A stretch of DNA of 64,000 bases from positions 1-64,000 of IMG/VR virus record IMGVR_UViG_3300032893_000010. One strand, written 5' to 3'. Positions 1 to 64,000 of the stretch are shown here, one piece after another. Each line of letters opens with the position of its first letter. The first letter of the stretch is position 1. Made by a program: the position numbers and the translations under genes. The stretch comes from a virus. Under the pieces are notes generated by a model. It saw only the letters and a list, made by a program, of their open reading frames with translations, had not been told where the DNA came from and did not search any database.

Positions 1-1
1 G

Positions 2-358
2 GTAACTGAGGCGTATACTACTGTATCTCAGTTCCTGACAAACTCAGGGTCAGGCGGTGGTGGAGCGCTTACTGAAGTATCAACATCTGGTACAGGATAT
101 ACCAGGCAGGCGTTAAGTTCTGTGACATACACAGAATCAGGGCTTGTGTCTACCCTGACATGCGCTAATCCATCATGGGCATCTGCGTCGTTCTCGGCAG
201 TATATGCGTTCTTCTATGATTACACTGCTGGAGGATCTTCAGACTCTAACGGTCTTATACTATGCTACTGGGATTTCGGCGGCACTCAGACTGTTACATC
301 AGCTACATTCACTCTCACAATCAGCGGCTCAGGTCTAGTTACTTGGACTTCAAGTTAA
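2..358 (+). CDS. Virion structural protein, 5'-truncated by the window edge
   Basis: The frame of ORF 122..358 is open from base 2 (VTEAYTTVSQF...). Ser/Thr/Gly-rich beta-type sequence at the head of a structural gene run. Confidence 0.6.
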   Translation, partial: VTEAYTTVSQFLTNSGSGGGGALTEVSTSGTGYTRQALSSVTYTESGLVSTLTCANPSWASASFSAVYAFFYDYTAGGSSDSNGLILCYWDFGGTQTVTSATFTLTISGSGLVTWTSS

Positions 359-367
359 GGATTAACA

Positions 368-964
368 ATGACATTCTTCTCTGGTACAGTATCAGAAGTC
401 ATCTATTCCATGCCAGCAGCGGGGACTGCTCTGGCATCATCAACAACAAAAACTGTAATCTCATCGACAGGTTCAGCTACACTCCCGGCATTCCAGCTAC
501 CGACTCCGTTATGGCAGCCTTCGTATTCAGTTGGCCGTGCCCTTCGTGTTAACTTCGGTGGAACATTCGGGACAACAGGTACTCCTACTCTTCAGATCTG
601 GCTGTATCTTGACACTACTCAGGCAACAGCAGGAACAATCCTGGCTGCAACTGGAGCGTTTACTTCACCTTCAGGTGTGACAAACGGATCATTCTGGGGT
701 CAGGTTGACATAACTGCGACGACTCAGGGTCTGTCATCTAACGTATACACTGAGGCTGTATATGCAAACGGATGGCTGTCTCTGGGAACAGCTAACAACG
801 CAGCTACAGCAGCAGCGACAACATACATGATAGGTGCACCTCAGTCAACTGTTTCTTATAACCCTCTGTCTACTAACTATCTTGAGATGTGGGCTCAGTG
901 GGGAACCAACTCAGCATCTAACACTATCCAGCTAACTGAATTCATAGTATCTGGACTTAATTAG
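368..964 (+). CDS. Putative virion structural/decoration protein
   Basis: 198 aa, Thr/Ala/Gly-rich; AAGGGA RBS upstream. Confidence 0.55.
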   Translation: MTFFSGTVSEVIYSMPAAGTALASSTTKTVISSTGSATLPAFQLPTPLWQPSYSVGRALRVNFGGTFGTTGTPTLQIWLYLDTTQATAGTILAATGAFTSPSGVTNGSFWGQVDITATTQGLSSNVYTEAVYANGWLSLGTANNAATAAATTYMIGAPQSTVSYNPLSTNYLEMWAQWGTNSASNTIQLTEFIVSGLN

Positions 965-993
965 TTCAATCTACTGGTCTTAACTATGCTACG

Positions 994-1033
994 CTATCGG
1001 TATGGAAATAACTAACTGTCCCCATACCGATAG
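994..1033. promoter_or_regulatory. Intergenic stem-loop
   Basis: 12-bp perfect inverted repeat CTATCGGTATGG (994-1005) / CCATACCGATAG (1022-1033). Confidence 0.5.
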
Positions 1034-1110
1034 AAAGTATATAGCTAAGGGCATGTTTGGCTCTTGCTATGCTATGGATTACCAGACTGAACTAATATTA
1101 GATAAAAACA

Positions 1111-1176
1111 AAGCTCTTTACCGGAAATGATCATGACGTTTATTTCAGCCTGTCCGGTAAAGAGCTTGTTCTTTTT
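1111..1176 (+). terminator. Long hairpin with T-rich tail, putative intrinsic terminator/attenuator
   Basis: 15-bp perfect inverted repeat AAGCTCTTTACCGGA (1111-1125) / TCCGGTAAAGAGCTT (1153-1167), followed by GTTCTTTTT. Confidence 0.5.
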
Positions 1177-1188
1177 CAGGGATGTTAA

Positions 1189-3480
1189 GTGGCAGTCATA
1201 ACACTAGTCCAGTCGAAAGCTGGTGCTGCTAACACATCGTCCCTGACTCTTAACAGCTCTACGACTCAGGGAAACTGCCTTGTAGTAACCATAAGCGGTC
1301 TTGATTCTTCGGGTTCCCCCGCAGTTTCGGGTGTTACCATAGGCGGTTCAGCATCGAATTTCCAGCAAGTAACAGGCGTTGTCTCAGGCGGCGCGCTAGG
1401 TAAAGCTGGAGCGTTCATATGGGCGTGTCCTTCTTGTCCAGGCGGGCAGACATCCGTTGCAGTGTCCCTGTCTGGTTTTACTAGCTATGAGATAGCAGCT
1501 TACGAAGTATCTGGACTGCAATCAACTTTCGCGGCACTTGTTGATCAGGTGAGTACTAATTCTAATACTTCTGGATCATCATGGACCTCTAATACTACTC
1601 CTGCTACTTCCAATGCGTCAGAGTTCATAGTAGGTGCTGCTGGTACTTCAGGATCTACTGCTGGTCCTTCTTCTCCGTGGACTAATGTTATAGCCTCTGG
1701 AGACACGGCTTCCGGCTGGCAGATATCTTCAAATACGGGAACATTCTCCTATAGCGGGACAGCAGCGAGCAATGTATGGGCTGCGGTAATAGCTACTCTT
1801 AATCCTGCACCTTCGGCAACATCATCAGTATCGCTTGTCCCCTTATCTTCTTCTCCTTATCCTCTGCCTTATGTAGCTCCCGGTCTTACTCCTCAGAGGC
1901 CAGCTAATTATCCTAATACGTATTATCCGGGTATAACAGCGGATAATACGTCAGCAGCTAACTACGGTTCTGTAAAAATATCCTGCTCCCCGTCGCCATC
2001 GCCCATCACGGCAGCGTCTTACATAGGATTACCGTACATACAGATCGCATACAGCATACCTGCTCCCTTCCCGCTTTCTGCTCCTTTCCCTTTGAGTCTC
2101 ATCCAGTCTTTCAGGTTACGTCCTGAGACTGTGGCAGGAACAGCCACGCCTCCTACTGTAATTTCCGGGATGACATCTTCGGTAAATGCTACTGCTTACC
2201 TCGGCGGGACATCTATAACTAACGCTGCTGTGTATAGCCTGGTTTTCCCGTTCCCGGCTAACAGTCCTCATCCTCTGAGGATAATAAGTAAGATAAAGCC
2301 GCGGAATCCTAGCCAGCCTTTGTCATTTGCGACAGCCATGTCAGCTTCTGCGACAACTTCAGCTCCATCAGGAACTGTTACCATATCACTTCATGTGACA
2401 GCTAATGATAGTGTGGCAGCTAACTACGGGAACTTGTTCATCAGCAGTGTTACACATAAGCCTTTCCCGTTCTCTAACTATCCCGAGCGGTACATATTAA
2501 GAAATTACAGGGCGCAGTATTCTTCTGGGAAGCAGTGGCTTCCTACCAACATACATGGTCTTTCATCTCTGGTTTCTATAGCGTCGAATATCGGATCTGT
2601 ATCTATAGGAAAATCTGTTCCTGGTTTCGTGTCTAATATTTTTGCCGCTACAGTACCAGGAACGGAAATAGGAAAAGAGCAGCAGCCGGTAATAAATGTT
2701 TCAGTGGCAGCTAATACAGGATCGTTGAAAACCAGGTTTACCGGCTCTGTTTCCGGGGCTTCGGTGTCCGCTCACATGGGGGTCATATCTGTTAATCAGC
2801 ATGCTTCCGGATATGTGTCAGTCAACCCAGAGTATGGCAGGGTATCATCGGGTGCATCAGTTGCCGGGCTGGCGAGTAGTATCTCGGTGCATGCTAATAG
2901 CGGAATCGTATCTTTGAGTTTCCGCAAGACCTCATCGGTATCTGTAGCAACTTCGCAAGGTCATACGATATCGCCTTCTGGTAGTACATCACATCTGAGC
3001 ATATCTTCTCATTACGGATCTGTGAAGATATCGCCATCTGGATCAGCTAATGCCTCAGTTGTATCCCATTCAGGACTTAAGATAAGTCCTGCTGTCCAGG
3101 CATCCCGAGTTTCAGTGGCATCATCAGTCAGGATATCAATATCTGAGACTCAGGTACCATCTCAGGTAAGCGTCGTAGCTCATTCGGGAACCAGGACTTA
3201 TGTTTCGGGTTCGTCAGCAGTTGCAGTAAAAGCTGTAAATGGAACTGTATCCATCTCCCCGGCATCAGGCAGGGCGTCTGTATCAGTTTCGGCACCTAAT
3301 GAAGGAAAATCAGTACAGGGAGCGGTATTAAGAGTTTCGGTGGCTGCTAATATAGGATCAGTTAGCGTAGCATATGGCATGACAGCCACAGTACAGCAGA
3401 AATCATATTACGGGATGGCAGGCTCATTGCATATGAAAGCCCGACTATACACAAGAGTGAACAATGACTATCAGCTATAA
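1189..3480 (+). CDS. Large Ser/Val-rich repetitive virion fibre/decoration protein
   Basis: 763 aa; repeated SVSVxAxxGxV units and PYPL/PFP...PQRPAN segments. Confidence 0.55.
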   Translation: MAVITLVQSKAGAANTSSLTLNSSTTQGNCLVVTISGLDSSGSPAVSGVTIGGSASNFQQVTGVVSGGALGKAGAFIWACPSCPGGQTSVAVSLSGFTSYEIAAYEVSGLQSTFAALVDQVSTNSNTSGSSWTSNTTPATSNASEFIVGAAGTSGSTAGPSSPWTNVIASGDTASGWQISSNTGTFSYSGTAASNVWAAVIATLNPAPSATSSVSLVPLSSSPYPLPYVAPGLTPQRPANYPNTYYPGITADNTSAANYGSVKISCSPSPSPITAASYIGLPYIQIAYSIPAPFPLSAPFPLSLIQSFRLRPETVAGTATPPTVISGMTSSVNATAYLGGTSITNAAVYSLVFPFPANSPHPLRIISKIKPRNPSQPLSFATAMSASATTSAPSGTVTISLHVTANDSVAANYGNLFISSVTHKPFPFSNYPERYILRNYRAQYSSGKQWLPTNIHGLSSLVSIASNIGSVSIGKSVPGFVSNIFAATVPGTEIGKEQQPVINVSVAANTGSLKTRFTGSVSGASVSAHMGVISVNQHASGYVSVNPEYGRVSSGASVAGLASSISVHANSGIVSLSFRKTSSVSVATSQGHTISPSGSTSHLSISSHYGSVKISPSGSANASVVSHSGLKISPAVQASRVSVASSVRISISETQVPSQVSVVAHSGTRTYVSGSSAVAVKAVNGTVSISPASGRASVSVSAPNEGKSVQGAVLRVSVAANIGSVSVAYGMTATVQQKSYYGMAGSLHMKARLYTRVNNDYQL

Positions 3481-5947
3481 TACCGGGACAACATCTGTTC
3501 TCGGCGGATCTGCTTCTAATAACAGCAGCTTCACCATACCTAGTTCGGTGCTTCCAGGTGATGTGATATTCGTATTGGTATTCGGTTTTACTACTGCTAC
3601 TGGAACGTTCGATATAACTCTTGGGTCTACGGCGACCACTCCGGTTAAAATAGGGACTGACGAATCTGCTGCTAATGGCGGGATTACCGCCATGTCAGCA
3701 ATTTTCTCTATAAATGCGAAAGCCGCAGATCCAGGAGCCACCCTCACATATACTATGACTGGGGGTACCGGAGGTCAGTACTGGTTTAACGTAGGACTTG
3801 TTTCCTATACCGGGGCAACCATTGTCGATGTCAATGCCGGGACATCCTATTACTCAACCAATACGGGTACTACCACAACTCCGAGTGCGACCACGAAGGT
3901 AAACGGAGACTGGCAGATTCAGTTTCTGGGTGTAGGTCCTAATCAAGGGAACAACTTCACCATTCCAGGCGGCCTTACTAACAGGCAGGCAATCACCGGG
4001 CCATCTGGTAACGCGGGTCTCCTGCTTAATATAGCTGATAGCAATGGAAGCGTTGGTAATGCTGGCACTGCCATCGGAAATACTACGTGGGTTTGCGGAC
4101 CCAGTACAGCTAGCACCTGGTCTACATCATTCACTGTAGGACTTCAGCCAGCTAGACCTGTCTACACAGCATTCGGGACAAATGGTAATAACACCGGGGG
4201 CTCGGCGTCATCTCTGACCTTGGCTGGCGGATGGATTGCCGGTACTCTATTCGAGGTTACTTCAAGCGGGTATCAGATATCTGGTTATGGTATGTGGTGC
4301 TGTGACGCGACACAGGCTGGAAGTACCATAGAATTTGCTTTGTGGCAAGCAACGGGAGCCGGTACAGGGACGCTAGTAGCTAATTCTACTGCCACGCTTG
4401 GCCCTCAGACACCGGGAACATGGTCTTATGTCTCACTGGCAACTCCTATTCCCCTGGTTGCCAATCAGATTTATAAAGCCCAGGCAGGTACTACCGTCGC
4501 ACTTCCATGGGATCAGAGCTATTTCGGCACTGCCGGTGCAGGAATCAATGGTTTCTTAAACGGCCCGCTGAAAATCTTCTCAAGCAGTGCAGGAGATGGA
4601 GGGGCTAGCCAGGATGTTTACGGGGATTCCCAGGCTAATTATCACTGGGCTAATCCCGGTCCTTCTGATCCTACATCTTCCTATGTTACTTCGGATTTTG
4701 CTGCTTCTAATCCATGGATAGATGTCCAGATAACCCAGATACCGCAAGCTAATTCGTATACTCCTGCTTCTGTGCCGGTTCTTAATTCCGTATACAGCTT
4801 GATAAGACCTGCGCTGACGCCTACGATTCAGTCTATCCCCGGTGTTTACGTACAAGGACTTACAGCCGCATCTACAGTTGCTGCTCCTACTGGTAATGTC
4901 AGCGTTACTGCATCTTCATCGTTGACCAGTAATCCGGTTGCTGCCAGGAATCTTTATCCCTTGTCTGCGGGACAGGCCAGGACTCTAGTACCGCAAAGAC
5001 CGGCAAACATACCGCTGGCATCTCATAGCGCGAATATTAACGGTCTTGCATCTAACGTTAACGTGGTAGCTAATCTAGGTGCTATCAGTGTATCGAAAAC
5101 TGTATCAGTATCTCAGGTAGCTGTATCTGCTTCCTATGGCGGCATGGCGATATTCAGTAACGTGCAGCCTCAGTTCTCTTTTGCCATTGATGCTCCGTAT
5201 CCTCTGAGCATAGCGAATGGTCCTGGTTTCTTCAAGCCGCAAAGACCAGCTAACATCCCTGGTATTTACGTTAACGGGATTACTGCCACAGCTACGGTAT
5301 CAGCTAATTCCGGTAGCGTGATATTCATACCTATCGGAACTACGGCATCTGTTCCCGCTATTGATTCAGTAGCTAAACTGACAAGAACCAGGATAAGAGT
5401 ACCTAAGCCTTCTATTCCTGTACCACCGCCAGCATCAGCGAATATCAGCGGTCTTGTTTCTGTTGTAAATGTGTCAGCTAACTTCGGCACCGTAAGATCG
5501 TCTCTTACAGGTTCATCATCTAACGACAGTGTGTCAGCTAATTCAGTTGGCATAAAAGAAACGATAACTGTTTCAGTATCAAATGTGAATGTTGCTGCCA
5601 ATTTCGGGAGCGTGGCAATATCTGCTTCTGCCGGAAGATTCCAGCCCCAGGTTCCTTTCCCGTCAGTAGTTCATTATCCGTTGAACATCGTTTCTCACCT
5701 AAGGGCACAGAATCAGTACCTTATAGGAAGAAACAATATAAGCGTGCCAGGAAGCGTTGCTGTAGTGAGTGTGGCAGCAATACCCGGGGCCGCGAATCCT
5801 CCGGTTAATATCCATGGGGTTGCAGCTTTTGTCACTTCCATGGCAATCTCAGGGTCCTATATAACTGGAAGCACTCCTGAGGTTATCGTGTGGAAGACGA
5901 GGTTGCTGAGGCCATCTCATTCAAGACTGAGGTATAATCATAATTAG
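3464..5947 (+). CDS. Large virion fibre/decoration protein with a DUF4082-like beta domain
   Basis: 827 aa. GTLFEVT...FALW...GTLVA...WSYVSLATPIPL resembles DUF4082. C-terminal repeats are shared with the preceding gene. Confidence 0.55.
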   Translation: MTISYNTGTTSVLGGSASNNSSFTIPSSVLPGDVIFVLVFGFTTATGTFDITLGSTATTPVKIGTDESAANGGITAMSAIFSINAKAADPGATLTYTMTGGTGGQYWFNVGLVSYTGATIVDVNAGTSYYSTNTGTTTTPSATTKVNGDWQIQFLGVGPNQGNNFTIPGGLTNRQAITGPSGNAGLLLNIADSNGSVGNAGTAIGNTTWVCGPSTASTWSTSFTVGLQPARPVYTAFGTNGNNTGGSASSLTLAGGWIAGTLFEVTSSGYQISGYGMWCCDATQAGSTIEFALWQATGAGTGTLVANSTATLGPQTPGTWSYVSLATPIPLVANQIYKAQAGTTVALPWDQSYFGTAGAGINGFLNGPLKIFSSSAGDGGASQDVYGDSQANYHWANPGPSDPTSSYVTSDFAASNPWIDVQITQIPQANSYTPASVPVLNSVYSLIRPALTPTIQSIPGVYVQGLTAASTVAAPTGNVSVTASSSLTSNPVAARNLYPLSAGQARTLVPQRPANIPLASHSANINGLASNVNVVANLGAISVSKTVSVSQVAVSASYGGMAIFSNVQPQFSFAIDAPYPLSIANGPGFFKPQRPANIPGIYVNGITATATVSANSGSVIFIPIGTTASVPAIDSVAKLTRTRIRVPKPSIPVPPPASANISGLVSVVNVSANFGTVRSSLTGSSSNDSVSANSVGIKETITVSVSNVNVAANFGSVAISASAGRFQPQVPFPSVVHYPLNIVSHLRAQNQYLIGRNNISVPGSVAVVSVAAIPGAANPPVNIHGVAAFVTSMAISGSYITGSTPEVIVWKTRLLRPSHSRLRYNHN

Positions 5948-5980
5948 CGAAATATATTTCTTTACGTAAAGGATTAAAAC

Positions 5981-6637
5981 ATGGGACTAAACGTAAGCAC
6001 AGGCCCAGACGGAATTTCAGTACTAGGGGTGGGATGGACTAACCAGTCGAGCACCTACAACACTAACAAGTCACTGGAATCTTATGGTGCTGCTTCGTCG
6101 GCAATTTTCAACCCGGCTGTCAAGAGAACATACCAGGCGTGGACTTATGACCCAATCTTCGCAGGGGGAACAGCGCAGGCCGCATCTACGACTATGGCTG
6201 TCCTGATCTACGTGACTGAGACTTTTTCCTGCACAAGCCTAGACTATATCGGTGTTGCTAACACTACTAACGTCACAGGTGCTATATGGCCGTCAACAGC
6301 TCCAGCAGGAACAGCTACACCTCTGGCATGGTCAGCAGCTACAGCTAACTCAGCAGCAGCGCTTAACTCTCTGACATGGAATGGTGCATCATCGCCATCT
6401 TCTGTAACACTGACTGGCGGTAATTTCTATTTTGCTACCCTGTACAGCACGACTGTTACCGTGGCTGTTCTTAACGGAGTATCAAGCTATATAGTAAACG
6501 CGGCACCAGCAGGAACATACTCTACATCTACAACATATGTGTCAGGCACAGTGGGTACACTGACAACTGTATCATCGGCATCTGTTTTCGGCACATCAAC
6601 ACTATCTCAGTATGTTCCGTGGGTAGCACTTCACTAA
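5981..6637 (+). CDS. Hypothetical structural protein
   Basis: 218 aa, AAAGGA RBS, Thr/Ser/Ala-rich. Confidence 0.5.
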   Translation: MGLNVSTGPDGISVLGVGWTNQSSTYNTNKSLESYGAASSAIFNPAVKRTYQAWTYDPIFAGGTAQAASTTMAVLIYVTETFSCTSLDYIGVANTTNVTGAIWPSTAPAGTATPLAWSAATANSAAALNSLTWNGASSPSSVTLTGGNFYFATLYSTTVTVAVLNGVSSYIVNAAPAGTYSTSTTYVSGTVGTLTTVSSASVFGTSTLSQYVPWVALH

Positions 6638-6646
6638 GGATAATTG

Positions 6647-7096
6647 ATGTCTTTCACGGCACAGCAATCTGCTAGCGGTACTCTTACCGCTAGCACTCAG
6701 ACTACGGTAACATTCGGGGATGGTACTGCTAATGTGCCTATTCGGTATGCTTATGTTATCGTGGAGAATACTTCCGCTTCAACGTCACCTGAGCCTATTA
6801 TTTATGTCAGGACTGACGGGCAGAATGCTACTGCTGGAGGAGATTATACTGTTCCAGTGTATCCAGGAGAGAAAGCTGTCATAGCGAACGCACAGCCTTT
6901 GTGGACGCAAGCAGCAAACGTTATACCGTTCAGTACGTCAACAGCGTCTTCTCTTAGCGAGAATCTAGGTACTGATTCTCAGGTGCAACCATATGGTTCT
7001 TCTTTCTACGGGCAGAAAGCATCCCCTGGCACTTCAGTAAGCATGATAGGGGCTGGTACTACCACACCTTCTTATACTGTTACCGGAACAGGATGA
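6647..7096 (+). CDS. Hypothetical structural protein
   Basis: ORF 6644..7096; ATG at 6647 follows an AAGGA RBS. Confidence 0.5.
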   Translation: MSFTAQQSASGTLTASTQTTVTFGDGTANVPIRYAYVIVENTSASTSPEPIIYVRTDGQNATAGGDYTVPVYPGEKAVIANAQPLWTQAANVIPFSTSTASSLSENLGTDSQVQPYGSSFYGQKASPGTSVSMIGAGTTTPSYTVTGTG

Positions 7097-7440
7097 GTCT
7101 TCTCAATTGCGCTAATCTGGCTTCTGGGCAGATCTGGCAAGGTTTGTTCAGTCGCTTTGTTTATCCTGTCTTCTGGAGCTATGGGTGGTCAGATGTCACT
7201 GATATGACATCTAGTGCTGACATGTATATATGCTTTGACGGAGTTCAGCAGAAAAGGGGTATAACAGCTACATGGTTGTTGTACAAGAAAGATTTTTTCC
7301 CCTGTAGCGTGGAGTGGCCGACATATGGTGGCTGGTTGCAGGAAACTAATAATTGCATTGTAGGCTGTCAGGGAGTTCAGGTCATAGTAGCGGCAGCAGT
7401 CAAGAATAATCTATTAAACTGTCAATTTGCAGGAGCATAA
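7093..7440 (+). CDS. Hypothetical protein
   Basis: 115 aa; ATGA overlap with the upstream gene and abuts the downstream start. Confidence 0.4.
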   Translation: MSLLNCANLASGQIWQGLFSRFVYPVFWSYGWSDVTDMTSSADMYICFDGVQQKRGITATWLLYKKDFFPCSVEWPTYGGWLQETNNCIVGCQGVQVIVAAAVKNNLLNCQFAGA

Positions 7441-7905
7441 ATGGCAAAGGCATATTCAGCACCAACAGGTATTCCTAAGGGTGCTACACCAAATCCGGTT
7501 ACGATGGCACCTAGCCCATCATTCCCTGAGAGGCCGGGAACATATTTTGAGGCTAAGGGCGCTTCTCCTACTCCTGGTCGTCAGGGACCAGCAAGATTCT
7601 ATGAGGGAGTAACTTCAGATACAGATGTATCAAGAGAGTTCTCCAATGGTGTCATGCAGGGTTACGAGACTGCGCCTGGCCGTCCTAATCATAACAAGAA
7701 TGTTTATGAGAAGCTTCCAGCAGAGACTATGCAGGAGCGTAGGCATATGGGTTCAGCGGCATGGACAGAAGCACCAACGTTCCTTGGTGAGTTTTCTCAT
7801 GGTGCGGATTCAGTTGTGGCTGAGCGTAAGTATGAGCAGGTTACAAGAGGCGCAGGTCTTGGCCGTCGCTGGGAGAGAGTCTCGCCAGCAGAGGTGAACG
7901 ACTAG
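7441..7905 (+). CDS. Hypothetical protein upstream of portal
   Basis: 154 aa, AGGAG RBS. Confidence 0.6.
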   Translation: MAKAYSAPTGIPKGATPNPVTMAPSPSFPERPGTYFEAKGASPTPGRQGPARFYEGVTSDTDVSREFSNGVMQGYETAPGRPNHNKNVYEKLPAETMQERRHMGSAAWTEAPTFLGEFSHGADSVVAERKYEQVTRGAGLGRRWERVSPAEVND

Positions 7906-7909
7906 CAAC

Positions 7910-8101
7910 ATGTCCAGGGCTCACATAAGTAAAAGACCTCACAGGCATAAGAAAGACGCCCGGCCTACCAACTCAAAACCTAAGTTTTCTGGTGGCGGTG
8001 CCAAGTCTAAGACTATGCCTGTTTCTGCTGGTCATTTACCTAAGCCTCAGACAACCCATCAGCATAAAAGCAGGTCTAAGAGATCCAGAAGGGCGCACTG
8101 A
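7910..8101 (+). CDS. Small highly basic protein (paralog of next gene)
   Basis: Lys/Arg/His-rich; FSG...SKTM...G..PKP...KR.RRA is shared with 8101..8316. Confidence 0.55.
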   Translation: MSRAHISKRPHRHKKDARPTNSKPKFSGGGAKSKTMPVSAGHLPKPQTTHQHKSRSKRSRRAH

Positions 8102-8316
8102 TGGCCAATACGGTACTTTCCAAGGCTCAGTTTTCTTCTGAGACGTCTCAGAAGAAAACTGAGCCTTCAGGAGATCCTAAGTTTAACAGGGCAAGATTTT
8201 CTGGTTCGGCAGGAACTTCTAAGACTATGCATATAGCACGAGGGAAGGTTCCTAAGCCTCCTGGTGAGCATCCCCATCACAGGAAATCAGGTAAGAGAAC
8301 TAGACGGGCACGATGA
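8101..8316 (+). CDS. Small highly basic protein
   Basis: Paralog of 7910..8101; N-terminal VLSKAQF motif. Confidence 0.55.
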   Translation: MANTVLSKAQFSSETSQKKTEPSGDPKFNRARFSGSAGTSKTMHIARGKVPKPPGEHPHHRKSGKRTRRAR

Positions 8317-8326
8317 TGTAAGCCCA

Positions 8327-8335
8327 TGGTAGAAT
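8327..8335 (+). promoter_or_regulatory. Extended -10 promoter, probably leaderless transcript of the HNH gene
   Basis: TG-G-TAGAAT ends 6 nt before ATG 8342; no SD upstream. Confidence 0.45.
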
Positions 8336-8341
8336 ATATCC

Positions 8342-8818
8342 ATGGAAACTGTTACATACACACGGATGCGTGATGGTAAGACACAGACTGTCACCAGGAA
8401 CAAGAAGGCACACGGCGAATCTAAGACTCCGCTTTACAGATTATGGAAAGCTATGGTTCGCCGTTGTGAATCTGAGAAAGCACACAATTATAAGTGGTAC
8501 GGTGGCAAGGGAATAAAAGTTTGCCCCGAATGGAGAAGTGACTACACAGTCTTTCGGGACTGGGCACACGAAAACGGATACGTAAGAGGACTAGAACTTG
8601 ACAGAATTGATTCAGACAAAGATTATGAACCTGGTAACTGTAGATGGATTACTAAGAAAGCTAATATCCGGTACAGGGACATGTTCTGGGATGAGGAACT
8701 GGACGCACAGATAATAATGACAGCAAAAGAATTAGGTATTGACCCCTATGTGCTTATCGAGAAAGCTGTTAGGTCATACCTCCAAGTTAGTGGGGGAGGT
8801 GATCTAGCATGTCTATAG
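8342..8818 (+). CDS. Free-standing HNH-family homing endonuclease
   Basis: HGESKTPLYRLWKAM..RC...YGGKGIKVCPEW...LELDRIDSDKDYEPGNCRWIT...N signature. Its 3' end (GGAGGTGA) supplies the RBS for the portal N-terminal ORF. Confidence 0.8.
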   Translation: METVTYTRMRDGKTQTVTRNKKAHGESKTPLYRLWKAMVRRCESEKAHNYKWYGGKGIKVCPEWRSDYTVFRDWAHENGYVRGLELDRIDSDKDYEPGNCRWITKKANIRYRDMFWDEELDAQIIMTAKELGIDPYVLIEKAVRSYLQVSGGGDLACL

Positions 8819-8976
8819 ATTTTGTCAGCCCTAATATTAGGGCCGCAGGCTCAGACTTGACCATTGCGATTAGTCCATTAGGGCTCGTAGAACTTTCGGA
8901 TGAGGAATTCGAAGTTCACGGTCCACGACTAAACCGTTACGCTCAGGCATGGGCCTTTTATCTTGGACATCATTGA
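8809..8976 (+). CDS. Portal protein N-terminal segment (55 aa), absent from the ORF track
   Basis: GGAGGTGA RBS then ATG. Translates MSIDFVSPNIRAAGSDLTIAISPLGLVELSDEEFEVHGPRLNRYAQAWAFYLGHH-stop; the YLGHH-W continuation lies in the next frame. Confidence 0.7.
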   Translation: MSIDFVSPNIRAAGSDLTIAISPLGLVELSDEEFEVHGPRLNRYAQAWAFYLGHH

Positions 8977-11492
8977 ATTGGGCTTATCGCAGAGAAGCTG
9001 GAGAGCCTCAGATAACATTTAACTATGTAAGGGCTTTGTCAGACTGGCTGACTAATTTTACTTTCTCTAATGGCGTTACATTCAAGGTTCCTGAGAAGTA
9101 CCAGCATACTGTACCAGCTCTCCTGGAAAGAGTGTGGGCTAAAGATAATAACAAGCAGCAGATACTGTGGGAAATAGGAAATCAGGGATCTGTTCAGGGG
9201 GATGCTTTCATTAAGGTAGCATACGACCCTCCTTATACAGATGTAGCAGGAAATCCTCATAGAGGTAAAGTAAGAATTCTTCCCTTGAATGCTTCCTTTT
9301 GCTTGACAGAAGATACAGAAGTTCTTACCAAACGTGGATGGCTTTATTATAATGAGCTTACTACTGACGATGAAGTTCTTTCTCTGGACCCGGAAACAGA
9401 TGAGAACAAGTGGACTTCAGTTAAAGCTGTTAACGTCTTTGACTGGGACGGAGAATTGTCCAACTGGGAAAATGAAAGATTTTCTGCTATTAGTACTCCT
9501 GACCACAGATGGCTCTACATGGATGGCAGAGATAAGAGAAGCATAAAAACTACAGACTCTCTTCACGATTCCAAGCATAACGGTGGAAGGCTTGTTGTTG
9601 CTGGAGGCATACCATCGGGTTTTAGTGAAGAATCGACATGGGATAACGACTTCGTAGCAGCAGTTGGGTGGTTTATAACAGAAGGACATTGGCACAAAAA
9701 CGGCGTGCCAATGCTAACACAGTCATTTGAAGTAAATCCTGTTAAAGCACTTCAAATACAAATTCTGTCAGATAGGTACGGCGGGTCGCATTACTCTCAC
9801 GAAAATAAGGCTGACCAGTGGTATATACCGGGCCTGAAAGATGAACTATTTAGCGTAGTAGGAAAAGATAAAAGACTAACCCCGGAGTTCTTATCATCAC
9901 TTACATTAGAACAAGCCAAGATTCTGTATCAGACTCTCATAGATGGAGACGGTCACTGGAGGATTGATGCACATGACGGCAAAACAGCTACATGGTATCA
10001 ATCACACGAGGGAAGAGTGTCTGATTTTCAGATGCTTTGTTCCATGCTTGGGTACAGGACTAATGCAAGATGGCGTAAGAGAAGCATAGGTAAACCATGC
10101 TGTGATGTGACTGTGTACAAGACCAGAACTGTTAATGTAACTAATCTTAACAGGACAAAAGTTTCGTATAGAGGTAAGGTATGGTGCCCTACAACAGAAA
10201 CGTCAACATGGGTTGCAAGGAAAGACGGAATAACATTTGTAACTGGTAATTGTTTCCCAGAATGGCATCCTCATGATAGATCCAGGCTTATAAGATTCAA
10301 GCTTAAGTACCGTTTCTGGGGAACAGCACCAGAGGGAACACGCCAGGTATACACTTATGTCGAGATCCTCACTGACGAAGTAATAGAAGAATACGTAAAT
10401 GATGAGCTTATCGACAGGCGTCCTAATCCTTTAGGTTTCATTCCTGTTGTGCATATCGCTAACAAGATTGCTTCTGCTTCACCTTGGGGTCTTTCTGATA
10501 TCACTGATGTCATCTCCCTTAACCGGGATTTCAACGAGAAAGCTACTGAAATATCTGACATCATAAATTATCATACCGCTCCGGTAACGGTTATAACAGG
10601 TGCGTCGGCTGCTAATCTTGAGAAGTCAGCTAATAAGATCTGGTCTTTGCGTCAGAAAGATGCCAGGGTTGAGAATCTTAATGCTGACTTTTCTGGTCTT
10701 GCGTCTGCTGTAGAGTTCCTTCAGATGCTCAAGCTGGGAATGCATGAGATGATAGGAATTCCCGAAGCTGCCCTGGGTACAGCTCAGGCTATCTCCAATA
10801 CTTCTGGTGTGGCTCTTGCAATACAGTACATGCCTACAATGCATGCGTACAAGCAGAAGAAAATACAGTATGAGGTAGGGTTCAGGCAGATATCAGAAAT
10901 GGCTTTGAAGACACTATTTCTTTTCGAGCCTGACCAGTTAATATATAATCCTGATACAGAAGGTATACTAGAAACTGAAGAACAGCCTATCATACTAGAT
11001 CCTAATGATCCTGAGATTTATGACATAACTATTTCCTGGCCGCCGCCACTGCCTGTTGACCAGACTATCAAGCTGACAGAGATACAGGCTAAGCAGGCTC
11101 TAGGACTTGAGTCTAATATAGGTGCTCTGAGGGAACTAGGCGTGGAATTCCCTGATGAGAAGTTCCAGGAAATATTCGAGGAGAAACTTCAGGATCTAGA
11201 GCAGGAATCTGCTATGCAGATCAGGAAGGCTATGGCAGCAGCTTATGTTACCAAGCTTACAGGACTTGTTCCTGAAGGCTACATGGAACAAGACGACGAA
11301 CCTAAGGAAGGTGAGCCCGGCAAGCCTCCGTCTGCAATGGATAATGTCGATACTAAGTCTATTCTTCCATCTGTCCCGACAATATCAGATGTGACAGGAC
11401 TTAAGAACCAAAACATGATGTCATCCATAGCAACAATGGCTTTCGGAACTAAGCTGCCGCAGCGCAGGAATATAAACAACACGAACGAGTAA
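8973..11492 (+). CDS. Portal protein (SPP1-like), main part, intein-containing
   Basis: NYVRAL..WL..F, NPLGFIPVVHIAN, WGLSDI, SGVAL.IQY.P motifs; located upstream of scaffold and MCP. Start placed at TTG 8973 (see findings). Confidence 0.85.
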   Translation: MNWAYRREAGEPQITFNYVRALSDWLTNFTFSNGVTFKVPEKYQHTVPALLERVWAKDNNKQQILWEIGNQGSVQGDAFIKVAYDPPYTDVAGNPHRGKVRILPLNASFCLTEDTEVLTKRGWLYYNELTTDDEVLSLDPETDENKWTSVKAVNVFDWDGELSNWENERFSAISTPDHRWLYMDGRDKRSIKTTDSLHDSKHNGGRLVVAGGIPSGFSEESTWDNDFVAAVGWFITEGHWHKNGVPMLTQSFEVNPVKALQIQILSDRYGGSHYSHENKADQWYIPGLKDELFSVVGKDKRLTPEFLSSLTLEQAKILYQTLIDGDGHWRIDAHDGKTATWYQSHEGRVSDFQMLCSMLGYRTNARWRKRSIGKPCCDVTVYKTRTVNVTNLNRTKVSYRGKVWCPTTETSTWVARKDGITFVTGNCFPEWHPHDRSRLIRFKLKYRFWGTAPEGTRQVYTYVEILTDEVIEEYVNDELIDRRPNPLGFIPVVHIANKIASASPWGLSDITDVISLNRDFNEKATEISDIINYHTAPVTVITGASAANLEKSANKIWSLRQKDARVENLNADFSGLASAVEFLQMLKLGMHEMIGIPEAALGTAQAISNTSGVALAIQYMPTMHAYKQKKIQYEVGFRQISEMALKTLFLFEPDQLIYNPDTEGILETEEQPIILDPNDPEIYDITISWPPPLPVDQTIKLTEIQAKQALGLESNIGALRELGVEFPDEKFQEIFEEKLQDLEQESAMQIRKAMAAAYVTKLTGLVPEGYMEQDDEPKEGEPGKPPSAMDNVDTKSILPSVPTISDVTGLKNQNMMSSIATMAFGTKLPQRRNINNTNE
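9300..10250 (+). mobile_element. Intein with LAGLIDADG-type endonuclease in portal (317 aa)
   Basis: Begins CLTEDTEVLTKRGW; block B TPDHRW; VGWFITEG and LIDGDG endonuclease motifs; ends VWCPTT...FVTGN followed by +1 Cys. Confidence 0.9.
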
Positions 11493-11514
11493 AAGAGACA
11501 TATAAGGAGAATCA

Positions 11515-12279
11515 ATGACAACACCAGCACCGACATCAGATGTTATTACAACCGGCACTACTACTTCACCGCCACCAGTGATAATGAACAATCCTGCTCC
11601 CAGCCAGCAGTATTTCACAGCAGATCAGTTAGAAGCAGCAAGACAGCAGGAAAAAGACAAGCTTTACGGAAGACTTGAAGAGCAGAGTAAGGCTTTAGAT
11701 CAGTTTAAGTCTCAGATAGCAGAACTTCAGGCTGATAAAGAGGCAAGAGATAAGGCTGTTGCTGACGCTGCAAGGGTTGCTGAGGAAGCAAGGAAGAGAG
11801 AAGAAGAAGCTAAGCTTTCAGTTGAAGAACGAATAAGGGCCAGAGAAGCTGAGCTGACTTCCAAGCAAGCGCAGTTCACTACTGAAATGGAAAACAAGTT
11901 TGCGTTAATGCAGAAGGAGCAGCAGTTCCTTCGGTTGCAGGCTTATATCCAGAGAAGAATAAATGAAGAAGCAGATAATATCGTCCCAGAACTTGTAGAA
12001 TTCATTAGCGGCGAAACTGAGGAAGAAATAGAAGCTTCTATAAACAAGGTCAAGGAAAAAACTGCTAATATTGTACGAGGAGCGGCAACTCTGACTGCTC
12101 CGACGATGCCAACTGGTGTTTCACCAACGGGCGGCCCTGCTGGTCCTCTGGATAATCTGAGCGGCCCCAGGCAATACTCCAAAGAAGACATATCTAACAT
12201 GACTATGCAGCAATATGCGGCTTGGAGAGAGCAACAGGGAATATCCGGGGCGGGCAGCAATAGAGGCTTATTCAGCTAA
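11515..12279 (+). CDS. Capsid scaffolding protein
   Basis: Coiled-coil, Glu/Ala-rich protein between portal and MCP. Confidence 0.75.
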   Translation: MTTPAPTSDVITTGTTTSPPPVIMNNPAPSQQYFTADQLEAARQQEKDKLYGRLEEQSKALDQFKSQIAELQADKEARDKAVADAARVAEEARKREEEAKLSVEERIRAREAELTSKQAQFTTEMENKFALMQKEQQFLRLQAYIQRRINEEADNIVPELVEFISGETEEEIEASINKVKEKTANIVRGAATLTAPTMPTGVSPTGGPAGPLDNLSGPRQYSKEDISNMTMQQYAAWREQQGISGAGSNRGLFS

Positions 12280-12299
12280 CAGGAAAGGAAACAGTCAAC

Positions 12300-13304
12300 A
12301 TGGCTGGTTCATCACTTACTGGTACAAGCTTTATCAGTGCTTCTCCTACAGCTTATGCAGGCGGATCAGCACAGCTTACACCAGCAATCCAGACAATCTG
12401 GAGTAAAGAAATATTATTCCAGGCTATGCCTATACTAAGATTTGAGCAATTCGCTGTAAAGAAGACAGAACTAGGCGTCCAGCCAGGTCTGACAATTCAC
12501 TTCATGCGTTACAACAACCTGCCACCAGCATCACAGCTAGTTGAAGGTGTTCGTATGCAGACAAACCCTCTGACAGCCTCACAGTTCGATATCACTGTAG
12601 CTGAGCAGGGTTTTGCTATCGCTGTATCAGAACTGCTGCTTAATGCATCATTTGATGACGTCATGGCTTCGGGTTCACGTCTGCTTGGACGTAACATGGC
12701 GCTTTATCTTGACGGTTCAGCAAGAGATACGCTATACCAGGCGTCATCCATGATCTTCGGTTACAACAAGTTCGCGCTTTCAACAGCCGTTCGTACACCT
12801 CTGTCACCATATGACCATGGCGCAGCAGCTACATCATCTTCAGCTCTTTCAGCGGGTAACTTCTCGTTCACTACTGCTGTAGTAAAGGACGCACAGGAGA
12901 CCCTGGCTACAAAGAACGTGCCAAGGCTGGGTGAGACATACGTATGCTTCATTCACCCTCATCAGTCACGTCAGCTAAGAGATGATCCTGAGTTCATTGA
13001 GGTAACTAAGTATGCCGCACCAGGTAACTTCCTTCTAGGTGAGATCGGCCGTCTCAATGATGTAGTATTCATCGAGACTACACAGGTGTACAACAACTAC
13101 GTTTCAGCTAACACATCTAATCCGCTGTTCTACAATGCTATCTTCATCGGAGATAATGCTTTCGGTCATGCTATCTCGCTGCCGGTAGAACTTCGTGATG
13201 GCGGTATCCTGGACTTCGGTCGTGAGCATGCGCTAGCATGGTACGCAATCTGGGGTCTTGGTCTTATCACCGACCAGAGCGTACTAGTTGCTTCAACTAA
13301 TTAA
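12300..13304 (+). CDS. Major capsid protein (N4-gp56 family)
   Basis: QTIWSKEILFQAMPILRFEQFA, YVCFIHPHQSRQLRDDP, GEIGRL, DFGREHALAWYAIWG. Confidence 0.9.
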   Translation: MAGSSLTGTSFISASPTAYAGGSAQLTPAIQTIWSKEILFQAMPILRFEQFAVKKTELGVQPGLTIHFMRYNNLPPASQLVEGVRMQTNPLTASQFDITVAEQGFAIAVSELLLNASFDDVMASGSRLLGRNMALYLDGSARDTLYQASSMIFGYNKFALSTAVRTPLSPYDHGAAATSSSALSAGNFSFTTAVVKDAQETLATKNVPRLGETYVCFIHPHQSRQLRDDPEFIEVTKYAAPGNFLLGEIGRLNDVVFIETTQVYNNYVSANTSNPLFYNAIFIGDNAFGHAISLPVELRDGGILDFGREHALAWYAIWGLGLITDQSVLVASTN

Positions 13305-13356
13305 AATTCAATATCAATAAGAATCACTAAACGAACAAGTAAGACGAGGTATAAAC

Positions 13357-13815
13357 ATGACTACTCCAGTAGTCCAAGAAGGTCAGGTAAGGTCTTCTAG
13401 GAAAAGAGCTGCTGATTTCACGGGAAAGACGAACGAAAGACTTCAGCAGGAAAGATCAGCAGAACTTCAGGAAGCGGCATCAAGGGTTGCGTTAGCGACA
13501 GTGGCGGCAGAAGAAGAAAAGAATATAGTAGTAGATTACACAGGTTCAGATGAGCCGATACCTGAGGTAGAACTGCGTAAGGTAGAAGTAGCATCACCGT
13601 TCAGGATGATAAGAGTGAACCAGGATGTGGACCAGATGACTTATGGTCGTGAGGTTATAGATCCTGGGGACTACAACGCTGATCCTCCAAGGCCAGCGGT
13701 AATGGGTCCCATGAAATACTATACTTTCAAGGAAGGTGTAGTGTACAGGGTTCCTAAAGAGGTGGCAGATCATCTGAACGAGATCGGTTATATTTCATAT
13801 ATGGGTGGAGCGTAA
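13357..13815 (+). CDS. Hypothetical head-associated protein
   Basis: 152 aa directly after MCP; GAGGT RBS. Confidence 0.55.
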   Translation: MTTPVVQEGQVRSSRKRAADFTGKTNERLQQERSAELQEAASRVALATVAAEEEKNIVVDYTGSDEPIPEVELRKVEVASPFRMIRVNQDVDQMTYGREVIDPGDYNADPPRPAVMGPMKYYTFKEGVVYRVPKEVADHLNEIGYISYMGGA

Positions 13816-13818
13816 TAA

Positions 13819-14328
13819 GTGACAGGCATGGCGCAGGCAGGCGCGCAGATACAACTGAATGCTTTGACAGGATATTCAATTCCCGTGGTGGCTTCGAGTG
13901 CGCCCACGGGTTTTACCGGAGGATTCTGGATTAATTCATCGTCAGGATATTCAGTTAATTCGTGGAGTGGCTCGTCTTGGGTGACTGCCAGCTTACCTTA
14001 TCTTGCTCTTCTTACCGCTGATCCTACTGGGGCGACGACAATAGCAGGGTTATCTGAATGCACGGATTCAGGGTATTCTAGGGTGCAGGTTGCTTTCGGT
14101 GCCGCTTCTGCCGCATATCCTTCGACAGCATCTAATTCCTCTCTGCTTACTTTCGGTCCATTCTCAGTGAATATGACTCTGCCTGTTCAATGGCTGGCGC
14201 TGGTTACCGTGTCTTCTGGGACTGCGGGTTTGCTGACTAATACCTGGACTATCTCTTCACCGCAACAAGTAGAAGCCACTCAGACAATAAATATTGCTGC
14301 TGCGGCTCTTCAGATAACACAAAGTTAA
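13819..14328 (+). CDS. Virion structural protein (fibre/decoration)
   Basis: YLALLTADP...E...GYSRV motif typical of phage structural proteins. Confidence 0.55.
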   Translation: MTGMAQAGAQIQLNALTGYSIPVVASSAPTGFTGGFWINSSSGYSVNSWSGSSWVTASLPYLALLTADPTGATTIAGLSECTDSGYSRVQVAFGAASAAYPSTASNSSLLTFGPFSVNMTLPVQWLALVTVSSGTAGLLTNTWTISSPQQVEATQTINIAAAALQITQS

Positions 14329-14336
14329 GGATTTCA

Positions 14337-14912
14337 ATGACAGCGATAGTTTCATCAGACATTCTCTTTAAGCTGTCTGCTCCTGGAGCGTCGGCTGGAA
14401 ATACCACATCAGGAACAGCAGGCAATTCCTGGGGTAACTATATTTCTACTACCCAGGTATCTTCAACTCCGCTTGATAACCTGTTCAATGACATAACGGG
14501 TGCTCAGAACGCAGCAGGCCAGGTAGATTATGCTTGCGTATTTATTCACAATAACACTGCTTCGGGAAACTCCATGCTTAACACTGTGGCGTGGCTTCCG
14601 CAATCATTGTATGTAGCAGGAGGAGCTACTATACAAGTGGCTGCGGATACGTTTGCTGCATCGGCTATAGGAACATCGTCTCAGCAAGCAGTGAAGATAA
14701 CTGCGGCCACTAACGCTCCTGCTGGAGTAGCAGGATGGGTGTCTCCTACTAATACGACACCTTCTTACCCCAGTTATACTAACGGCATTCAGCTAGGGAC
14801 CATAGCTCCAGGTTATTGCATAGCAGTATGGATCAAGAGAACAGCTACGAATAGCGCGCCGGTAAACAACGACGGTTTCACTCTTGAAATCGATCTGGAT
14901 ACGATGGGTTAG
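14337..14912 (+). CDS. Virion structural protein
   Basis: NLFNDITG.QN..G.VDY.CVFIHN and AVWIKR motifs. Confidence 0.55.
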   Translation: MTAIVSSDILFKLSAPGASAGNTTSGTAGNSWGNYISTTQVSSTPLDNLFNDITGAQNAAGQVDYACVFIHNNTASGNSMLNTVAWLPQSLYVAGGATIQVAADTFAASAIGTSSQQAVKITAATNAPAGVAGWVSPTNTTPSYPSYTNGIQLGTIAPGYCIAVWIKRTATNSAPVNNDGFTLEIDLDTMG

Positions 14913-14915
14913 AAC

Positions 14916-16217
14916 ATGGCGCAAAACAGATATTACAGCTCAACTGCCTTACCGACAACTTTAGCGGCGGCTATAACCTCTTCAGGTGCTACAACTATCT
15001 CAGTTAACAGCATCACAGGAAACCCTTCTAGTTTCCCGTTTACCATGCTTATCGACTGGGGCCAGGCAACTCAGGAAGCCGTCTCTGTGACAGCTTCTAC
15101 TGGTTCAGGACCGTATACTCTTACGGTAACAAGAGGAGTAGATGGCACTACAGCCCAGACCCATGTTAACGGGGCTGTGATCGTGCATGGTGTCACGGCA
15201 GAAGATTATAATGAACCTCAGGTTCACATAGCTGCATCGTCAGCGGTTCACGGACTTTCGGGAACTGTCGTAGGAACATCTGATACTCAGACCCTGACAA
15301 ACAAGACTTTGGGTGCTACAACATTTTCTGGCGGAATAACTGTTTCAGAAAGCTCAGCCACAGGTAATGTAATTAATGTGACGAATACGCATTCTTCCCC
15401 TTCGAATGCCAACGTCAATCTTACTTCTGCCGGAACTTCTGACAGGGTTCTAGACGTATTGGTATCTGGTGATACTAATCCTAGGATGGAAGTAAACTCT
15501 TCTGGTAAGGTAAGCTGGAGTGCTGGAGGATCTTCAGCGGTAGATACGGATCTTTACCGTAATGCCGCAGGAGAGCTGAAGACAGATAACAGCATTACAG
15601 CAGCGGCTAATCTTACTGTAGGCGGATCACAGCTTCTAGCTGGCGGCACAGGAGTATTCGGCGTTAATAATGCGGGTACTCCACCGAATTCTACACCTTC
15701 TGGTGGCGCTGTTATTTACGGTAAGAGCGGATTTGTTAAGAGCAGAGCTGCTGACGGAGCTGATTACGGTAGCGGAAGCAACTGGTCTAATGTAGCAGCG
15801 GCCGGTATTAATGTTACGACAGGTACTACGACGCTGACAGGTCTTTCTGCTCTGCTAGGAACGGCTGTAACATATCTTGTGCAGATGCACTTGTTCTTCC
15901 TGTCAGGGACGTCAACAGATACAGTTAACTTTAACTTCGCCTTTTCCGGCACTGCATCATCTTGCTCTATCAACTGGAGAATATTGCAGCAGGGTGCATC
16001 GAATGCTGTTACTGTCAATACAGGGAACAACACAAGTATCACGTCTGCTATGACTTCTCCTGCCTTCCCGGCATCTGCCGCTGGTGGTACTGTATACTCA
16101 GAAGGAATAGTAACAGCCTCAGTGGCTGGTACTCTTACAGTTACGGGTATTGCGAGTGCGGGTTCTAATGTCACCGTGTACGGAGGATCATTCCTGCAAG
16201 TTATGCCTCTTGCTTAA
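14916..16217 (+). CDS. Tail/head fibre-like protein
   Basis: TLTVTRGVDGTTAQTH, QTLTNKTL and DTDLYR.AAG.LKTD fibre motifs. Confidence 0.6.
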   Translation: MAQNRYYSSTALPTTLAAAITSSGATTISVNSITGNPSSFPFTMLIDWGQATQEAVSVTASTGSGPYTLTVTRGVDGTTAQTHVNGAVIVHGVTAEDYNEPQVHIAASSAVHGLSGTVVGTSDTQTLTNKTLGATTFSGGITVSESSATGNVINVTNTHSSPSNANVNLTSAGTSDRVLDVLVSGDTNPRMEVNSSGKVSWSAGGSSAVDTDLYRNAAGELKTDNSITAAANLTVGGSQLLAGGTGVFGVNNAGTPPNSTPSGGAVIYGKSGFVKSRAADGADYGSGSNWSNVAAAGINVTTGTTTLTGLSALLGTAVTYLVQMHLFFLSGTSTDTVNFNFAFSGTASSCSINWRILQQGASNAVTVNTGNNTSITSAMTSPAFPASAAGGTVYSEGIVTASVAGTLTVTGIASAGSNVTVYGGSFLQVMPLA

Positions 16218-16247
16218 TTTTTCATGCCACCAGGATAGGAGAACTAT

Positions 16248-16946
16248 ATGAGCACGCCTGCTCTTGTCTTCTATCCTGGTGTTTTGCGTCCTGTAGTATC
16301 GCCTATATCAGACGGCTTGAATTCTGTATCTACTGTGATTCCTGTTTACTGGGATGTGAGCACCAGGATATCTTCTACAGCTAGATTTCAATGGAATGTG
16401 GTAGCTTACGGAATATCAGCCTCCAAGGCGTTCAGTTTCGAGACTACTACGAGACTCCATAAAATAGGGAACATGATTTCCTATGGCATCTGTCATCCTG
16501 TCGTGTGGCCTATAGACAGAAGAAGTTTTATTCCTGCTGTCTCCTACGATGCTGATTTCAGGTTCAGCACTAGTAAAAAGCTGAGCTGGAAAATCAATAA
16601 GAGGATCAGTTCTGTAACTGCGGTCAGGTTCAGCACCCTTGTCACTGATCACGCGCACTCACCCTATTCATTTAATACTTTGCAGGAAGTCGTCAAGCCA
16701 GGATTCGCTTCTCCGTCTTGGTATAACGAGATATGCAAACCTGTCACGAGTCCTTTGTCTCAGGCGCATAACCAGGCGCATTCTTACTTCGAGTGGAATT
16801 CTGGCAAGAGGATATGTGCACATCTAACGGCAAGGTTCAACGATCGCCTGAGATTCAAGGTCACCGAGGAGATAGCCTTCAAGGACAATGCTCTTGTGGT
16901 GGTGTGCCAGAAGCAGATTACTTGGGAAACATTGATGAGGCTGTGA
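16248..16946 (+). CDS. Repetitive hypothetical structural protein
   Basis: Repeated xPVVxP and W/F-x-V/T units; GGAG RBS. Confidence 0.5.
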   Translation: MSTPALVFYPGVLRPVVSPISDGLNSVSTVIPVYWDVSTRISSTARFQWNVVAYGISASKAFSFETTTRLHKIGNMISYGICHPVVWPIDRRSFIPAVSYDADFRFSTSKKLSWKINKRISSVTAVRFSTLVTDHAHSPYSFNTLQEVVKPGFASPSWYNEICKPVTSPLSQAHNQAHSYFEWNSGKRICAHLTARFNDRLRFKVTEEIAFKDNALVVVCQKQITWETLMRL

Positions 16947-16947
16947 C

Positions 16948-17784
16948 ATGACATACCCTTTGCCTCCTAATGCTCCGCGTAAGATAAGAATCATCAATCC
17001 CGCAAGCAGGTCTTCATATTTCTCGCTGAGCAATAACACTGCTCGCGTCACTGTATCAGCTTACATCGGCACGGTGTTACCTCCAGCGAAACCGCTGATG
17101 AAATCTTCGTGGAATGCGTCAGGAAGAATCAGTGCTCGTCATGTGATACTGTGGGATACCAGGATTTCTGTCGTGAAACAGAAGTCATCTCAGTACAGGG
17201 TTACTGATAGAGTTACTGGTACTAAGAGCGCTTCGTGGGGTGTTAGTGCACGCATAGATAACGTTAAGACTTCAAGATTCAGGGTTTTTGCAAAGGTTCC
17301 CTGGTTCCTCACAGTAAGATTCAGTACCCTGCATTCTGTGGTGGTAAGGAACTGGCATCTTCAGTCCGATTCTCCGAGCAAGATTACTACTGGCATAGTT
17401 CATCCTATTTCTTACGTCCAGCCTTCAGGTATTCTTTTCCCTGACTATGGTTTGTGCAGGCCAGTTGTCTATCCTCTTGATACTCAGGAGTATGCTGGTT
17501 ATGGTCAGATGGTGGCTGGCCCTGGGATCGCATTCAGAGTTGACATCAATCCTAACGGAAGAGTAACATGCCAGAAGCAGGTAAAATTCAATGACCTTGG
17601 ACTGGTGAAGAAAGATCAGACGGCTCAGTGGTCTGTAGTACATCGGGCCTCATTTAGTAACAGGTTTTTGTTCAATGTCTATAATGAGATAACAGATAAA
17701 CTGGGGTCTTCATGGATAGTAGGACAGGCTGTAGCGGGACATATACGTCAGACAGCTCAATCAAGAACGGACTTCTCATACTGA
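16948..17784 (+). CDS. Repetitive hypothetical structural protein (related to previous)
   Basis: Periodic aromatic-x-V..R-I/V units; LCRPVVYPL. Confidence 0.5.
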   Translation: MTYPLPPNAPRKIRIINPASRSSYFSLSNNTARVTVSAYIGTVLPPAKPLMKSSWNASGRISARHVILWDTRISVVKQKSSQYRVTDRVTGTKSASWGVSARIDNVKTSRFRVFAKVPWFLTVRFSTLHSVVVRNWHLQSDSPSKITTGIVHPISYVQPSGILFPDYGLCRPVVYPLDTQEYAGYGQMVAGPGIAFRVDINPNGRVTCQKQVKFNDLGLVKKDQTAQWSVVHRASFSNRFLFNVYNEITDKLGSSWIVGQAVAGHIRQTAQSRTDFSY

Positions 17785-18596
17785 TGAATATGGAAGAAGC
17801 AATTCGCAGGGTAAGGATTGAGATCGGTGATCCTTCGAGGTCTTTCGAGACTCAGACCATAGGTGACGGCATGACCTATGACTATGACCTTCCTAAGCAG
17901 AACATAGATCTTGATGACCTTCAGGTCATGATACAGAACGGGGCGACTTTAACAACTTTGTCTGTGGGGCAGGATTTCAGCATAAATTCACATCAGGGTT
18001 TTCTTCAGTTGACTAATCCTGTTCCTTTCGGAGCTACGCTTATAACTAAGGGCAGAGCCTGGGGCTTGTTCACTGACCATGAGTTACGATCTTACATAAG
18101 AGACGCAGTTTTGCAGCATTGCGAAGGCAGGACCGTAAAAGAGAGGATGAGAACTAACAGAGGTTTCATATCCTACAGGGAAGAGCCTTTGGTTCTTGAG
18201 AATCTTCCGCATATAGAAGAACCTCTTCTGGTAATGCTGGCAACTATCAATGTGCTGTGGACGCTAGCTAACGATGCAGCTACTGATACTGACATATCAA
18301 CTGCTGAAGGTACGTCTGTTAACAGGCTGGGAAGGTATGCTCAGCTTATAGGCCACATAGAAATGCTGACTGAAAGATATCAGGAGTATTGCGGTCAGCT
18401 TAATGTGGGTATGTACAGGATTACTACTCCTAAACTAAGACGTGTATCTAAGACTACAGGTCGTTATGTCCCTGTGTTCGAGGACAGAGAGTACGATGAT
18501 GCTAGATGGCCAGTACGTCAGATACCTCAGATCGATCACAGAGATGAAGACGATTCAGGTATACCTTCTCCTTTGTGGAATTCTCAGGGGTACTAA
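17784..18596 (+). CDS. Putative head-tail adaptor/neck protein
   Basis: I.RVR.EIGD and LFTD.EL motifs. Start moved to ATG 17784 (TGATG coupling). Confidence 0.6.
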   Translation: MNMEEAIRRVRIEIGDPSRSFETQTIGDGMTYDYDLPKQNIDLDDLQVMIQNGATLTTLSVGQDFSINSHQGFLQLTNPVPFGATLITKGRAWGLFTDHELRSYIRDAVLQHCEGRTVKERMRTNRGFISYREEPLVLENLPHIEEPLLVMLATINVLWTLANDAATDTDISTAEGTSVNRLGRYAQLIGHIEMLTERYQEYCGQLNVGMYRITTPKLRRVSKTTGRYVPVFEDREYDDARWPVRQIPQIDHRDEDDSGIPSPLWNSQGY

Positions 18597-18688
18597 TGGC
18601 TAACAGGAATCTTCAGCCTTTGCATTCATCTAATCAGACACCTGATGACAAGGCGTGGACATCTAGAGTTGGAGGTGCATCAGTATGA
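18596..18688 (+). CDS. 30-aa microprotein (MANRNLQPLH...)
   Basis: TAATG and ATGA coupling at both ends; NLQPL matches the N-terminus of 19734..20078. Confidence 0.45.
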   Translation: MANRNLQPLHSSNQTPDDKAWTSRVGGASV

Positions 18689-18945
18689 TGGCAGTAATGC
18701 ATTTTCTGTGGCTTATATTTGATCTTCCATCTGGTTCTGTATGGAGTAATCTTGTAGCATCTGTACTGTGGGGAACAGCGGCTTACATGATCATGAGAGT
18801 GATGAAGACAAAACTTGTAGATAGTTTAGATGGAACTATAGACAAGAAACTCTCATTTCATCATGAGCAGATAAAGAATCATATGGAGAACAAGATGTCT
18901 GAGTATTTCGGGAGAGAACATGTCGAGACAGAAAAAGAACCCTAA
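18685..18945 (+). CDS. Small membrane protein
   Basis: Hydrophobic N-terminal segments; GGAGGT RBS. Confidence 0.55.
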   Translation: MMAVMHFLWLIFDLPSGSVWSNLVASVLWGTAAYMIMRVMKTKLVDSLDGTIDKKLSFHHEQIKNHMENKMSEYFGREHVETEKEP

Positions 18946-19078
18946 GCCGGATGATCTGAGGCTTTCTTACTCTTGCCGGAAGCGCGGTTGCGATTGCGGA
19001 TGCTTCGCTTGTAATCAAGGATCTGACCATTGCTTCAATCATTACAGGAGCTGCCATGAGGGATGTTCTAATACATGA
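18920..19078 (+). CDS. Cys/His microprotein, CxCxCxxC family copy 1 (52 aa)
   Basis: MSRQKKNPKPDDLRLSYSCRKRGCDCGCFACNQGSDHCFNHYRSCHEGCSNT; GGGAG RBS. Confidence 0.75.
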   Translation: MSRQKKNPKPDDLRLSYSCRKRGCDCGCFACNQGSDHCFNHYRSCHEGCSNT

Positions 19079-19200
19079 ATAATTGCGGGTATCCAGGTAA
19101 GTGCTTCTGCAAGTGCAAAGATTGCAATGAGCCTTTCATTAACCTTCCGTCTCATTGCGGGAATCGCGGCAAAGGCTGCCACTGGTATTGTGAGAAATAG
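19075..19200 (+). CDS. Cys/His microprotein copy 2 (41 aa)
   Basis: MNNCGYPGKCFCKCKDCNEPFINLPSHCGNRGKGCHWYCEK; ATGA overlap upstream, stop abuts the next ATG. Confidence 0.75.
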   Translation: MNNCGYPGKCFCKCKDCNEPFINLPSHCGNRGKGCHWYCEK

Positions 19201-19734
19201 ATGTCAAGATTAGACTGGAAAAACGGCAGATGGACTGCTGATGTAGAGACAGACCAGATATACATGGCCATGAGAGGATGGCGCGATGTGTCTGGTGACT
19301 GGATTGATTACTACAGATTCGATGCTGCATCGACTACGATAAATGATATATACGATGAAGCTGTAAGCCCGGGTCGTGTATTCGGTTCACCAGTCAGGAT
19401 ACCAGTTCTTCATGTCACAGTAATTCCCGGCGATAATCAGAATACTGAATATGGTTTCTATTTCAATGACACTCTTGTTATCATCTGCGCTTTCGATCAG
19501 TTCACCATGACTGGCATGGATTATGCTGATGTCCTTCAGGGTAACTACCTTAAGGACAGGGTTTACTATAACCAGAAAATATTCAGGACTCTTTCTATGA
19601 CACCGGCAGGTAAGATACAGCAGCGACCTACCATGATAAGAATAGAATGCACTCAGCTTAAGCCTGACGAGCTTGTTGAGGATTCTCAGTACTTGCCTTG
19701 GTCACAGCAAATTAACCCAGGAACTACACCATAA
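19201..19734 (+). CDS. Putative neck/head-closure protein
   Basis: Position in the head-tail module; DIYDEA and KDRVYY..KIF motifs. Confidence 0.55.
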   Translation: MSRLDWKNGRWTADVETDQIYMAMRGWRDVSGDWIDYYRFDAASTTINDIYDEAVSPGRVFGSPVRIPVLHVTVIPGDNQNTEYGFYFNDTLVIICAFDQFTMTGMDYADVLQGNYLKDRVYYNQKIFRTLSMTPAGKIQQRPTMIRIECTQLKPDELVEDSQYLPWSQQINPGTTP

Positions 19735-20078
19735 TGAATCAAAATCTTCAGCCACTACAATTTTCTGAACTATATCATGCTACTAGAGCAAGCAGACTAG
19801 ACTCCATTAAAGAAACTGGACTGACAGCAAGTGAGTACTCTTCTGCTAATCCTGTTCTAACGTCAGATCACTCGTTGGCTACAATGTACGCTCGTGGCAA
19901 CATGATAAATGGTGGCGAGACTCCTGGTATAGTCACGGTTCGCGTCCCATCTGATAAAACATCTGAGTATCTTCATGAAGATTCAACAGCTCATAAATCT
20001 CATGGAAACTCAGCTTTCGGTATAAAGAAACCGCTGCCATCACATATGATCCATTCAGTAGAAACTCTAGAAGATTAA
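19734..20078 (+). CDS. ADP-ribosyltransferase/Tpt1(KptA)-fold protein
   Basis: LYHAT.....SI...GL, LTSD...A..YA and C-terminal LPSHMI motifs. Confidence 0.55.
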   Translation: MNQNLQPLQFSELYHATRASRLDSIKETGLTASEYSSANPVLTSDHSLATMYARGNMINGGETPGIVTVRVPSDKTSEYLHEDSTAHKSHGNSAFGIKKPLPSHMIHSVETLED

Positions 20079-20087
20079 GGACCCTAA

Positions 20088-21206
20088 ATGCCAACATTGC
20101 CAGTGGACGGACAAACAGGATGGGGAGACACTCTTAACGCTTATCTCAACGCCTTAGACTCAGAAGCTAACACTACGCAGACTAACCTCTCAAATCACGC
20201 TGGTAATACTCCTGCTGATCCTCACGGTGACAGGGCTTACGCTCAGTCATTAGTTAACCCTATTATCAACGGGGTTAACCAGGCTAACGGGTTCGTGCAG
20301 CTTAACTCATCAGGGCTTATCCCTTCGAATCTAATCTCAGGTAGTGGTTCTGGTGGCGGCTCATCCATCACGGGCGGCATGTACACTGGAGTATTTGACG
20401 CTGTTGCCACTTACGGTGCTGTAACAAATAACGGTGCAGATCAATCGTCAGCCATACAGTCTGCGCTTAATGCTGCCTCTTCGGCAGGAGGCGGAATCGT
20501 ATGGCTAGGTCCGGGTACTTACTCGCTGTCTAATTATATTGTGATGCCTAGTAATACATGGCTGATGATGAGCAAGGGAGCCGTTCTGTCCAGGATTCCT
20601 GGAAGTCCTAACCCTAAATACTTGATAACGAACGTTCAATTCGGTACTTCTAATACTCCTGCTACTAACATAAAGATAAGCGGTGGCAGGCTAGATGCTG
20701 TGGGAGCTAATTCCATGTCGTCTCAGTGCACGCCGTTGTTCCTCATACAGTCCAATCAGAATGTAATAGAGGATATCTATTTTAATAATGTGTTCAATAA
20801 TCCTGCTGTTGAGATAAACGGATGCGTGGATACTAAGATCAGCAGTTGTTACTTCGATGGCACTGGGTCTAATAACTTTTTCAGTCAGCCTTCGGTACCG
20901 GCAGTAAGAATTAATTCTTCAGTTACATCTACGACTCCTACTGGACTCGGCAACTTCGTGTACAACAACACTGTTACTAACAATTGCCGCCTGACAGATT
21001 CATCTACTAAGACTCTGTCAACTACTTACGGGTGCTATGGTGCTTTAATAGGAAGTGATAAGACTTCTTCGTATCACAGCGATCATATTTTCGTTACTAA
21101 CTGTGCCACAGAATATGCTAGCACTCTGGGCAGTGCCGTGTATGCGAATAGTCAGTGGACATATTCCGTTAATGCGAATAACCTGTTCTATGAGTCAGCG
21201 CCTTAA
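20088..21206 (+). CDS. Pectate-lyase-like beta-helix tailspike/depolymerase
   Basis: YGAV.NNGADQSSAIQSALNAA...GGGIVWL.PGTY followed by Asn-rich beta-helix coils. Confidence 0.7.
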   Translation: MPTLPVDGQTGWGDTLNAYLNALDSEANTTQTNLSNHAGNTPADPHGDRAYAQSLVNPIINGVNQANGFVQLNSSGLIPSNLISGSGSGGGSSITGGMYTGVFDAVATYGAVTNNGADQSSAIQSALNAASSAGGGIVWLGPGTYSLSNYIVMPSNTWLMMSKGAVLSRIPGSPNPKYLITNVQFGTSNTPATNIKISGGRLDAVGANSMSSQCTPLFLIQSNQNVIEDIYFNNVFNNPAVEINGCVDTKISSCYFDGTGSNNFFSQPSVPAVRINSSVTSTTPTGLGNFVYNNTVTNNCRLTDSSTKTLSTTYGCYGALIGSDKTSSYHSDHIFVTNCATEYASTLGSAVYANSQWTYSVNANNLFYESAP

Positions 21207-21284
21207 TGATATACTAGTCCTGTAAGTATTCCATGCGAGAGCTTACGTACCATCGCCTTATACCTGTTCAGACTGGAGTTTGCT

Positions 21285-22007
21285 ATGCCCTGGCTTCTCA
21301 ACGAAGATGCGGCGCTCAAGAAAAAGCTGCAAGGTCTACAGGTATTTGATGCGGATGCACCAGGAGGAAGAAAGGTTCCTGTCAGATTCAGGATGCCAGA
21401 AGTAGAACCGGCTGATGTATCTTATCCTATTATCATCATCGAACACGACGGCTGGTTTCCTGCTAATGAGAGAGAGCATAGAGGATATGTGAAGTATCCT
21501 TATGCTCCTGAGGGTTATGCTCCATGGTGGGATGACACAGGACCGGCAACTACAGTATATGACCCTAACGACGGTCCTTACTGGGGTTTCATTCCCATTC
21601 CTTACAATCTTGATTACACTATTTCTGTGCTGGCCAGATTCCAGACTGACCACATGATGCCCTTGATTTCCAAGTTGGCATCTTATGACAGGCTTCATCC
21701 GAAGTTCGGCTTCTTAGACGTTCCTCAGGATGGGACTAAGAGGACCATGCAGCTTCTTGGCGGCCCTGCTCCTATCGACATGTACGATGATAACGGCAAA
21801 AGGGTATTCAGGACAATATATAAGGTAAGAGTGTTCTCTGAGCTTGTAGAAGAAGTTGTTCAGTATGCTCTCGCTAAGCAGATTAACTTGGACGTGAGCG
21901 TCTATCAAGATTTATCAGACATTACAGAGGCAGAGTTGACTGAGGCTAGAGGTTTGCTCTCCGTTGGTACTGCTGCTGCGTGGAATGTCGCACAACCACT
22001 AATATAA
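21285..22007 (+). CDS. Tail terminator/completion protein
   Basis: Immediately before the sheath; YPII.I and PIPYNLDY.I motifs. Confidence 0.6.
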   Translation: MPWLLNEDAALKKKLQGLQVFDADAPGGRKVPVRFRMPEVEPADVSYPIIIIEHDGWFPANEREHRGYVKYPYAPEGYAPWWDDTGPATTVYDPNDGPYWGFIPIPYNLDYTISVLARFQTDHMMPLISKLASYDRLHPKFGFLDVPQDGTKRTMQLLGGPAPIDMYDDNGKRVFRTIYKVRVFSELVEEVVQYALAKQINLDVSVYQDLSDITEAELTEARGLLSVGTAAAWNVAQPLI

Positions 22008-22017
22008 CGGAGAAACA

Positions 22018-23580
22018 ATGGCAACAATACCCGAGAGCCCAGGCGTATATATTACTGAGTCTCTTACTCCGCTAACTAACAATAATATTCCTGGTGAGGC
22101 TATAGGAGTAATAGCTGCTGCTTACAATCAGGGACCAGATGTTCCTACTATGGTAACTAGCTGGAATCAGTATGTACAGAAGTACGGCACTTTCCAGCAG
22201 GCGTCTCCTAATACATCACTTCACTATGCCGTGTATCAGTTCTTCAACAACGGAGGATCACGGTTAATCGTTCTCGCTGTTCCTAATACCGATGCAGTAA
22301 CAGCCACATTGACATTGCAGGATATAAATACTCCTGCTGATAATGTGATGACTGTATCTGCTATTTCTCCGGGAGCATGGGCTAATTCGATTTACGTGGC
22401 CATAACATCAGCGGGAAACACAGGAAGATTTAATGTTCAGATTTACAGCGGAGGAACTTCCTCATCTAATCTAGTAGAGAACTTCATTGATCTCTCGATA
22501 AATCCTGCTGATCCCAGGAATGTAAGCAAGATACTTAACTCGCCTACTTATGGTTCCAATTACATAAATGTGACTGTATCAATTCCTGGTACTTATACTG
22601 CCGGGATTAATGATCCCGCTCTGATAAGTGCTACTCCTCTGACAGGAGGAAGCAACGGAGTGACGGCACCTAATCTTGGAACTGCGATTCCTCTTCAGCT
22701 TGATAAGCTTCAAGGTACTATACTTAACGTTAACGTCCCAGGGCTTGACAACTCCACAACCCTGAACACTCTCATCTCTTGGGCAATAGGAAGAGGGGAT
22801 GTCATGTTCGTAATTGACGGTCCTCCTCCTTCATTCCCTGAAACATCAGCTCAGGTAGTGCAGAACTATCTTAACCTGATAACTGGTGGTACACCGATTA
22901 ATAACTCAACGTACGCCGCTTTGTATGCTCCCTGGATTCAGATTATCGACCCGGCTTCGTCAATTCCCGGTGCTTCAGTTTGGGTTCCGCCAGGCGGTGC
23001 TGTTCTAGGAGCCTGGAGTGCTACAGATAATCAGGTTGGCGTGTGGCAGACTGCGGCTGGCGTCAGGTATGGCAAGATAAAGCTGGTTAACATAGAAGCA
23101 TTGTTCACATCATCAGACTTGGATACTCTTAACGTCAACAATATCAATGCTATAAGGTTCGTTCCTAACTATTATCCTGCGATCATGGGCGGAAGAACCC
23201 TTGAGCAGGGCTACCCAGATAGGTATGTGGCTGTAAGAAGAATGCTCATGAAACTTGAGCATGACTTTACTTACCTGCTTCAGCCAGCGCTGTTCGAGCC
23301 TAACGATGCACAGCTATGGTTGCAGATAACTCAGATCCTGACAAATTACCTGACTCAGTTAATGCAGCAAGGTGCCCTGGGTGGTACTACTCCCGACACA
23401 GCATTCCAGGTTATCTGCGACAGCTCTAATAACACGCCTGCTACAGCGCAGGCAGGTATAGTAAATGTAGCTGTAGCTGTAGCTTTGCTGAGCCCGGCAG
23501 AATTCATCTTGATTAACATAAGCCAGTTCCAGAACACCGGGCAGACAACAATAACAACTTCACCAACGGCAGGGAGCTAA
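22018..23580 (+). CDS. Contractile tail sheath protein
   Basis: PGVYITE, YAPWI, PPGGAVLG, GGRTL, RYVAVRR, LFEPND, PAEFI motifs. Confidence 0.92.
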   Translation: MATIPESPGVYITESLTPLTNNNIPGEAIGVIAAAYNQGPDVPTMVTSWNQYVQKYGTFQQASPNTSLHYAVYQFFNNGGSRLIVLAVPNTDAVTATLTLQDINTPADNVMTVSAISPGAWANSIYVAITSAGNTGRFNVQIYSGGTSSSNLVENFIDLSINPADPRNVSKILNSPTYGSNYINVTVSIPGTYTAGINDPALISATPLTGGSNGVTAPNLGTAIPLQLDKLQGTILNVNVPGLDNSTTLNTLISWAIGRGDVMFVIDGPPPSFPETSAQVVQNYLNLITGGTPINNSTYAALYAPWIQIIDPASSIPGASVWVPPGGAVLGAWSATDNQVGVWQTAAGVRYGKIKLVNIEALFTSSDLDTLNVNNINAIRFVPNYYPAIMGGRTLEQGYPDRYVAVRRMLMKLEHDFTYLLQPALFEPNDAQLWLQITQILTNYLTQLMQQGALGGTTPDTAFQVICDSSNNTPATAQAGIVNVAVAVALLSPAEFILINISQFQNTGQTTITTSPTAGS

Positions 23581-23582
23581 CA

Positions 23583-24155
23583 ATGCCGGTACAGCAGAAG
23601 TCATCTATAGCTCACTTAGCTACTGATCCTCTACGTAATTTCAAGTTCCTGGTAACATTGCAGCCGCCTAACGGAAAATCGCTGCCGTTAGGATTCATGT
23701 CTGTTTCAGGACTTAACATGACTGTAGATGTCATAGCATATCGTGAGGGTGGCTATAATACGACAACGCAGAAAATGCCGGGACAGGCAGATTTCTCTCC
23801 TATAACATTGTCAAGGGGAGTGGCTGTAGGAACTCCTGTAGATTACCATTGGATGCAGCAGCTATTCACGGTAATGCAGGGAACAGGAACAGCAGGAGAT
23901 GGTAATAATTTCAGGTGGAGTGTCCTGATTCAGATCCTAGATCATCCTGTTACTACAGCGACAGTGGCAGTAAAGGCAGCGTTCCAGATTTACAACGCAT
24001 GGCCGACATCTATTGCCTATTCAGACCTTGATGCAGGCGCCAACCAGCTATTCATAACACAGCTAGTATTAGCTCATGAAGGATTCGACTATTCGCTTGC
24101 CACATCTATAGGAAATTCCGACGCACCGAACTTCCCGGCGACCCCAAGCAGCTAA
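23583..24155 (+). CDS. Tail tube protein (T4 gp19/Afp-like)
   Basis: DPLRNFKF, SVSGL, YREGG, ITLSRG, NAWP, LAHEG. Confidence 0.92.
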   Translation: MPVQQKSSIAHLATDPLRNFKFLVTLQPPNGKSLPLGFMSVSGLNMTVDVIAYREGGYNTTTQKMPGQADFSPITLSRGVAVGTPVDYHWMQQLFTVMQGTGTAGDGNNFRWSVLIQILDHPVTTATVAVKAAFQIYNAWPTSIAYSDLDAGANQLFITQLVLAHEGFDYSLATSIGNSDAPNFPATPSS

Positions 24156-24173
24156 TTTTAACAGGAAGAATAA

Positions 24174-25070
24174 ATGGCTAACACAAGAACCACTAAAAGA
24201 CCAGTATCAGGTACAGGAAATGACTGGATTAATCCTATGGATAACCCTGACAGGGCTAACGCTGAGATAGCAGCGGTCCTGAATCAGGCATCCTCATCAG
24301 ACATGCCTGTTATAAGCTTCCCGGCAGATGACATAGTTAATTTGCCGGGGGGCATTGTAAGAAAAGACACCATAATAAGGACAGCACAGGTCAGGGAACT
24401 GACAGGAGCAGATGAGGAAGCTCTCGCAAGGGCGAGTCAGTCTATGAATCCTTTTGTTTTCATAGACAGGCTTCTCAAATGCGGGGTTACCAGGATAGGC
24501 GATGAACCTTCAACGGAAACAGAGAAGCTTCTGAGTCATATGCTTATCGGAGATCGTGAAGCTCTGATACTAGGAATCAGGCAGGCTACTTACGGGGATA
24601 AATTAGAAGTCCCGGAGTGGGCTTGCACTAATTGCGGAGTAAAATCTGATCTTGAGATGGAGATATCAGATATACCAGTGGTGAAGCTGATTGATCCTGC
24701 TAACGAGATATCATTCAGGGTTCCTCTCAGGAAGGGAGGGTTCGCTCAGGTTAATCTGGCTACGGGAGTAGACCAGCTTGCCACGTTTGAGAAGCCTGAA
24801 CTTACGCAAGCTCAGAGGGAGACTATTCTTATATCTAGATGTGTGAGTACTATAACAGACAGTCAGGGCATGGAACATTCCATGGCCGGCTTTCCGTCTC
24901 TATCTAGGGATATGAGCATACCAGACAGGCACGCTATTCTCAATGCTCTCAGGGACAGGCAGCCAGGACCGAAGTATGATCAGGTGAAGTATACGTGCGA
25001 TTCTTGTAATGAGGATGTCACTGTGACAGTGACGATAGGTAACTTGTTTCTCGACTTCGGATGGGTCTAA
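24174..25070 (+). CDS. Tail assembly chaperone/baseplate hub assembly protein (T4 gp26-like)
   Basis: VRELTGADEE, GDRE.LILGIR.ATYG, two CxxC pairs; lies between tube and tape measure. Confidence 0.7.
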   Translation: MANTRTTKRPVSGTGNDWINPMDNPDRANAEIAAVLNQASSSDMPVISFPADDIVNLPGGIVRKDTIIRTAQVRELTGADEEALARASQSMNPFVFIDRLLKCGVTRIGDEPSTETEKLLSHMLIGDREALILGIRQATYGDKLEVPEWACTNCGVKSDLEMEISDIPVVKLIDPANEISFRVPLRKGGFAQVNLATGVDQLATFEKPELTQAQRETILISRCVSTITDSQGMEHSMAGFPSLSRDMSIPDRHAILNALRDRQPGPKYDQVKYTCDSCNEDVTVTVTIGNLFLDFGWV

Positions 25071-25245
25071 CGGCATAAATTACGCTGAGATGTATTACCA
25101 GGTTGAAAGCCTGGTAGATCATTACGGATGGACTGTAGGTTATGCTAAATCCCTGAGCGTGAGAGAAAGAAAACACTGGTACAGGAGAGTTCAGGTAAAG
25201 AAAGAGAGATTGAGGTCTAATGACAACTCCAGCGCCACCAGGTAA
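25039..25245 (+). CDS. Second chaperone ORF, probably reached by +1 frameshift
   Basis: +1 frame encodes ...YYQVESLVDHYGWTVGYAKSLSVRERKHW..., typical of the small pre-tape-measure ORF. The frame opens just before TTG-TTT-C at 25044-25050. Confidence 0.55.
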   Translation, partial: VTCFSTSDGSNGINYAEMYYQVESLVDHYGWTVGYAKSLSVRERKHWYRRVQVKKERLRSNDNSSATR

Positions 25246-28200
25246 TACAGGTGGTTTCCTAGGCGGTGTTTCCGGAACTCTAGGTGGTACTAACTCTTTA
25301 CAGAGCAGCATAGATCAGCTTAATAATTCAATTAATAGTCTTGCCTCCAGGATAGGTTCAATGAACCTTGGCGGTGGTACTGCGACAGCTCAGCAGACAG
25401 GCCCTAATGGCACGCAACCTTTTCCCAGGATGCAGAATCCGTTCCAGGTTAACCAGAGGCAAACTGGTATAGGAGGAGGAGGTCCCGGAGGCGCCGGTAA
25501 TGTATCTCAGCCTAGGTCGTTCGGCAGGTACGGAATGCAGAACATGTCTGGTTCCATGATGATGCTGCGAGGACTTGCGTCGTTCGGCCAGAACATGATG
25601 CAGAACCAGCTTTCTCTTAACCAGTATGCAACCATGTCAATGACTGGCCTGAATTATAACGGCATGAGCCAGAATCAGGCTATGAGAGCTTTGTATTCTC
25701 AGGCTGGTGCCATGCCAGGGAACCTGAATGCTTTAGGTTTCAGTCCTCAGGACATGTACGGAGCTATGCCATACCTTCAGCAGCTTGGCGGAACCCAGTT
25801 GATAGGTCAGTCTTCTCTGGGACGAGCTGGATTCGGTGCCATGCAAAGCTTCGGGGTTTCTAATCCCGGTCTTAGTGCTACTACATCTGCTCAGTTAGCA
25901 GCGGCTATGTATTCCCCTCAGTTTTCCATGCAGATGATGATGATGGGATACAATCCTATCAGGTCTATGACTGGCGGGGCTCCAATGAATGCTGGCCAGG
26001 CGGCTCAGTCTATTCTTAAAGGCATGGGTCTGGGGGGAATGAATTCAGCAAGGGTTTTCGGTAATCTCGCATCTCCTAAAGGTCAGGTTGCGCTTCAAGC
26101 CTTGTTCGGCTCATCTGGTATCTCTAATCAGCAAGCATCCCAGTATCTTGACATGTATTCTCAGCTCTTCTCTAAGGGGTTGTCTCCTACTGCTGCCACT
26201 AATCTTATCAACAGGGCCACAACAGGCTCTGTGAGTTCTATGAAGGCCGCACAGGCAACTTTGGCTAACAAGTACGGGATCAGGACTTCATCTAATGACC
26301 TTCAGCAGTTAAAGAACGCACAGTCTGTCATATCAGGCAGGCAAGGAGAGTACGCGGGCGGATTCAACGATGCAATAAACCAGTCAACGTCTCTGCTGGA
26401 ACAGTTCAATTCAGCACTTAACAAACTGCTTAACGGTCCTCTGGGAACAGCGGGTGGTTATGCTGGTGGTATGGGTGGAATGGCATCCGGTATCATGGGC
26501 GGTGCTGGTATAGGAATGGGCTTAGGCGGGGTGAGAATCCTGTCCAGGCTTCTAGGTTTAGGTGGCGCTGGCGGAAGTTTGCTTGGTGCTGGCGGTGGTG
26601 CGGCAGCGGCAGGTGAAGGAGCAGGAGTTGCAGCAGCGATAGCACCTATTGCAGCAGCAGCCGCCCCTGTTATTGCTGGTGTACTATTAGGGGCTGTTGC
26701 TAAGGCTGTTAGTGATACTTTATCTCCTGCCGGTACTAAAAGAGGCGTGGCAAGCAAGGTCATGCAGCAAAGACATCTGCTTCCTTTCGGAATGGATATG
26801 TTTTCAGGTCTGATAGCTGATGTAGGTTCAAAGCTTCACATTGCAGGCGTGGGAGGTGGTGCTACTCCGGTAGCTCATTCTTCTCAGCAGAAAACTGGCG
26901 GAAATAACCAGCTAGGAGGCATATCAGGATCAGCAAAGAAAGCTGTCGGTGCTGCTGAATCACAGGTTGGAGTTCCTTATGCGTGGGGAGATGAGCTACC
27001 AGGAGTAGGCTTTGACTGTTCCGGTCTGGTGCAGTGGGCTTACGGTCAAGCTGGAGTGCATCTTCCAAGGACTTCTCAGGCTATGTGGGAAGCGCTGAAA
27101 AACAGGAGAATACCTCTCAGCAAAGTACAAGAGGGAGATCTTATTTTCGCTGCTGGGTCAGATGGCACTACTTCATCCCCTGGCCATGTTGCAATGATGG
27201 TAAACCATAACCAGTTGATTCAGGCTCCTTATACAGGAGCTAATGTCGGCATAACAGGTTTCGATGCTAACGGATGGATAGGTGCAGCAAGACCAGCAGG
27301 AAATGGTTCTTTCGTCGCAGGTAATACAGCATCAGCGGTAAGCAGCACAGGAGCAGCATCAGGATCATCACTGTTCGCCGGGAACAGGGGAATGGGGCCT
27401 GGAACCAACTCTTATGGTTCAGCAGAAGAAGTGGACTTGATAGCTTCTATGGGCTCTGGCTCTGGCGGTGGTGCTTTCGGTATGACAGGCGGCGGGAATA
27501 ATAACGGAAGTTCTGGTTCTCCTAATACTAATACAGGAGCAGCAGGAGGAGGATCTACCAGGTTGCCGACAGGAAAAGGAAATCTGGTAGCGTATGCCAA
27601 GAAGATAGCACAGAGGTACGGCTGGGCTTCAGGTTTGCAATGGCAGGACTTCCTGAGAATAGTAAATCGTGAGGACGCTTCCTGGGACCCTACAGCTACT
27701 AATCCCGCATCAGGCGCTTATGGCATACCTCAGGCTCTTCCTGGTTCTAAGATGGCATCGGCGGGACCAGACTGGAGAACTAATCCTGAAACACAGTTGA
27801 GATGGATGTTCGGCTATATTAAAGGCACATACGGAAGTCCTTCTAAGGCGTGGGCTAATGAGCAGTCCCTAGGATACTATGGTGCTGGGGGGATGATGCA
27901 GCCTGGTCTTTCCATCGTTGGCGAGAGAGGGCCAGAGCTAGCCATGACTTCCGGAGGAACTACTCATATATTCTCCAACGCCCAGACCAGATATCTTATC
28001 AATGCCATAAAAGGTAATGTCTCCCAGAATCCATGGCAGACTGATGTAACGAACGGAACCAGCTCTTCCAGGATGTCAACGGGCGGCATGAATGTTAATT
28101 TCAATGCCGGTTCCATAGTCATACAGATGGCGCATGGTTCGGATAACATAGCATCTAAGGCTGGCAGGGAAGTAGCCAGGCAGATAGTAAGGCACATAAA

Positions 28201-28246
28201 TTCTGAGGCTGTGTCTCAGGCTATCAGGAACGGAGAGAAACTTTAA
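25220..28246 (+). CDS. Tape measure protein with NlpC/P60 peptidase and lytic transglycosylase domains
   Basis: Gly/Ala/Met-rich helical body; PYAWG..GFDCSGLV.WAY..GHVA (C40); REDASWDPTATNPASGAYGIPQA (SLT). Confidence 0.85.
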   Translation: MTTPAPPGNTGGFLGGVSGTLGGTNSLQSSIDQLNNSINSLASRIGSMNLGGGTATAQQTGPNGTQPFPRMQNPFQVNQRQTGIGGGGPGGAGNVSQPRSFGRYGMQNMSGSMMMLRGLASFGQNMMQNQLSLNQYATMSMTGLNYNGMSQNQAMRALYSQAGAMPGNLNALGFSPQDMYGAMPYLQQLGGTQLIGQSSLGRAGFGAMQSFGVSNPGLSATTSAQLAAAMYSPQFSMQMMMMGYNPIRSMTGGAPMNAGQAAQSILKGMGLGGMNSARVFGNLASPKGQVALQALFGSSGISNQQASQYLDMYSQLFSKGLSPTAATNLINRATTGSVSSMKAAQATLANKYGIRTSSNDLQQLKNAQSVISGRQGEYAGGFNDAINQSTSLLEQFNSALNKLLNGPLGTAGGYAGGMGGMASGIMGGAGIGMGLGGVRILSRLLGLGGAGGSLLGAGGGAAAAGEGAGVAAAIAPIAAAAAPVIAGVLLGAVAKAVSDTLSPAGTKRGVASKVMQQRHLLPFGMDMFSGLIADVGSKLHIAGVGGGATPVAHSSQQKTGGNNQLGGISGSAKKAVGAAESQVGVPYAWGDELPGVGFDCSGLVQWAYGQAGVHLPRTSQAMWEALKNRRIPLSKVQEGDLIFAAGSDGTTSSPGHVAMMVNHNQLIQAPYTGANVGITGFDANGWIGAARPAGNGSFVAGNTASAVSSTGAASGSSLFAGNRGMGPGTNSYGSAEEVDLIASMGSGSGGGAFGMTGGGNNNGSSGSPNTNTGAAGGGSTRLPTGKGNLVAYAKKIAQRYGWASGLQWQDFLRIVNREDASWDPTATNPASGAYGIPQALPGSKMASAGPDWRTNPETQLRWMFGYIKGTYGSPSKAWANEQSLGYYGAGGMMQPGLSIVGERGPELAMTSGGTTHIFSNAQTRYLINAIKGNVSQNPWQTDVTNGTSSSRMSTGGMNVNFNAGSIVIQMAHGSDNIASKAGREVARQIVRHINSEAVSQAIRNGEKL

Positions 28247-29043
28247 TGGGTACGACTCCCATATCTCAGCCTGCTTTTGATAAAAGGATATCGACTCTTG
28301 CTTTTCCTCTTACTGGAGGCCAGTACGGAACCATACAAAGAGGGTTCATGGTGTGGGAGAAAGCGTGGGGTCCTTATTCAGGTAAAGCCATGGTCAATTT
28401 CCTGTACAATCCTTCATCTGTGGAAGCTGACTATTCTATGTCTAACGGAGGAGTAGCATCAGCTTATCTTTTCCCCACAGCATTTAATGATGTAGACTTG
28501 AGAGTTCCTCTTAACCAGACTGTAGAGTTCTCCCTGCTTTTCGACAGGACTTATGAAGTGCAGGGAACTTATAATTCTAATGGAGCTGCTGGTACGGCTA
28601 ATAATCCTGGCCAGAATGATCCTAGGGTGGTCGGGGTTCTGGCGGATATCATGGCTATGCAGCAGTTCACTGGAATGTTCACAGCCTACTCTACGGGAAA
28701 CACGGGAACTACTTCTCCTTCTCCTGGTGCTCTCACAGGATGGCAGGGAATATTGCAGCTGATACCATCTTACGTGTATTTCGGTGGCGGTGGTTCAGCG
28801 TCTACATCTTTATGGTACTACGGTTACATAACTGAGTGGGATGTTACTGTTACTCACTGGACTCAGTATATGATTCCTATGAGATGCGTAATGGATATAA
28901 CCATGACAATGCTTCCTCCTAATGGTTCCACTCCTAAATTCCAGAGTGTTAACGGAACTACTAATTTCCAGCCTACAGCAGGTTCTCCTACGCCGTATAC
29001 TAATACTTCATCAATACCATCGACGGGAGTGTCCGGAAGGTGA
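28246..29043 (+). CDS. Tube-initiator/baseplate hub protein
   Basis: FLYNPSSV, LLFDRT and GYIT...V..THW....PMRC; follows tape measure. Confidence 0.6.
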   Translation: MGTTPISQPAFDKRISTLAFPLTGGQYGTIQRGFMVWEKAWGPYSGKAMVNFLYNPSSVEADYSMSNGGVASAYLFPTAFNDVDLRVPLNQTVEFSLLFDRTYEVQGTYNSNGAAGTANNPGQNDPRVVGVLADIMAMQQFTGMFTAYSTGNTGTTSPSPGALTGWQGILQLIPSYVYFGGGGSASTSLWYYGYITEWDVTVTHWTQYMIPMRCVMDITMTMLPPNGSTPKFQSVNGTTNFQPTAGSPTPYTNTSSIPSTGVSGR

Positions 29044-29324
29044 TATCAAGCAGAAGCAGGTATGCTAATTCTAAGATAGTGACGCAGACTATTAACGGAA
29101 AAGATGTACAGTATATAACTCCCTCCGCACCAGTCAAGTATACGTTCAACTATAACTATTACATAATCAGCGGCTCAGACAGGATAGATAATATAGCTAA
29201 TGCTTACTTCAGTGACCCAGCTCAATGGCATCTTATAGGAGACGCTAATCCTCAGATAATGGAATGGTTTGATCCTGACCCGGGAACTGTGATCAGGATT
29301 CCTAAAGTTTCTGCGAGTTCATGA
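29040..29324 (+). CDS. LysM-like tail X protein
   Basis: DRIDNIA..YF.DP..W..I.DANP...PGTVIRIP. Confidence 0.75.
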   Translation: MISSRSRYANSKIVTQTINGKDVQYITPSAPVKYTFNYNYYIISGSDRIDNIANAYFSDPAQWHLIGDANPQIMEWFDPDPGTVIRIPKVSASS

Positions 29325-30493
29325 TGCCTCAGCAAGTAGGGCCTATAGTATATGCCATCTATGTAAACGAGGTAAGGGTAAAAGATTTCCCTCTGGACAT
29401 AGAATTAAGGCAGACCTGGGGTCAGCATGATGTGTTCTATCTCAGGATAGAACATCTGAGGATGAAAACGTATAATAACAAAGCTTTGTGGCCTAATAAT
29501 GCTCCTGTCAGGATCATATGGGGCCAGTCTTCATCGAATACTAATACATGGTACGGCTACGTAAACCATCATGTGATAGACGCAAACTCTGATTCTGGTT
29601 CGAATACGATGCAGGTAACGTACGTTTGCACGGGGACCAGCAAGCCGATGAACACGGACAGGACCAGGACTTGGGGAGAGGTGACAGGAACTTACGTAGC
29701 GAAAACCCTGGCTCGTCAGTATGGTTTCAGGGCAGTGCTGTCTTCTACTAGCTGGGTTCTGCCTTACGAGGTGCAGGCTAATGAATCAGATTTTCATTTC
29801 CTGAACAGGATTGCTGATAAAGTAGGATACAGGTTCTGGGTTTCGGGAGGAACGCTGTATTTCATAGATCCTGCTGTCATATTGCAGGGAACAGGTAACC
29901 AGGCGATACCCAAATTCTACATGGATAAGTCTTTCATGTACATGGATACCATGCGGAATTTCAGCATGTCCCTTGGAGATAACATACCTGGAGGTGCTAT
30001 AACTACCAGGAATATCTATGGTATAAATGAGGCTACCGGAAGTCCTTTCAATGTTAAAGCCAGCAACGCACCTTCGTCTAGCATATCTCAGATAACAAAT
30101 GAGTGGCCTGTGACGACTGTTAATGAGGCGCGAAATATAGTAGATGCGTGGCAGGGAAGATCTCAGTTCTGGCTGGCTGCTACTGCTGAATTCTACGGTA
30201 CTGCTTATGTATATCCTGGTAAGCTAGTATATCTGGAAGGCGACCAACTGAATAACGAGGCAACAGGATACTGGATAGTTTCATCATCGGATCATGTGAT
30301 GAGCACTTCAGGTACTACCGATCCTACTAAAGACAGGTATGTTACTCATGTTCAGCTTCTCAAGAATGAGACGAACATATTGCCGAAGCTCAAGAGCATG
30401 CAGAAGATAGTTCCGGAGTTCGTGGGCTGTTCTCTGTTGTCCGGGCAGTGGAAGGCATCATCTCAGACTGTAACATACGATAATGGAGTTTAG
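29321..30493 (+). CDS. Baseplate hub (gpD/VgrG-like)
   Basis: Q.NESDFHFL.RIA.KVGY motif; position in baseplate module. Confidence 0.75.
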   Translation: MMPQQVGPIVYAIYVNEVRVKDFPLDIELRQTWGQHDVFYLRIEHLRMKTYNNKALWPNNAPVRIIWGQSSSNTNTWYGYVNHHVIDANSDSGSNTMQVTYVCTGTSKPMNTDRTRTWGEVTGTYVAKTLARQYGFRAVLSSTSWVLPYEVQANESDFHFLNRIADKVGYRFWVSGGTLYFIDPAVILQGTGNQAIPKFYMDKSFMYMDTMRNFSMSLGDNIPGGAITTRNIYGINEATGSPFNVKASNAPSSSISQITNEWPVTTVNEARNIVDAWQGRSQFWLAATAEFYGTAYVYPGKLVYLEGDQLNNEATGYWIVSSSDHVMSTSGTTDPTKDRYVTHVQLLKNETNILPKLKSMQKIVPEFVGCSLLSGQWKASSQTVTYDNGV

Positions 30494-31441
30494 ATGTCTC
30501 AGCATTCGGTAAGCCTGAACGCATCAAGAATACTGAACACTACGGGCGTTCCTCCTAAGCAGCTATGGAATGGTACGTACCTGGCATCATGCGTGCAGAA
30601 CAACGATCCTCTTGGCGAGGGACGTATAAAAATGTACATACCTCAGGTGATAGGAACTGCTGTATCTAACTGGGCAAGGCCGCTGGGATACACTCCACCT
30701 GACATCCCTGTACCAGGTGAGATGCTCCATGCATTTTTCGCAGGAGGAGATGTTAACCATCCTGTATGGGTTAAGATAAGCTTCGCTTCTGAGTTTGCTG
30801 CCATACAAACTCAGATATCATCTATAGGGCCTGGTTCGTGGCAGTCAGTAACACCGTCTGGAGGGTGGTCAAACTCTGCGGGGTTCATACCTATGCAGGC
30901 GAGGATAATAACTCCGGGAGTAGCCCAGGTGGTGGGAAACATACAAGGAGGATCGGTGGCAGATAATACTAAGATAGGAACTTTGCCTTCTGGATATTAC
31001 CTGCCTGGACAATCGCAGGTAATACCGGCGCAGGCTTACACGGGAGCTAGCGGAACAGAGCTGGCAGGAGTGAACGGATCTACTGATACAGGTCATCTTA
31101 ATAACGGTACTATATCAGGAGTCACTGACACAGAAGGTCTTCCTAACGGCGGAATCAACGGTACTTCAGCTTCAGCTTCAGGATCAGGTTCTCACACTCA
31201 CGGACCAGGTTCTTATTCTGTTTCCAATGGTCAGCACTTTCATTATGGTAGTTCCGGTGGTGGTACGCTTGCGGTAACAGACGGAAGTCATCAGCACACG
31301 CTCAATTCTGTTACTGTGAGCATTCCGCTGAACTACAATTCACCTTTAATAAAGATAGATGGATCTGGAAACATGACATTACTTAATTTCGCCACAGGTG
31401 GGGCGACTAAGATTACTTTTAACGCTACAGTGGTGGTCTGA
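30494..31441 (+). CDS. Baseplate spike (gpV/gp5 OB-fold) with HxH-rich extension
   Basis: NNDPLGEGRIK..IPQV, WARP, F.GGD.NHPVW; HTH/HFH/HQH motifs. Confidence 0.8.
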   Translation: MSQHSVSLNASRILNTTGVPPKQLWNGTYLASCVQNNDPLGEGRIKMYIPQVIGTAVSNWARPLGYTPPDIPVPGEMLHAFFAGGDVNHPVWVKISFASEFAAIQTQISSIGPGSWQSVTPSGGWSNSAGFIPMQARIITPGVAQVVGNIQGGSVADNTKIGTLPSGYYLPGQSQVIPAQAYTGASGTELAGVNGSTDTGHLNNGTISGVTDTEGLPNGGINGTSASASGSGSHTHGPGSYSVSNGQHFHYGSSGGGTLAVTDGSHQHTLNSVTVSIPLNYNSPLIKIDGSGNMTLLNFATGGATKITFNATVVV

Positions 31442-31833
31442 TGACAAACTTCTCTATACCATTTGCCTTGACTCCCCAGGGACGTGTCCAGGTTACTTCC
31501 GATCCTAATCAGATAGCTAATGACAGAGTAGAATCCGTGGTAGGAACCTATCCTGGTGAGAGGGTAATGCTCCCTGATTACGGTGTGGATGCTCCTTCGT
31601 TCGTGTTCGCTCCTGATCTTGTCACTAACCAGGCAGTCTTGGTCGCGGAAATCAAGCAAGCTATATCTAGCTGGGAACCAGATATAGTACTGGACAGCGT
31701 AAATCCGGTTACTTATCAATCAGACATCGGGATAATAGAAGTGGACGTTCAATTCACGCTGTCTAATGATCCTACGATTACTCCGGTGCAGGTTTGCACT
31801 GTAGAAATAGGTGGAAAGGTAGTAAACAAATAA
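31441..31833 (+). CDS. Baseplate wedge protein (gp25/GPW-like)
   Basis: T.PGERVM.PDYG and AI..WEP motifs. Confidence 0.85.
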   Translation: MTNFSIPFALTPQGRVQVTSDPNQIANDRVESVVGTYPGERVMLPDYGVDAPSFVFAPDLVTNQAVLVAEIKQAISSWEPDIVLDSVNPVTYQSDIGIIEVDVQFTLSNDPTITPVQVCTVEIGGKVVNK

Positions 31834-31943
31834 TGACGACTGTTAATCTATGCACAAAATGTAACAGGGCTTCAGGTTTGTTCAGAGACAAACCTGACTT
31901 CCTTAGAAACGCCGCTGACTACGTTGAGATAGTAGGTGTTTAG
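31833..31943 (+). pseudogene. Endonuclease VII-type homing endonuclease remnant (36 aa)
   Basis: MTTVNLCTKCNRASGLFRDKPDFLRNAADYVEIVGV: the LC..CN...G.F.D....L..A..Y C-terminus of EndoVII. Confidence 0.7.
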
Positions 31944-33483
31944 AATCACTACCGTAAATCTGGTTAAAACGCCGATCATAGCCCAGAATCCGAACTATTA
32001 CACGGCGCTGGTTCCTCCTACTACGATAGATTACACATCTAAGGACTGGCTTGGGTTCGTCACATCGATGCTGAATTACGCTAAGGTGGCTTTTCCTGAA
32101 TGGGATACTTCATCTCAGGGTGATTTCGGTGTGATGCTTGTAGAGCTGTTCGCTTACATGGGAGATATACTTTCGTTCTACGGGGACAGGCTGACTCAGG
32201 AAGCTTATCTTCCTACGGCGACACAAAGACTATCCATACTGAACATCGCACAGCTACTAGGATACATTCCTACGAATGGTTCTCCTGCTACTGGAACGGT
32301 AACTCTTCAGACTATAAATCCCGGTCCAGCGATAGTTGTCCCTGCTGGCACGCAGTTAACTACCAGCTTTGTCACATCGATAGATCAGCCTGTCATATAT
32401 CAGACGAACACATCAGTTACCGTACCTCAGAATGGAGGGACTATAACTGTAGGTGTAACGCAGGGGCAGACATTCTCCATGCAAACTCTGGGAATATCTG
32501 ATGGTACGGCAGGACAGGTCTTCCAGTTGCCTCAGGCTGATGTGGAAGATGGCACTGTGTCAGTGTACATATCATCCGCATCAGGAAATATCTTGTGGAA
32601 TCCAGTTCAGTTTCTTGTTGACAGCGGTCCTGGTGACCTGGTATACTCCTTGTCGGTTGACCAGAACCAGATGACGAACATAACATTCGGGGATAATATA
32701 AATGGAGCAATACCAGGTATCGGACTTATCATTTATGCTACTTACACCATCGGGGTTGGTTCAGCAGGTAATCAGCCAGCCGGATCAGTTGGCACGTTTG
32801 TTACACCCATTACCGGAGTTTACGTACCATTTCAGTCAGCAGGAAGTACCTTATTCCAGTCAACAGCAATGACAGGAGGCTCTGATCCTGAAACTAATGA
32901 CCAGATCAGGGCTAACGCACCGCAGTCGTATCAGGTGCAGCAGAGAGCTGTGTCAACATCAGACTTCGCAGCTTTAGCGCTTAACGTTCCCGGTGTCCTG
33001 ATGACTAATGCTGTCGCTAACCACTCAACATCAGTGACGTTGTACGCTTTAGGACCTAACTACCTGGCAGCGGATTCAGGAATACAGGCAGACATACAAA
33101 CGTACTTCTCAGATAAGATACTTGCTGGTACGTCTCTTACTATAGGCTCCCCTGGATTGATAGCTGTAGACATAGGAGCTAACGGAAACGGGATCACTCT
33201 TCAGGTTGCTGATAATTATAATCAGGGAGTCGTCGTAGCAAATGTGACTACGGCCCTTCAGGCTACATTGTCTCCTCCTAATTCCCAGTTCGGAATGCTG
33301 CTGCAAGTATCCGCGATTTACTCAGCTATCATGTCTGTTCCTGGCGTTGTCTATACTATAGTTAACATAATGACCAGGGAAGATGTGACCCAGGCTAATA
33401 CTAATCCTATCCAGTTCCGACAGTCTGAGATTCCAGTGTCCGGTAACGTGTGGATCAATGCCTCCGGGGGCATCCTAACATGA
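31936..33483 (+). CDS. Baseplate J-like wedge protein
   Basis: IDYTSKD, DFGVMLVELFAY.GDILSFY.DR, FGD..NG.IP, GGSDPET, RAVS..DF. Confidence 0.88.
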   Translation: MFRITTVNLVKTPIIAQNPNYYTALVPPTTIDYTSKDWLGFVTSMLNYAKVAFPEWDTSSQGDFGVMLVELFAYMGDILSFYGDRLTQEAYLPTATQRLSILNIAQLLGYIPTNGSPATGTVTLQTINPGPAIVVPAGTQLTTSFVTSIDQPVIYQTNTSVTVPQNGGTITVGVTQGQTFSMQTLGISDGTAGQVFQLPQADVEDGTVSVYISSASGNILWNPVQFLVDSGPGDLVYSLSVDQNQMTNITFGDNINGAIPGIGLIIYATYTIGVGSAGNQPAGSVGTFVTPITGVYVPFQSAGSTLFQSTAMTGGSDPETNDQIRANAPQSYQVQQRAVSTSDFAALALNVPGVLMTNAVANHSTSVTLYALGPNYLAADSGIQADIQTYFSDKILAGTSLTIGSPGLIAVDIGANGNGITLQVADNYNQGVVVANVTTALQATLSPPNSQFGMLLQVSAIYSAIMSVPGVVYTIVNIMTREDVTQANTNPIQFRQSEIPVSGNVWINASGGILT

Positions 33484-33860
33484 CTCAGGTCTTAGAAAGA
33501 TTTAGGTCGGCGGTTTTTGGATTAGGCAAAGTTTACGGGCCATACTGTAGCGACGGAAGAGTGAATGGTATTTACAACTGGAGCGCTCGCTCTTTTCATG
33601 ACTGTCAGGCAGTTATCGGCATGATAGGAACATTCTTAGACGACATTAAAAGAAAGCAGATAGAAGATGTGCTCCTGGTCGCTAAATTTAATCCCCCCAA
33701 AAATGGACCTAGATGTAAAAACGGACATTACTATAAGGACGTTGGACGACGCTCTGATGGCAAGTGTGCTCAGTGCGCTAGAGACTTTGATAACAAGAGG
33801 TATGAAAGGGGTCGCATGATTAACGGCATGTTGGTGCAGAAGGTAGGAGAAGTTCAATGA
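33480..33860 (+). pseudogene. Truncated LAGLIDADG-like homing endonuclease with C-terminal Zn finger
   Basis: VLERF...GLGKVYGPY...YNW resembles the post-motif half of LAGLIDADG enzymes (motif itself absent); CKNGH...CAQC finger; ATGA-coupled at both ends. Confidence 0.5.
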
Positions 33861-34633
33861 CCTTAAGTAATGTACAAGCTGTTTACCCTGACGGTATATT
33901 CCCTTGGGTTGACAGGGTTGACGAGCAGGATATAGTATTCGCTGAGGATGTTAATCCTTTAGCGGCAGAGATAGAATCTATCGAGCAGACCATAGGTACT
34001 ACTCCTCAGATAGAGCCTAATCCTCCTCAAGGTGGCACGCCCATAACATACTCATCGATATCATCTCGTATATCAGCAGCTATGGATAATTCTAATCTTC
34101 CTGTCGTATCCCTGGGCAATTCGTCATTCACCTGCCCTAATAACACGGTGGGAAACCTGCTGCCTTATTTCAGGAGATTCGATCCATTCAATTGCTATAA
34201 CGGATCTGATGTTACAGTACCGGCATCTGGGTGGTGGATAGTAACATCAACTCAGACCTGGGATTGGTGGTCAGACGGGTATTCTTGCCATCGCCTGTGT
34301 CTTAACGGCATAGGAGGAATCATACATGAGCAGTTCATTGACTGGGAATTCTCAGGCAATCTTGTTCCTAACAATCCTCAGTTCGGCGTGGTTGACGGGC
34401 AGATCGTACCTGTTCCTACTGGTTCAAGACTTCCTAACGTATTCCCCAGGTACTGGGAATTCGGCAAGAGGCCAAGGCAGACTACAACTACATGGCAGGG
34501 TCTTCTCAATGCGGGTGACAGGCTTTCTTCCACTGCGGAGAATGGCACATCTAATGCTTCTCATTCTATTTCCAATATGAGTTTCAAGGCCATCATGATA
34601 AAGACTGTGACCGGAAGTTTCACTAGTGGTTAG
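33857..34633 (+). CDS. Baseplate/tail fibre-associated protein
   Basis: D.VD..D.V.AEDVN.L..EI..IE..IG motif. Confidence 0.6.
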   Translation: MTLSNVQAVYPDGIFPWVDRVDEQDIVFAEDVNPLAAEIESIEQTIGTTPQIEPNPPQGGTPITYSSISSRISAAMDNSNLPVVSLGNSSFTCPNNTVGNLLPYFRRFDPFNCYNGSDVTVPASGWWIVTSTQTWDWWSDGYSCHRLCLNGIGGIIHEQFIDWEFSGNLVPNNPQFGVVDGQIVPVPTGSRLPNVFPRYWEFGKRPRQTTTTWQGLLNAGDRLSSTAENGTSNASHSISNMSFKAIMIKTVTGSFTSG

Positions 34634-34644
34634 GGTGAATTAAA

Positions 34645-36699
34645 ATTTCAGTTTATGGTATTACCTTATACGGAACGGAAGTATACGGGTACTGGATTCC
34701 TCCCATCTACAGGGTTGATCCTTTTGTTGCCACGCCCTCTTCTTATTCTCAGATAACTGTCACATGGAACAAGCCTGCCGGTACTATCCAGGGATTCAGG
34801 CTGATAAAGAACATGTACGGCGCTCCTGTGGATCAGGATGACGGTGACATACTTATAGACAACACCAGCGGTTACCCTGGTTCTAGCTATGTGGATAACA
34901 ACATAGTCCCTGGCAAGTATCATTACTACGGTTTCTATGTTCTTGTCAACTCATCTATAGATGAGTGGGTCAGGGCTGGCCTCACCGGCTGCCTTATGAT
35001 CAATGATTACAGTTCGTCAGGAATGATGCAAGACCTGATCCCGGGTTTCTATGTCACCAACATACTGGGAACTAACGAGCTGGTGAAAGATCCTGTAGGT
35101 AATACTTTCCTGTCTAAGTTCATGAATGTGTGCGGCTGGGGATTTGATTATCTTAGAACTCAGTACGATACATATAAGAACGTGAACAACCCATGGGAAG
35201 TTCCTCTTAACGACCTGTATACTATGGCCGGTCAGTTCGGTATCAATATCAATCCTGAGATACATCCTTACACTCTCAGGAAAGCGATCTATTACAACGC
35301 TACAGTGAATCAGCTTCGGGGGACTGTGGCAGGAATATCCGCAGAGCTGTCAGCTCTGACAGGATGGAACGCTAACATAACTACCGGACCTAACATGATG
35401 CTGAGCAACGACCAGTCGTATTTCGCTAATCCGTCTTATCCGTCTTGGTCAGCTAACATCACTTACAACACAGGGGAAAGAGTATCCTACGGGAACTATT
35501 TCTATCAGTGCATTTCATCTTCCAACAAAGGTAATGCGCCGTCAGGATCAAACTCTAATAACACCTGGTGGGAAGTCTTGCTCAGCGTAAGTGACAATAC
35601 GGTGCTGCTGAATTCTAGTACAGGCTGGCCGGACACATGGGAAATCCTGTACCCTCTGATATCTAACGGTCAGCCAGCATCTAACAGCCTTTATGAATCC
35701 ATAGGAACATCCGATCCCCTGTCAGTATCTGATTTCTCTTTCAACTCCCTCACCGGGCAGAACCTTCACGGTTCTTCTACTGACGTGTACTTAAGGTCAG
35801 TTGCCAGGACTACTGCTGACATGGCAACTGTGACGACTAGTTTCGCTCCTGATAAATATCAGGCGGCGGCGGACGGGATACCGATACCGTTCATAGGATT
35901 CAATCAGGTATGGAATCCATCTGAGGAATACTCCCCGCAGGATATAGTCACGTACAATAATCAGCCTTTCCTGGCTCTCAGGGCATCTAAGAATTCTGTT
36001 CCCCCGTATGCATCGCCAGGTTCTGCTACGCAGGACTGGGTTCCGTTGAGTTTCGATCAGCGCTTCAGGGTATGTGTGTCTTCGTACATAACGAGTTCAT
36101 CATCTGTGGCCGTGTATCCTTTCGCTGAGTGGTATGATGCTGGTGGTAATTTCATAACCAGGATAATATCAAGGAACCCTGTGGGAGGGTCAGTCGGGAT
36201 ACCTAATCAGCTAGCTTACGACTCTTTTACTGTGGGTTCTGGTACTGCGCTATCATCAAGAACTACTAATGACGGAGGAAATACATGGACTCAGAACACG
36301 GGAAGCTTTTCGGTGTCCCCGTTCGGGACAGGATGTGCTTACCCGACAACTACCGGGCAGAGAAGCATCTCTACTGTGACCACTGGGAATGCCAATGCTC
36401 AGGCAGGTCTTACATTCGTTACTTCCCCTCAGTCGGGCCAGTCAACAGGTCTGATCCTGCGGTATACAGATAATAACAATTACCTGAGAGCTGACATGAC
36501 TAAGCTCAAGCAGTGCTCTGCTGGGGTGCTGACTACATTAGGTACTTATTCACAGGCAGCAGTCGTGGGGGACAGGCTGCTGGTCAAGCTTAGCGGATCT
36601 ACCATAACTGTGTACGTAAACAACGTCCAGGTGCTCCAGGTGACATCTTCTTTCAATTCATCTAGCAGCACATTCGGAATCATAAATGAGAATACATAA
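34645..36699 (+). CDS. Baseplate gpI-like tail protein with CBM5/12-like modules; probable ATT start
   Basis: Frame is open from stop 34636-38 (ISVYGITLYG...). RGT..GI (gpI-like); WSANITYNTGERVSY and WNPSEEYSPQDIVTY chitin-binding-like repeats. Confidence 0.7.
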   Translation: MSVYGITLYGTEVYGYWIPPIYRVDPFVATPSSYSQITVTWNKPAGTIQGFRLIKNMYGAPVDQDDGDILIDNTSGYPGSSYVDNNIVPGKYHYYGFYVLVNSSIDEWVRAGLTGCLMINDYSSSGMMQDLIPGFYVTNILGTNELVKDPVGNTFLSKFMNVCGWGFDYLRTQYDTYKNVNNPWEVPLNDLYTMAGQFGININPEIHPYTLRKAIYYNATVNQLRGTVAGISAELSALTGWNANITTGPNMMLSNDQSYFANPSYPSWSANITYNTGERVSYGNYFYQCISSSNKGNAPSGSNSNNTWWEVLLSVSDNTVLLNSSTGWPDTWEILYPLISNGQPASNSLYESIGTSDPLSVSDFSFNSLTGQNLHGSSTDVYLRSVARTTADMATVTTSFAPDKYQAAADGIPIPFIGFNQVWNPSEEYSPQDIVTYNNQPFLALRASKNSVPPYASPGSATQDWVPLSFDQRFRVCVSSYITSSSSVAVYPFAEWYDAGGNFITRIISRNPVGGSVGIPNQLAYDSFTVGSGTALSSRTTNDGGNTWTQNTGSFSVSPFGTGCAYPTTTGQRSISTVTTGNANAQAGLTFVTSPQSGQSTGLILRYTDNNNYLRADMTKLKQCSAGVLTTLGTYSQAAVVGDRLLVKLSGSTITVYVNNVQVLQVTSSFNSSSSTFGIINENT

Positions 36700-36910
36700 T
36701 GCCCTATAAAGATCCTGTGTTCAGGCAGAAGTATGTTAATGAGTATAAAAGAAAGCAGACCATGATCATTCATGTTGTTCAGGAAAGAAGAGTTGTGGTA
36801 AGTGCATCAGAGGATTACTTTGCGGGAAGTGTAACATGGCGTTAGGTTTGATGAATGATGATCCTAGCATATTGTTAGACGCAATATGCTACTTAGGGTT
36901 ACGGGGATAA
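36699..36910 (+). pseudogene. Frameshifted, internally deleted endonuclease VII-type homing endonuclease remnant
   Basis: Frame 1 MPYKDPVFRQKY...; other frame DHDHSCCSGKKSCGKCIRGLLCGKCNMALGLMNDDPSILLDAICYL, the classic EndoVII C-terminus. Confidence 0.8.
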
Positions 36911-36913
36911 TAC

Positions 36914-38650
36914 ATGCCGTATACGAGCAACTACTGTAGAAATCCGTCATGCCAGCTAGGCTTACAGGATTATACGACCCTTCTGAATGCTGAAGTACAA
37001 CTAGATAATACTTCTATTCTTTACGGAACCTATTCAGCATTCATCAGGTGCCCTGGTGAGCAGGCAGGTGAGGGATGCATTCTCCCGGGCGGTATAATCC
37101 CAGGGCATTCTGTGTGTTCTGCTTCTGTGTACGTAAAAGGAACTGGATCGGTAGTCATCTATGTTGCTGTCAATCCTGGGGGTACTATAATCGCCTCGAA
37201 ACCAGTCTCACTTACGGGTAACTGGCAGAGGATAGTCTTCAGCGGCATAACATGTACTCCAGGGCAGACTTTATACCTGATAGTATCTACTGCTATAGGT
37301 GAAGAGTGCGGGATATGGGTATCAGGTATCCAGATAGAGGATTCGTCGCCTTGCCATCCTTATTGTGACGGAGATCAGGACGGCTGCGAATGGCTAGAAG
37401 GATTCTGGGGCGGAATGTCTCAGTGCCTCTACGAAAATTCCCTGGTCCTGGTATCTAATGCCCTTGCCACGTCTAACATAGTAAGCATATTGCAAAAGGG
37501 ACTGAGGGTATACATATATCCTGAGGAAGATAACCCAGTCACCTATTCAGATCTGGTGTACGTGTCCGGTCCCGGTCCTGTGGGAGCAATAAAAGATTTT
37601 GCTGTGGCCCAGTTGACCGACCCTGATCCTGCGCAGACTTATACTTCGTGGAATACCGCGGGATCATCAACATCTACAGGAGGATCATACACGCGAGAGT
37701 GGGCTTGCTTCTATCCTCCTGTTGACTATCTTGTGTCTGGAGGGAATGTGCTGTATTCGAGAGCTGCTTACATGGCGACTGGTTTTTATTTCGCATCGGT
37801 TCCTAACAGCGGAACCGTGAATCTTGCCAGGGTGCAGACTGAAGTCCTGCCTTTGTCAACTGGCTATTCTCAGCCTGCGCCGTCTGCTTATGATACTCCC
37901 AGGGCGATTCATTCTATCGTGAGACCAGACAGGCTGAATTACTGCACGAATCCTAGTATTGAAGCGGATACTACCGGATGGTCTGGTCTGGGATCGGGTT
38001 CAGTATCACAGGATGGAACTGTTTCTGTCGGTCAGATAATAGAATACGATGATAACATCCTGACTGCCGGGACTAAGAGCCTTAAGGTCACGGTTAACGC
38101 TAACGGAGATGGCGCGCAGATATCAATCCCGGACCTGATAACAGGATACACGTACATAGCATCAGCCTATGTGCAGTCTGGTCCTGGCATGGCGAATATA
38201 GTTATGTCCATAGCCAACGGGACTACTTCTGTGCTGGCATCGGGAGGTACAGGTTACGGTACGGGGACTTACGATGCTGGTCCATACGGAGGAATAAGTC
38301 CTTCTTCAGACCTGGCTACGTCAAAGTGGTTCAGGATCTACTGTTCCTTCACTGCCACATCGGATACTCATGTGCTTCAGGTAACATCCTCATCAGCAGC
38401 AGACATATCATACCCTTCTCATATATGGATCGATGCTGTCCTGGTGGAGGATGGCGAGCTTCTGCAATTCTATTTCGATGGATCATTCGGGAATAATTAT
38501 TCCTGGGAATCCACGTCAGGAAAGTCAAGGTCTTACTATTATGATCAGAGGCAGGTAAAAGAAAATGCTTTCCTTAATGTACTTGAAGGACATGTTCCCC
38601 TGGGCATAAACTACAATTCACCTCAGTATTCTGTCCCTCCGATAGAATAA
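36914..38650 (+). CDS. Minor tail protein with two CBM4/9-like domains
   Basis: NYC.NPS repeated twice; YxxSAYV, WQR/WFR, IQIE/VLVE...YFDG. Confidence 0.65.
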   Translation: MPYTSNYCRNPSCQLGLQDYTTLLNAEVQLDNTSILYGTYSAFIRCPGEQAGEGCILPGGIIPGHSVCSASVYVKGTGSVVIYVAVNPGGTIIASKPVSLTGNWQRIVFSGITCTPGQTLYLIVSTAIGEECGIWVSGIQIEDSSPCHPYCDGDQDGCEWLEGFWGGMSQCLYENSLVLVSNALATSNIVSILQKGLRVYIYPEEDNPVTYSDLVYVSGPGPVGAIKDFAVAQLTDPDPAQTYTSWNTAGSSTSTGGSYTREWACFYPPVDYLVSGGNVLYSRAAYMATGFYFASVPNSGTVNLARVQTEVLPLSTGYSQPAPSAYDTPRAIHSIVRPDRLNYCTNPSIEADTTGWSGLGSGSVSQDGTVSVGQIIEYDDNILTAGTKSLKVTVNANGDGAQISIPDLITGYTYIASAYVQSGPGMANIVMSIANGTTSVLASGGTGYGTGTYDAGPYGGISPSSDLATSKWFRIYCSFTATSDTHVLQVTSSSAADISYPSHIWIDAVLVEDGELLQFYFDGSFGNNYSWESTSGKSRSYYYDQRQVKENAFLNVLEGHVPLGINYNSPQYSVPPIE

Positions 38651-38665
38651 TTTATCCTGAACCTA

Positions 38666-38695
38666 TTGACACAGCCGACCCTTCTGTGTTACCAT
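38666..38695 (+). promoter_or_regulatory. Sigma70/HrdB-type early promoter
   Basis: TTGACA (38666-71), 18-nt spacer ending TG-T, TACCAT (38690-95), at the structural/early module boundary. Confidence 0.7.
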
Positions 38696-38731
38696 GATAG
38701 CCGGGCCGATATCGGCCCGGCTATCATTTTT
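38694..38731. terminator. 34-bp perfect palindrome with T-tract
   Basis: ATGATAGCCGGGCCGAT/ATCGGCCCGGCTATCAT (38694-38727) then TTTT. Confidence 0.55.
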
Positions 38732-38741
38732 CGGAGGGTAC

Positions 38742-39356
38742 ATGATTATATGCATTACATCCACTGGTAAAGTACAGAAGCAGTTGATATACGATCTGAT
38801 AGAAGATGCTTTCATGCCTTATGCAGGCAAGGAGCTGACATTGGATGATGAAGAAAGAGATCTGGTCTGCCAGATTCAGGCAGCGGAGGTTCCCGTCTAT
38901 GACCTGGCCCGCGCCTTGTCTCCTGTGATGCCTCTAGAACGCGCTGAGAGCCACGCAGAGGCACTCCCGGACCCTTCCGAGGGTGATCCTGTGCTTGAGG
39001 AGTCCGAAGCCGTAGAATTGATCTCAGAGTGTCTGCTCGGGGAGGACTTCATCAGGGCCGAGTGGATAAGATATTTTGATAAGCTTTCGCTGGCAGAACT
39101 TAAAGGAATAGAGGAAGAGTTGCATAACGCCATAAAAGTAAGAGAAACATTCACTGAATACAGGAATGGCACCAGGTTCGCAGAAAAAGGTCCAGACTAT
39201 ACGGATAAGGGAAGTGTCCCTGAGGGAATAGACAGGACGATAAAATATTACAAGTCTCCTGCGGGCAAGATGAGAAAAGCCGGTCCCAGATCTAAGCCGA
39301 GGCCGAAAGAAGAAGTTGTTTACCTGACTCCTGAAGAAGAATCAGCACTGGAATAA
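38742..39356 (+). CDS. Hypothetical early protein
   Basis: GGAGG RBS before ATG 38742; acidic N-half, basic C-tail. Confidence 0.6.
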   Translation: MIICITSTGKVQKQLIYDLIEDAFMPYAGKELTLDDEERDLVCQIQAAEVPVYDLARALSPVMPLERAESHAEALPDPSEGDPVLEESEAVELISECLLGEDFIRAEWIRYFDKLSLAELKGIEEELHNAIKVRETFTEYRNGTRFAEKGPDYTDKGSVPEGIDRTIKYYKSPAGKMRKAGPRSKPRPKEEVVYLTPEEESALE

Positions 39357-39463
39357 TGGATACTTATATTCATCCTGAGAAATGCAGGTGCAGATGCGAT
39401 CCCTGTAGGGCTAGAATTCATTGCAGCAACAGGAAAAACGGATGCCTGGTTCCCGGCTGCTGA
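39356..39463 (+). CDS. Cys/His microprotein copy 3 (35 aa)
   Basis: MDTYIHPEKCRCRCDPCRARIHCSNRKNGCLVPGC; TAATG coupling. Confidence 0.75.
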   Translation: MDTYIHPEKCRCRCDPCRARIHCSNRKNGCLVPGC

Positions 39464-39594
39464 TCACGGCAAAAATCGTATGCTACAGGGATCATTGTCA
39501 TTGCAATTGCGGTGCATGCTCACCTAAGACGGCATACCAGAACAGGGTACACTGCTGGAATCATAATTCTGATTGTCATAAAGGATGCTACTGA
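39442..39594 (+). CDS. Cys/His microprotein copy 4 (50 aa)
   Basis: MPGSRLLITAKIVCYRDHCHCNCGACSPKTAYQNRVHCWNHNSDCHKGCY; AGGA RBS. Confidence 0.7.
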   Translation: MPGSRLLITAKIVCYRDHCHCNCGACSPKTAYQNRVHCWNHNSDCHKGCY

Positions 39595-39807
39595 AAAATA
39601 AGAAGCACTGTAGCAGGATCAAGTCAACTGGACTACAGTGCTCCAAGAGGCAGGAGGGGGACCTCTTAACACAATGATATCACAAGGAGAATATAGTGAG
39701 CTGCATAGAGAACGAGATGGGTACGTGCATAAGATCTATCTTTCACCTGGGTAAATGCGAAGGGCAGGAATGCGTTCTGGAAGACTCATCGAATAGGGAG
39801 GAACTAG

Positions 39808-40254
39808 ATGAAGTACGGAGACTTGTCAAATAAGACTGCTCCGAGGGTTTACGTGGTATTCGAAGGACTGGTAGCTTCAGTACCGGACGATAATCTTCAG
39901 GAGTATTCTGACATGATCACGGCCAGGAAAGTTGACTGGTTCAAGGCTATCAAATGCTACCAGTTGAATGACATGGTTTGCGCTAAGTTAATCTGGCTTA
40001 GCTTTCATAGAGATGTTAATTTCACTGTGGTATCGTGGCTCCCTAAGGAAGCATCTTACGGTATCGATGTCTTCTTGCAGAAGAACGGCATACCTGCGGG
40101 GCTTATCATGTCAACACCCTATGAGATATCAATGGAACTTGTGAGAAGACCTGATGTAGTGGCGATATTAGATCCTGATCCATGGCATGTCCTTACTTTC
40201 GGGTCGAAGGCTAAGACTGCTTTTAACGCTGAAGACATAGGAGGAATATTTTGA
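39808..40254 (+). CDS. Hypothetical protein, HAD-like fold possible
   Basis: VYVVFEGLV resembles a degenerate HAD motif I; GGAGG RBS. Confidence 0.5.
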   Translation: MKYGDLSNKTAPRVYVVFEGLVASVPDDNLQEYSDMITARKVDWFKAIKCYQLNDMVCAKLIWLSFHRDVNFTVVSWLPKEASYGIDVFLQKNGIPAGLIMSTPYEISMELVRRPDVVAILDPDPWHVLTFGSKAKTAFNAEDIGGIF

Positions 40255-40481
40255 TCTACCTGAAGCCCTCATATTCCATATTGCAAATAGACATGTATCC
40301 AGGATGCTGTGATGAAGATTGCGATGAACAGCATGATCAGGAGGATGATGTCGCCAGCGGTTTCTGGTTAACGTGTTATCTGCACGGAGAGATTGAATGG
40401 TTCGATGTTGAATCAGATATTCCGTGGGAAGAACTAGAAGAATCTGCTGACGAGCACATGCTATCGTTTCTTTATTCTTAG
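40251..40481 (+). CDS. Small acidic hypothetical protein
   Basis: AGGAGG RBS, TTG start; CxxH motif. Confidence 0.5.
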   Translation: MIYLKPSYSILQIDMYPGCCDEDCDEQHDQEDDVASGFWLTCYLHGEIEWFDVESDIPWEELEESADEHMLSFLYS

Positions 40482-40489
40482 GAGGAACT

Positions 40490-40684
40490 ATGAACTGGCT
40501 AGCTATCAATGACATAAATCATTTCGAGTTGACTACTGATGAACTAGGAGCTTTATATACTCATTGCCCAGATCACGGTGTATTCCGTGTAATAACAGGA
40601 GGAAGACCTATTAAGCTGAGAGAAATATTCAAGGCTATTGCTGAGCATACTGATGAAAGGCATAAGGATGGGCAGGGAATCTAA
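40490..40684 (+). CDS. Small hypothetical protein
   Basis: AGGAGG RBS; CPDHG motif. Confidence 0.5.
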   Translation: MNWLAINDINHFELTTDELGALYTHCPDHGVFRVITGGRPIKLREIFKAIAEHTDERHKDGQGI

Positions 40685-41273
40685 GCTTCGTAATCCAAGG
40701 CCGGAATCAAGAACTGAGTATTCTAACGGGGACAGGAAACTGTATGACAGGGACAAGATGCCAGATGGGTTAGATTCTGACATCTGGTCCCTTACCCTGC
40801 TGTTCGAGCAGCTAGCGGAGAAAGATGGCTATTCGGTTCCTGCCAGGCCGATTGTCTACACTGAGCTTTACAACCGCGTCTCAAAGGACCCTGATCTATC
40901 CCAGTTACTACGCTCTGATGACGCTCAATATACGCGCACGCGCGTTACCACCGTATATGATGGTACGCCGTATCTCCTGGTGGAGAAGATGATACATCTG
41001 TACTGGGATATGAGTAATGGTTTTGATTACTACCATAGTATAAATAACTTCTGTAGTATAGAAGTTTTCAACTACCTTAAAGACTATGTAACAGAGACTA
41101 TGAAAAGAGAGAAACTTCATAACACAGGCAGGAGGGAGGAAATAAGGCTGGGCAGTATCAAACCATCTCACAGGACTGAAGAGGAAAGAATCCTGTACCA
41201 TCTCATGAACGACCCCAGGACAGAAGAAGAGTCGAGGAAGAAAATTGAATACTGGCAGAGAGATCATACATAG
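40668..41273 (+). CDS. Hypothetical protein upstream of helicase
   Basis: ORF 40638..41273; the internal ATG (MGRESK) is the likelier start. Confidence 0.5.
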   Translation: MGRESKLRNPRPESRTEYSNGDRKLYDRDKMPDGLDSDIWSLTLLFEQLAEKDGYSVPARPIVYTELYNRVSKDPDLSQLLRSDDAQYTRTRVTTVYDGTPYLLVEKMIHLYWDMSNGFDYYHSINNFCSIEVFNYLKDYVTETMKREKLHNTGRREEIRLGSIKPSHRTEEERILYHLMNDPRTEEESRKKIEYWQRDHT

Positions 41274-42486
41274 CATACTCAGCGGTGGTGACATCAGGGT
41301 AGTATTAGACGCGGGACTTAACAGATCCTGGCTGGAGGGAGAGAATACTGGTTCCAGCGTAATATTCTCAGGGATAGATAAGCAGGCTTACAAATGGCTG
41401 CTGAATCATTATGCAAGACATAGGAACATACCAGCTCTGGGAACATTCAGGCAGCATTTCCCTGAGGAATCTTATAAATTCTCTGGTACTGTGATACCTG
41501 TAGGGGAACTTACAGAGCTGGCAGAGGAAAAGGTAGCATCTTTCCTTGTAGCGGATGTGATCGGCAGGGCAATAGATCTTCATGATAAAGGAAACATGAG
41601 AGAAGCTGCTTCCCTGCTGGGAATAGAAAGAAACATAAAGTACAGGAAGACAAGAGCTGACGACCTCGGCTCAGCTTCTTTTGACATAGAGGCTTTTCTC
41701 AGTAAAGAACTTGAGATGGGAATACCTCTGGGCATACCTGACATAGATGAGGAGTTCTATGGTTTCCAGCCTGGGATGCTGATAACTTTACTGGGAAGGC
41801 AGAAATCAGGAAAATCCTGGACTACTATCAACTCAGCCTTGCATGCCTGGGCTCAGGGGTATACGGTACTTGTATTCTCGGTTGAGATGGATACTACTAT
41901 GTTTCACCAGAGAGTGATGTGCCTGGGGGCTAAGGTTTCTCCTTCCCGGATGAGAAGAGGAAGACTATCCGCAGAGGAGAAGGAAAGAGTCAGGATATTT
42001 CATTCAGATCTTGTTCAGGAAGAGGGAACTTTCCTTATCTCTAAAAGAAAAACTGGTATCACTGTCGATGAGATAAAAGAGGAGGTTGCTCTTTATAATC
42101 CTAACATCGTGTATATTGACGGGTTTTCTTTCATGAGGGACACTGTGTCGGGAAGGACTACTTCTGACTGGCAGGCTAATGAGAACGTTGCTTATGCCCT
42201 GAAGGAATTCGCCATGGAAGAAGAGATAGTAGTATTCGTTAATACCCAGGTCCAGGAAAAGCAGTACAGTTCCAAGCACGGCATCGAGGCTAAGACTATT
42301 GCTTCCGGCACTGGTCTTCTCAAGGCTTCTGATCTTGTCCTGGGCCAGGATAAAGACGGAAACGACATGACTATAAGCACGGTGTATTCTAGATATGAAT
42401 GGCCGGAGACTGTTGTCGTTGATGTTGACTGGGACACCATGAATATGGTAACTGTCAAAGCTAAACTAGAAGAGGAAGGTATATGA
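41245..42486 (+). CDS. dnaB: DnaB-like replicative helicase
   Basis: GFQPG.LITLLGRQKSGKS (Walker A), FSVEM, IVYIDG (Walker B), ASDLVL. Confidence 0.85.
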   Translation: MNTGREIIHSILSGGDIRVVLDAGLNRSWLEGENTGSSVIFSGIDKQAYKWLLNHYARHRNIPALGTFRQHFPEESYKFSGTVIPVGELTELAEEKVASFLVADVIGRAIDLHDKGNMREAASLLGIERNIKYRKTRADDLGSASFDIEAFLSKELEMGIPLGIPDIDEEFYGFQPGMLITLLGRQKSGKSWTTINSALHAWAQGYTVLVFSVEMDTTMFHQRVMCLGAKVSPSRMRRGRLSAEEKERVRIFHSDLVQEEGTFLISKRKTGITVDEIKEEVALYNPNIVYIDGFSFMRDTVSGRTTSDWQANENVAYALKEFAMEEEIVVFVNTQVQEKQYSSKHGIEAKTIASGTGLLKASDLVLGQDKDGNDMTISTVYSRYEWPETVVVDVDWDTMNMVTVKAKLEEEGI

Positions 42487-42585
42487 TGTTCAGGTTCGTG
42501 AAGAAGATAATAGCAATGGAGATAGCTGAGTTAATCTGCATGACCCAGCAGTATACTCAGGCGATGAGCGAAGAGGATAAGAAAG

Positions 42586-43551
42586 ATGTCAAGTTCGGGT
42601 TCGCGCTACCAGACAGGAGCATCATCGATTGAGTCACTGCTCGGAGAACTGGGAATAAAATATGACATCTCAGGTGACGAAGCTTATTCCAGTTGCCCTT
42701 TTCATTATCCTGACAGGCATGCTAGCTGGTATGTTAACATCAGATCCGGTTTGCATCATTGTTTCAGTTGTGGCGCTAAGGGTAATCTCGCTCATCTTGT
42801 TTCCTTCGTCAAGAATATCTCGTATCCTGAAGCGGTAATATACGTTAACGAGATAATAGGATGGGCAAGGGCAGATAGGTGGAGGGAGGATTATGAGAGC
42901 AGTAGTTATGCACCGCCTGCATACAGGATATCTGAGACGGATCTGGCAATGTTTGACTCCCCGCCTGTGGATTACATGGAACAAAGAGATCTCAGAGAAG
43001 AATACGTAAAGCTGTTTGGCGTTAAATGGAACACGGAAAATAAATCGTGGATACTTCCTATAAGAGACCCGTATACTTTCGATCTATGGGGATGGCAGGA
43101 GAAATTGGCTGATGGACGAGGATTCAGTAATAATCCAAGAGGTATTAAAAAATCCAAGACGTTGTTTGGCATTGACGTTGCTACAGATGGCGGCACCATT
43201 ATCCTGGTCGAGTCGCCACTTGACGCAGTGCGTGTGTCTTCTTTCGGAAGAGGAACTGGATTGGCTTGCTCGGGCCTACAGGTCAGCGATATCCAGCTCT
43301 CCTTTGTATTCGAACGCTCAGAACGAGTTGTACTGGCGCTTGATAACGATACTCCAGGAATACGAGATACAGCTAGAATATGCTCAGAGTATAAAGGACG
43401 CCCTCTGTGGATATACGACTATGGAATGAGCAAAGCTAAAGATCCTGGAGAGCAGACAGATGAGGAAATAATATGGAGCTTGGATAATATGAGATCAGGA
43501 TTGAGATGTCTAGCAGAACATGAAAAGAAACTTAAAAATCTACAGAGATAA
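42586..43551 (+). CDS. dnaG: DNA primase (CHC2 Zn finger + TOPRIM)
   Basis: CPFH...HCFSCG; LVESPLD; LALDND..G; KDPGE. Confidence 0.88.
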   Translation: MSSSGSRYQTGASSIESLLGELGIKYDISGDEAYSSCPFHYPDRHASWYVNIRSGLHHCFSCGAKGNLAHLVSFVKNISYPEAVIYVNEIIGWARADRWREDYESSSYAPPAYRISETDLAMFDSPPVDYMEQRDLREEYVKLFGVKWNTENKSWILPIRDPYTFDLWGWQEKLADGRGFSNNPRGIKKSKTLFGIDVATDGGTIILVESPLDAVRVSSFGRGTGLACSGLQVSDIQLSFVFERSERVVLALDNDTPGIRDTARICSEYKGRPLWIYDYGMSKAKDPGEQTDEEIIWSLDNMRSGLRCLAEHEKKLKNLQR

Positions 43552-43690
43552 CAATGACTGGTGGGTAGGATGGTACAGAGGGCCGAATCATCACTATGTT
43601 ATATTGATACCCACGATAGTAATAAGATGGGAGAAGACCTTATCTAATGATAAGGTCTTGGCTCAAAGAAATGCGTTGGTGAAAAAATGA
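43520..43690 (+). CDS. 56-aa hypothetical protein
   Basis: MKRNLKIYRDNNDWWVGWYRG...; fills the gap between primase and MTase. Confidence 0.45.
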   Translation: MKRNLKIYRDNNDWWVGWYRGPNHHYVILIPTIVIRWEKTLSNDKVLAQRNALVKK

Positions 43691-43701
43691 GGAATAATTA
43701 A

Positions 43702-44409
43702 TTGCGCTACGTGGGAGGAAAGAGCAAGTTAGCTAAGAGAATTGCATCAGATATCCTAGCTCGCACTGACAAAAGAGATGTACTGATAGAGCCTTTCGTC
43801 GGCGGCGGGGCTGTCCTGGCAGAACTAGCACCAGCTTTCGATTGCGTATATGCTTCTGATATTCATGAGGATCTTATGCTCATGTGGAATAAGTTCTGGC
43901 ACTATAACTGGGAACCTGATAACTACTGCTCAGAACAGGAGTACCAGAGACTGAGATATGAGAAGCCGTCAGCCTTGAGAAGGCTGGTAGGATTCGGGCA
44001 GTCTTTCGGAGGTAAATGGTGGGGAGGTTATGCCAGGGGAAAGAAACCCAACGGTGAAGAAAGAAATTACCTTGACGAAACCATAAGAAATATAAAGAAT
44101 ATAATCAGCAAGCTCCCTGAGAATTCTCACTTTACTATCTCCTCATACAAAGACTGGAACCCGGTAGCAGGAGACGTTATCTACTGTGATCCTCCTTACG
44201 CCAGTACTCAAGGATATGGAGGCACTGATAGTTTCGATTCTCAAGAGTTCTGGAAAGTCATGGACGAGTGGAAGCAATTAGGTGCTGATGTATTCGTATC
44301 AGAATATAATGCTCCTGACAGCTGGAAAGAGATAGCATCTTATCCTCATAGGATGGAACTGTCTCTGATACAGGATAGGAGACAGACAACAGAAAGATTG
44401 TGGCATTAG
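43702..44409 (+). CDS. DNA adenine methyltransferase (Dam/D12 class)
   Basis: RYVGGK, EPFVGGG, VIYCDPPY. Confidence 0.88.
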   Translation: MRYVGGKSKLAKRIASDILARTDKRDVLIEPFVGGGAVLAELAPAFDCVYASDIHEDLMLMWNKFWHYNWEPDNYCSEQEYQRLRYEKPSALRRLVGFGQSFGGKWWGGYARGKKPNGEERNYLDETIRNIKNIISKLPENSHFTISSYKDWNPVAGDVIYCDPPYASTQGYGGTDSFDSQEFWKVMDEWKQLGADVFVSEYNAPDSWKEIASYPHRMELSLIQDRRQTTERLWH

Positions 44410-47093
44410 TGTTTAACGGTAAGCTGCATCCATATCAGGAGGAAGTAGTAAAGAGATTCCTGGAACGCAAGAGCTTATTACTAGCCTATGGTTGCGGGAC
44501 AGGAAAGGCCCAGAGTATCAGTGAGCCTGTCCTAACTCCGAATGGATGGAAAGAAATAGGAAAACTTCAAGTTGGAGACTATGTAATAGGGAAGGGCGGT
44601 AAACCGACTGAGGTAACGGGGGTCTTCCCGCAGACGGATAGATCAATCTATAAAATAACTATGAATGACGGGTCATATACTTTTGCTACGAAAGATCACC
44701 TGTGGTCCGTACGGCGTAGAGCTAAAGACAACTGGCATGTGAAGACCACCCAGGAATTGCTAGACTCAGGTTTGAGCATTCAAAGAAAAAGTCATGATGT
44801 CAGGACTAACGGACGAGCTTCTGACGCTCCGGGTTGTAAATATCAGATACCAGTGGTAGATGCTGTAGCATTCGGGTATAGCAAGCTTCCAGTTGACCCG
44901 TATTTGCTGGGAGCTATTTTGGGAGACGGGTGCGTCACAGCATCTAATCCTACTATTACTTTTTCTACGGCTGACTCTGAAATGATAAGTAATATGGAAG
45001 TTCTGCTTCCTGATGGAGTTTCTATCAAGAAAGGTGACGGATACAATTACAGGTTAGTCTCTACAAGAGGAAAGCCTAATCTACTGCTTGATGCTGTAAG
45101 AAGTTTAGGAATTTACGGTACAGATTCAAGCACAAAGTTCATTCCAGAAAACTACTTAATGGCTTGCACACCTGACAGGATTGCTCTGTTGCAAGGTTTA
45201 ATGGATACTGACGGTACTGTAGACAAAAGACAACCTTCATCAATATCTTTTTGTACGGTAAGTGAGGCTCTTAAAGACGGGGTAGTCGAGTTAGTTCAGT
45301 CTTTGGGTGGTACAGCCAGGGTTACTTCTAAAATTCCTGTCCTTAAATATAAAGGCGAGTATAAAAAAGGAAAGCTGGCATATATGGTGAGCATACGACT
45401 TCCTAGCGCAGTTCAGCCGTTTAGGTTAACTAGGAAAGAAGCTCCGTATACGCCAGTAAATAACCTAACTCGTTACATAAAAACCATAGAATATAGCCAC
45501 GAAGAAGATTCTGTTTGCATATCAGTAGCAGCAGAAGACAACCTATACGTAACCAGGAACTATATTGTCACGCACAACACAGTAATGTCTATTGCCATTG
45601 CAGAGGAACTTCTAGCATCTGGTGAAGTAGATCAGGTGCTAGTTCTCTGTCCTGCTTCACTCAAATATCAGTGGCGCGATAAGATAAAACAGTTCACGGA
45701 CAGTTCAGTTATGGTAGTAGACGGTCCTAAGCGCATAAGGACAGGACAGTACGCATCTCAACGGGGAGAAATACCAGCTTGTGAGTATCTGATAGGCTCA
45801 TACGACGGTGTTATCTATGATCACGAGGACATGTCAGCAGTGAATCCAGGCATGGTCATAGCTGATGAAGTGTCAGCTATCAAGTCTTTCAAGGCTCAGG
45901 GATCCAAGAGAGTAAAGAAACTGTTCGGTAAGACACCTTACCGTCTTGGCCTTACAGCTACTCCTATAGAGAACAAGCCAGAAGAATTATATTCCATCAT
46001 GCAATGGATAGACCCCACAGTATTAGGAAGGTACGATTTATTTGAGCGAGCATACATCACGAGAAATTCAAAAGGATGGGTCGTGGAGTATAAAAACCTT
46101 GACGTTCTACGGGAGCGGATGGGAGATGCACTTAGCAGGAAAACAAGACATGATCCTGAGGTACGACCATACCTTCCAGACGTTGATGAAGCTACCTGGG
46201 AAGTTCACATTGATTCTATTCCGTTGGGGAAAGCGTATGAGAAGATATGCCAGGATATGCTGTCACATATTGAAGAGAATGCATATAAATATGACAGTGA
46301 CATAAACCTGATGAACATGGTTCCTGGTTTCGATGATTCAACACCAGATGGTGAGCTTATGTCCATGCACATGTGCGCTGAGATGCTGCTTAATCATCCT
46401 GAACTTGTCATATGGTCAGCTAATATGTACGAGGGCGATTCTCCTGAAGGCTCTGCCTATGCTAAGCACCTGAAAGATTCAGGTCTCCTGTACAGCATTC
46501 ATAACAGTCCTAAGATGGATCTGCTACTGGAAGAGCTGGATCTGCTACTGGCCGATCCTGATAGTAAGGTGATAATAGTCTCCAGGTATAAGTACATGCT
46601 TGACATTATCAGCATGCATCTCAAGGGAGAGTATAAGCACGTGAAATTCACGGGAGACATGACAGCGACACAGAAGAACATAGCAGTTGGCTTGTTCAGC
46701 CAGCCTGAGTACAGGATTTTCCTGACATCACATGCAGGCGGCTACGGTCTTGACTTGTACATGGCTGACTACCTGATTAACTATGACATTCCATGGTCGG
46801 CGGGAACTAAAGACCAGATTAACTCAAGACATGTAAGAGCATCGTCAGGCTTCGATAAGGTGTATGTACGTAATCTGGTAACTAAAGATACTGTGGAGGA
46901 GAGGAAGTACAGGGTGCTGGAAAGAAAAGGACAGATAATATCATCTGTGATGGATGGTGCTGATATAACGACAGTCGATGTCGGATCGGATTATCTCAGG
47001 ACGCACCTGGAGAAAGTTCTAGGAAAACCCTTGACAGACCGGGCCGCCCGTGCTAAACTGGGTAGCAGTCAATTTACTGAGGAGGCGTCATGA
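44400..47093 (+). CDS. SNF2/DEAD-like helicase, intein-containing
   Basis: LHPYQ, GTGK/T (split by intein), IADE, LTATPIEN, GYGLDL, QINSR..R. Confidence 0.9.
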   Translation: MALVFNGKLHPYQEEVVKRFLERKSLLLAYGCGTGKAQSISEPVLTPNGWKEIGKLQVGDYVIGKGGKPTEVTGVFPQTDRSIYKITMNDGSYTFATKDHLWSVRRRAKDNWHVKTTQELLDSGLSIQRKSHDVRTNGRASDAPGCKYQIPVVDAVAFGYSKLPVDPYLLGAILGDGCVTASNPTITFSTADSEMISNMEVLLPDGVSIKKGDGYNYRLVSTRGKPNLLLDAVRSLGIYGTDSSTKFIPENYLMACTPDRIALLQGLMDTDGTVDKRQPSSISFCTVSEALKDGVVELVQSLGGTARVTSKIPVLKYKGEYKKGKLAYMVSIRLPSAVQPFRLTRKEAPYTPVNNLTRYIKTIEYSHEEDSVCISVAAEDNLYVTRNYIVTHNTVMSIAIAEELLASGEVDQVLVLCPASLKYQWRDKIKQFTDSSVMVVDGPKRIRTGQYASQRGEIPACEYLIGSYDGVIYDHEDMSAVNPGMVIADEVSAIKSFKAQGSKRVKKLFGKTPYRLGLTATPIENKPEELYSIMQWIDPTVLGRYDLFERAYITRNSKGWVVEYKNLDVLRERMGDALSRKTRHDPEVRPYLPDVDEATWEVHIDSIPLGKAYEKICQDMLSHIEENAYKYDSDINLMNMVPGFDDSTPDGELMSMHMCAEMLLNHPELVIWSANMYEGDSPEGSAYAKHLKDSGLLYSIHNSPKMDLLLEELDLLLADPDSKVIIVSRYKYMLDIISMHLKGEYKHVKFTGDMTATQKNIAVGLFSQPEYRIFLTSHAGGYGLDLYMADYLINYDIPWSAGTKDQINSRHVRASSGFDKVYVRNLVTKDTVEERKYRVLERKGQIISSVMDGADITTVDVGSDYLRTHLEKVLGKPLTDRAARAKLGSSQFTEEAS
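44508..45578 (+). mobile_element. Class-3-type (Ala1) intein with LAGLIDADG endonuclease, 357 aa
   Basis: Starts AQSISEPVLTPNGW; DHLW (block B Trp); SVCISV (block F Cys); IVTHN/T end; LLGAILGDG and LLQGLMDTDG motifs; inserted in Walker A. Confidence 0.9.
47031..47059 (+). promoter_or_regulatory. Sigma70/HrdB-type early promoter inside the helicase 3' end
   Basis: TTGACA, 17-nt spacer ending TG-C, TAAACT; GAGGAGG RBS follows. Confidence 0.75.
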
Positions 47094-47224
47094 AAACCAC
47101 GGTCCCGGCGAAGTGCCCCAAGTGCAAGAGCACTCACATTTATGAGGTAGCAAAAGATGAAAATACCTATACTGTAGTGTGGGCTTGCTATGACTGCGGT
47201 CATATATGGAGGATAAGCACATGA
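47090..47224 (+). CDS. Zinc-ribbon microprotein (44 aa)
   Basis: MKTTVPAKCPKCKSTHIYEVAKDENTYTVVWACYDCGHIWRIST; GGAGG RBS. Confidence 0.7.
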   Translation: MKTTVPAKCPKCKSTHIYEVAKDENTYTVVWACYDCGHIWRIST

Positions 47225-47370
47225 TGCCGGTAATGAGATGTCCTAGGTGCAACGAGTGGTGCAGTACAGCCAATCAGTTCCTTTTCAGGACAAGAGAAGA
47301 CGAGAAGAATGACAGGCCGGGCGTCATGTACAATGACTGCAAGTATTGCGGGCATCAATGGCCAGCATAG
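47221..47370 (+). CDS. TFIIS-like zinc-ribbon microprotein (49 aa)
   Basis: MMPVMRCPRCNEWCSTANQFLFRTREDEKNDRPGVMYNDCKYCGHQWPA; GGAGG RBS and ATGA overlap. Confidence 0.65.
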   Translation: MMPVMRCPRCNEWCSTANQFLFRTREDEKNDRPGVMYNDCKYCGHQWPA

Positions 47371-47786
47371 AAGAACATGAGAGATGGGCTTTATCCTATC
47401 TTCTCGTGACTCATGACGAGAATCATATCAAGGAGAAGAGATCTGAGCTTAGGAGTAATCTTCATGACCACATCCTGGAGCACGGAGAAGAAGACGAAGA
47501 CGGCAATCTTATAGTCTATTTCGATGAGCCTAAGACTGTGGATGGGGAGACCTGGTTCAAGGGCCTGATGCTCCAGCGCAGGGTTTCAGAGTATGTGGAT
47601 GAGGATAAGGTCTGGGAGCTGGTGAGGAAACACGATCTCGGGGATATGTGCCTGAAAACTGTTGAGGTTCTGGACCTGGACATGTTCTATGCTGCCAACC
47701 AGCAAGGCTTGATCTCAGATGAAGAACTGGATTCTGTATTGACACAGGAGAAATCGTGGGCGCTCGTGAAGATAAAGGCTCTGTAG
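47358..47786 (+). CDS. Hypothetical protein
   Basis: Coiled coil then GE.D..GN and QRRVS..D motifs; ATG 47358. Confidence 0.55.
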   Translation: MASIEEHERWALSYLLVTHDENHIKEKRSELRSNLHDHILEHGEEDEDGNLIVYFDEPKTVDGETWFKGLMLQRRVSEYVDEDKVWELVRKHDLGDMCLKTVEVLDLDMFYAANQQGLISDEELDSVLTQEKSWALVKIKAL

Positions 47787-47902
47787 CGCATGAGCTGAAG
47801 ATGTGCTCCTGTGATTGCAAGGAATGTGACGCAGGCAAGGCGATAAATAACAAGTGGTATCACTGCCTTAAGCATGAGAACGGATGTCATCGGATATGCT
47901 AG
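47756..47902 (+). CDS. Cys/His microprotein copy 5 (48 aa)
   Basis: AGGAG RBS + GTG; ...KMCSCDCKECDAGKAINNKWYHCLKHENGCHRIC. Confidence 0.7.
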   Translation: MGAREDKGSVAHELKMCSCDCKECDAGKAINNKWYHCLKHENGCHRIC

Positions 47903-48033
47903 GGTGGGGAAGCAAGAAGCCTGAGCACGAAAATTATGACATAAGCCTTTGCCGGTGCTTGTGCAGGAGGTGCGATTCAGTAGTGGCTTTTGATCATTGC
48001 CAGAACACGCGAAAAGGATGTCATATGGGATGA
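47884..48033 (+). CDS. Cys/His microprotein copy 6 (49 aa; alternative start 47896)
   Basis: ...ISLCRCLCRRCDSVVAFDHCQNTRKGCHMG. Confidence 0.7.
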   Translation: MSSDMLGWGSKKPEHENYDISLCRCLCRRCDSVVAFDHCQNTRKGCHMG

Positions 48034-48140
48034 ATTTCCTGAAGAATAAGAAATGTGATTGCCTTTGCTTTGAGTGCTGTAGTTTCATTCATTGCGGAAG
48101 ACATAAGAAAGGTTGTCATAAGGATTGCGACCATGACTGA
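48030..48140 (+). CDS. Cys/His microprotein copy 7 (36 aa)
   Basis: MNFLKNKKCDCLCFECCSFIHCGRHKKGCHKDCDHD; AAGGA RBS, ATGA overlap. Confidence 0.75.
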   Translation: MNFLKNKKCDCLCFECCSFIHCGRHKKGCHKDCDHD

Positions 48141-48552
48141 GTTCTATCCAGGCAGCAGTAAGAGAAGAAGGAACTATGAAGACCAGGCTGGGAAAGCTGA
48201 AGACGAGAATTCTCTTGAGGATTTTGATCTGGGCAAATCAAAGACGTATCTCCTGAACAACCAAAGAGTAGAGTTGTATCCTTTAGGTTCCCTGGCTGCC
48301 GCTCTTAACAGGGCTCCGGTTACTATAAGGAAACTGGAGAAAGAAGGAATAATCCCTAAGGCCACGATGATACTTCCCTCTCATGACGAAAGAGGAACCA
48401 GAAGGCTTTACACCAGGGAGCAGATTGCGGGACTCAGGAAGGCTGCCGAGGAAGAGGGAGTGTTGTGTCCTAGTCCTAATGGTAAATGGAGAGCTATTGA
48501 AGAAACTAATTTCAGGGAGAAAGCTCTCTCAGTATTCAAGGAGAACAAGTGA
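48133..48552 (+). CDS. MerR-like HTH DNA-binding protein
   Basis: Y.LG.LA.AL.R...TIR.LE..GIIP...RRLYT.EQI; start at ATG 48133 after AAGGA. Confidence 0.7.
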   Translation: MTEFYPGSSKRRRNYEDQAGKAEDENSLEDFDLGKSKTYLLNNQRVELYPLGSLAAALNRAPVTIRKLEKEGIIPKATMILPSHDERGTRRLYTREQIAGLRKAAEEEGVLCPSPNGKWRAIEETNFREKALSVFKENK

Positions 48553-48667
48553 CAGATTGCAGCAAAGACGGTCATGTTTTTCCTGGTTACCCTGACCGGG
48601 TAACCATGTCAGAAGAGTATTACGATTGCATGAGAGATGATTGTGATTACGTGGACAGAAGAATAAA

Positions 48668-48907
48668 GTGATCATAAAAAGAACAAGAGCTTATACTGTG
48701 AACATGGGTAACTATGAGTCCTTCAGGACTGAGGCTACCGTTGAAGTTGACACAGACCAGTTAGCGATAGAAGAAGGAACATCTCCTGCTGACGCAGGAT
48801 TCGAATACGCAGATGAGCTGCTGACGAAAGCACTAGCTAAAGATCTTAAAGAAGCCGCAGAAGTTACGAATATCAAAGACTCATTCGTATTAACTATGGA
48901 GTTGTAA
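48668..48907 (+). CDS. Hypothetical protein
   Basis: TVNMGNYESFR.E motif. Confidence 0.55.
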   Translation: MIIKRTRAYTVNMGNYESFRTEATVEVDTDQLAIEEGTSPADAGFEYADELLTKALAKDLKEAAEVTNIKDSFVLTMEL

Positions 48908-48908
48908 C

Positions 48909-49619
48909 ATGGCGATAGAGAGAAAAAGAGCGCAGACACCAGATACGTCAGGATTAAGCGAGTTCGCACCTAGAGAAAGAGTAACTAAAGAAGTGCAAGA
49001 ATCACATGATTTCATCAAGCCTGGATGGGCAGTGGGCAAGAATCGCTATTCTAATTCAGGCGAGAAAGCAGACTATTTCAGCATCAAGAAGTTCGAGGAA
49101 GAGATAATCATCAAGTTCTTGGATGATGTGTCCTTCGCTCCGGTTTTCCAGCATTGGGTATTGATGGAGGGAGGGAAGAGAAGACCTTTCACTTGCATAG
49201 TAAAGGAATGTCCTCTTTGCGAGAGAGGAGACACGCCTAAGAGCTGTGACTATATCAATCTCGTAGAGCTGTCAGCTAAGTCACCGGATGACGAGAAGTA
49301 TCCAGAGCCTGTTCTCAAGCTGTGGTCTGCCTCACCTTCACCTGCTGCCGCTATCAAGCAGAGGGCAGAAAACAAGAGAAGCTCCCCTATCAACAGGAAG
49401 GGATTGTACTTTGCGGCATTCAAGGTTAACGGCAAGAATGACATCCCGGAGTATCATCTTGATCCTGTGAGGGAAGACGAGCTTGATGACTATGCCGTGC
49501 AGCCTCTGACCGATGAGCAACTAGCCAAGTTCAACTCTGAGAAGTATGATAAATCCGTAGTTAAGGTGCACACTAAGTCAGAGCTGGAAGAGATTGCAGA
49601 AAAGTATCTAGAGGATTAA
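48909..49619 (+). CDS. Single-stranded DNA-binding protein (gp32-like)
   Basis: IKFLD, QHW, C...CPLC Zn site, acidic C-terminus; located near the polymerase. Confidence 0.65.
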   Translation: MAIERKRAQTPDTSGLSEFAPRERVTKEVQESHDFIKPGWAVGKNRYSNSGEKADYFSIKKFEEEIIIKFLDDVSFAPVFQHWVLMEGGKRRPFTCIVKECPLCERGDTPKSCDYINLVELSAKSPDDEKYPEPVLKLWSASPSPAAAIKQRAENKRSSPINRKGLYFAAFKVNGKNDIPEYHLDPVREDELDDYAVQPLTDEQLAKFNSEKYDKSVVKVHTKSELEEIAEKYLED

Positions 49620-49632
49620 ATGGAGGATTTGA

Positions 49633-49839
49633 ATGCGCAAGTCTAAGATTGAAACGCACCAGTATGACCTGAATTACGCAGATCTTGTTAAGCTGCTGGA
49701 CCTAAAGCAGAATCAGACTGTGGTTGACATAACAGTGTCAGGAGGACTGAGCAAGACATCGGGACCCTGGGCAGTAAAGTTCAGGGTGCAGACTACTGAG
49801 TCTGAGACGCTGGAAATTCCGTCGTATACTGAAAAGTAA
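49633..49839 (+). CDS. Hypothetical protein
   Basis: GGAGG RBS, 68 aa. Confidence 0.5.
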   Translation: MRKSKIETHQYDLNYADLVKLLDLKQNQTVVDITVSGGLSKTSGPWAVKFRVQTTESETLEIPSYTEK

Positions 49840-50144
49840 TGGCTAGTGACTACCATAGCAGGTTAAGAGCAGAAGTTCTGGATCATTACGGCAGGTCGTG
49901 TGCTTGCTGTGGCGAGACAGAACTTCTGTTTCTCTGCATCGATCATAAGAATAATAACGGATATGCTCATAGGAAAGAGCTGAAAAGCAGGTCATCTGCT
50001 ACTTTATACAGATGGCTGATAAAAGAGGGATTCCCTGAGGATTTCCAGACCTTATGCTATAACTGCAATCACGGCAAGAAACTGAACGGAGGTGGGTGTC
50101 CTCATGTTACCTCAAGGAATAGTAACCTCAGAGTCGCAGCTTAG
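49839..50144 (+). CDS. HNH (His-Me finger) endonuclease
   Basis: YG..CACCGE.....L.IDH.NN.G...Q.LC.NCN..K; overlaps the polymerase start and supplies its GGAGGT RBS. Confidence 0.75.
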   Translation: MASDYHSRLRAEVLDHYGRSCACCGETELLFLCIDHKNNNGYAHRKELKSRSSATLYRWLIKEGFPEDFQTLCYNCNHGKKLNGGGCPHVTSRNSNLRVAA

Positions 50145-52050
50145 GAAAGTAGCTGACCATTTCCTGACCAGGCCAGAGTTCTACTTTGACATCGAGACTA
50201 CTACAGAGTACAGATTGCAGCCTCAGGTCGCTCCTGTGACATGGATTTCCATCGCTACTGAGGGTTGCGCTGTCTCTATCCCGATGGGACATGAGAGAGG
50301 GGAGTTCTCTCATGAAGAGAAAATTCTCGCACAGTATAAGACAGGTAAGAATGCAGGAAAAACATATAATAAGACCGTCAAGAGATATCTGGAAGCCCCG
50401 CCGCAATTGGATGCGGGAACTGTATTTCAGATCCTTAAGCCCCTGTTTGCATCAGAAACCATAAGAAAAGGCGCTCACGATGCAGTATTTGATATCGTGG
50501 GCGTTTCTAAGTTTCTGGGGTTTGTTCCTCCTCCTCCTTATGATGACTCTAAGATAGGCTACTGGCTGCTGGATGAGAATGACATATATGGTGCTCATCT
50601 TAAGCAGATGATTGAGAACCGTTACAGTTTTGTCTACGATACAGAGAATATAGGTAAATGCGTAGAGTCTCATCCATTCAGTCTCGTGGGATATTATTCC
50701 TACTGTGACTCCAAAATGGGCCGTCTTTGCCTTAAAGATATTGTCAGGAGAATAGATGAGCAGGGTTTGCGTCCTATCTATGATCTGGAGATGCAAGTTC
50801 TCAATGTAGTGATAGGCATGAGACTATCAGGAGTAAGGATAGATGAAGAAAGACTTCACGAGTTCAGGAAAGAGCTTATAAATGAACTGACTAAATCTGA
50901 AGCTGAAGTATATGTATCAGCGGGTCATAAATTCAACATAAATTCTAACAAGGACAAGCAGCAAGTTCTTTACGTAGAGCAGAAACTGAAGCCATGGAAA
51001 CTGACTAGAGGCGGGCTTGAGAAGGAAAGACAAGGCTTGCCTCTTGCTATTGCTGACTACTCAGTGGATGCTGACGTACTGGACTCTTATCCAGACAATC
51101 CAGTGGCAGTAGCACTCAAGGGTTACTCTAAGATAAGCAAGATCCTGTCAACGTACGTGGATGCCTGGATCGGTGATGATGAGAATCCTTCTCTTATTAT
51201 CGACGGGCATATCCATGCTGGTTTCCAGCAGTACGGAACAGTAACGGGAAGGTTCTCGTGTCGTGCTCCTAATCTCCAGAATCCTCCTAGACCGCATACC
51301 TGGCTGGGCAAGGGCATAAGATCCTGTATCGTGCCAGAACCAGGAGGGAAGCAAGTAGTAGCTGACTATTCTCAGATTGAGCTTGTGATACTTGCTCACT
51401 ATATCGGTGAGGGAGCACTGTACGAGGGATTTCTTGAGGGAATTGACCCGCATACCTTGACAGCAGCTATGGTGCTTGATAAACTTGTAGAAGAAGTTAC
51501 AAAGGTGGAGCGTCAGGATCTAGGCAAGACTCTTGGATTCGCTGTAGTTTACGGTGCTGGCCTTAAGAAGGTCGGCGCGATGAGCAAGCTGGGATATGAC
51601 GGAGCTAAGAGAATCCTGCGTAAGCATGAGAGAATGTTCCCTGAGATCCATTCTTTCAAGCAGTATGTCATAGACCTGGCGAGGTCACGCAAACCCGTTC
51701 CTTACATTACTACCTTGCTAGGGAGGAAGAGGAGAATTCCTGAGCTGAATTCTCGTAATGAGAAAATCAGGATGGGAGCAGAGAGACAGTGTTTTAATTC
51801 CCTTATCCAGGGCGGTGCAGGAGATCTCCTTAAGCTGGCGATGGTAAGACTTGACGGACTACTGCCGTCTGGGGCTTCCATCGTAATGACAGTACACGAT
51901 GAGCTTGTGGTTTCATGCTCAGAAGATCTTGCCGAGGAGGTTGCAGCTTGCATGATAGAGGCGATGACAGGACCAGATATACAGAGGCTGGTGAAAGTCC
52001 CGTTGAAGGTTGACCTTCATATAGTAGACAGATGGGATGAGGCAAAATGA
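50104..52050 (+). CDS. Family A DNA polymerase with 3'-5' exonuclease
   Basis: FDIET; TGRFS...PNLQN; ADYSQIEL (motif A); R...KTLGFAVVYG (motif B); VHDE (motif C). Confidence 0.93.
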   Translation: MLPQGIVTSESQLRKVADHFLTRPEFYFDIETTTEYRLQPQVAPVTWISIATEGCAVSIPMGHERGEFSHEEKILAQYKTGKNAGKTYNKTVKRYLEAPPQLDAGTVFQILKPLFASETIRKGAHDAVFDIVGVSKFLGFVPPPPYDDSKIGYWLLDENDIYGAHLKQMIENRYSFVYDTENIGKCVESHPFSLVGYYSYCDSKMGRLCLKDIVRRIDEQGLRPIYDLEMQVLNVVIGMRLSGVRIDEERLHEFRKELINELTKSEAEVYVSAGHKFNINSNKDKQQVLYVEQKLKPWKLTRGGLEKERQGLPLAIADYSVDADVLDSYPDNPVAVALKGYSKISKILSTYVDAWIGDDENPSLIIDGHIHAGFQQYGTVTGRFSCRAPNLQNPPRPHTWLGKGIRSCIVPEPGGKQVVADYSQIELVILAHYIGEGALYEGFLEGIDPHTLTAAMVLDKLVEEVTKVERQDLGKTLGFAVVYGAGLKKVGAMSKLGYDGAKRILRKHERMFPEIHSFKQYVIDLARSRKPVPYITTLLGRKRRIPELNSRNEKIRMGAERQCFNSLIQGGAGDLLKLAMVRLDGLLPSGASIVMTVHDELVVSCSEDLAEEVAACMIEAMTGPDIQRLVKVPLKVDLHIVDRWDEAK

Positions 52051-52085
52051 GATCATGGAAAACAGAAGTGTGGATCAGTACTTAA

Positions 52086-52226
52086 GTGGGTAAAGAGGAT
52101 AATAAAGACAAAAAGGATCTATGCGAAGAGTGCGGTATTAACCCTGTAGAAGAAGAATCTAACTTCTGTACAGCGTGTCTTGCTGCGAAGATAATAAATA
52201 AAAGAAGGAACGGGCACAAGAAGTAA
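52086..52226 (+). CDS. CxxC...CxxC microprotein (46 aa)
   Basis: ...LCEECGINPVEEESNFCTACL...; TAATG coupled to next gene. Confidence 0.55.
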   Translation: MGKEDNKDKKDLCEECGINPVEEESNFCTACLAAKIINKRRNGHKK

Positions 52227-52357
52227 TGAGCACGAATCCGTATGAGTGCCCAGAATGCGGTTCTAATGAAACGTATAAAAAAGAAAGAGATAAGCGTGTC
52301 TGTACTAAGTGCGGTACTGTGTTTACCTTCACAGGCAGCCCGGACAGGAATTACTGA
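52226..52357 (+). CDS. Zinc-ribbon microprotein (43 aa)
   Basis: MSTNPYECPECGSNETYKKERDKRVCTKCGTVF... Confidence 0.6.
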   Translation: MSTNPYECPECGSNETYKKERDKRVCTKCGTVFTFTGSPDRNY

Positions 52358-52686
52358 TGATCATGACAGATAAGATAAATGAGGTTTACTGGGAAAGAAA
52401 TCAGCTAGTAGCAGTATTGTCCAAATTATTTCCTTCTCATTTATCACGTCATCCTGACGACGACAAGGACTGGGAAGATGATTGGAGAACTATAGTATGT
52501 ATCCATACCCCAGTTGGCCAGGCTACGTGGCATGTTCACGATGATGAGAAGAATGATTTCTCTCATCTAGAGGAAAAATCAAACGACTGGGATGGTCATT
52601 CTACAGAGGAAAAATACAAGAGACTGAGTATGCTTCCTTATAATAGCGTCAGAAAGGGATTTCATGCCGGACTTCTGGGCACGTAA
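52357..52686 (+). CDS. WDGH-motif protein
   Basis: Y.ERN.L, P.GQ.TWH, WDGHSTEEKY.RL. Confidence 0.65.
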   Translation: MIMTDKINEVYWERNQLVAVLSKLFPSHLSRHPDDDKDWEDDWRTIVCIHTPVGQATWHVHDDEKNDFSHLEEKSNDWDGHSTEEKYKRLSMLPYNSVRKGFHAGLLGT

Positions 52687-53116
52687 GAAACAGGAGTTAC
52701 AAAAAGAGGGAAAACTTCCTGTCCCCAGGCCGTCTGTAATGGCTTCTGACGGTCCCTGGTGGCAAGACCCTAGGGAGACTACCAGACAGGCCCCGAAAGA
52801 GCCTCAGGGACCGTCTCAGGGCCGTGCGCAGGCACCTAGGCCGGGAGAGTACGGTCAGGTTTCATGTCCTCACTGCCGCTCTGGGAATTACAGTAAGCCT
52901 AGTCCGTCAACAGCATCTAGATGTTTTGAGTGCGGTTATGTTGACGGAAGGCAGCTTAATGAGCCTAATCTTCCTGGTATAGCTGTGACAGATGCTCCTT
53001 CGGTGAAGACAAGGCAGCTATCGTCACAAGGTCATTTCGGGAGATCAGCAGCGGAGATCGCAGAAAATAACGCTGTGCTGGAACAGTCAGCACAGGGAAG
53101 GGCTAAACTTGGCTAG
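52664..53116 (+). CDS. Hypothetical Zn-ribbon protein
   Basis: CPHC.SGNY...RCFECGY. Confidence 0.6.
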   Translation: MPDFWARKKQELQKEGKLPVPRPSVMASDGPWWQDPRETTRQAPKEPQGPSQGRAQAPRPGEYGQVSCPHCRSGNYSKPSPSTASRCFECGYVDGRQLNEPNLPGIAVTDAPSVKTRQLSSQGHFGRSAAEIAENNAVLEQSAQGRAKLG

Positions 53117-53181
53117 TAATCCTGCGGTATGGGCTATTGCAGAAGTATTAAAAGAAATAAGAGACGAACTAAAGAAGATCA

Positions 53182-54246
53182 ATGAATCAGTTCATAAACA
53201 AGACAAATAGGCAATTCGGCGTAGGGACTGCTATTAAAGCAGCGGAAATAAAACCGCCTCCTAGACTTACATCAGGATCGCTGTCTTTAGATGTCATCTT
53301 AGGAGGCGGCTGGCCAGCGAACGGGCAGTGGGTGGAAGTGAGAGGCAAGGAATCTGCCGGTAAGACTGCCATCGCATACAAGACTATAGCAGCGAACCAG
53401 AAAAATCCTGATTTCAATGCTTTGTGGATAGCGGCAGAGCCTTATGATGTGGACCAGGCACATGCTCTAGGTGTTGATAATTCAAGAGTGACGGTCATAG
53501 CGACTCAGAAGATGGAGTTCGCTTTCGAGATGGCCGTAGATGCTGCATCGTCTCAGGAGTTCGATGTGATAGTAATCGATTCTTATCCTGCTCTCGTACC
53601 AGATGAGGAAGCTGATAAGGCCATGGATGAGTTCACTACAGCTACTGGCGCTCGTAATTTCAATAAGTTCATACGTAAGGCTGGACTCGCGTCCAGGAGA
53701 GCTGCTGACGGAACTGACAGGCCATTGACAGGAATAATAATCAACCAGTACAGGGATAAGATAGGAGGATTCGCCAGGTATGGTGTTCCTCAGACTACTC
53801 CTGGAGGGCACGGCAAGGATTATTTCTACTATACGATTGTAAAGGTAGCAAGAGATGACTGGATCATGGAGAAAAGATCTGGTAATCCAGATCCCGTTGC
53901 CGTGGGCCAGACGATTAAGCTTACTACTGAGAAGAACAAGGCAAATGCGCCCAGGCAGACCATTTCTCTTGATTTCTATTTCAGGGAAGCACCTGTCCTC
54001 GGTTTTCACAGGGGAGATTATGACACAGCGAAAGACTTCTTCACTATGGGAGTTCTATTTGGTGTCATCAGGAAATCAGGAGTATGGTACTACTATCAGG
54101 AAGAGAAGTGGCAGGGCAAGGAAAAGGCCCTCGAAGCTTTAAGACAAGACAAGACATTACAAGAAGACATGGCGGCTGATGTTCTTAGCGCAGCCACCAG
54201 ACCAGAATTGGCTGATCAGCTAATAGTGACAACTGAAGAGGATTAA
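53182..54246 (+). CDS. recA: RecA/UvsX-like recombinase
   Basis: SGSLSLD..LGGG, G.ESAGKT, VIDS, IINQ.R.KIG, TPGG, KNK..P. Confidence 0.92.
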   Translation: MNQFINKTNRQFGVGTAIKAAEIKPPPRLTSGSLSLDVILGGGWPANGQWVEVRGKESAGKTAIAYKTIAANQKNPDFNALWIAAEPYDVDQAHALGVDNSRVTVIATQKMEFAFEMAVDAASSQEFDVIVIDSYPALVPDEEADKAMDEFTTATGARNFNKFIRKAGLASRRAADGTDRPLTGIIINQYRDKIGGFARYGVPQTTPGGHGKDYFYYTIVKVARDDWIMEKRSGNPDPVAVGQTIKLTTEKNKANAPRQTISLDFYFREAPVLGFHRGDYDTAKDFFTMGVLFGVIRKSGVWYYYQEEKWQGKEKALEALRQDKTLQEDMAADVLSAATRPELADQLIVTTEED

Positions 54247-54488
54247 TGGAATCAACAGCTTTAGGTCTGCCCTTATTGATAGATTCGGGTACGGGTACGG
54301 AATTTTCTCCCATATCTACCTTTGTAGTATCTAAGGGAATGGACACTGAGGGAAATATAGTTTACGCTTTGGCGTTTAGTGAGGGAATGGATATAATAGA
54401 TGCCCTGGCTCTGGTGCAGTATGCATTGCTCGATGTAAATGAGAGAGTGAAGAGACTTGTTACGTCAGGATCACAAGAGACGGAGTAA
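54246..54488 (+). CDS. Hypothetical protein
   Basis: GAGG RBS, TAATG coupling. Confidence 0.5.
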   Translation: MESTALGLPLLIDSGTGTEFSPISTFVVSKGMDTEGNIVYALAFSEGMDIIDALALVQYALLDVNERVKRLVTSGSQETE

Positions 54489-54807
54489 ACTCCAGGAGGC
54501 AAGAACAGCAAAGGATTTCAGAGGCAGGGTAACTCCTGCCTCTGGCTCCCAGTGGCATAGCAAGGGTGACGTGAAAACAAAAAACTGGCTTATAGAATGC
54601 AAGACGACCACTAAGCAATCTTATTCATTGAAGGTCCAGACTTGGCATAAGATATGGAAAGAGGCAATGTCAGAGGGTAGAGATCCTCTTATGGTTATAG
54701 ACTTTGCTGAGGATGATACATCTTTAGTGGTAATCGATAAAGAAGATTTTCTTGCAATTCTCTCTCAGCCTATATACAGAGAGCTGAACAAGGAAATTGG
54801 TACTTAG
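54457..54807 (+). CDS. PD-(D/E)xK nuclease, Holliday-junction resolvase-like
   Basis: QE.R.A, SGS....KGDV, IECK.T. Confidence 0.75.
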   Translation: MLRQDHKRRSKLQEARTAKDFRGRVTPASGSQWHSKGDVKTKNWLIECKTTTKQSYSLKVQTWHKIWKEAMSEGRDPLMVIDFAEDDTSLVVIDKEDFLAILSQPIYRELNKEIGT

Positions 54808-55180
54808 ACTGAGGAAAGCTGCCCCAGGCCAGTGGGATGATGCCAAGTGCAGGATCATAAGGGTAACTGAGGATTATGATCCTTTCTTCGAGGATGAGCA
54901 CATGGATGATGCCCTGGATTTCTGTAACGGCCTTCATGATGATACGGTATGCCCGATAAGGCACAAATGCCTTCTGTTCGCCCTCTCTAATAATGAGAAG
55001 TTCGGTGTGTGGGGAGGCATGAGTGAGCTTGGAAGGAAAGCTATCAGGAAGAAAATGCCTGCTAGGGGAGGAAAACCTAATTATGACTGGCAGTGGATGA
55101 ATGAGGAAACTGCGTTGTCAGGTCTTGATGCTGACAGATTGAGAAGAGAGCTAGATGAGGAAAAGAACTACCAAGACTGA
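54797..55180 (+). CDS. whiB: WhiB-family Fe-S transcription factor
   Basis: W...AKC...FF...C...CP....CL..AL...E.FGVWGGMS...R. Confidence 0.88.
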   Translation: MVLRLRKAAPGQWDDAKCRIIRVTEDYDPFFEDEHMDDALDFCNGLHDDTVCPIRHKCLLFALSNNEKFGVWGGMSELGRKAIRKKMPARGGKPNYDWQWMNEETALSGLDADRLRRELDEEKNYQD

Positions 55181-56168
55181 CGGTAGGAGAAGAGTTACAA
55201 AGACTGATGGCCGGTTAGCTGATTATTCGTCTCTGAGAACTGCTACGGGGATAGTAATCCCTGAAGTGCGGAGAGTACTACTGGACAGGGCAAGAAGAGA
55301 CGATGAGATAACCAGGCACAGGAACAACATCATATATCCTTCTGAGATGGCTAAGAATGACTGGTGCCCGAGAGCTACATATCACAGGATGACATCTGGT
55401 CACATGCCAGCTTCTAAATCATCGTTCACTTTAGAGAACGTGTTCAGTGAAGGTAACAGGATTCACGATAAATGGCAGTCGTGGATGGCTGAGACTGGAA
55501 AGCTCTGGGGCGACTGGAGATGCTCCAGATGCTCTGAGTATGTATCGAATAGCGTTAAGCCTGGATCGTACTTCTCTGGTTCCTGCGTAGGAACAGGATG
55601 GGTGAAACTAGAAACTATAGGTGGCACTTCATACGGGGTTTCTAAAGATCTGACTACTGATTTTTCTCATGACTGGAGATACAGGGAAGTTACGCTGAAG
55701 TCAGCATCTCTTCCGGTATCAGGCCACGCTGATGGTGCTCTCACGGAATATAATATTCTGGTTGAGCTTAAATCTCTCGGCGCTGGAGGTTTGAGGTTTG
55801 AAGCTCCTAATATGATAAAGCAGCACACCCATGAGTCAAAGACCACATCTAAAAGCATACTCGACATTGACGGGCTCTGGAAAGATTTCCATCGTCCGCT
55901 GTCCGGCCATATCCGCCAGGGAAATATTTACTTGTGGATGTGCCAGGAGAACAGACTGCCCTTTGACAGGATCTCATTCGTGTACGAATTCAAGGCTAAC
56001 CAGCAGGCGAAAGAGTTTGTGGTTCCGTACTCATATAGCATTGTCGAGCCTTTACTGGAAACTGCTGAGAATATCGTAGACTGCATAGCTAAGGGAACAC
56101 CGCCTGACTGCTATTCGGGTAAGGGTGGCTGCTCTCAGTGCAGAGCATTCGAGAAAAAGGAGGAATGA
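55155..56168 (+). CDS. Cas4-like exonuclease
   Basis: PS.....WCPR, G..IH, GHADG, VELKS, Q..IY, C-terminal C.....C..C. Confidence 0.75.
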   Translation: MRKRTTKTDGRRRVTKTDGRLADYSSLRTATGIVIPEVRRVLLDRARRDDEITRHRNNIIYPSEMAKNDWCPRATYHRMTSGHMPASKSSFTLENVFSEGNRIHDKWQSWMAETGKLWGDWRCSRCSEYVSNSVKPGSYFSGSCVGTGWVKLETIGGTSYGVSKDLTTDFSHDWRYREVTLKSASLPVSGHADGALTEYNILVELKSLGAGGLRFEAPNMIKQHTHESKTTSKSILDIDGLWKDFHRPLSGHIRQGNIYLWMCQENRLPFDRISFVYEFKANQQAKEFVVPYSYSIVEPLLETAENIVDCIAKGTPPDCYSGKGGCSQCRAFEKKEE

Positions 56169-56473
56169 TGCCTTGCATCAGATGCGACGGGCTTGAAAAA
56201 GAAGTAGAGACCGGGTTCTTTGATGAAGTTCTCTGTACTTTCTGTGGTCAGCATCATCTGAAGTCCACGAATCATTCTGGTCCTTGGAAAGTCTACGTTG
56301 TAACAGATTGTGATTGCAGGAATGCTCTTGCTGACGTAAAAACTGATAAATACAGAAGCAACATAGCAGGTATCACTCATGAATACAGATGCATGAAATG
56401 CATGACAAGATATGTATGGTCAGGTTTCACAGGCTGGGAACTTTCTCTTGAGCACATCATGGAAATGCTATGA
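56165..56473 (+). CDS. Cys-rich hypothetical protein
   Basis: Multiple CxxC; ATG after AGGAGG. Confidence 0.5.
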   Translation: MMPCIRCDGLEKEVETGFFDEVLCTFCGQHHLKSTNHSGPWKVYVVTDCDCRNALADVKTDKYRSNIAGITHEYRCMKCMTRYVWSGFTGWELSLEHIMEML

Positions 56474-56832
56474 GTAAATCAAAAGCTAAGGGAACTGCTG
56501 CTGAGACTGCTATTGTCAATTACCTGAACGAGAGAAAATGGGAAGTAAAACGCAGACCACCTCAGGGAGCTAATGATAAAGGTGACATAGACTGCGGAAA
56601 CTATCCTTTCATCTTGGAAGTCAAGAACTGCAAGCAGATGAAGCTGAGTGAATGGGTAGATGAAGCTGAGGTAGAAGCTGGCAGGGCAGCAGTTGACTAT
56701 CCATGGCTAGACAACCCTCCAGCGGGCATTGTAGTACATAAAAGAGTCAGGAGAGGCCAGCCTAAAGACTGGTATGTGACCATGAGCGTTGATTCTTTCG
56801 TAAGGCTTGTAGAGGCTTGCTGGAAAGAATAA
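56470..56832 (+). CDS. Hjc-like Holliday junction resolvase
   Basis: SKAKGT.AE, DKGDI, LEVKN. Confidence 0.78.
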   Translation: MSKSKAKGTAAETAIVNYLNERKWEVKRRPPQGANDKGDIDCGNYPFILEVKNCKQMKLSEWVDEAEVEAGRAAVDYPWLDNPPAGIVVHKRVRRGQPKDWYVTMSVDSFVRLVEACWKE

Positions 56833-56878
56833 TCCGGTATACTGATAAGGTAAATATATCAGTAAACAGGAGTATCAA

Positions 56879-57145
56879 ATGGAAGAAACGCTATTAAAGG
56901 TCAAGGGCTCAAGCTCAGCACCTTCTCTAGCCAGCGTAATAGCACACGGAGTATACGAGAACAAGAAGCTGTGTCTTCGTGCCATAGGAGCATCAGCAGT
57001 TAATCAGGCAATGAAAGCAGTTGCCATAGCTCAATCATATGTTGGAGCTAAGGGAATGAGATTGCTTGTCATACCTGGTTTCACTGATGTTGAAATGGAT
57101 GACGCTACTGTCACAGCTCTTGTATTCAGGATAAGAACGGAATAG
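56879..57145 (+). CDS. spoVS: SpoVS-family protein
   Basis: LKV...S....A..IA......LRAIGA.AVNQA.KA.AIA...PGF. Confidence 0.85.
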   Translation: MEETLLKVKGSSSAPSLASVIAHGVYENKKLCLRAIGASAVNQAMKAVAIAQSYVGAKGMRLLVIPGFTDVEMDDATVTALVFRIRTE

Positions 57146-57146
57146 C

Positions 57147-57422
57147 ATGTCACGTTCAGGAGAATTTGCGGCAGGTGCTAACTCAGGGCCTACAGAGCCT
57201 GCATCGTTACAGCAACGGGCGGCAAGGTTCAACGAGCAGATACCTGGGAAGTTCAAGCCTAATGGCATCAATCAGCAGATAATGCCGTCAGCTGACGGCA
57301 TGTCATCTAAGGATGCGCAGAGACAGACTCCGAGTGGCATGCTTCCCGATTTCCTGAATGGTTCATCTCGGAGTACAGTTAATAAGCTTGTGCCTTCATA
57401 CGGCATGAACCTGGCAATATAG
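57147..57422 (+). CDS. Hypothetical protein
   Basis: 91 aa; MSRSGEF start resembles MSRSQEF at 59445. Confidence 0.5.
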   Translation: MSRSGEFAAGANSGPTEPASLQQRAARFNEQIPGKFKPNGINQQIMPSADGMSSKDAQRQTPSGMLPDFLNGSSRSTVNKLVPSYGMNLAI

Positions 57423-57431
57423 GAGTAAAAA

Positions 57432-57743
57432 ATGAGTTCGGAATTCCCCGCAGTTGGTGATGCAGTCCTGAAGTATGTAGGCGGCGGCAGGACATCTAAG
57501 CCTAGAGGCAAGATGGCAGCTAAGAATACAATGGGCAGAGGATCTTCACCAACGGGAACAACAGGTAAGAGACCTGGATATAAGATTCAGGAAGCAAACG
57601 GTCCCAGATGCTATGTGTCGGCTACTCTTTATAGGCCGAATGCAGCAGAAGCATCAGCACAGCAGCGTAATGTGAGAATAGTTCCCTCTGCCACTGGTTA
57701 TGGTGATTTCTGGAAGAAGCGTCAGTTTGGATCAGTGTATTAA
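57432..57743 (+). CDS. Basic hypothetical protein
   Basis: AGGAG RBS. Confidence 0.55.
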   Translation: MSSEFPAVGDAVLKYVGGGRTSKPRGKMAAKNTMGRGSSPTGTTGKRPGYKIQEANGPRCYVSATLYRPNAAEASAQQRNVRIVPSATGYGDFWKKRQFGSVY

Positions 57744-57956
57744 ATGAAGCATCAGGAAGATCCAGATTACGATGTACAGTTAGGTCGTTCGGGATCATTT
57801 AAAATGTCCGCTGACGCATGGGGTCACTATAGCAGACTTCATTCTGCTATCCGCACTCCAGGTTCTAAGTCTCAAGCATCTAGAGCTATAGTTGGACAGG
57901 AAACATCAAGAGGCGGACTATCTATGAGAGGGCATAGTCGCAGAGGGTTAAATTAG
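57744..57956 (+). CDS. Basic hypothetical protein
   Basis: Abuts both neighbours. Confidence 0.5.
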   Translation: MKHQEDPDYDVQLGRSGSFKMSADAWGHYSRLHSAIRTPGSKSQASRAIVGQETSRGGLSMRGHSRRGLN

Positions 57957-58492
57957 TGTCTGCCTCAGTTTTAAGTTCACAGTTCACATCTAAAAAAGCT
58001 GTAGGAGCAAAGACTGCAAAAGTCTTCAAGAAGAATCCTCCTAAGACTATAGCTGATGCTGTTTATGACCAGTTGACTGAAGATTATCCTAAAGATGCGC
58101 TTAACTGGGTTCATGACATAAAATGGAAAGGCCCAATGGAGGTTCCCTCTACTAAGATTGACATGGCTGACAGGGATAGCTGGAAAGCATCTCATGAGCC
58201 AGAAGTAGTTGATCAATGGAAAAAGAGAATATCCTCTGCTGAGAAAAAAGGCGAACACGTAAAGCCAGTGGTTTTGATTCAGCGAAAAGGTAAGAAGATA
58301 TTTCCTACAGACGGACACCATAGAACTTTAGCCTACTATGAAGAGAACAAGCCAGTGTATGCATGGGTAGGTATGCCAACTAGGACTAAAGGGCCATGGC
58401 TGTCACTTCATGACAAGCAATTCAAGAAAGAATCAGGGCCGCGAAAAGGCGGAAATCCAGGACTTTATCATTACGGAAGAGAACCTAGATGA
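57956..58492 (+). CDS. ParB/Srx-like domain protein
   Basis: KPVVL......DGHHR..AY; N-terminal VLSSQF. Confidence 0.7.
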   Translation: MSASVLSSQFTSKKAVGAKTAKVFKKNPPKTIADAVYDQLTEDYPKDALNWVHDIKWKGPMEVPSTKIDMADRDSWKASHEPEVVDQWKKRISSAEKKGEHVKPVVLIQRKGKKIFPTDGHHRTLAYYEENKPVYAWVGMPTRTKGPWLSLHDKQFKKESGPRKGGNPGLYHYGREPR

Positions 58493-58719
58493 ATTCACAA
58501 TTAGGAAGATTAAGTCATTTTCATGAGGCTGCCACAGCTCATATGTCTAAGCACAGGTCTCAGGGTCCTCCAGGATCTATGGTTTATAATCCTACAAAAC
58601 CTAAAACTGGTGCTCCTGGGAAGCATGCAAGAAACTATGGTGATGCTCAGGTAAGGACTTATGCTGGCCCTGGAAAGCATTCCGCTGGTTATACGGGTAA
58701 GAGAAGAAACCTGAGCTGA
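58489..58719 (+). CDS. Basic GKH-repeat protein
   Basis: PGKH twice, GYTGKRR. Confidence 0.55.
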   Translation: MNSQLGRLSHFHEAATAHMSKHRSQGPPGSMVYNPTKPKTGAPGKHARNYGDAQVRTYAGPGKHSAGYTGKRRNLS

Positions 58720-58835
58720 TGTCTCTTTATGATGTGCTGGCCACTCTTATAATAACTGCGGGAGTGGTATTGTCCGTGGCTATCATAGTGTACGGCTGCG
58801 TTTACTACAACCTGAAAGCTAGGGGAAATGGCTAA
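58719..58835 (+). CDS. Single-TM microprotein
   Basis: MSLYDVLATLIITAGVVLSVAIIVYGCVYY...; TGATG coupled. Confidence 0.45.
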   Translation: MSLYDVLATLIITAGVVLSVAIIVYGCVYYNLKARGNG

Positions 58836-59400
58836 TACTAGCAATTGGTGGGTTCCGTCTCAGCCTTATAATGGTTCTCCAGGCCAGGCTACATATGGTG
58901 GCGGTGGCTCATATAAGTCTGACGTAATACAGTACAGGTCTAATCTAGATGCTGCTAGAGCTGGTCACGGTCAGGTTCCTTTTGCTCAGTATCCTGATGG
59001 TTATCTCGGTTCGCTGTCTCAGGACAGGCGTCAGGATAAGCTCTTAGATGCTGTTCAGAAACAGCTTAACAAGAAGTCATATCAGCGCGGTGTTCATAAA
59101 GGCGAGAAGATTGACAGGTCAGACTATTTCTGGCCAGCAGATTTCAAACCTGACAGGGGGCTTGCCAGGGAAGCCAGGACAGCAGTATTCAACGGGAATA
59201 CCATATCAGTACAGAGGTTTACTCCAAGGGGAAATCCAGTCGAAAGACTGGCTCATCTAGGAAAAACAGCAGGATTGACGCCTCCAGAACAGGAAAACCT
59301 GTATAAGCAGTATGGTGTGAGCATTGCTAAGAATCCTGTGGTTATCTCTGATCCTGACGCTAAAGCCAGGATGCAGAAGATGAGACCGTCATGGGTTTGA
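58828..59400 (+). CDS. Hypothetical protein
   Basis: YPDGYLG...RR.DKLL...SYQRGVHKGE.ID..DY.WP. Confidence 0.6.
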   Translation: MANTSNWWVPSQPYNGSPGQATYGGGGSYKSDVIQYRSNLDAARAGHGQVPFAQYPDGYLGSLSQDRRQDKLLDAVQKQLNKKSYQRGVHKGEKIDRSDYFWPADFKPDRGLAREARTAVFNGNTISVQRFTPRGNPVERLAHLGKTAGLTPPEQENLYKQYGVSIAKNPVVISDPDAKARMQKMRPSWV

Positions 59401-59444
59401 CGGTAGAATAGAAGAGTAAATATGCTATTCAGAGAGGTTTTAAC

Positions 59445-59753
59445 ATGTCAAGATCACAAGAGTTCAATCTTGGGACTTTCAATGCTGGTCATGCTATGCG
59501 TGATTATCACTATCAGGCCATGTCTGGAATACATGCTGACATCTCTCAAAGCCACAGAGACAGAGCGAGGCCATACAGATCAGGTAATCCCAAAGGAAAT
59601 GAACATCTAGCGAAAGCAAAGGCTAGTGAAAAGCAATCTCTAAAATCCGGCAGGAAAAGAGATAAGATAAATGCCAAGTCTCGTAAGATAAAGCCAGCAA
59701 TAATGGAATCACTTCCAAGACCAACTCATCGTAATCTTGCCAATGAAAGTTAA
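59445..59753 (+). CDS. Basic hypothetical protein
   Basis: GAGG RBS; TAGAAT at 59404 upstream. Confidence 0.55.
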   Translation: MSRSQEFNLGTFNAGHAMRDYHYQAMSGIHADISQSHRDRARPYRSGNPKGNEHLAKAKASEKQSLKSGRKRDKINAKSRKIKPAIMESLPRPTHRNLANES

Positions 59754-59762
59754 GGTAACACA

Positions 59763-60113
59763 ATGTCAGCAGCACATAAAAGAGTAGCCAGGGCTCTTAA
59801 GAAGGGTGCGAATCCTATTGCAGGTTTCGGCGCCGTTTCCAGGAGAGCATTAGCTACAAGAAACGGTCCTAAGGCATCTGAGAAGGATCATCTGAGTCCA
59901 GATCTTTTCGGAAAGCACCATGCCTCATCGTACCAGAGTGCACGTAAGAACAATTACGGGTCTATGAGCGATCCATCTACTGGCCGTCATTCGCTGAATA
60001 ACGGACAGGTAGGGAGAAGAGGATCATATTCCAGGGAAAAAGATGTGGCAGGCGCTTACAAGGATATGGTGGGCAGCGGATACACAGGAAAACACCGTAA
60101 GCCAGGTGCGTAA
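59763..60113 (+). CDS. Basic GKH/GRH-repeat protein
   Basis: FGKHH, TGRHS, TGKHR. Confidence 0.55.
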   Translation: MSAAHKRVARALKKGANPIAGFGAVSRRALATRNGPKASEKDHLSPDLFGKHHASSYQSARKNNYGSMSDPSTGRHSLNNGQVGRRGSYSREKDVAGAYKDMVGSGYTGKHRKPGA

Positions 60114-60805
60114 TGACTGTTCCCGATTTCAAGGTTGAAACCAGCCAGGTTATCAAGAAGTCACGTAAGCCAGGTGCCAGGTTCAACGTTTCTGGTAAAG
60201 GCCCGCTGCTTGTTGATTCTTTTTCTGATAAGTCTTCCGGGAAACCTAGATATAGTGTAAGCAGGCACGGAGATACTTTAGGGACTTCTGGGGCGGCATA
60301 CACACCTGAGCATCGTGGCACGCCTCAGACGAGATCAGCAAATGAAAGCACCCAGCCTAAGCAATTCGGAAAGCACAGAGCTTCTGCCGCCGCGAAACCA
60401 TCATATGATTCTTCCAGGGCTAGAGGTCGTCACGCTAAAGGGGCTCACGCTAAGGATTACAACTTTGATGAGGATATGAGTAAGTCCAGAGCGAATACTG
60501 AGTATTCGGGAGCCCACGCTGAGAGAACGCCGAAACCTGAGGGTAAGCACGGGAGGGCGTATAATGCCAGTGCTGAGATATCAAGACATCAGGCAGAGAA
60601 GAGATCTGGTAAGACTTATATCCCCAAGCATACAGCCGAAGGGCAGGCCCAGAGAGCTGAGATAGCAAAGCAGGCAGCAAGACAGGCTTCTATGGGCAAG
60701 CTTCATAAAGGTGTCCACTCATCAGTTCACAAATTTACTCACGTTATCCATGCAGTTCACGGAAAGCACTGGTCTGAGCACATGAGATTGCAGGAGCAGA
60801 AATGA
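60113..60805 (+). CDS. Basic G(K/R/A)H-repeat protein
   Basis: Six G-x-H motifs and a His-rich tail. Confidence 0.55.
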   Translation: MTVPDFKVETSQVIKKSRKPGARFNVSGKGPLLVDSFSDKSSGKPRYSVSRHGDTLGTSGAAYTPEHRGTPQTRSANESTQPKQFGKHRASAAAKPSYDSSRARGRHAKGAHAKDYNFDEDMSKSRANTEYSGAHAERTPKPEGKHGRAYNASAEISRHQAEKRSGKTYIPKHTAEGQAQRAEIAKQAARQASMGKLHKGVHSSVHKFTHVIHAVHGKHWSEHMRLQEQK

Positions 60806-61221
60806 CAGCATCACCATATCTGGGATCAGCTAGTTCTGGAATCAGTGATGCTAAAGTAAAAAGAGCTGGGTCATTGCCGGAAACAAGATATGGTTTCGAT
60901 GTTTATCCATGGTGGAATAACCTCAATGATAAAGTGGCTTATGAGAGGATGTTCGCTGAGGGTCTTCCGCAGAAGATGAGGATCGCTCAGGCTATGATCT
61001 CCCAGAATCCCTTAACACCCAATGATGAGATAAGACAGAATATGACTGTCCGTGGGACAACACCTAAGCAGGGATACCCTATCTCAGAGTTGACAATATC
61101 GCAAGTACTGAACCAGGAGTATCCTGGTCCTCAGGACAGAGTTAATACAACGTTGTGGAATGATTTCTCTGATTCTAACGGGGAGACTAATGCCACAGAA
61201 CGACCAGGAATATTCTTTTAA
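60802..61221 (+). CDS. Hypothetical protein
   Basis: AGGAG RBS, ATGA overlap. Confidence 0.55.
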   Translation: MTASPYLGSASSGISDAKVKRAGSLPETRYGFDVYPWWNNLNDKVAYERMFAEGLPQKMRIAQAMISQNPLTPNDEIRQNMTVRGTTPKQGYPISELTISQVLNQEYPGPQDRVNTTLWNDFSDSNGETNATERPGIFF

Positions 61222-61230
61222 GGATTAGCT

Positions 61231-61476
61231 ATGGCATATCCAGGACACAGATCATGCAACAGTGACATGCGCGCTGGCATGACAGATGGATCGTATAAGA
61301 AGGCCGCTCCTAACAGAGGCGGCGTGGTAGAATCTACTACGTTTGAGATAAGAAGGCAGATGTGCGGAATCTGGCATGGATTCAACGATACACCGATGAA
61401 GGTTCTTCCTGATGGAAGAACTGATCACCCTCCGTATTATGCAGATGTAGCATCAGAAGATGGAAGAGATAATTAA
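61231..61476 (+). CDS. Hypothetical protein
   Basis: RS.N.D...G.TDG.YKK motif; AAGGA RBS. Confidence 0.55.
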   Translation: MAYPGHRSCNSDMRAGMTDGSYKKAAPNRGGVVESTTFEIRRQMCGIWHGFNDTPMKVLPDGRTDHPPYYADVASEDGRDN

Positions 61477-61790
61477 TGAGCGTTATAACAGATTTAGAGC
61501 TAGAATTTGAAGCTTTATACGATAAAGCTAAGGTTGCAGTAGAAGAGGAGCTGGCCAGCCTTCACGTAGAGGCTCAGGCACTTGAGGCTAAGGTTAAGAC
61601 AGAACTTGTGCTGTTGCGTCAGAGAGCTGCTAACCTGGCATCTGATGCAGAAGTGGAAGCTGAGAAACTCGTTATCGAGGCCAAGCTGTTCCTTGACAAG
61701 GTAGTCAAGTGGATAGATGAAATCGAGGGAAAGCTTTCCACGAGAGTCAAGGATTACAATACGGGAGCGAAGTTCGAAGATGAAAGGTAA
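61476..61790 (+). CDS. Coiled-coil protein
   Basis: Heptad Glu/Ala/Leu/Lys pattern. Confidence 0.5.
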   Translation: MSVITDLELEFEALYDKAKVAVEEELASLHVEAQALEAKVKTELVLLRQRAANLASDAEVEAEKLVIEAKLFLDKVVKWIDEIEGKLSTRVKDYNTGAKFEDER

Positions 61791-61989
61791 TCCGGTAAGA
61801 TTGGGTGTTACGATAGGAACAGTCGTTACCCTTATATCTTCAGTGTTCATGTTCATTTTTCACAAGCAGTTGCCATCAGAAGTAGTGGCATTCCTGCCAG
61901 CAATCGTAGCTTTCGTAGGTCACTATCTTGGCGTAAACTTTGCCATGACAAGAGCGGCAAAGCAGCTTATAGAAGAAGATGCTAACTAA
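61780..61989 (+). CDS. Holin-like two-TM protein
   Basis: Two hydrophobic helices after MKGNPVR; charged C-terminus. Confidence 0.5.
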   Translation: MKGNPVRLGVTIGTVVTLISSVFMFIFHKQLPSEVVAFLPAIVAFVGHYLGVNFAMTRAAKQLIEEDAN

Positions 61990-62130
61990 AGAAATAGTAG
62001 AAAAAGCATTAGAGGAATTGTGGAATCCTACTCCACCTTGGCCCGGCAGACCATGTAAACATGTGGTGCTTGGGCCATGTCCTTTATGTAACGAAGAATA
62101 TCGGGAAAATAAAAAATAAAGGAGCATTAA

Positions 62131-62355
62131 ATGACTAAAGAAGATTTAGATAACAGGTTCAAGTTTCATCCTGCTGTTACTGAGGAGAGAAAGACAGCTC
62201 ATGAGACTGTAAGGGAACTAGTAGGAGATTTAGCTTCAGAGCTTAATGATTACCTTCCTGAGGGCAGGGAGAAAGCACTAGTAATTACTAAGCTGGAAGA
62301 GGCAATGTTCTGGTCTAATGCAGCGATTGCAAGACAGGCTGATGAGAGAGTATAA
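62131..62355 (+). CDS. Acb2/Tad1-like protein (candidate immune-signal sponge)
   Basis: F.FH and GREKALVITKLEEAMFWSNAAIAR hairpin motif; AAGGAG RBS. Confidence 0.65.
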   Translation: MTKEDLDNRFKFHPAVTEERKTAHETVRELVGDLASELNDYLPEGREKALVITKLEEAMFWSNAAIARQADERV

Positions 62356-62530
62356 AGAGATAGACATCGTTCTACCAGATGACATTAAGCAGCAAATAAG
62401 AGAGTGGCATGATTCTGATACAGTAGTAGGACTGTGCTGTAATGCTCACGGCGAAGGGCTTAATTGCTGTGTTGATTTCTTACTTGGTGATGCTAGCTGG
62501 AGGAAGGATTTCCTGAAGCAGGATGGATAA
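62342..62530 (+). CDS. Hypothetical protein
   Basis: ATG (MREYKE...) overlaps the previous stop region. Confidence 0.45.
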   Translation: MREYKEIDIVLPDDIKQQIREWHDSDTVVGLCCNAHGEGLNCCVDFLLGDASWRKDFLKQDG

Positions 62531-63038
62531 CAAGGTAAGGTTGCTGATCTGCACTGGCTGTGGTGCCATTGAGGAAATGCCTTCATACGAAGGTCCGTGG
62601 CAGCATGACACATGGCTCAATGAGAAACTTAAGAATCATATGCTGCCATCAGGTGAGAAAACTCACGGCGATGTTCACATAGGCCATGCCGAGCAGAATA
62701 AGTGGATTAACCACAGGGAATCCATAGTTGCCCAGGCAGCTAATGAGTTCACCATGCCAGGGCAAGGAGCAGGACTTGGACAATCATTCTATGACACAAA
62801 ATCAAATTTCTCAGTTGACGCACATAGATGCTGGAAAGATCACGGAAGAACATCAAACTGTGACGATTACAGATCAGATAAGAAACGACTATTACCTGAC
62901 ACAAGGCAGGAAAGAAGAGAACTTGGTATTGATCCGAAGCATAGGCCCAATATATTTCTATGCGACTTCTGCCCCTACAACTCAGTAGTAATGCAACGCC
63001 AGAGACGGGATAAGTTTGATTACGACTATACTACGTGA
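62523..63038 (+). CDS. Zn-binding hypothetical protein
   Basis: IC..C..IEE, C...H.R...C.DY, LCDFCP. Confidence 0.6.
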   Translation: MDNKVRLLICTGCGAIEEMPSYEGPWQHDTWLNEKLKNHMLPSGEKTHGDVHIGHAEQNKWINHRESIVAQAANEFTMPGQGAGLGQSFYDTKSNFSVDAHRCWKDHGRTSNCDDYRSDKKRLLPDTRQERRELGIDPKHRPNIFLCDFCPYNSVVMQRQRRDKFDYDYTT

Positions 63039-63190
63039 TCCGAAGCAAATAGAAAAATATTTAGAAGAATCAAGGAAAAAGCGCATTGCTAGCGGTCAGT
63101 ACGAGCCAGAGCCATATTCAGATTGCAGATTTGAATATTGCAGTTACCCGCCAGGCAAGTGTCCTCATCCAGAATAAGGAGAATTAACAG

Positions 63191-63556
63191 ATGCCAGCAG
63201 TACTTTTAGGCGAGAAAGACGTTACAGAGAACCCTAAGCCAGGATCGGTTGAGTATGAATCGACTACGGTAGACCCTAAGTCACATACTCACAGGTCTGC
63301 TTTCATGATCTTAGTTGACAAGGATGGTAATTACATCCTGGAGACAAATATAAACGTTCCTGTGATACCGGAGAGGAGTCCGACAGGTTCAGAGATCAAA
63401 GGTGCCTTGTCAACTATCCTCATGGATATACAGACACAGGAAACAGCTATCTTGTCTGCTAATGCTGTAGTTGCAGGCATGGAGCAGAGAGCAAGGCAGG
63501 CGTTTGAGCAGCAGCAGAATCAGCAGATTCTACAGCAGATGAGAATGTCTAAGTAA
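63191..63556 (+). CDS. Hypothetical protein
   Basis: AAGGAG RBS; Gln-rich C-terminus. Confidence 0.55.
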   Translation: MPAVLLGEKDVTENPKPGSVEYESTTVDPKSHTHRSAFMILVDKDGNYILETNINVPVIPERSPTGSEIKGALSTILMDIQTQETAILSANAVVAGMEQRARQAFEQQQNQQILQQMRMSK

Positions 63557-63696
63557 GTGTCGGACAAGAAAAAATCTGAAAAAACCGATAAAGATCAGGA
63601 TACTGCTAAAGAAGAAAATAAGGTAGTTACTGTTGGTCCTTACCCGCCAGAAGATTATCCTGAAAACTGGCCTTCTGAGAGAGATGGAAACTCTAA

Positions 63697-64000
63697 GTGG
63701 CGGTATCGTCGGTAGTCATTACCGTGGAAGGGGTATTGAAGAAGCATGTTGCTGACGCCCCTATCCCAGTCGGCATAGCTTTATATCACGGACTGGCTAA
63801 TACTTTCAATGTGCTGCTAGCTGCTGATATGGAAAAGAAAGAACTTGACAGATGGTGTGCTCTGGAGGGATTGAACAAGCACGCCGCAGTTGAGCATAAT
63901 GAGGGAATAATAAAGAGCTTTGATCCTGATTTCAGAAGGTTACAGCAGGTCAAGAATCTCAGGCAGCGAGGGTATAGCATAGATCTTGTTATAGAGCCGA
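63697..64000 (+). CDS. HAD-like hypothetical protein, 3'-truncated by the window edge
   Basis: Open to window end: VVITVEGVL...PI..G..LY..L. Confidence 0.5.
   Translation, partial: MAVSSVVITVEGVLKKHVADAPIPVGIALYHGLANTFNVLLAADMEKKELDRWCALEGLNKHAAVEHNEGIIKSFDPDFRRLQQVKNLRQRGYSIDLVIEP

Follow-up and report, generated by a model that had tools for sequence, protein, structure and literature searches.

The window, by which we mean the whole stretch of 64,000 nt of viral DNA that was analysed (positions 1 to 64,000 of IMG/VR record IMGVR_UViG_3300032893_000010), carries seven small ORFs of 35-52 aa on the + strand, arranged as a pair, a second pair and a triplet, all at the places given in the preliminary description. 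In the first pair, microprotein 1 (18920..19078, +; 52 aa, 8 Cys and 3 His; HMM E 5e-9) starts with an ATG with GGAG 5 nt upstream and overlaps the end of an 86-aa gene (18685-18945) by 26 nt. Microprotein 2 (19075..19200, +; 41 aa, 8 Cys and 2 His; HMM E 6e-12) follows by an ATGA overlap, and its TAG stop abuts the ATG (19201) of a conserved 177-aa structural gene. The second pair begins with microprotein 3 (39356..39463, +; 35 aa, 7 Cys and 2 His; HMM E 8e-7), which is linked to a 220-aa gene (38694-39356) by a TAATG overlap. Microprotein 4 (39442..39594, +; 8 Cys and 5 His; HMM E 4e-10) overlaps microprotein 3 by 22 nt. Its length is 50 aa if ATG 39442 is the start, with AGGA 7 nt before it, and 57 aa if the start is TTG 39421.

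The triplet starts with microprotein 5 (47756..47902, +; 48 aa, 7 Cys and 4 His; HMM E 1.5e-10), which has a GTG start with AGGAG 5 nt upstream and overlaps the end of a 146-aa gene (47346-47786). Microprotein 6 (47884..48033, +; 49 aa, 6 Cys and 3 His; HMM E 9e-10) starts inside microprotein 5 with a 19-nt overlap and no SD-like motif. An ATGA overlap joins it to microprotein 7 (48030..48140, +; 36 aa from ATG 48030, 8 Cys and 4 His; HMM E 6e-9), which has AAGGA 11 nt upstream of ATG 48030 and alternative starts at ATG 48018 and TTG 47997. The stop of microprotein 7 overlaps ATG 48133, at which the next conserved gene probably has its true start.

The tight coupling with neighbour genes that had been described is thus seen at the junctions, which are ATGA, TAATG, TAG-ATG or overlaps of 8-26 nt. 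The copies occupy the gaps left by conserved genes and end within 0-5 codons of the last ligand. Over the whole phage genome, an SD-like motif precedes seven of nine copies, compared with 27% of random ATGs, and the two copies without it start inside, or at the stop of, an upstream gene. The location of arrays just downstream of early promoters, as first proposed, was not borne out, since sigma-70-like matches near the arrays were no commoner than in shuffles. The timing of expression also seems not to be uniform, because one pair belongs to the tail-gene region, whereas another copy directly precedes an HNH-looking gene at 3.4 kb upstream of the terminase gene. In some contexts the microprotein genes are co-oriented with replication genes, such as the primase-helicase gene in this window and a DNA polymerase gene in another phage genome (G010).

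A six-frame scan of the window for the motif C-x-C-x-C-x2-C...H-C-x6-C found exactly the seven ORFs reported before, all on the + strand. Written as C.C.C..C-x(2-14)-HC-x6-C, the motif gave 7 matches against 0 in 100 shuffles, and the bare C.C.C..C had 9 matches, where the shuffles had a mean of 0.12. The only residues that never vary across the window copies are four Cys, followed by His-Cys and by one further Cys. The C-terminal motif H-C-x6-C-(H)-x2-C is present near the stop, with Leu replacing the last His in microprotein 3 and with microprotein 6 stopping before the final Cys. A further Cys after the last motif Cys had been noticed in six copies, and this count is correct, the ORF at 47884, which ends first, being the exception; its spacing is 2-4 residues and not 2-3. 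The Cys lying 4-5 residues before C-x-C is missing in three copies (39356, 47756 and 47884). Four of the seven have 8 Cys, His counts range from 2 to 5, and one or two canonical ligands are missing in three.

Seven is the number for the window and not for the phage. HMM A4, which was built from members in other phages, detected exactly 9 copies in the whole 116,130-bp record, all on the coding strand, with E values of 6e-12 to 8e-7 for the seven of the window; the two extra copies are at 109915-110028 and 110421-110561 of that record. The copies are thus dispersed in accessory slots of this 116-kb phage, as pairs and a triplet in the window, and several are ligand-poor variants. A tenth look-alike (103209-103331 of the genome) was not detected by the HMM and was dropped. 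As the preliminary description had said, the copies share no DNA repeat, apart from the stretches where they physically overlap. A mobile cassette was also considered and rejected, as the copies have no common flank repeats and no DNA similarity.

From contigs of uncultured viruses and metagenomes we assembled a set of 114 distinct members. Their layout runs from C-x4/5-C-x-C through two further Cys and a variable loop to the C-terminus, which is usually H-C-x2-H-x2-G-C-H-x2-C, while the spacing in the N-terminal half is variable. The Cys count peaks at 8 (68 of 114 members), the His count at 3 (60 of 114) and the sum of both at 11 (52 of 114). In 18 members C-x-C-x2-C stands in place of C-x-C-x-C-x2-C and a His is found 3-5 residues later, which fits with ligand replacement. 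Arrays reach about 10 genes, and one contig has 15 motif matches, repeats included. The carriers are many unrelated uncultured phages of 46-166 kb, among them a 166-kb contig with 8 copies (G009). So the seven window ORFs are real members of a microprotein family; they are a small sample of a larger one, whose signature (8 Cys, 3 His and the C-terminal H-C-x2-H-x2-G-C-H-x2-C) is sharper than the one drawn from the window.

A dN/dS comparison of orthologues, which had been proposed as a check, showed purifying selection, with values of 0.05-0.25 for pairs where dS was not saturated. At the non-ligand codons of orthologues the pooled pN/pS was 0.37 and the amino-acid identity 0.70. In dozens of contigs the homologues have kept intact frames, and pN is far lower than pS. 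Paralogues have the ligands alone in common and no DNA similarity. The window copies are as near to members in other phages as to one another, and therefore the paralogues are old and distinct. The earlier proposal of protein-level selection on a Cys/His scaffold with variable loops agrees with both results, i.e. orthologues under purifying selection and paralogues sharing only the ligands. Purifying selection on the loops would fit with tuned metal affinity or with nucleic-acid recognition as well.

No known family matches, and the family is, by these sequence searches, undescribed. Pfam, NCBIfam and PHROGs gave no match to a characterised family, in line with the first impression that no named family could be recognised. 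Neither the seven window ORFs nor 39 aligned members matched Pfam at E up to 10, including the bacterial metallothionein model PF02069 for the former and metallothionein, zinc-finger, zf_UBZ and zf-C2HC models for the latter, and NCBIfam gave no match with its precursor families included. A UBZ4 or C2HC finger was considered for the C-terminal half and rejected, as none of the 39 members matched zf_UBZ or zf-C2HC. The best result of a profile search against PDB was a loop of alcohol dehydrogenase (E 1.4). Two AF2 models had moderate pLDDT (62.8 and 73.4), and with such a short query model of moderate confidence Foldseek (PDB, BFVD) and a VIA-wide search returned no fold match; the best score in ESM Atlas was 0.78, below the meaningful level. 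A full-text literature search found no description of such a family.

Protein collections contain very few of these proteins. The HMM scan of 1.84 billion representative proteins gave five matches only, one of them from a 114,864-bp contig, and a word-indexed protein search found one protein. In a collection of 15 billion proteins, none of five looked-up copies from this phage was present. Dozens of contigs from uncultured phages carry the family, one array having about ten copies, and yet it is missing from protein databases, because the genes fall below the limits of gene callers and are missed by them.

The distribution of the genes among related phages is patchy, and they are accessory. 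Conservation of the frames in relatives had been set as a check, and the outcome was divided: three related complete phages are without the genes at these three loci, while at a fourth locus the family is conserved in related phages, and more than 100 homologues are under purifying selection. An HMM scan of four cultured Streptomyces relatives found no copies. The TerL of this phage has 53% identity to that of Streptomyces phages, by which an actinobacterial host is only hinted at. GenBank phages gave no match to the window with megablast or blastn, and tblastn of five members against 50,697 GenBank phages gave no real match; the one in Mycobacterium phage Dori was an off-frame chance match without Cys. 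Among the 120 matches listed for cellular genomes, at most one or two were plausible members. In these searches this family of about 40 residues with eleven Cys/His positions was found almost only in phage and metagenome DNA.

It is scarcely credible that the ORFs are not genes, i.e. chance or off-frame occurrences of the pattern or fragments of one longer repeat protein. Their size under the gene-caller cutoffs and the absence of the five copies from the 15-billion-protein collection would agree with this, but none is expected by chance in the shuffles, all copies are on the coding strand and end just after the last ligand between conserved genes, and the intact frames and selection data contradict it. 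Another reading takes them as RiPP precursors with Cys cross-linked by a maturase, since tandem arrays of short, diverse, Cys-rich ORFs look like precursor arrays. We regard this as very improbable, because the C-terminus is conserved and the N-terminus variable, the reverse of leader-core precursors, and the invariant His point to metal ligands. Moreover, radical SAM (PF04055) is absent from three complete phage genomes with 8-9 copies (G000, G009 and G010), while 14 of 14 control genomes were matched; no NCBIfam precursor family of SCIFF or ranthipeptide type matched; and the copies are spread out, some by structural and some by replication genes, with no common neighbour gene. A further reading compares the microproteins with metallothioneins. 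SmtA has a Cys9His2 ligand set, and the core of the microproteins, with 8 Cys and 3 His in 38 residues (about 30% Cys/His), comes near to it in density, as had been remarked at the outset. In SmtA, a bacterial metallothionein that binds four zinc ions, His residues are among the ligands and a zinc finger is embedded (PMC3323870). Like SmtA/BmtA (PF02069), the microproteins are small and very Cys-dense with few His ligands and a similar ligand total (11), and are likely folded around a metal core. They could then be phage metallothioneins, whose main task inside infected cells would be to sequester or supply Zn or Cu, either to feed phage metalloenzymes or to starve or detoxify the host; several copies per genome would fit a role of copy number in dosage. 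We think this unlikely. The ligand spacing is different and the Pfam model was not matched even at E up to 10; the genes occur in phage and metagenome DNA as arrays of many divergent paralogues, with no adjoining metal regulator; and related phages manage without them. Non-ligand residues are kept between orthologues and paralogue identities stay distinct across phages, and a bulk buffer needs neither.

Small zinc-finger proteins binding nucleic acids, as regulators of transcription or translation or as DNA/RNA-binding proteins, are suggested by the positive net charge of all nine copies in this phage (+1 to +8) and by the tight coupling of the genes to their neighbours. For the zinc ribbons expanded in Bacillus phage G, a role as transcription factors or DNA-binding proteins was proposed (PMC7824862), and there too one phage has a tiny Cys-based protein, presumably binding zinc, in many diverged copies. 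However, they are four-Cys ribbons of one jumbo phage only, whereas the microproteins combine 8 Cys and 3 His with a fixed C-terminal motif and have many unrelated uncultured carriers. Com of phage Mu, a small zinc-finger translational activator (PMC6483171), resembles them as a small phage zinc protein encoded beside genes open to its regulation, but it consists of one Cys4 finger (62 aa) and its RNA target is known, while the microproteins have no known sequence similarity to it and no known RNA target. For the family as a whole the charge is weakly positive and often negative (median +1, 10th-90th percentile -2 to +6), no nucleic-acid-binding zinc-finger model matched, and outside the ligand motif no basic patch is conserved; this reading seems quite unlikely.

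We give a near-even chance to the reading that each microprotein is a mini-scaffold held by metal, probably zinc, and that inside the infected cell every paralogue has a partner of its own to bind. On this reading the genes, which are real and accessory, are translated into small intracellular proteins that depend on metal ions for their fold. From the pattern and density of the ligands, the eleven Cys/His positions probably hold metal, most likely in the form of two or three Zn(II) ions. CXC and pre-SET domains have Zn3Cys9 clusters. The microproteins share with them the C-x-C runs and about 9-11 ligands in about 40 residues, which suggests a multinuclear cluster with bridging thiolates; they differ in having His ligands and no Pfam match, and in standing alone with no eukaryotic-type partner domain, this comparison being made through Pfam only. 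The metal core would be constant. Loops and tails differ between paralogues but show conservation among orthologues, and each paralogue therefore most likely has a separate macromolecule to which it binds. The partner may come from the host or from the phage during infection, and the set of mini-binders would occupy variable accessory slots. Zinc as the metal and the role as binder are, like metal binding, inferred here.

A wider speculation, which we hold as doubtful, is that phages of soil and wetland have a hidden, widespread 'library' of metal-clustered mini-binders, in which a Cys8His3 scaffold has diversified into stable paralogue lines, each with a different host or defence target, gained and lost as accessory cassettes. 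If it is true, they would form a new class of proteins by which phages take over the host or counter its defence, invisible to current annotation. Binders held by metal, if each paralogue has its own target, would add a new source of factors for host takeover or anti-defence, and would also provide a natural scaffold for binding that is very small; metal buffers would be, as far as we know, the first phage metallothioneins. Under either reading, the sharp signature makes detection of further members simple in six-frame translations.

The ORF listing of the window contains seven small plus-strand ORFs where the preliminary description had placed them, as a first pair (18920-19078 and 19075-19200), a second pair (39356-39463 and 39442-39594) and a triplet (47756-47902, 47884-48033 and 48030-48140). 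In a six-frame scan of the window, the pattern C.C.C..C-x(2-14)-HC-x6-C gave 7 matches, which were exactly these ORFs with none on the other strand, and it had no match in 100 shuffled windows. The bare C.C.C..C occurred 9 times in the window against a shuffle mean of 0.12. When the seven were aligned, the invariant positions were four Cys, then His-Cys and one more Cys, which agrees with the claim that only ligand positions are conserved; an extra Cys shortly past the last motif Cys was also present in 6 of the 7 as described. The copies had no DNA similarity outside physical overlaps, so the reported lack of a DNA repeat is correct. In their Cys codons, TGC alternates with TGT.

The window covers the first 64 kb of a 116,130-bp IMG/VR phage record, rated complete by CheckV, which carries two further full members at 109915-110028 and 110421-110561. 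The family HMM found exactly nine members in this genome, all on the plus strand, with E values of 6e-12 to 8e-7. A tenth look-alike at genome 103209-103331 (3209-3331 of the genome stretch L038), with a degenerate C-x-C-x-C-x2-C, x9, H-C-x4-C, was not matched by the HMM and was dropped; it is probably due to chance.

An SD-like motif at suitable spacing was present in seven of the nine copies, compared with rates of 27% for random ATGs and 62% for the starts of long ORFs, and the other two begin within the upstream gene or at its stop. Genes overlap by ATGA at 19075 and 48030 and by TAATG at 39356, TAG is immediately followed by ATG at 19198-19203, and the remaining junctions are overlaps of 8-26 nt. 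These junctions are of the type found in translationally coupled genes. The claim that each member has a ribosome binding site and/or overlaps its neighbour is therefore upheld. For the ORF at 48055-48552 after the triplet, the true start is most likely ATG 48133 and not GTG 48055, because the homologues in the related complete phages G001 and G002 begin at matching residues; this ATG overlaps the stop of the last microprotein by 8 nt. Directly after the second pair there is another small plus-strand ORF (39696-39833, 45 aa), with a GTG start, AAGGAG 6 nt upstream and four Cys as C-x7-C-x9-C-x4-C, which overlaps the start of a 148-aa gene at 39808. It is a different small Cys protein.

Pfam, PHROG and NCBIfam gave no match even at permissive thresholds, consistent with the earlier remark that no named family was recognised; the Pfam scan thus gave no support for a UBZ4-like C-terminal half. 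A profile search of the PDB returned nothing noteworthy, the Atlas search no useful neighbour, and full-text literature searches no description of such a Cys8His3 microprotein family. Among 1.84 billion representative proteins scanned with an HMM there were only five relatives, with lengths of 43-67 aa, and none of the five copies of this phage that we looked up was present in a 15-billion-protein collection. Gene callers miss the ORFs of this family. We searched viral, metagenome and cellular DNA for members with a DNA pattern for the C-terminal H-C-x2-H-x2-G-C-H-x2-C, which hit 47 stretches in viral contigs, at least 119 in metagenome contigs and at least 120 in cellular genomes. Among the matches listed, most of the viral ones and 27 of the 119 metagenome stretches were true small ORFs, often in tandem, and almost all of the cellular ones were off-frame chance matches. 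Nearly all members detected here come from phage or metagenome DNA. Arrays can be large. There are 8-9 members in contig stretch L047 and 10 in L224, L299 has 15 matches without de-duplication, and two complete phages, G009 (166 kb) and G010 (46 kb), carry 8 members apiece.

The C-terminal half of the family is fixed. The N-terminal half always begins with C-x4/5-C-x-C, often inside C-x2-A-G-x-C-x-C, and is followed by two further Cys with variable spacing; among the matches listed, 18 members with C-x-C-x2-C have a His 3-5 residues further on. For 114 distinct members among the matches listed, the counts peak at 8 Cys (68 members), 3 His (60) and a Cys plus His sum of 11 (52). Two side groups were seen. 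A recurrent 54-aa frame in six stretches of about 40% GC (L041, L044, L052, L077, L084 and L313) has the C-terminal pattern without the N-terminal half, and probably represents a conserved gene read out of frame. Other relatives are longer, at 64-78 aa (L051, L065, L072, L074 and L075), and have a conserved N-terminal extension (P-Y-D-P-x-K-D ...) before a variant Cys/His core; it is possible that they form a subfamily that carries an extra module.

Between related arrays (L047, L063, L080 and others), pairs of orthologues gave dN/dS of 0.05-0.25, using unsaturated dS only, and pN was much lower than pS in nearly all of the pairs. After removal of the Cys and His columns, pooled pN/pS was 0.37 with amino-acid identity of 0.70, therefore the loops are also constrained. 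Paralogues have only the ligands in common, and the window copies are as close to members of other phages as to each other. The paralogue lines are therefore old and distinct, and not a recent duplication burst.

The ligand count is constant while the spacing changes, as a metal site predicts, and this supports small metal-held proteins. Zinc would be the favoured metal, since the ligands mix His with Cys and include C-x2-C and H-x2-C knuckles; a less favoured possibility would be copper or an Fe-S centre. Since surfaces are conserved in orthologues and different in paralogues, each paralogue may have specific partners rather than serve bulk metal buffering. Nucleic-acid binding would fit the positive charge of all nine copies of this phage, but as a uniform role it is argued against by the mixed net charge of the family (median +1, 10th-90th percentile -2 to +6). 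The ORFs are also unlikely to be RiPP precursors, as the conserved end is the C-terminus, the His is invariant and three complete carrier genomes have no radical SAM gene.

AF2 models built with 39 and 53 homologues reached pLDDT of 62.8 and 73.4 and showed a beta bridge and, past the C-x2-C knuckle, a single short helix. Neither Foldseek nor VIA returned a similar fold, which carries little weight for a 38-residue model. The closest published analogues are the SmtA-type bacterial metallothioneins, which combine a four-zinc cluster that uses His ligands with an embedded zinc finger (PMC3323870), and the zinc ribbons of Bacillus phage G, expanded to roughly 35 copies and put forward as transcription factors or DNA-binding proteins (PMC7824862). 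The data do not support membership in either group. We regard these ORFs as an undescribed protein family of a known general kind, the Cys/His metal-binding microproteins. The initial observation is confirmed and extended, and its interpretation is supported in part.

The genomic context of the copies is mixed. Tail genes surround the first pair, and the second pair and triplet lie in the replication region near a primase-helicase gene; in G010 the array comes after the DNA polymerase gene and is co-oriented with it. Placement of arrays just downstream of early promoters is not supported, as promoter-like sites were not above chance. About 4 kb separates the start of the fourth locus from the terminase gene downstream of it. 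The second copy at this locus is directly followed by a 158-aa gene (genome 110574-111050; L038 10574-11050) with an HNH-looking His/Cys pattern, which lies some 3 kb before the large terminase gene. This gene has no Pfam or PHROG match and is conserved in stretches L043 and L061.

Judged by the large terminase (53% identity), the closest relatives in culture are BRock-type Streptomyces phages with genomes of 112-116 kb, which weakly suggests an actinobacterial host. Four cultured Streptomyces relatives had no member by the same HMM that scores nine here. Conservation of the frames in related phages, a check proposed earlier, was found in part only. At the three window loci it was absent: the related complete phages G001, G002 and G003 have no family member anywhere, the genes flanking the first pair abut directly in G001, and about 256 bp without such a frame separates the homologues of the 146-aa and 165-aa genes around the triplet in G001 and G002. 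The neighbouring 177-aa protein has 77% identity in G001 and 43-46% in G002 and G003. At the fourth locus, L043, L061, L060 and L069 carry members at the same position beside homologues of the same neighbours. Since they are absent at the window loci and present at the fourth locus in relatives, the family genes are accessory genes in variable slots.

One such variable accessory slot (window 18597-19200; 3787-4020 in L009) separates the conserved structural genes of 294 aa and 177 aa, with an 86-aa ORF and two microproteins here and only a 77-aa ORF in G001. In L010-L012, the slot upstream of the 177-aa homologue has a GNAT-like ORF of about 100 aa in place of microproteins. In G003 (IMGVR_UViG_3300044656_000027, minus strand, within 21200-24100), the interval between the 146-aa and 165-aa gene homologues contains an unrelated small ORF that is rich in Cys and has His and several C-x2-C pairs.
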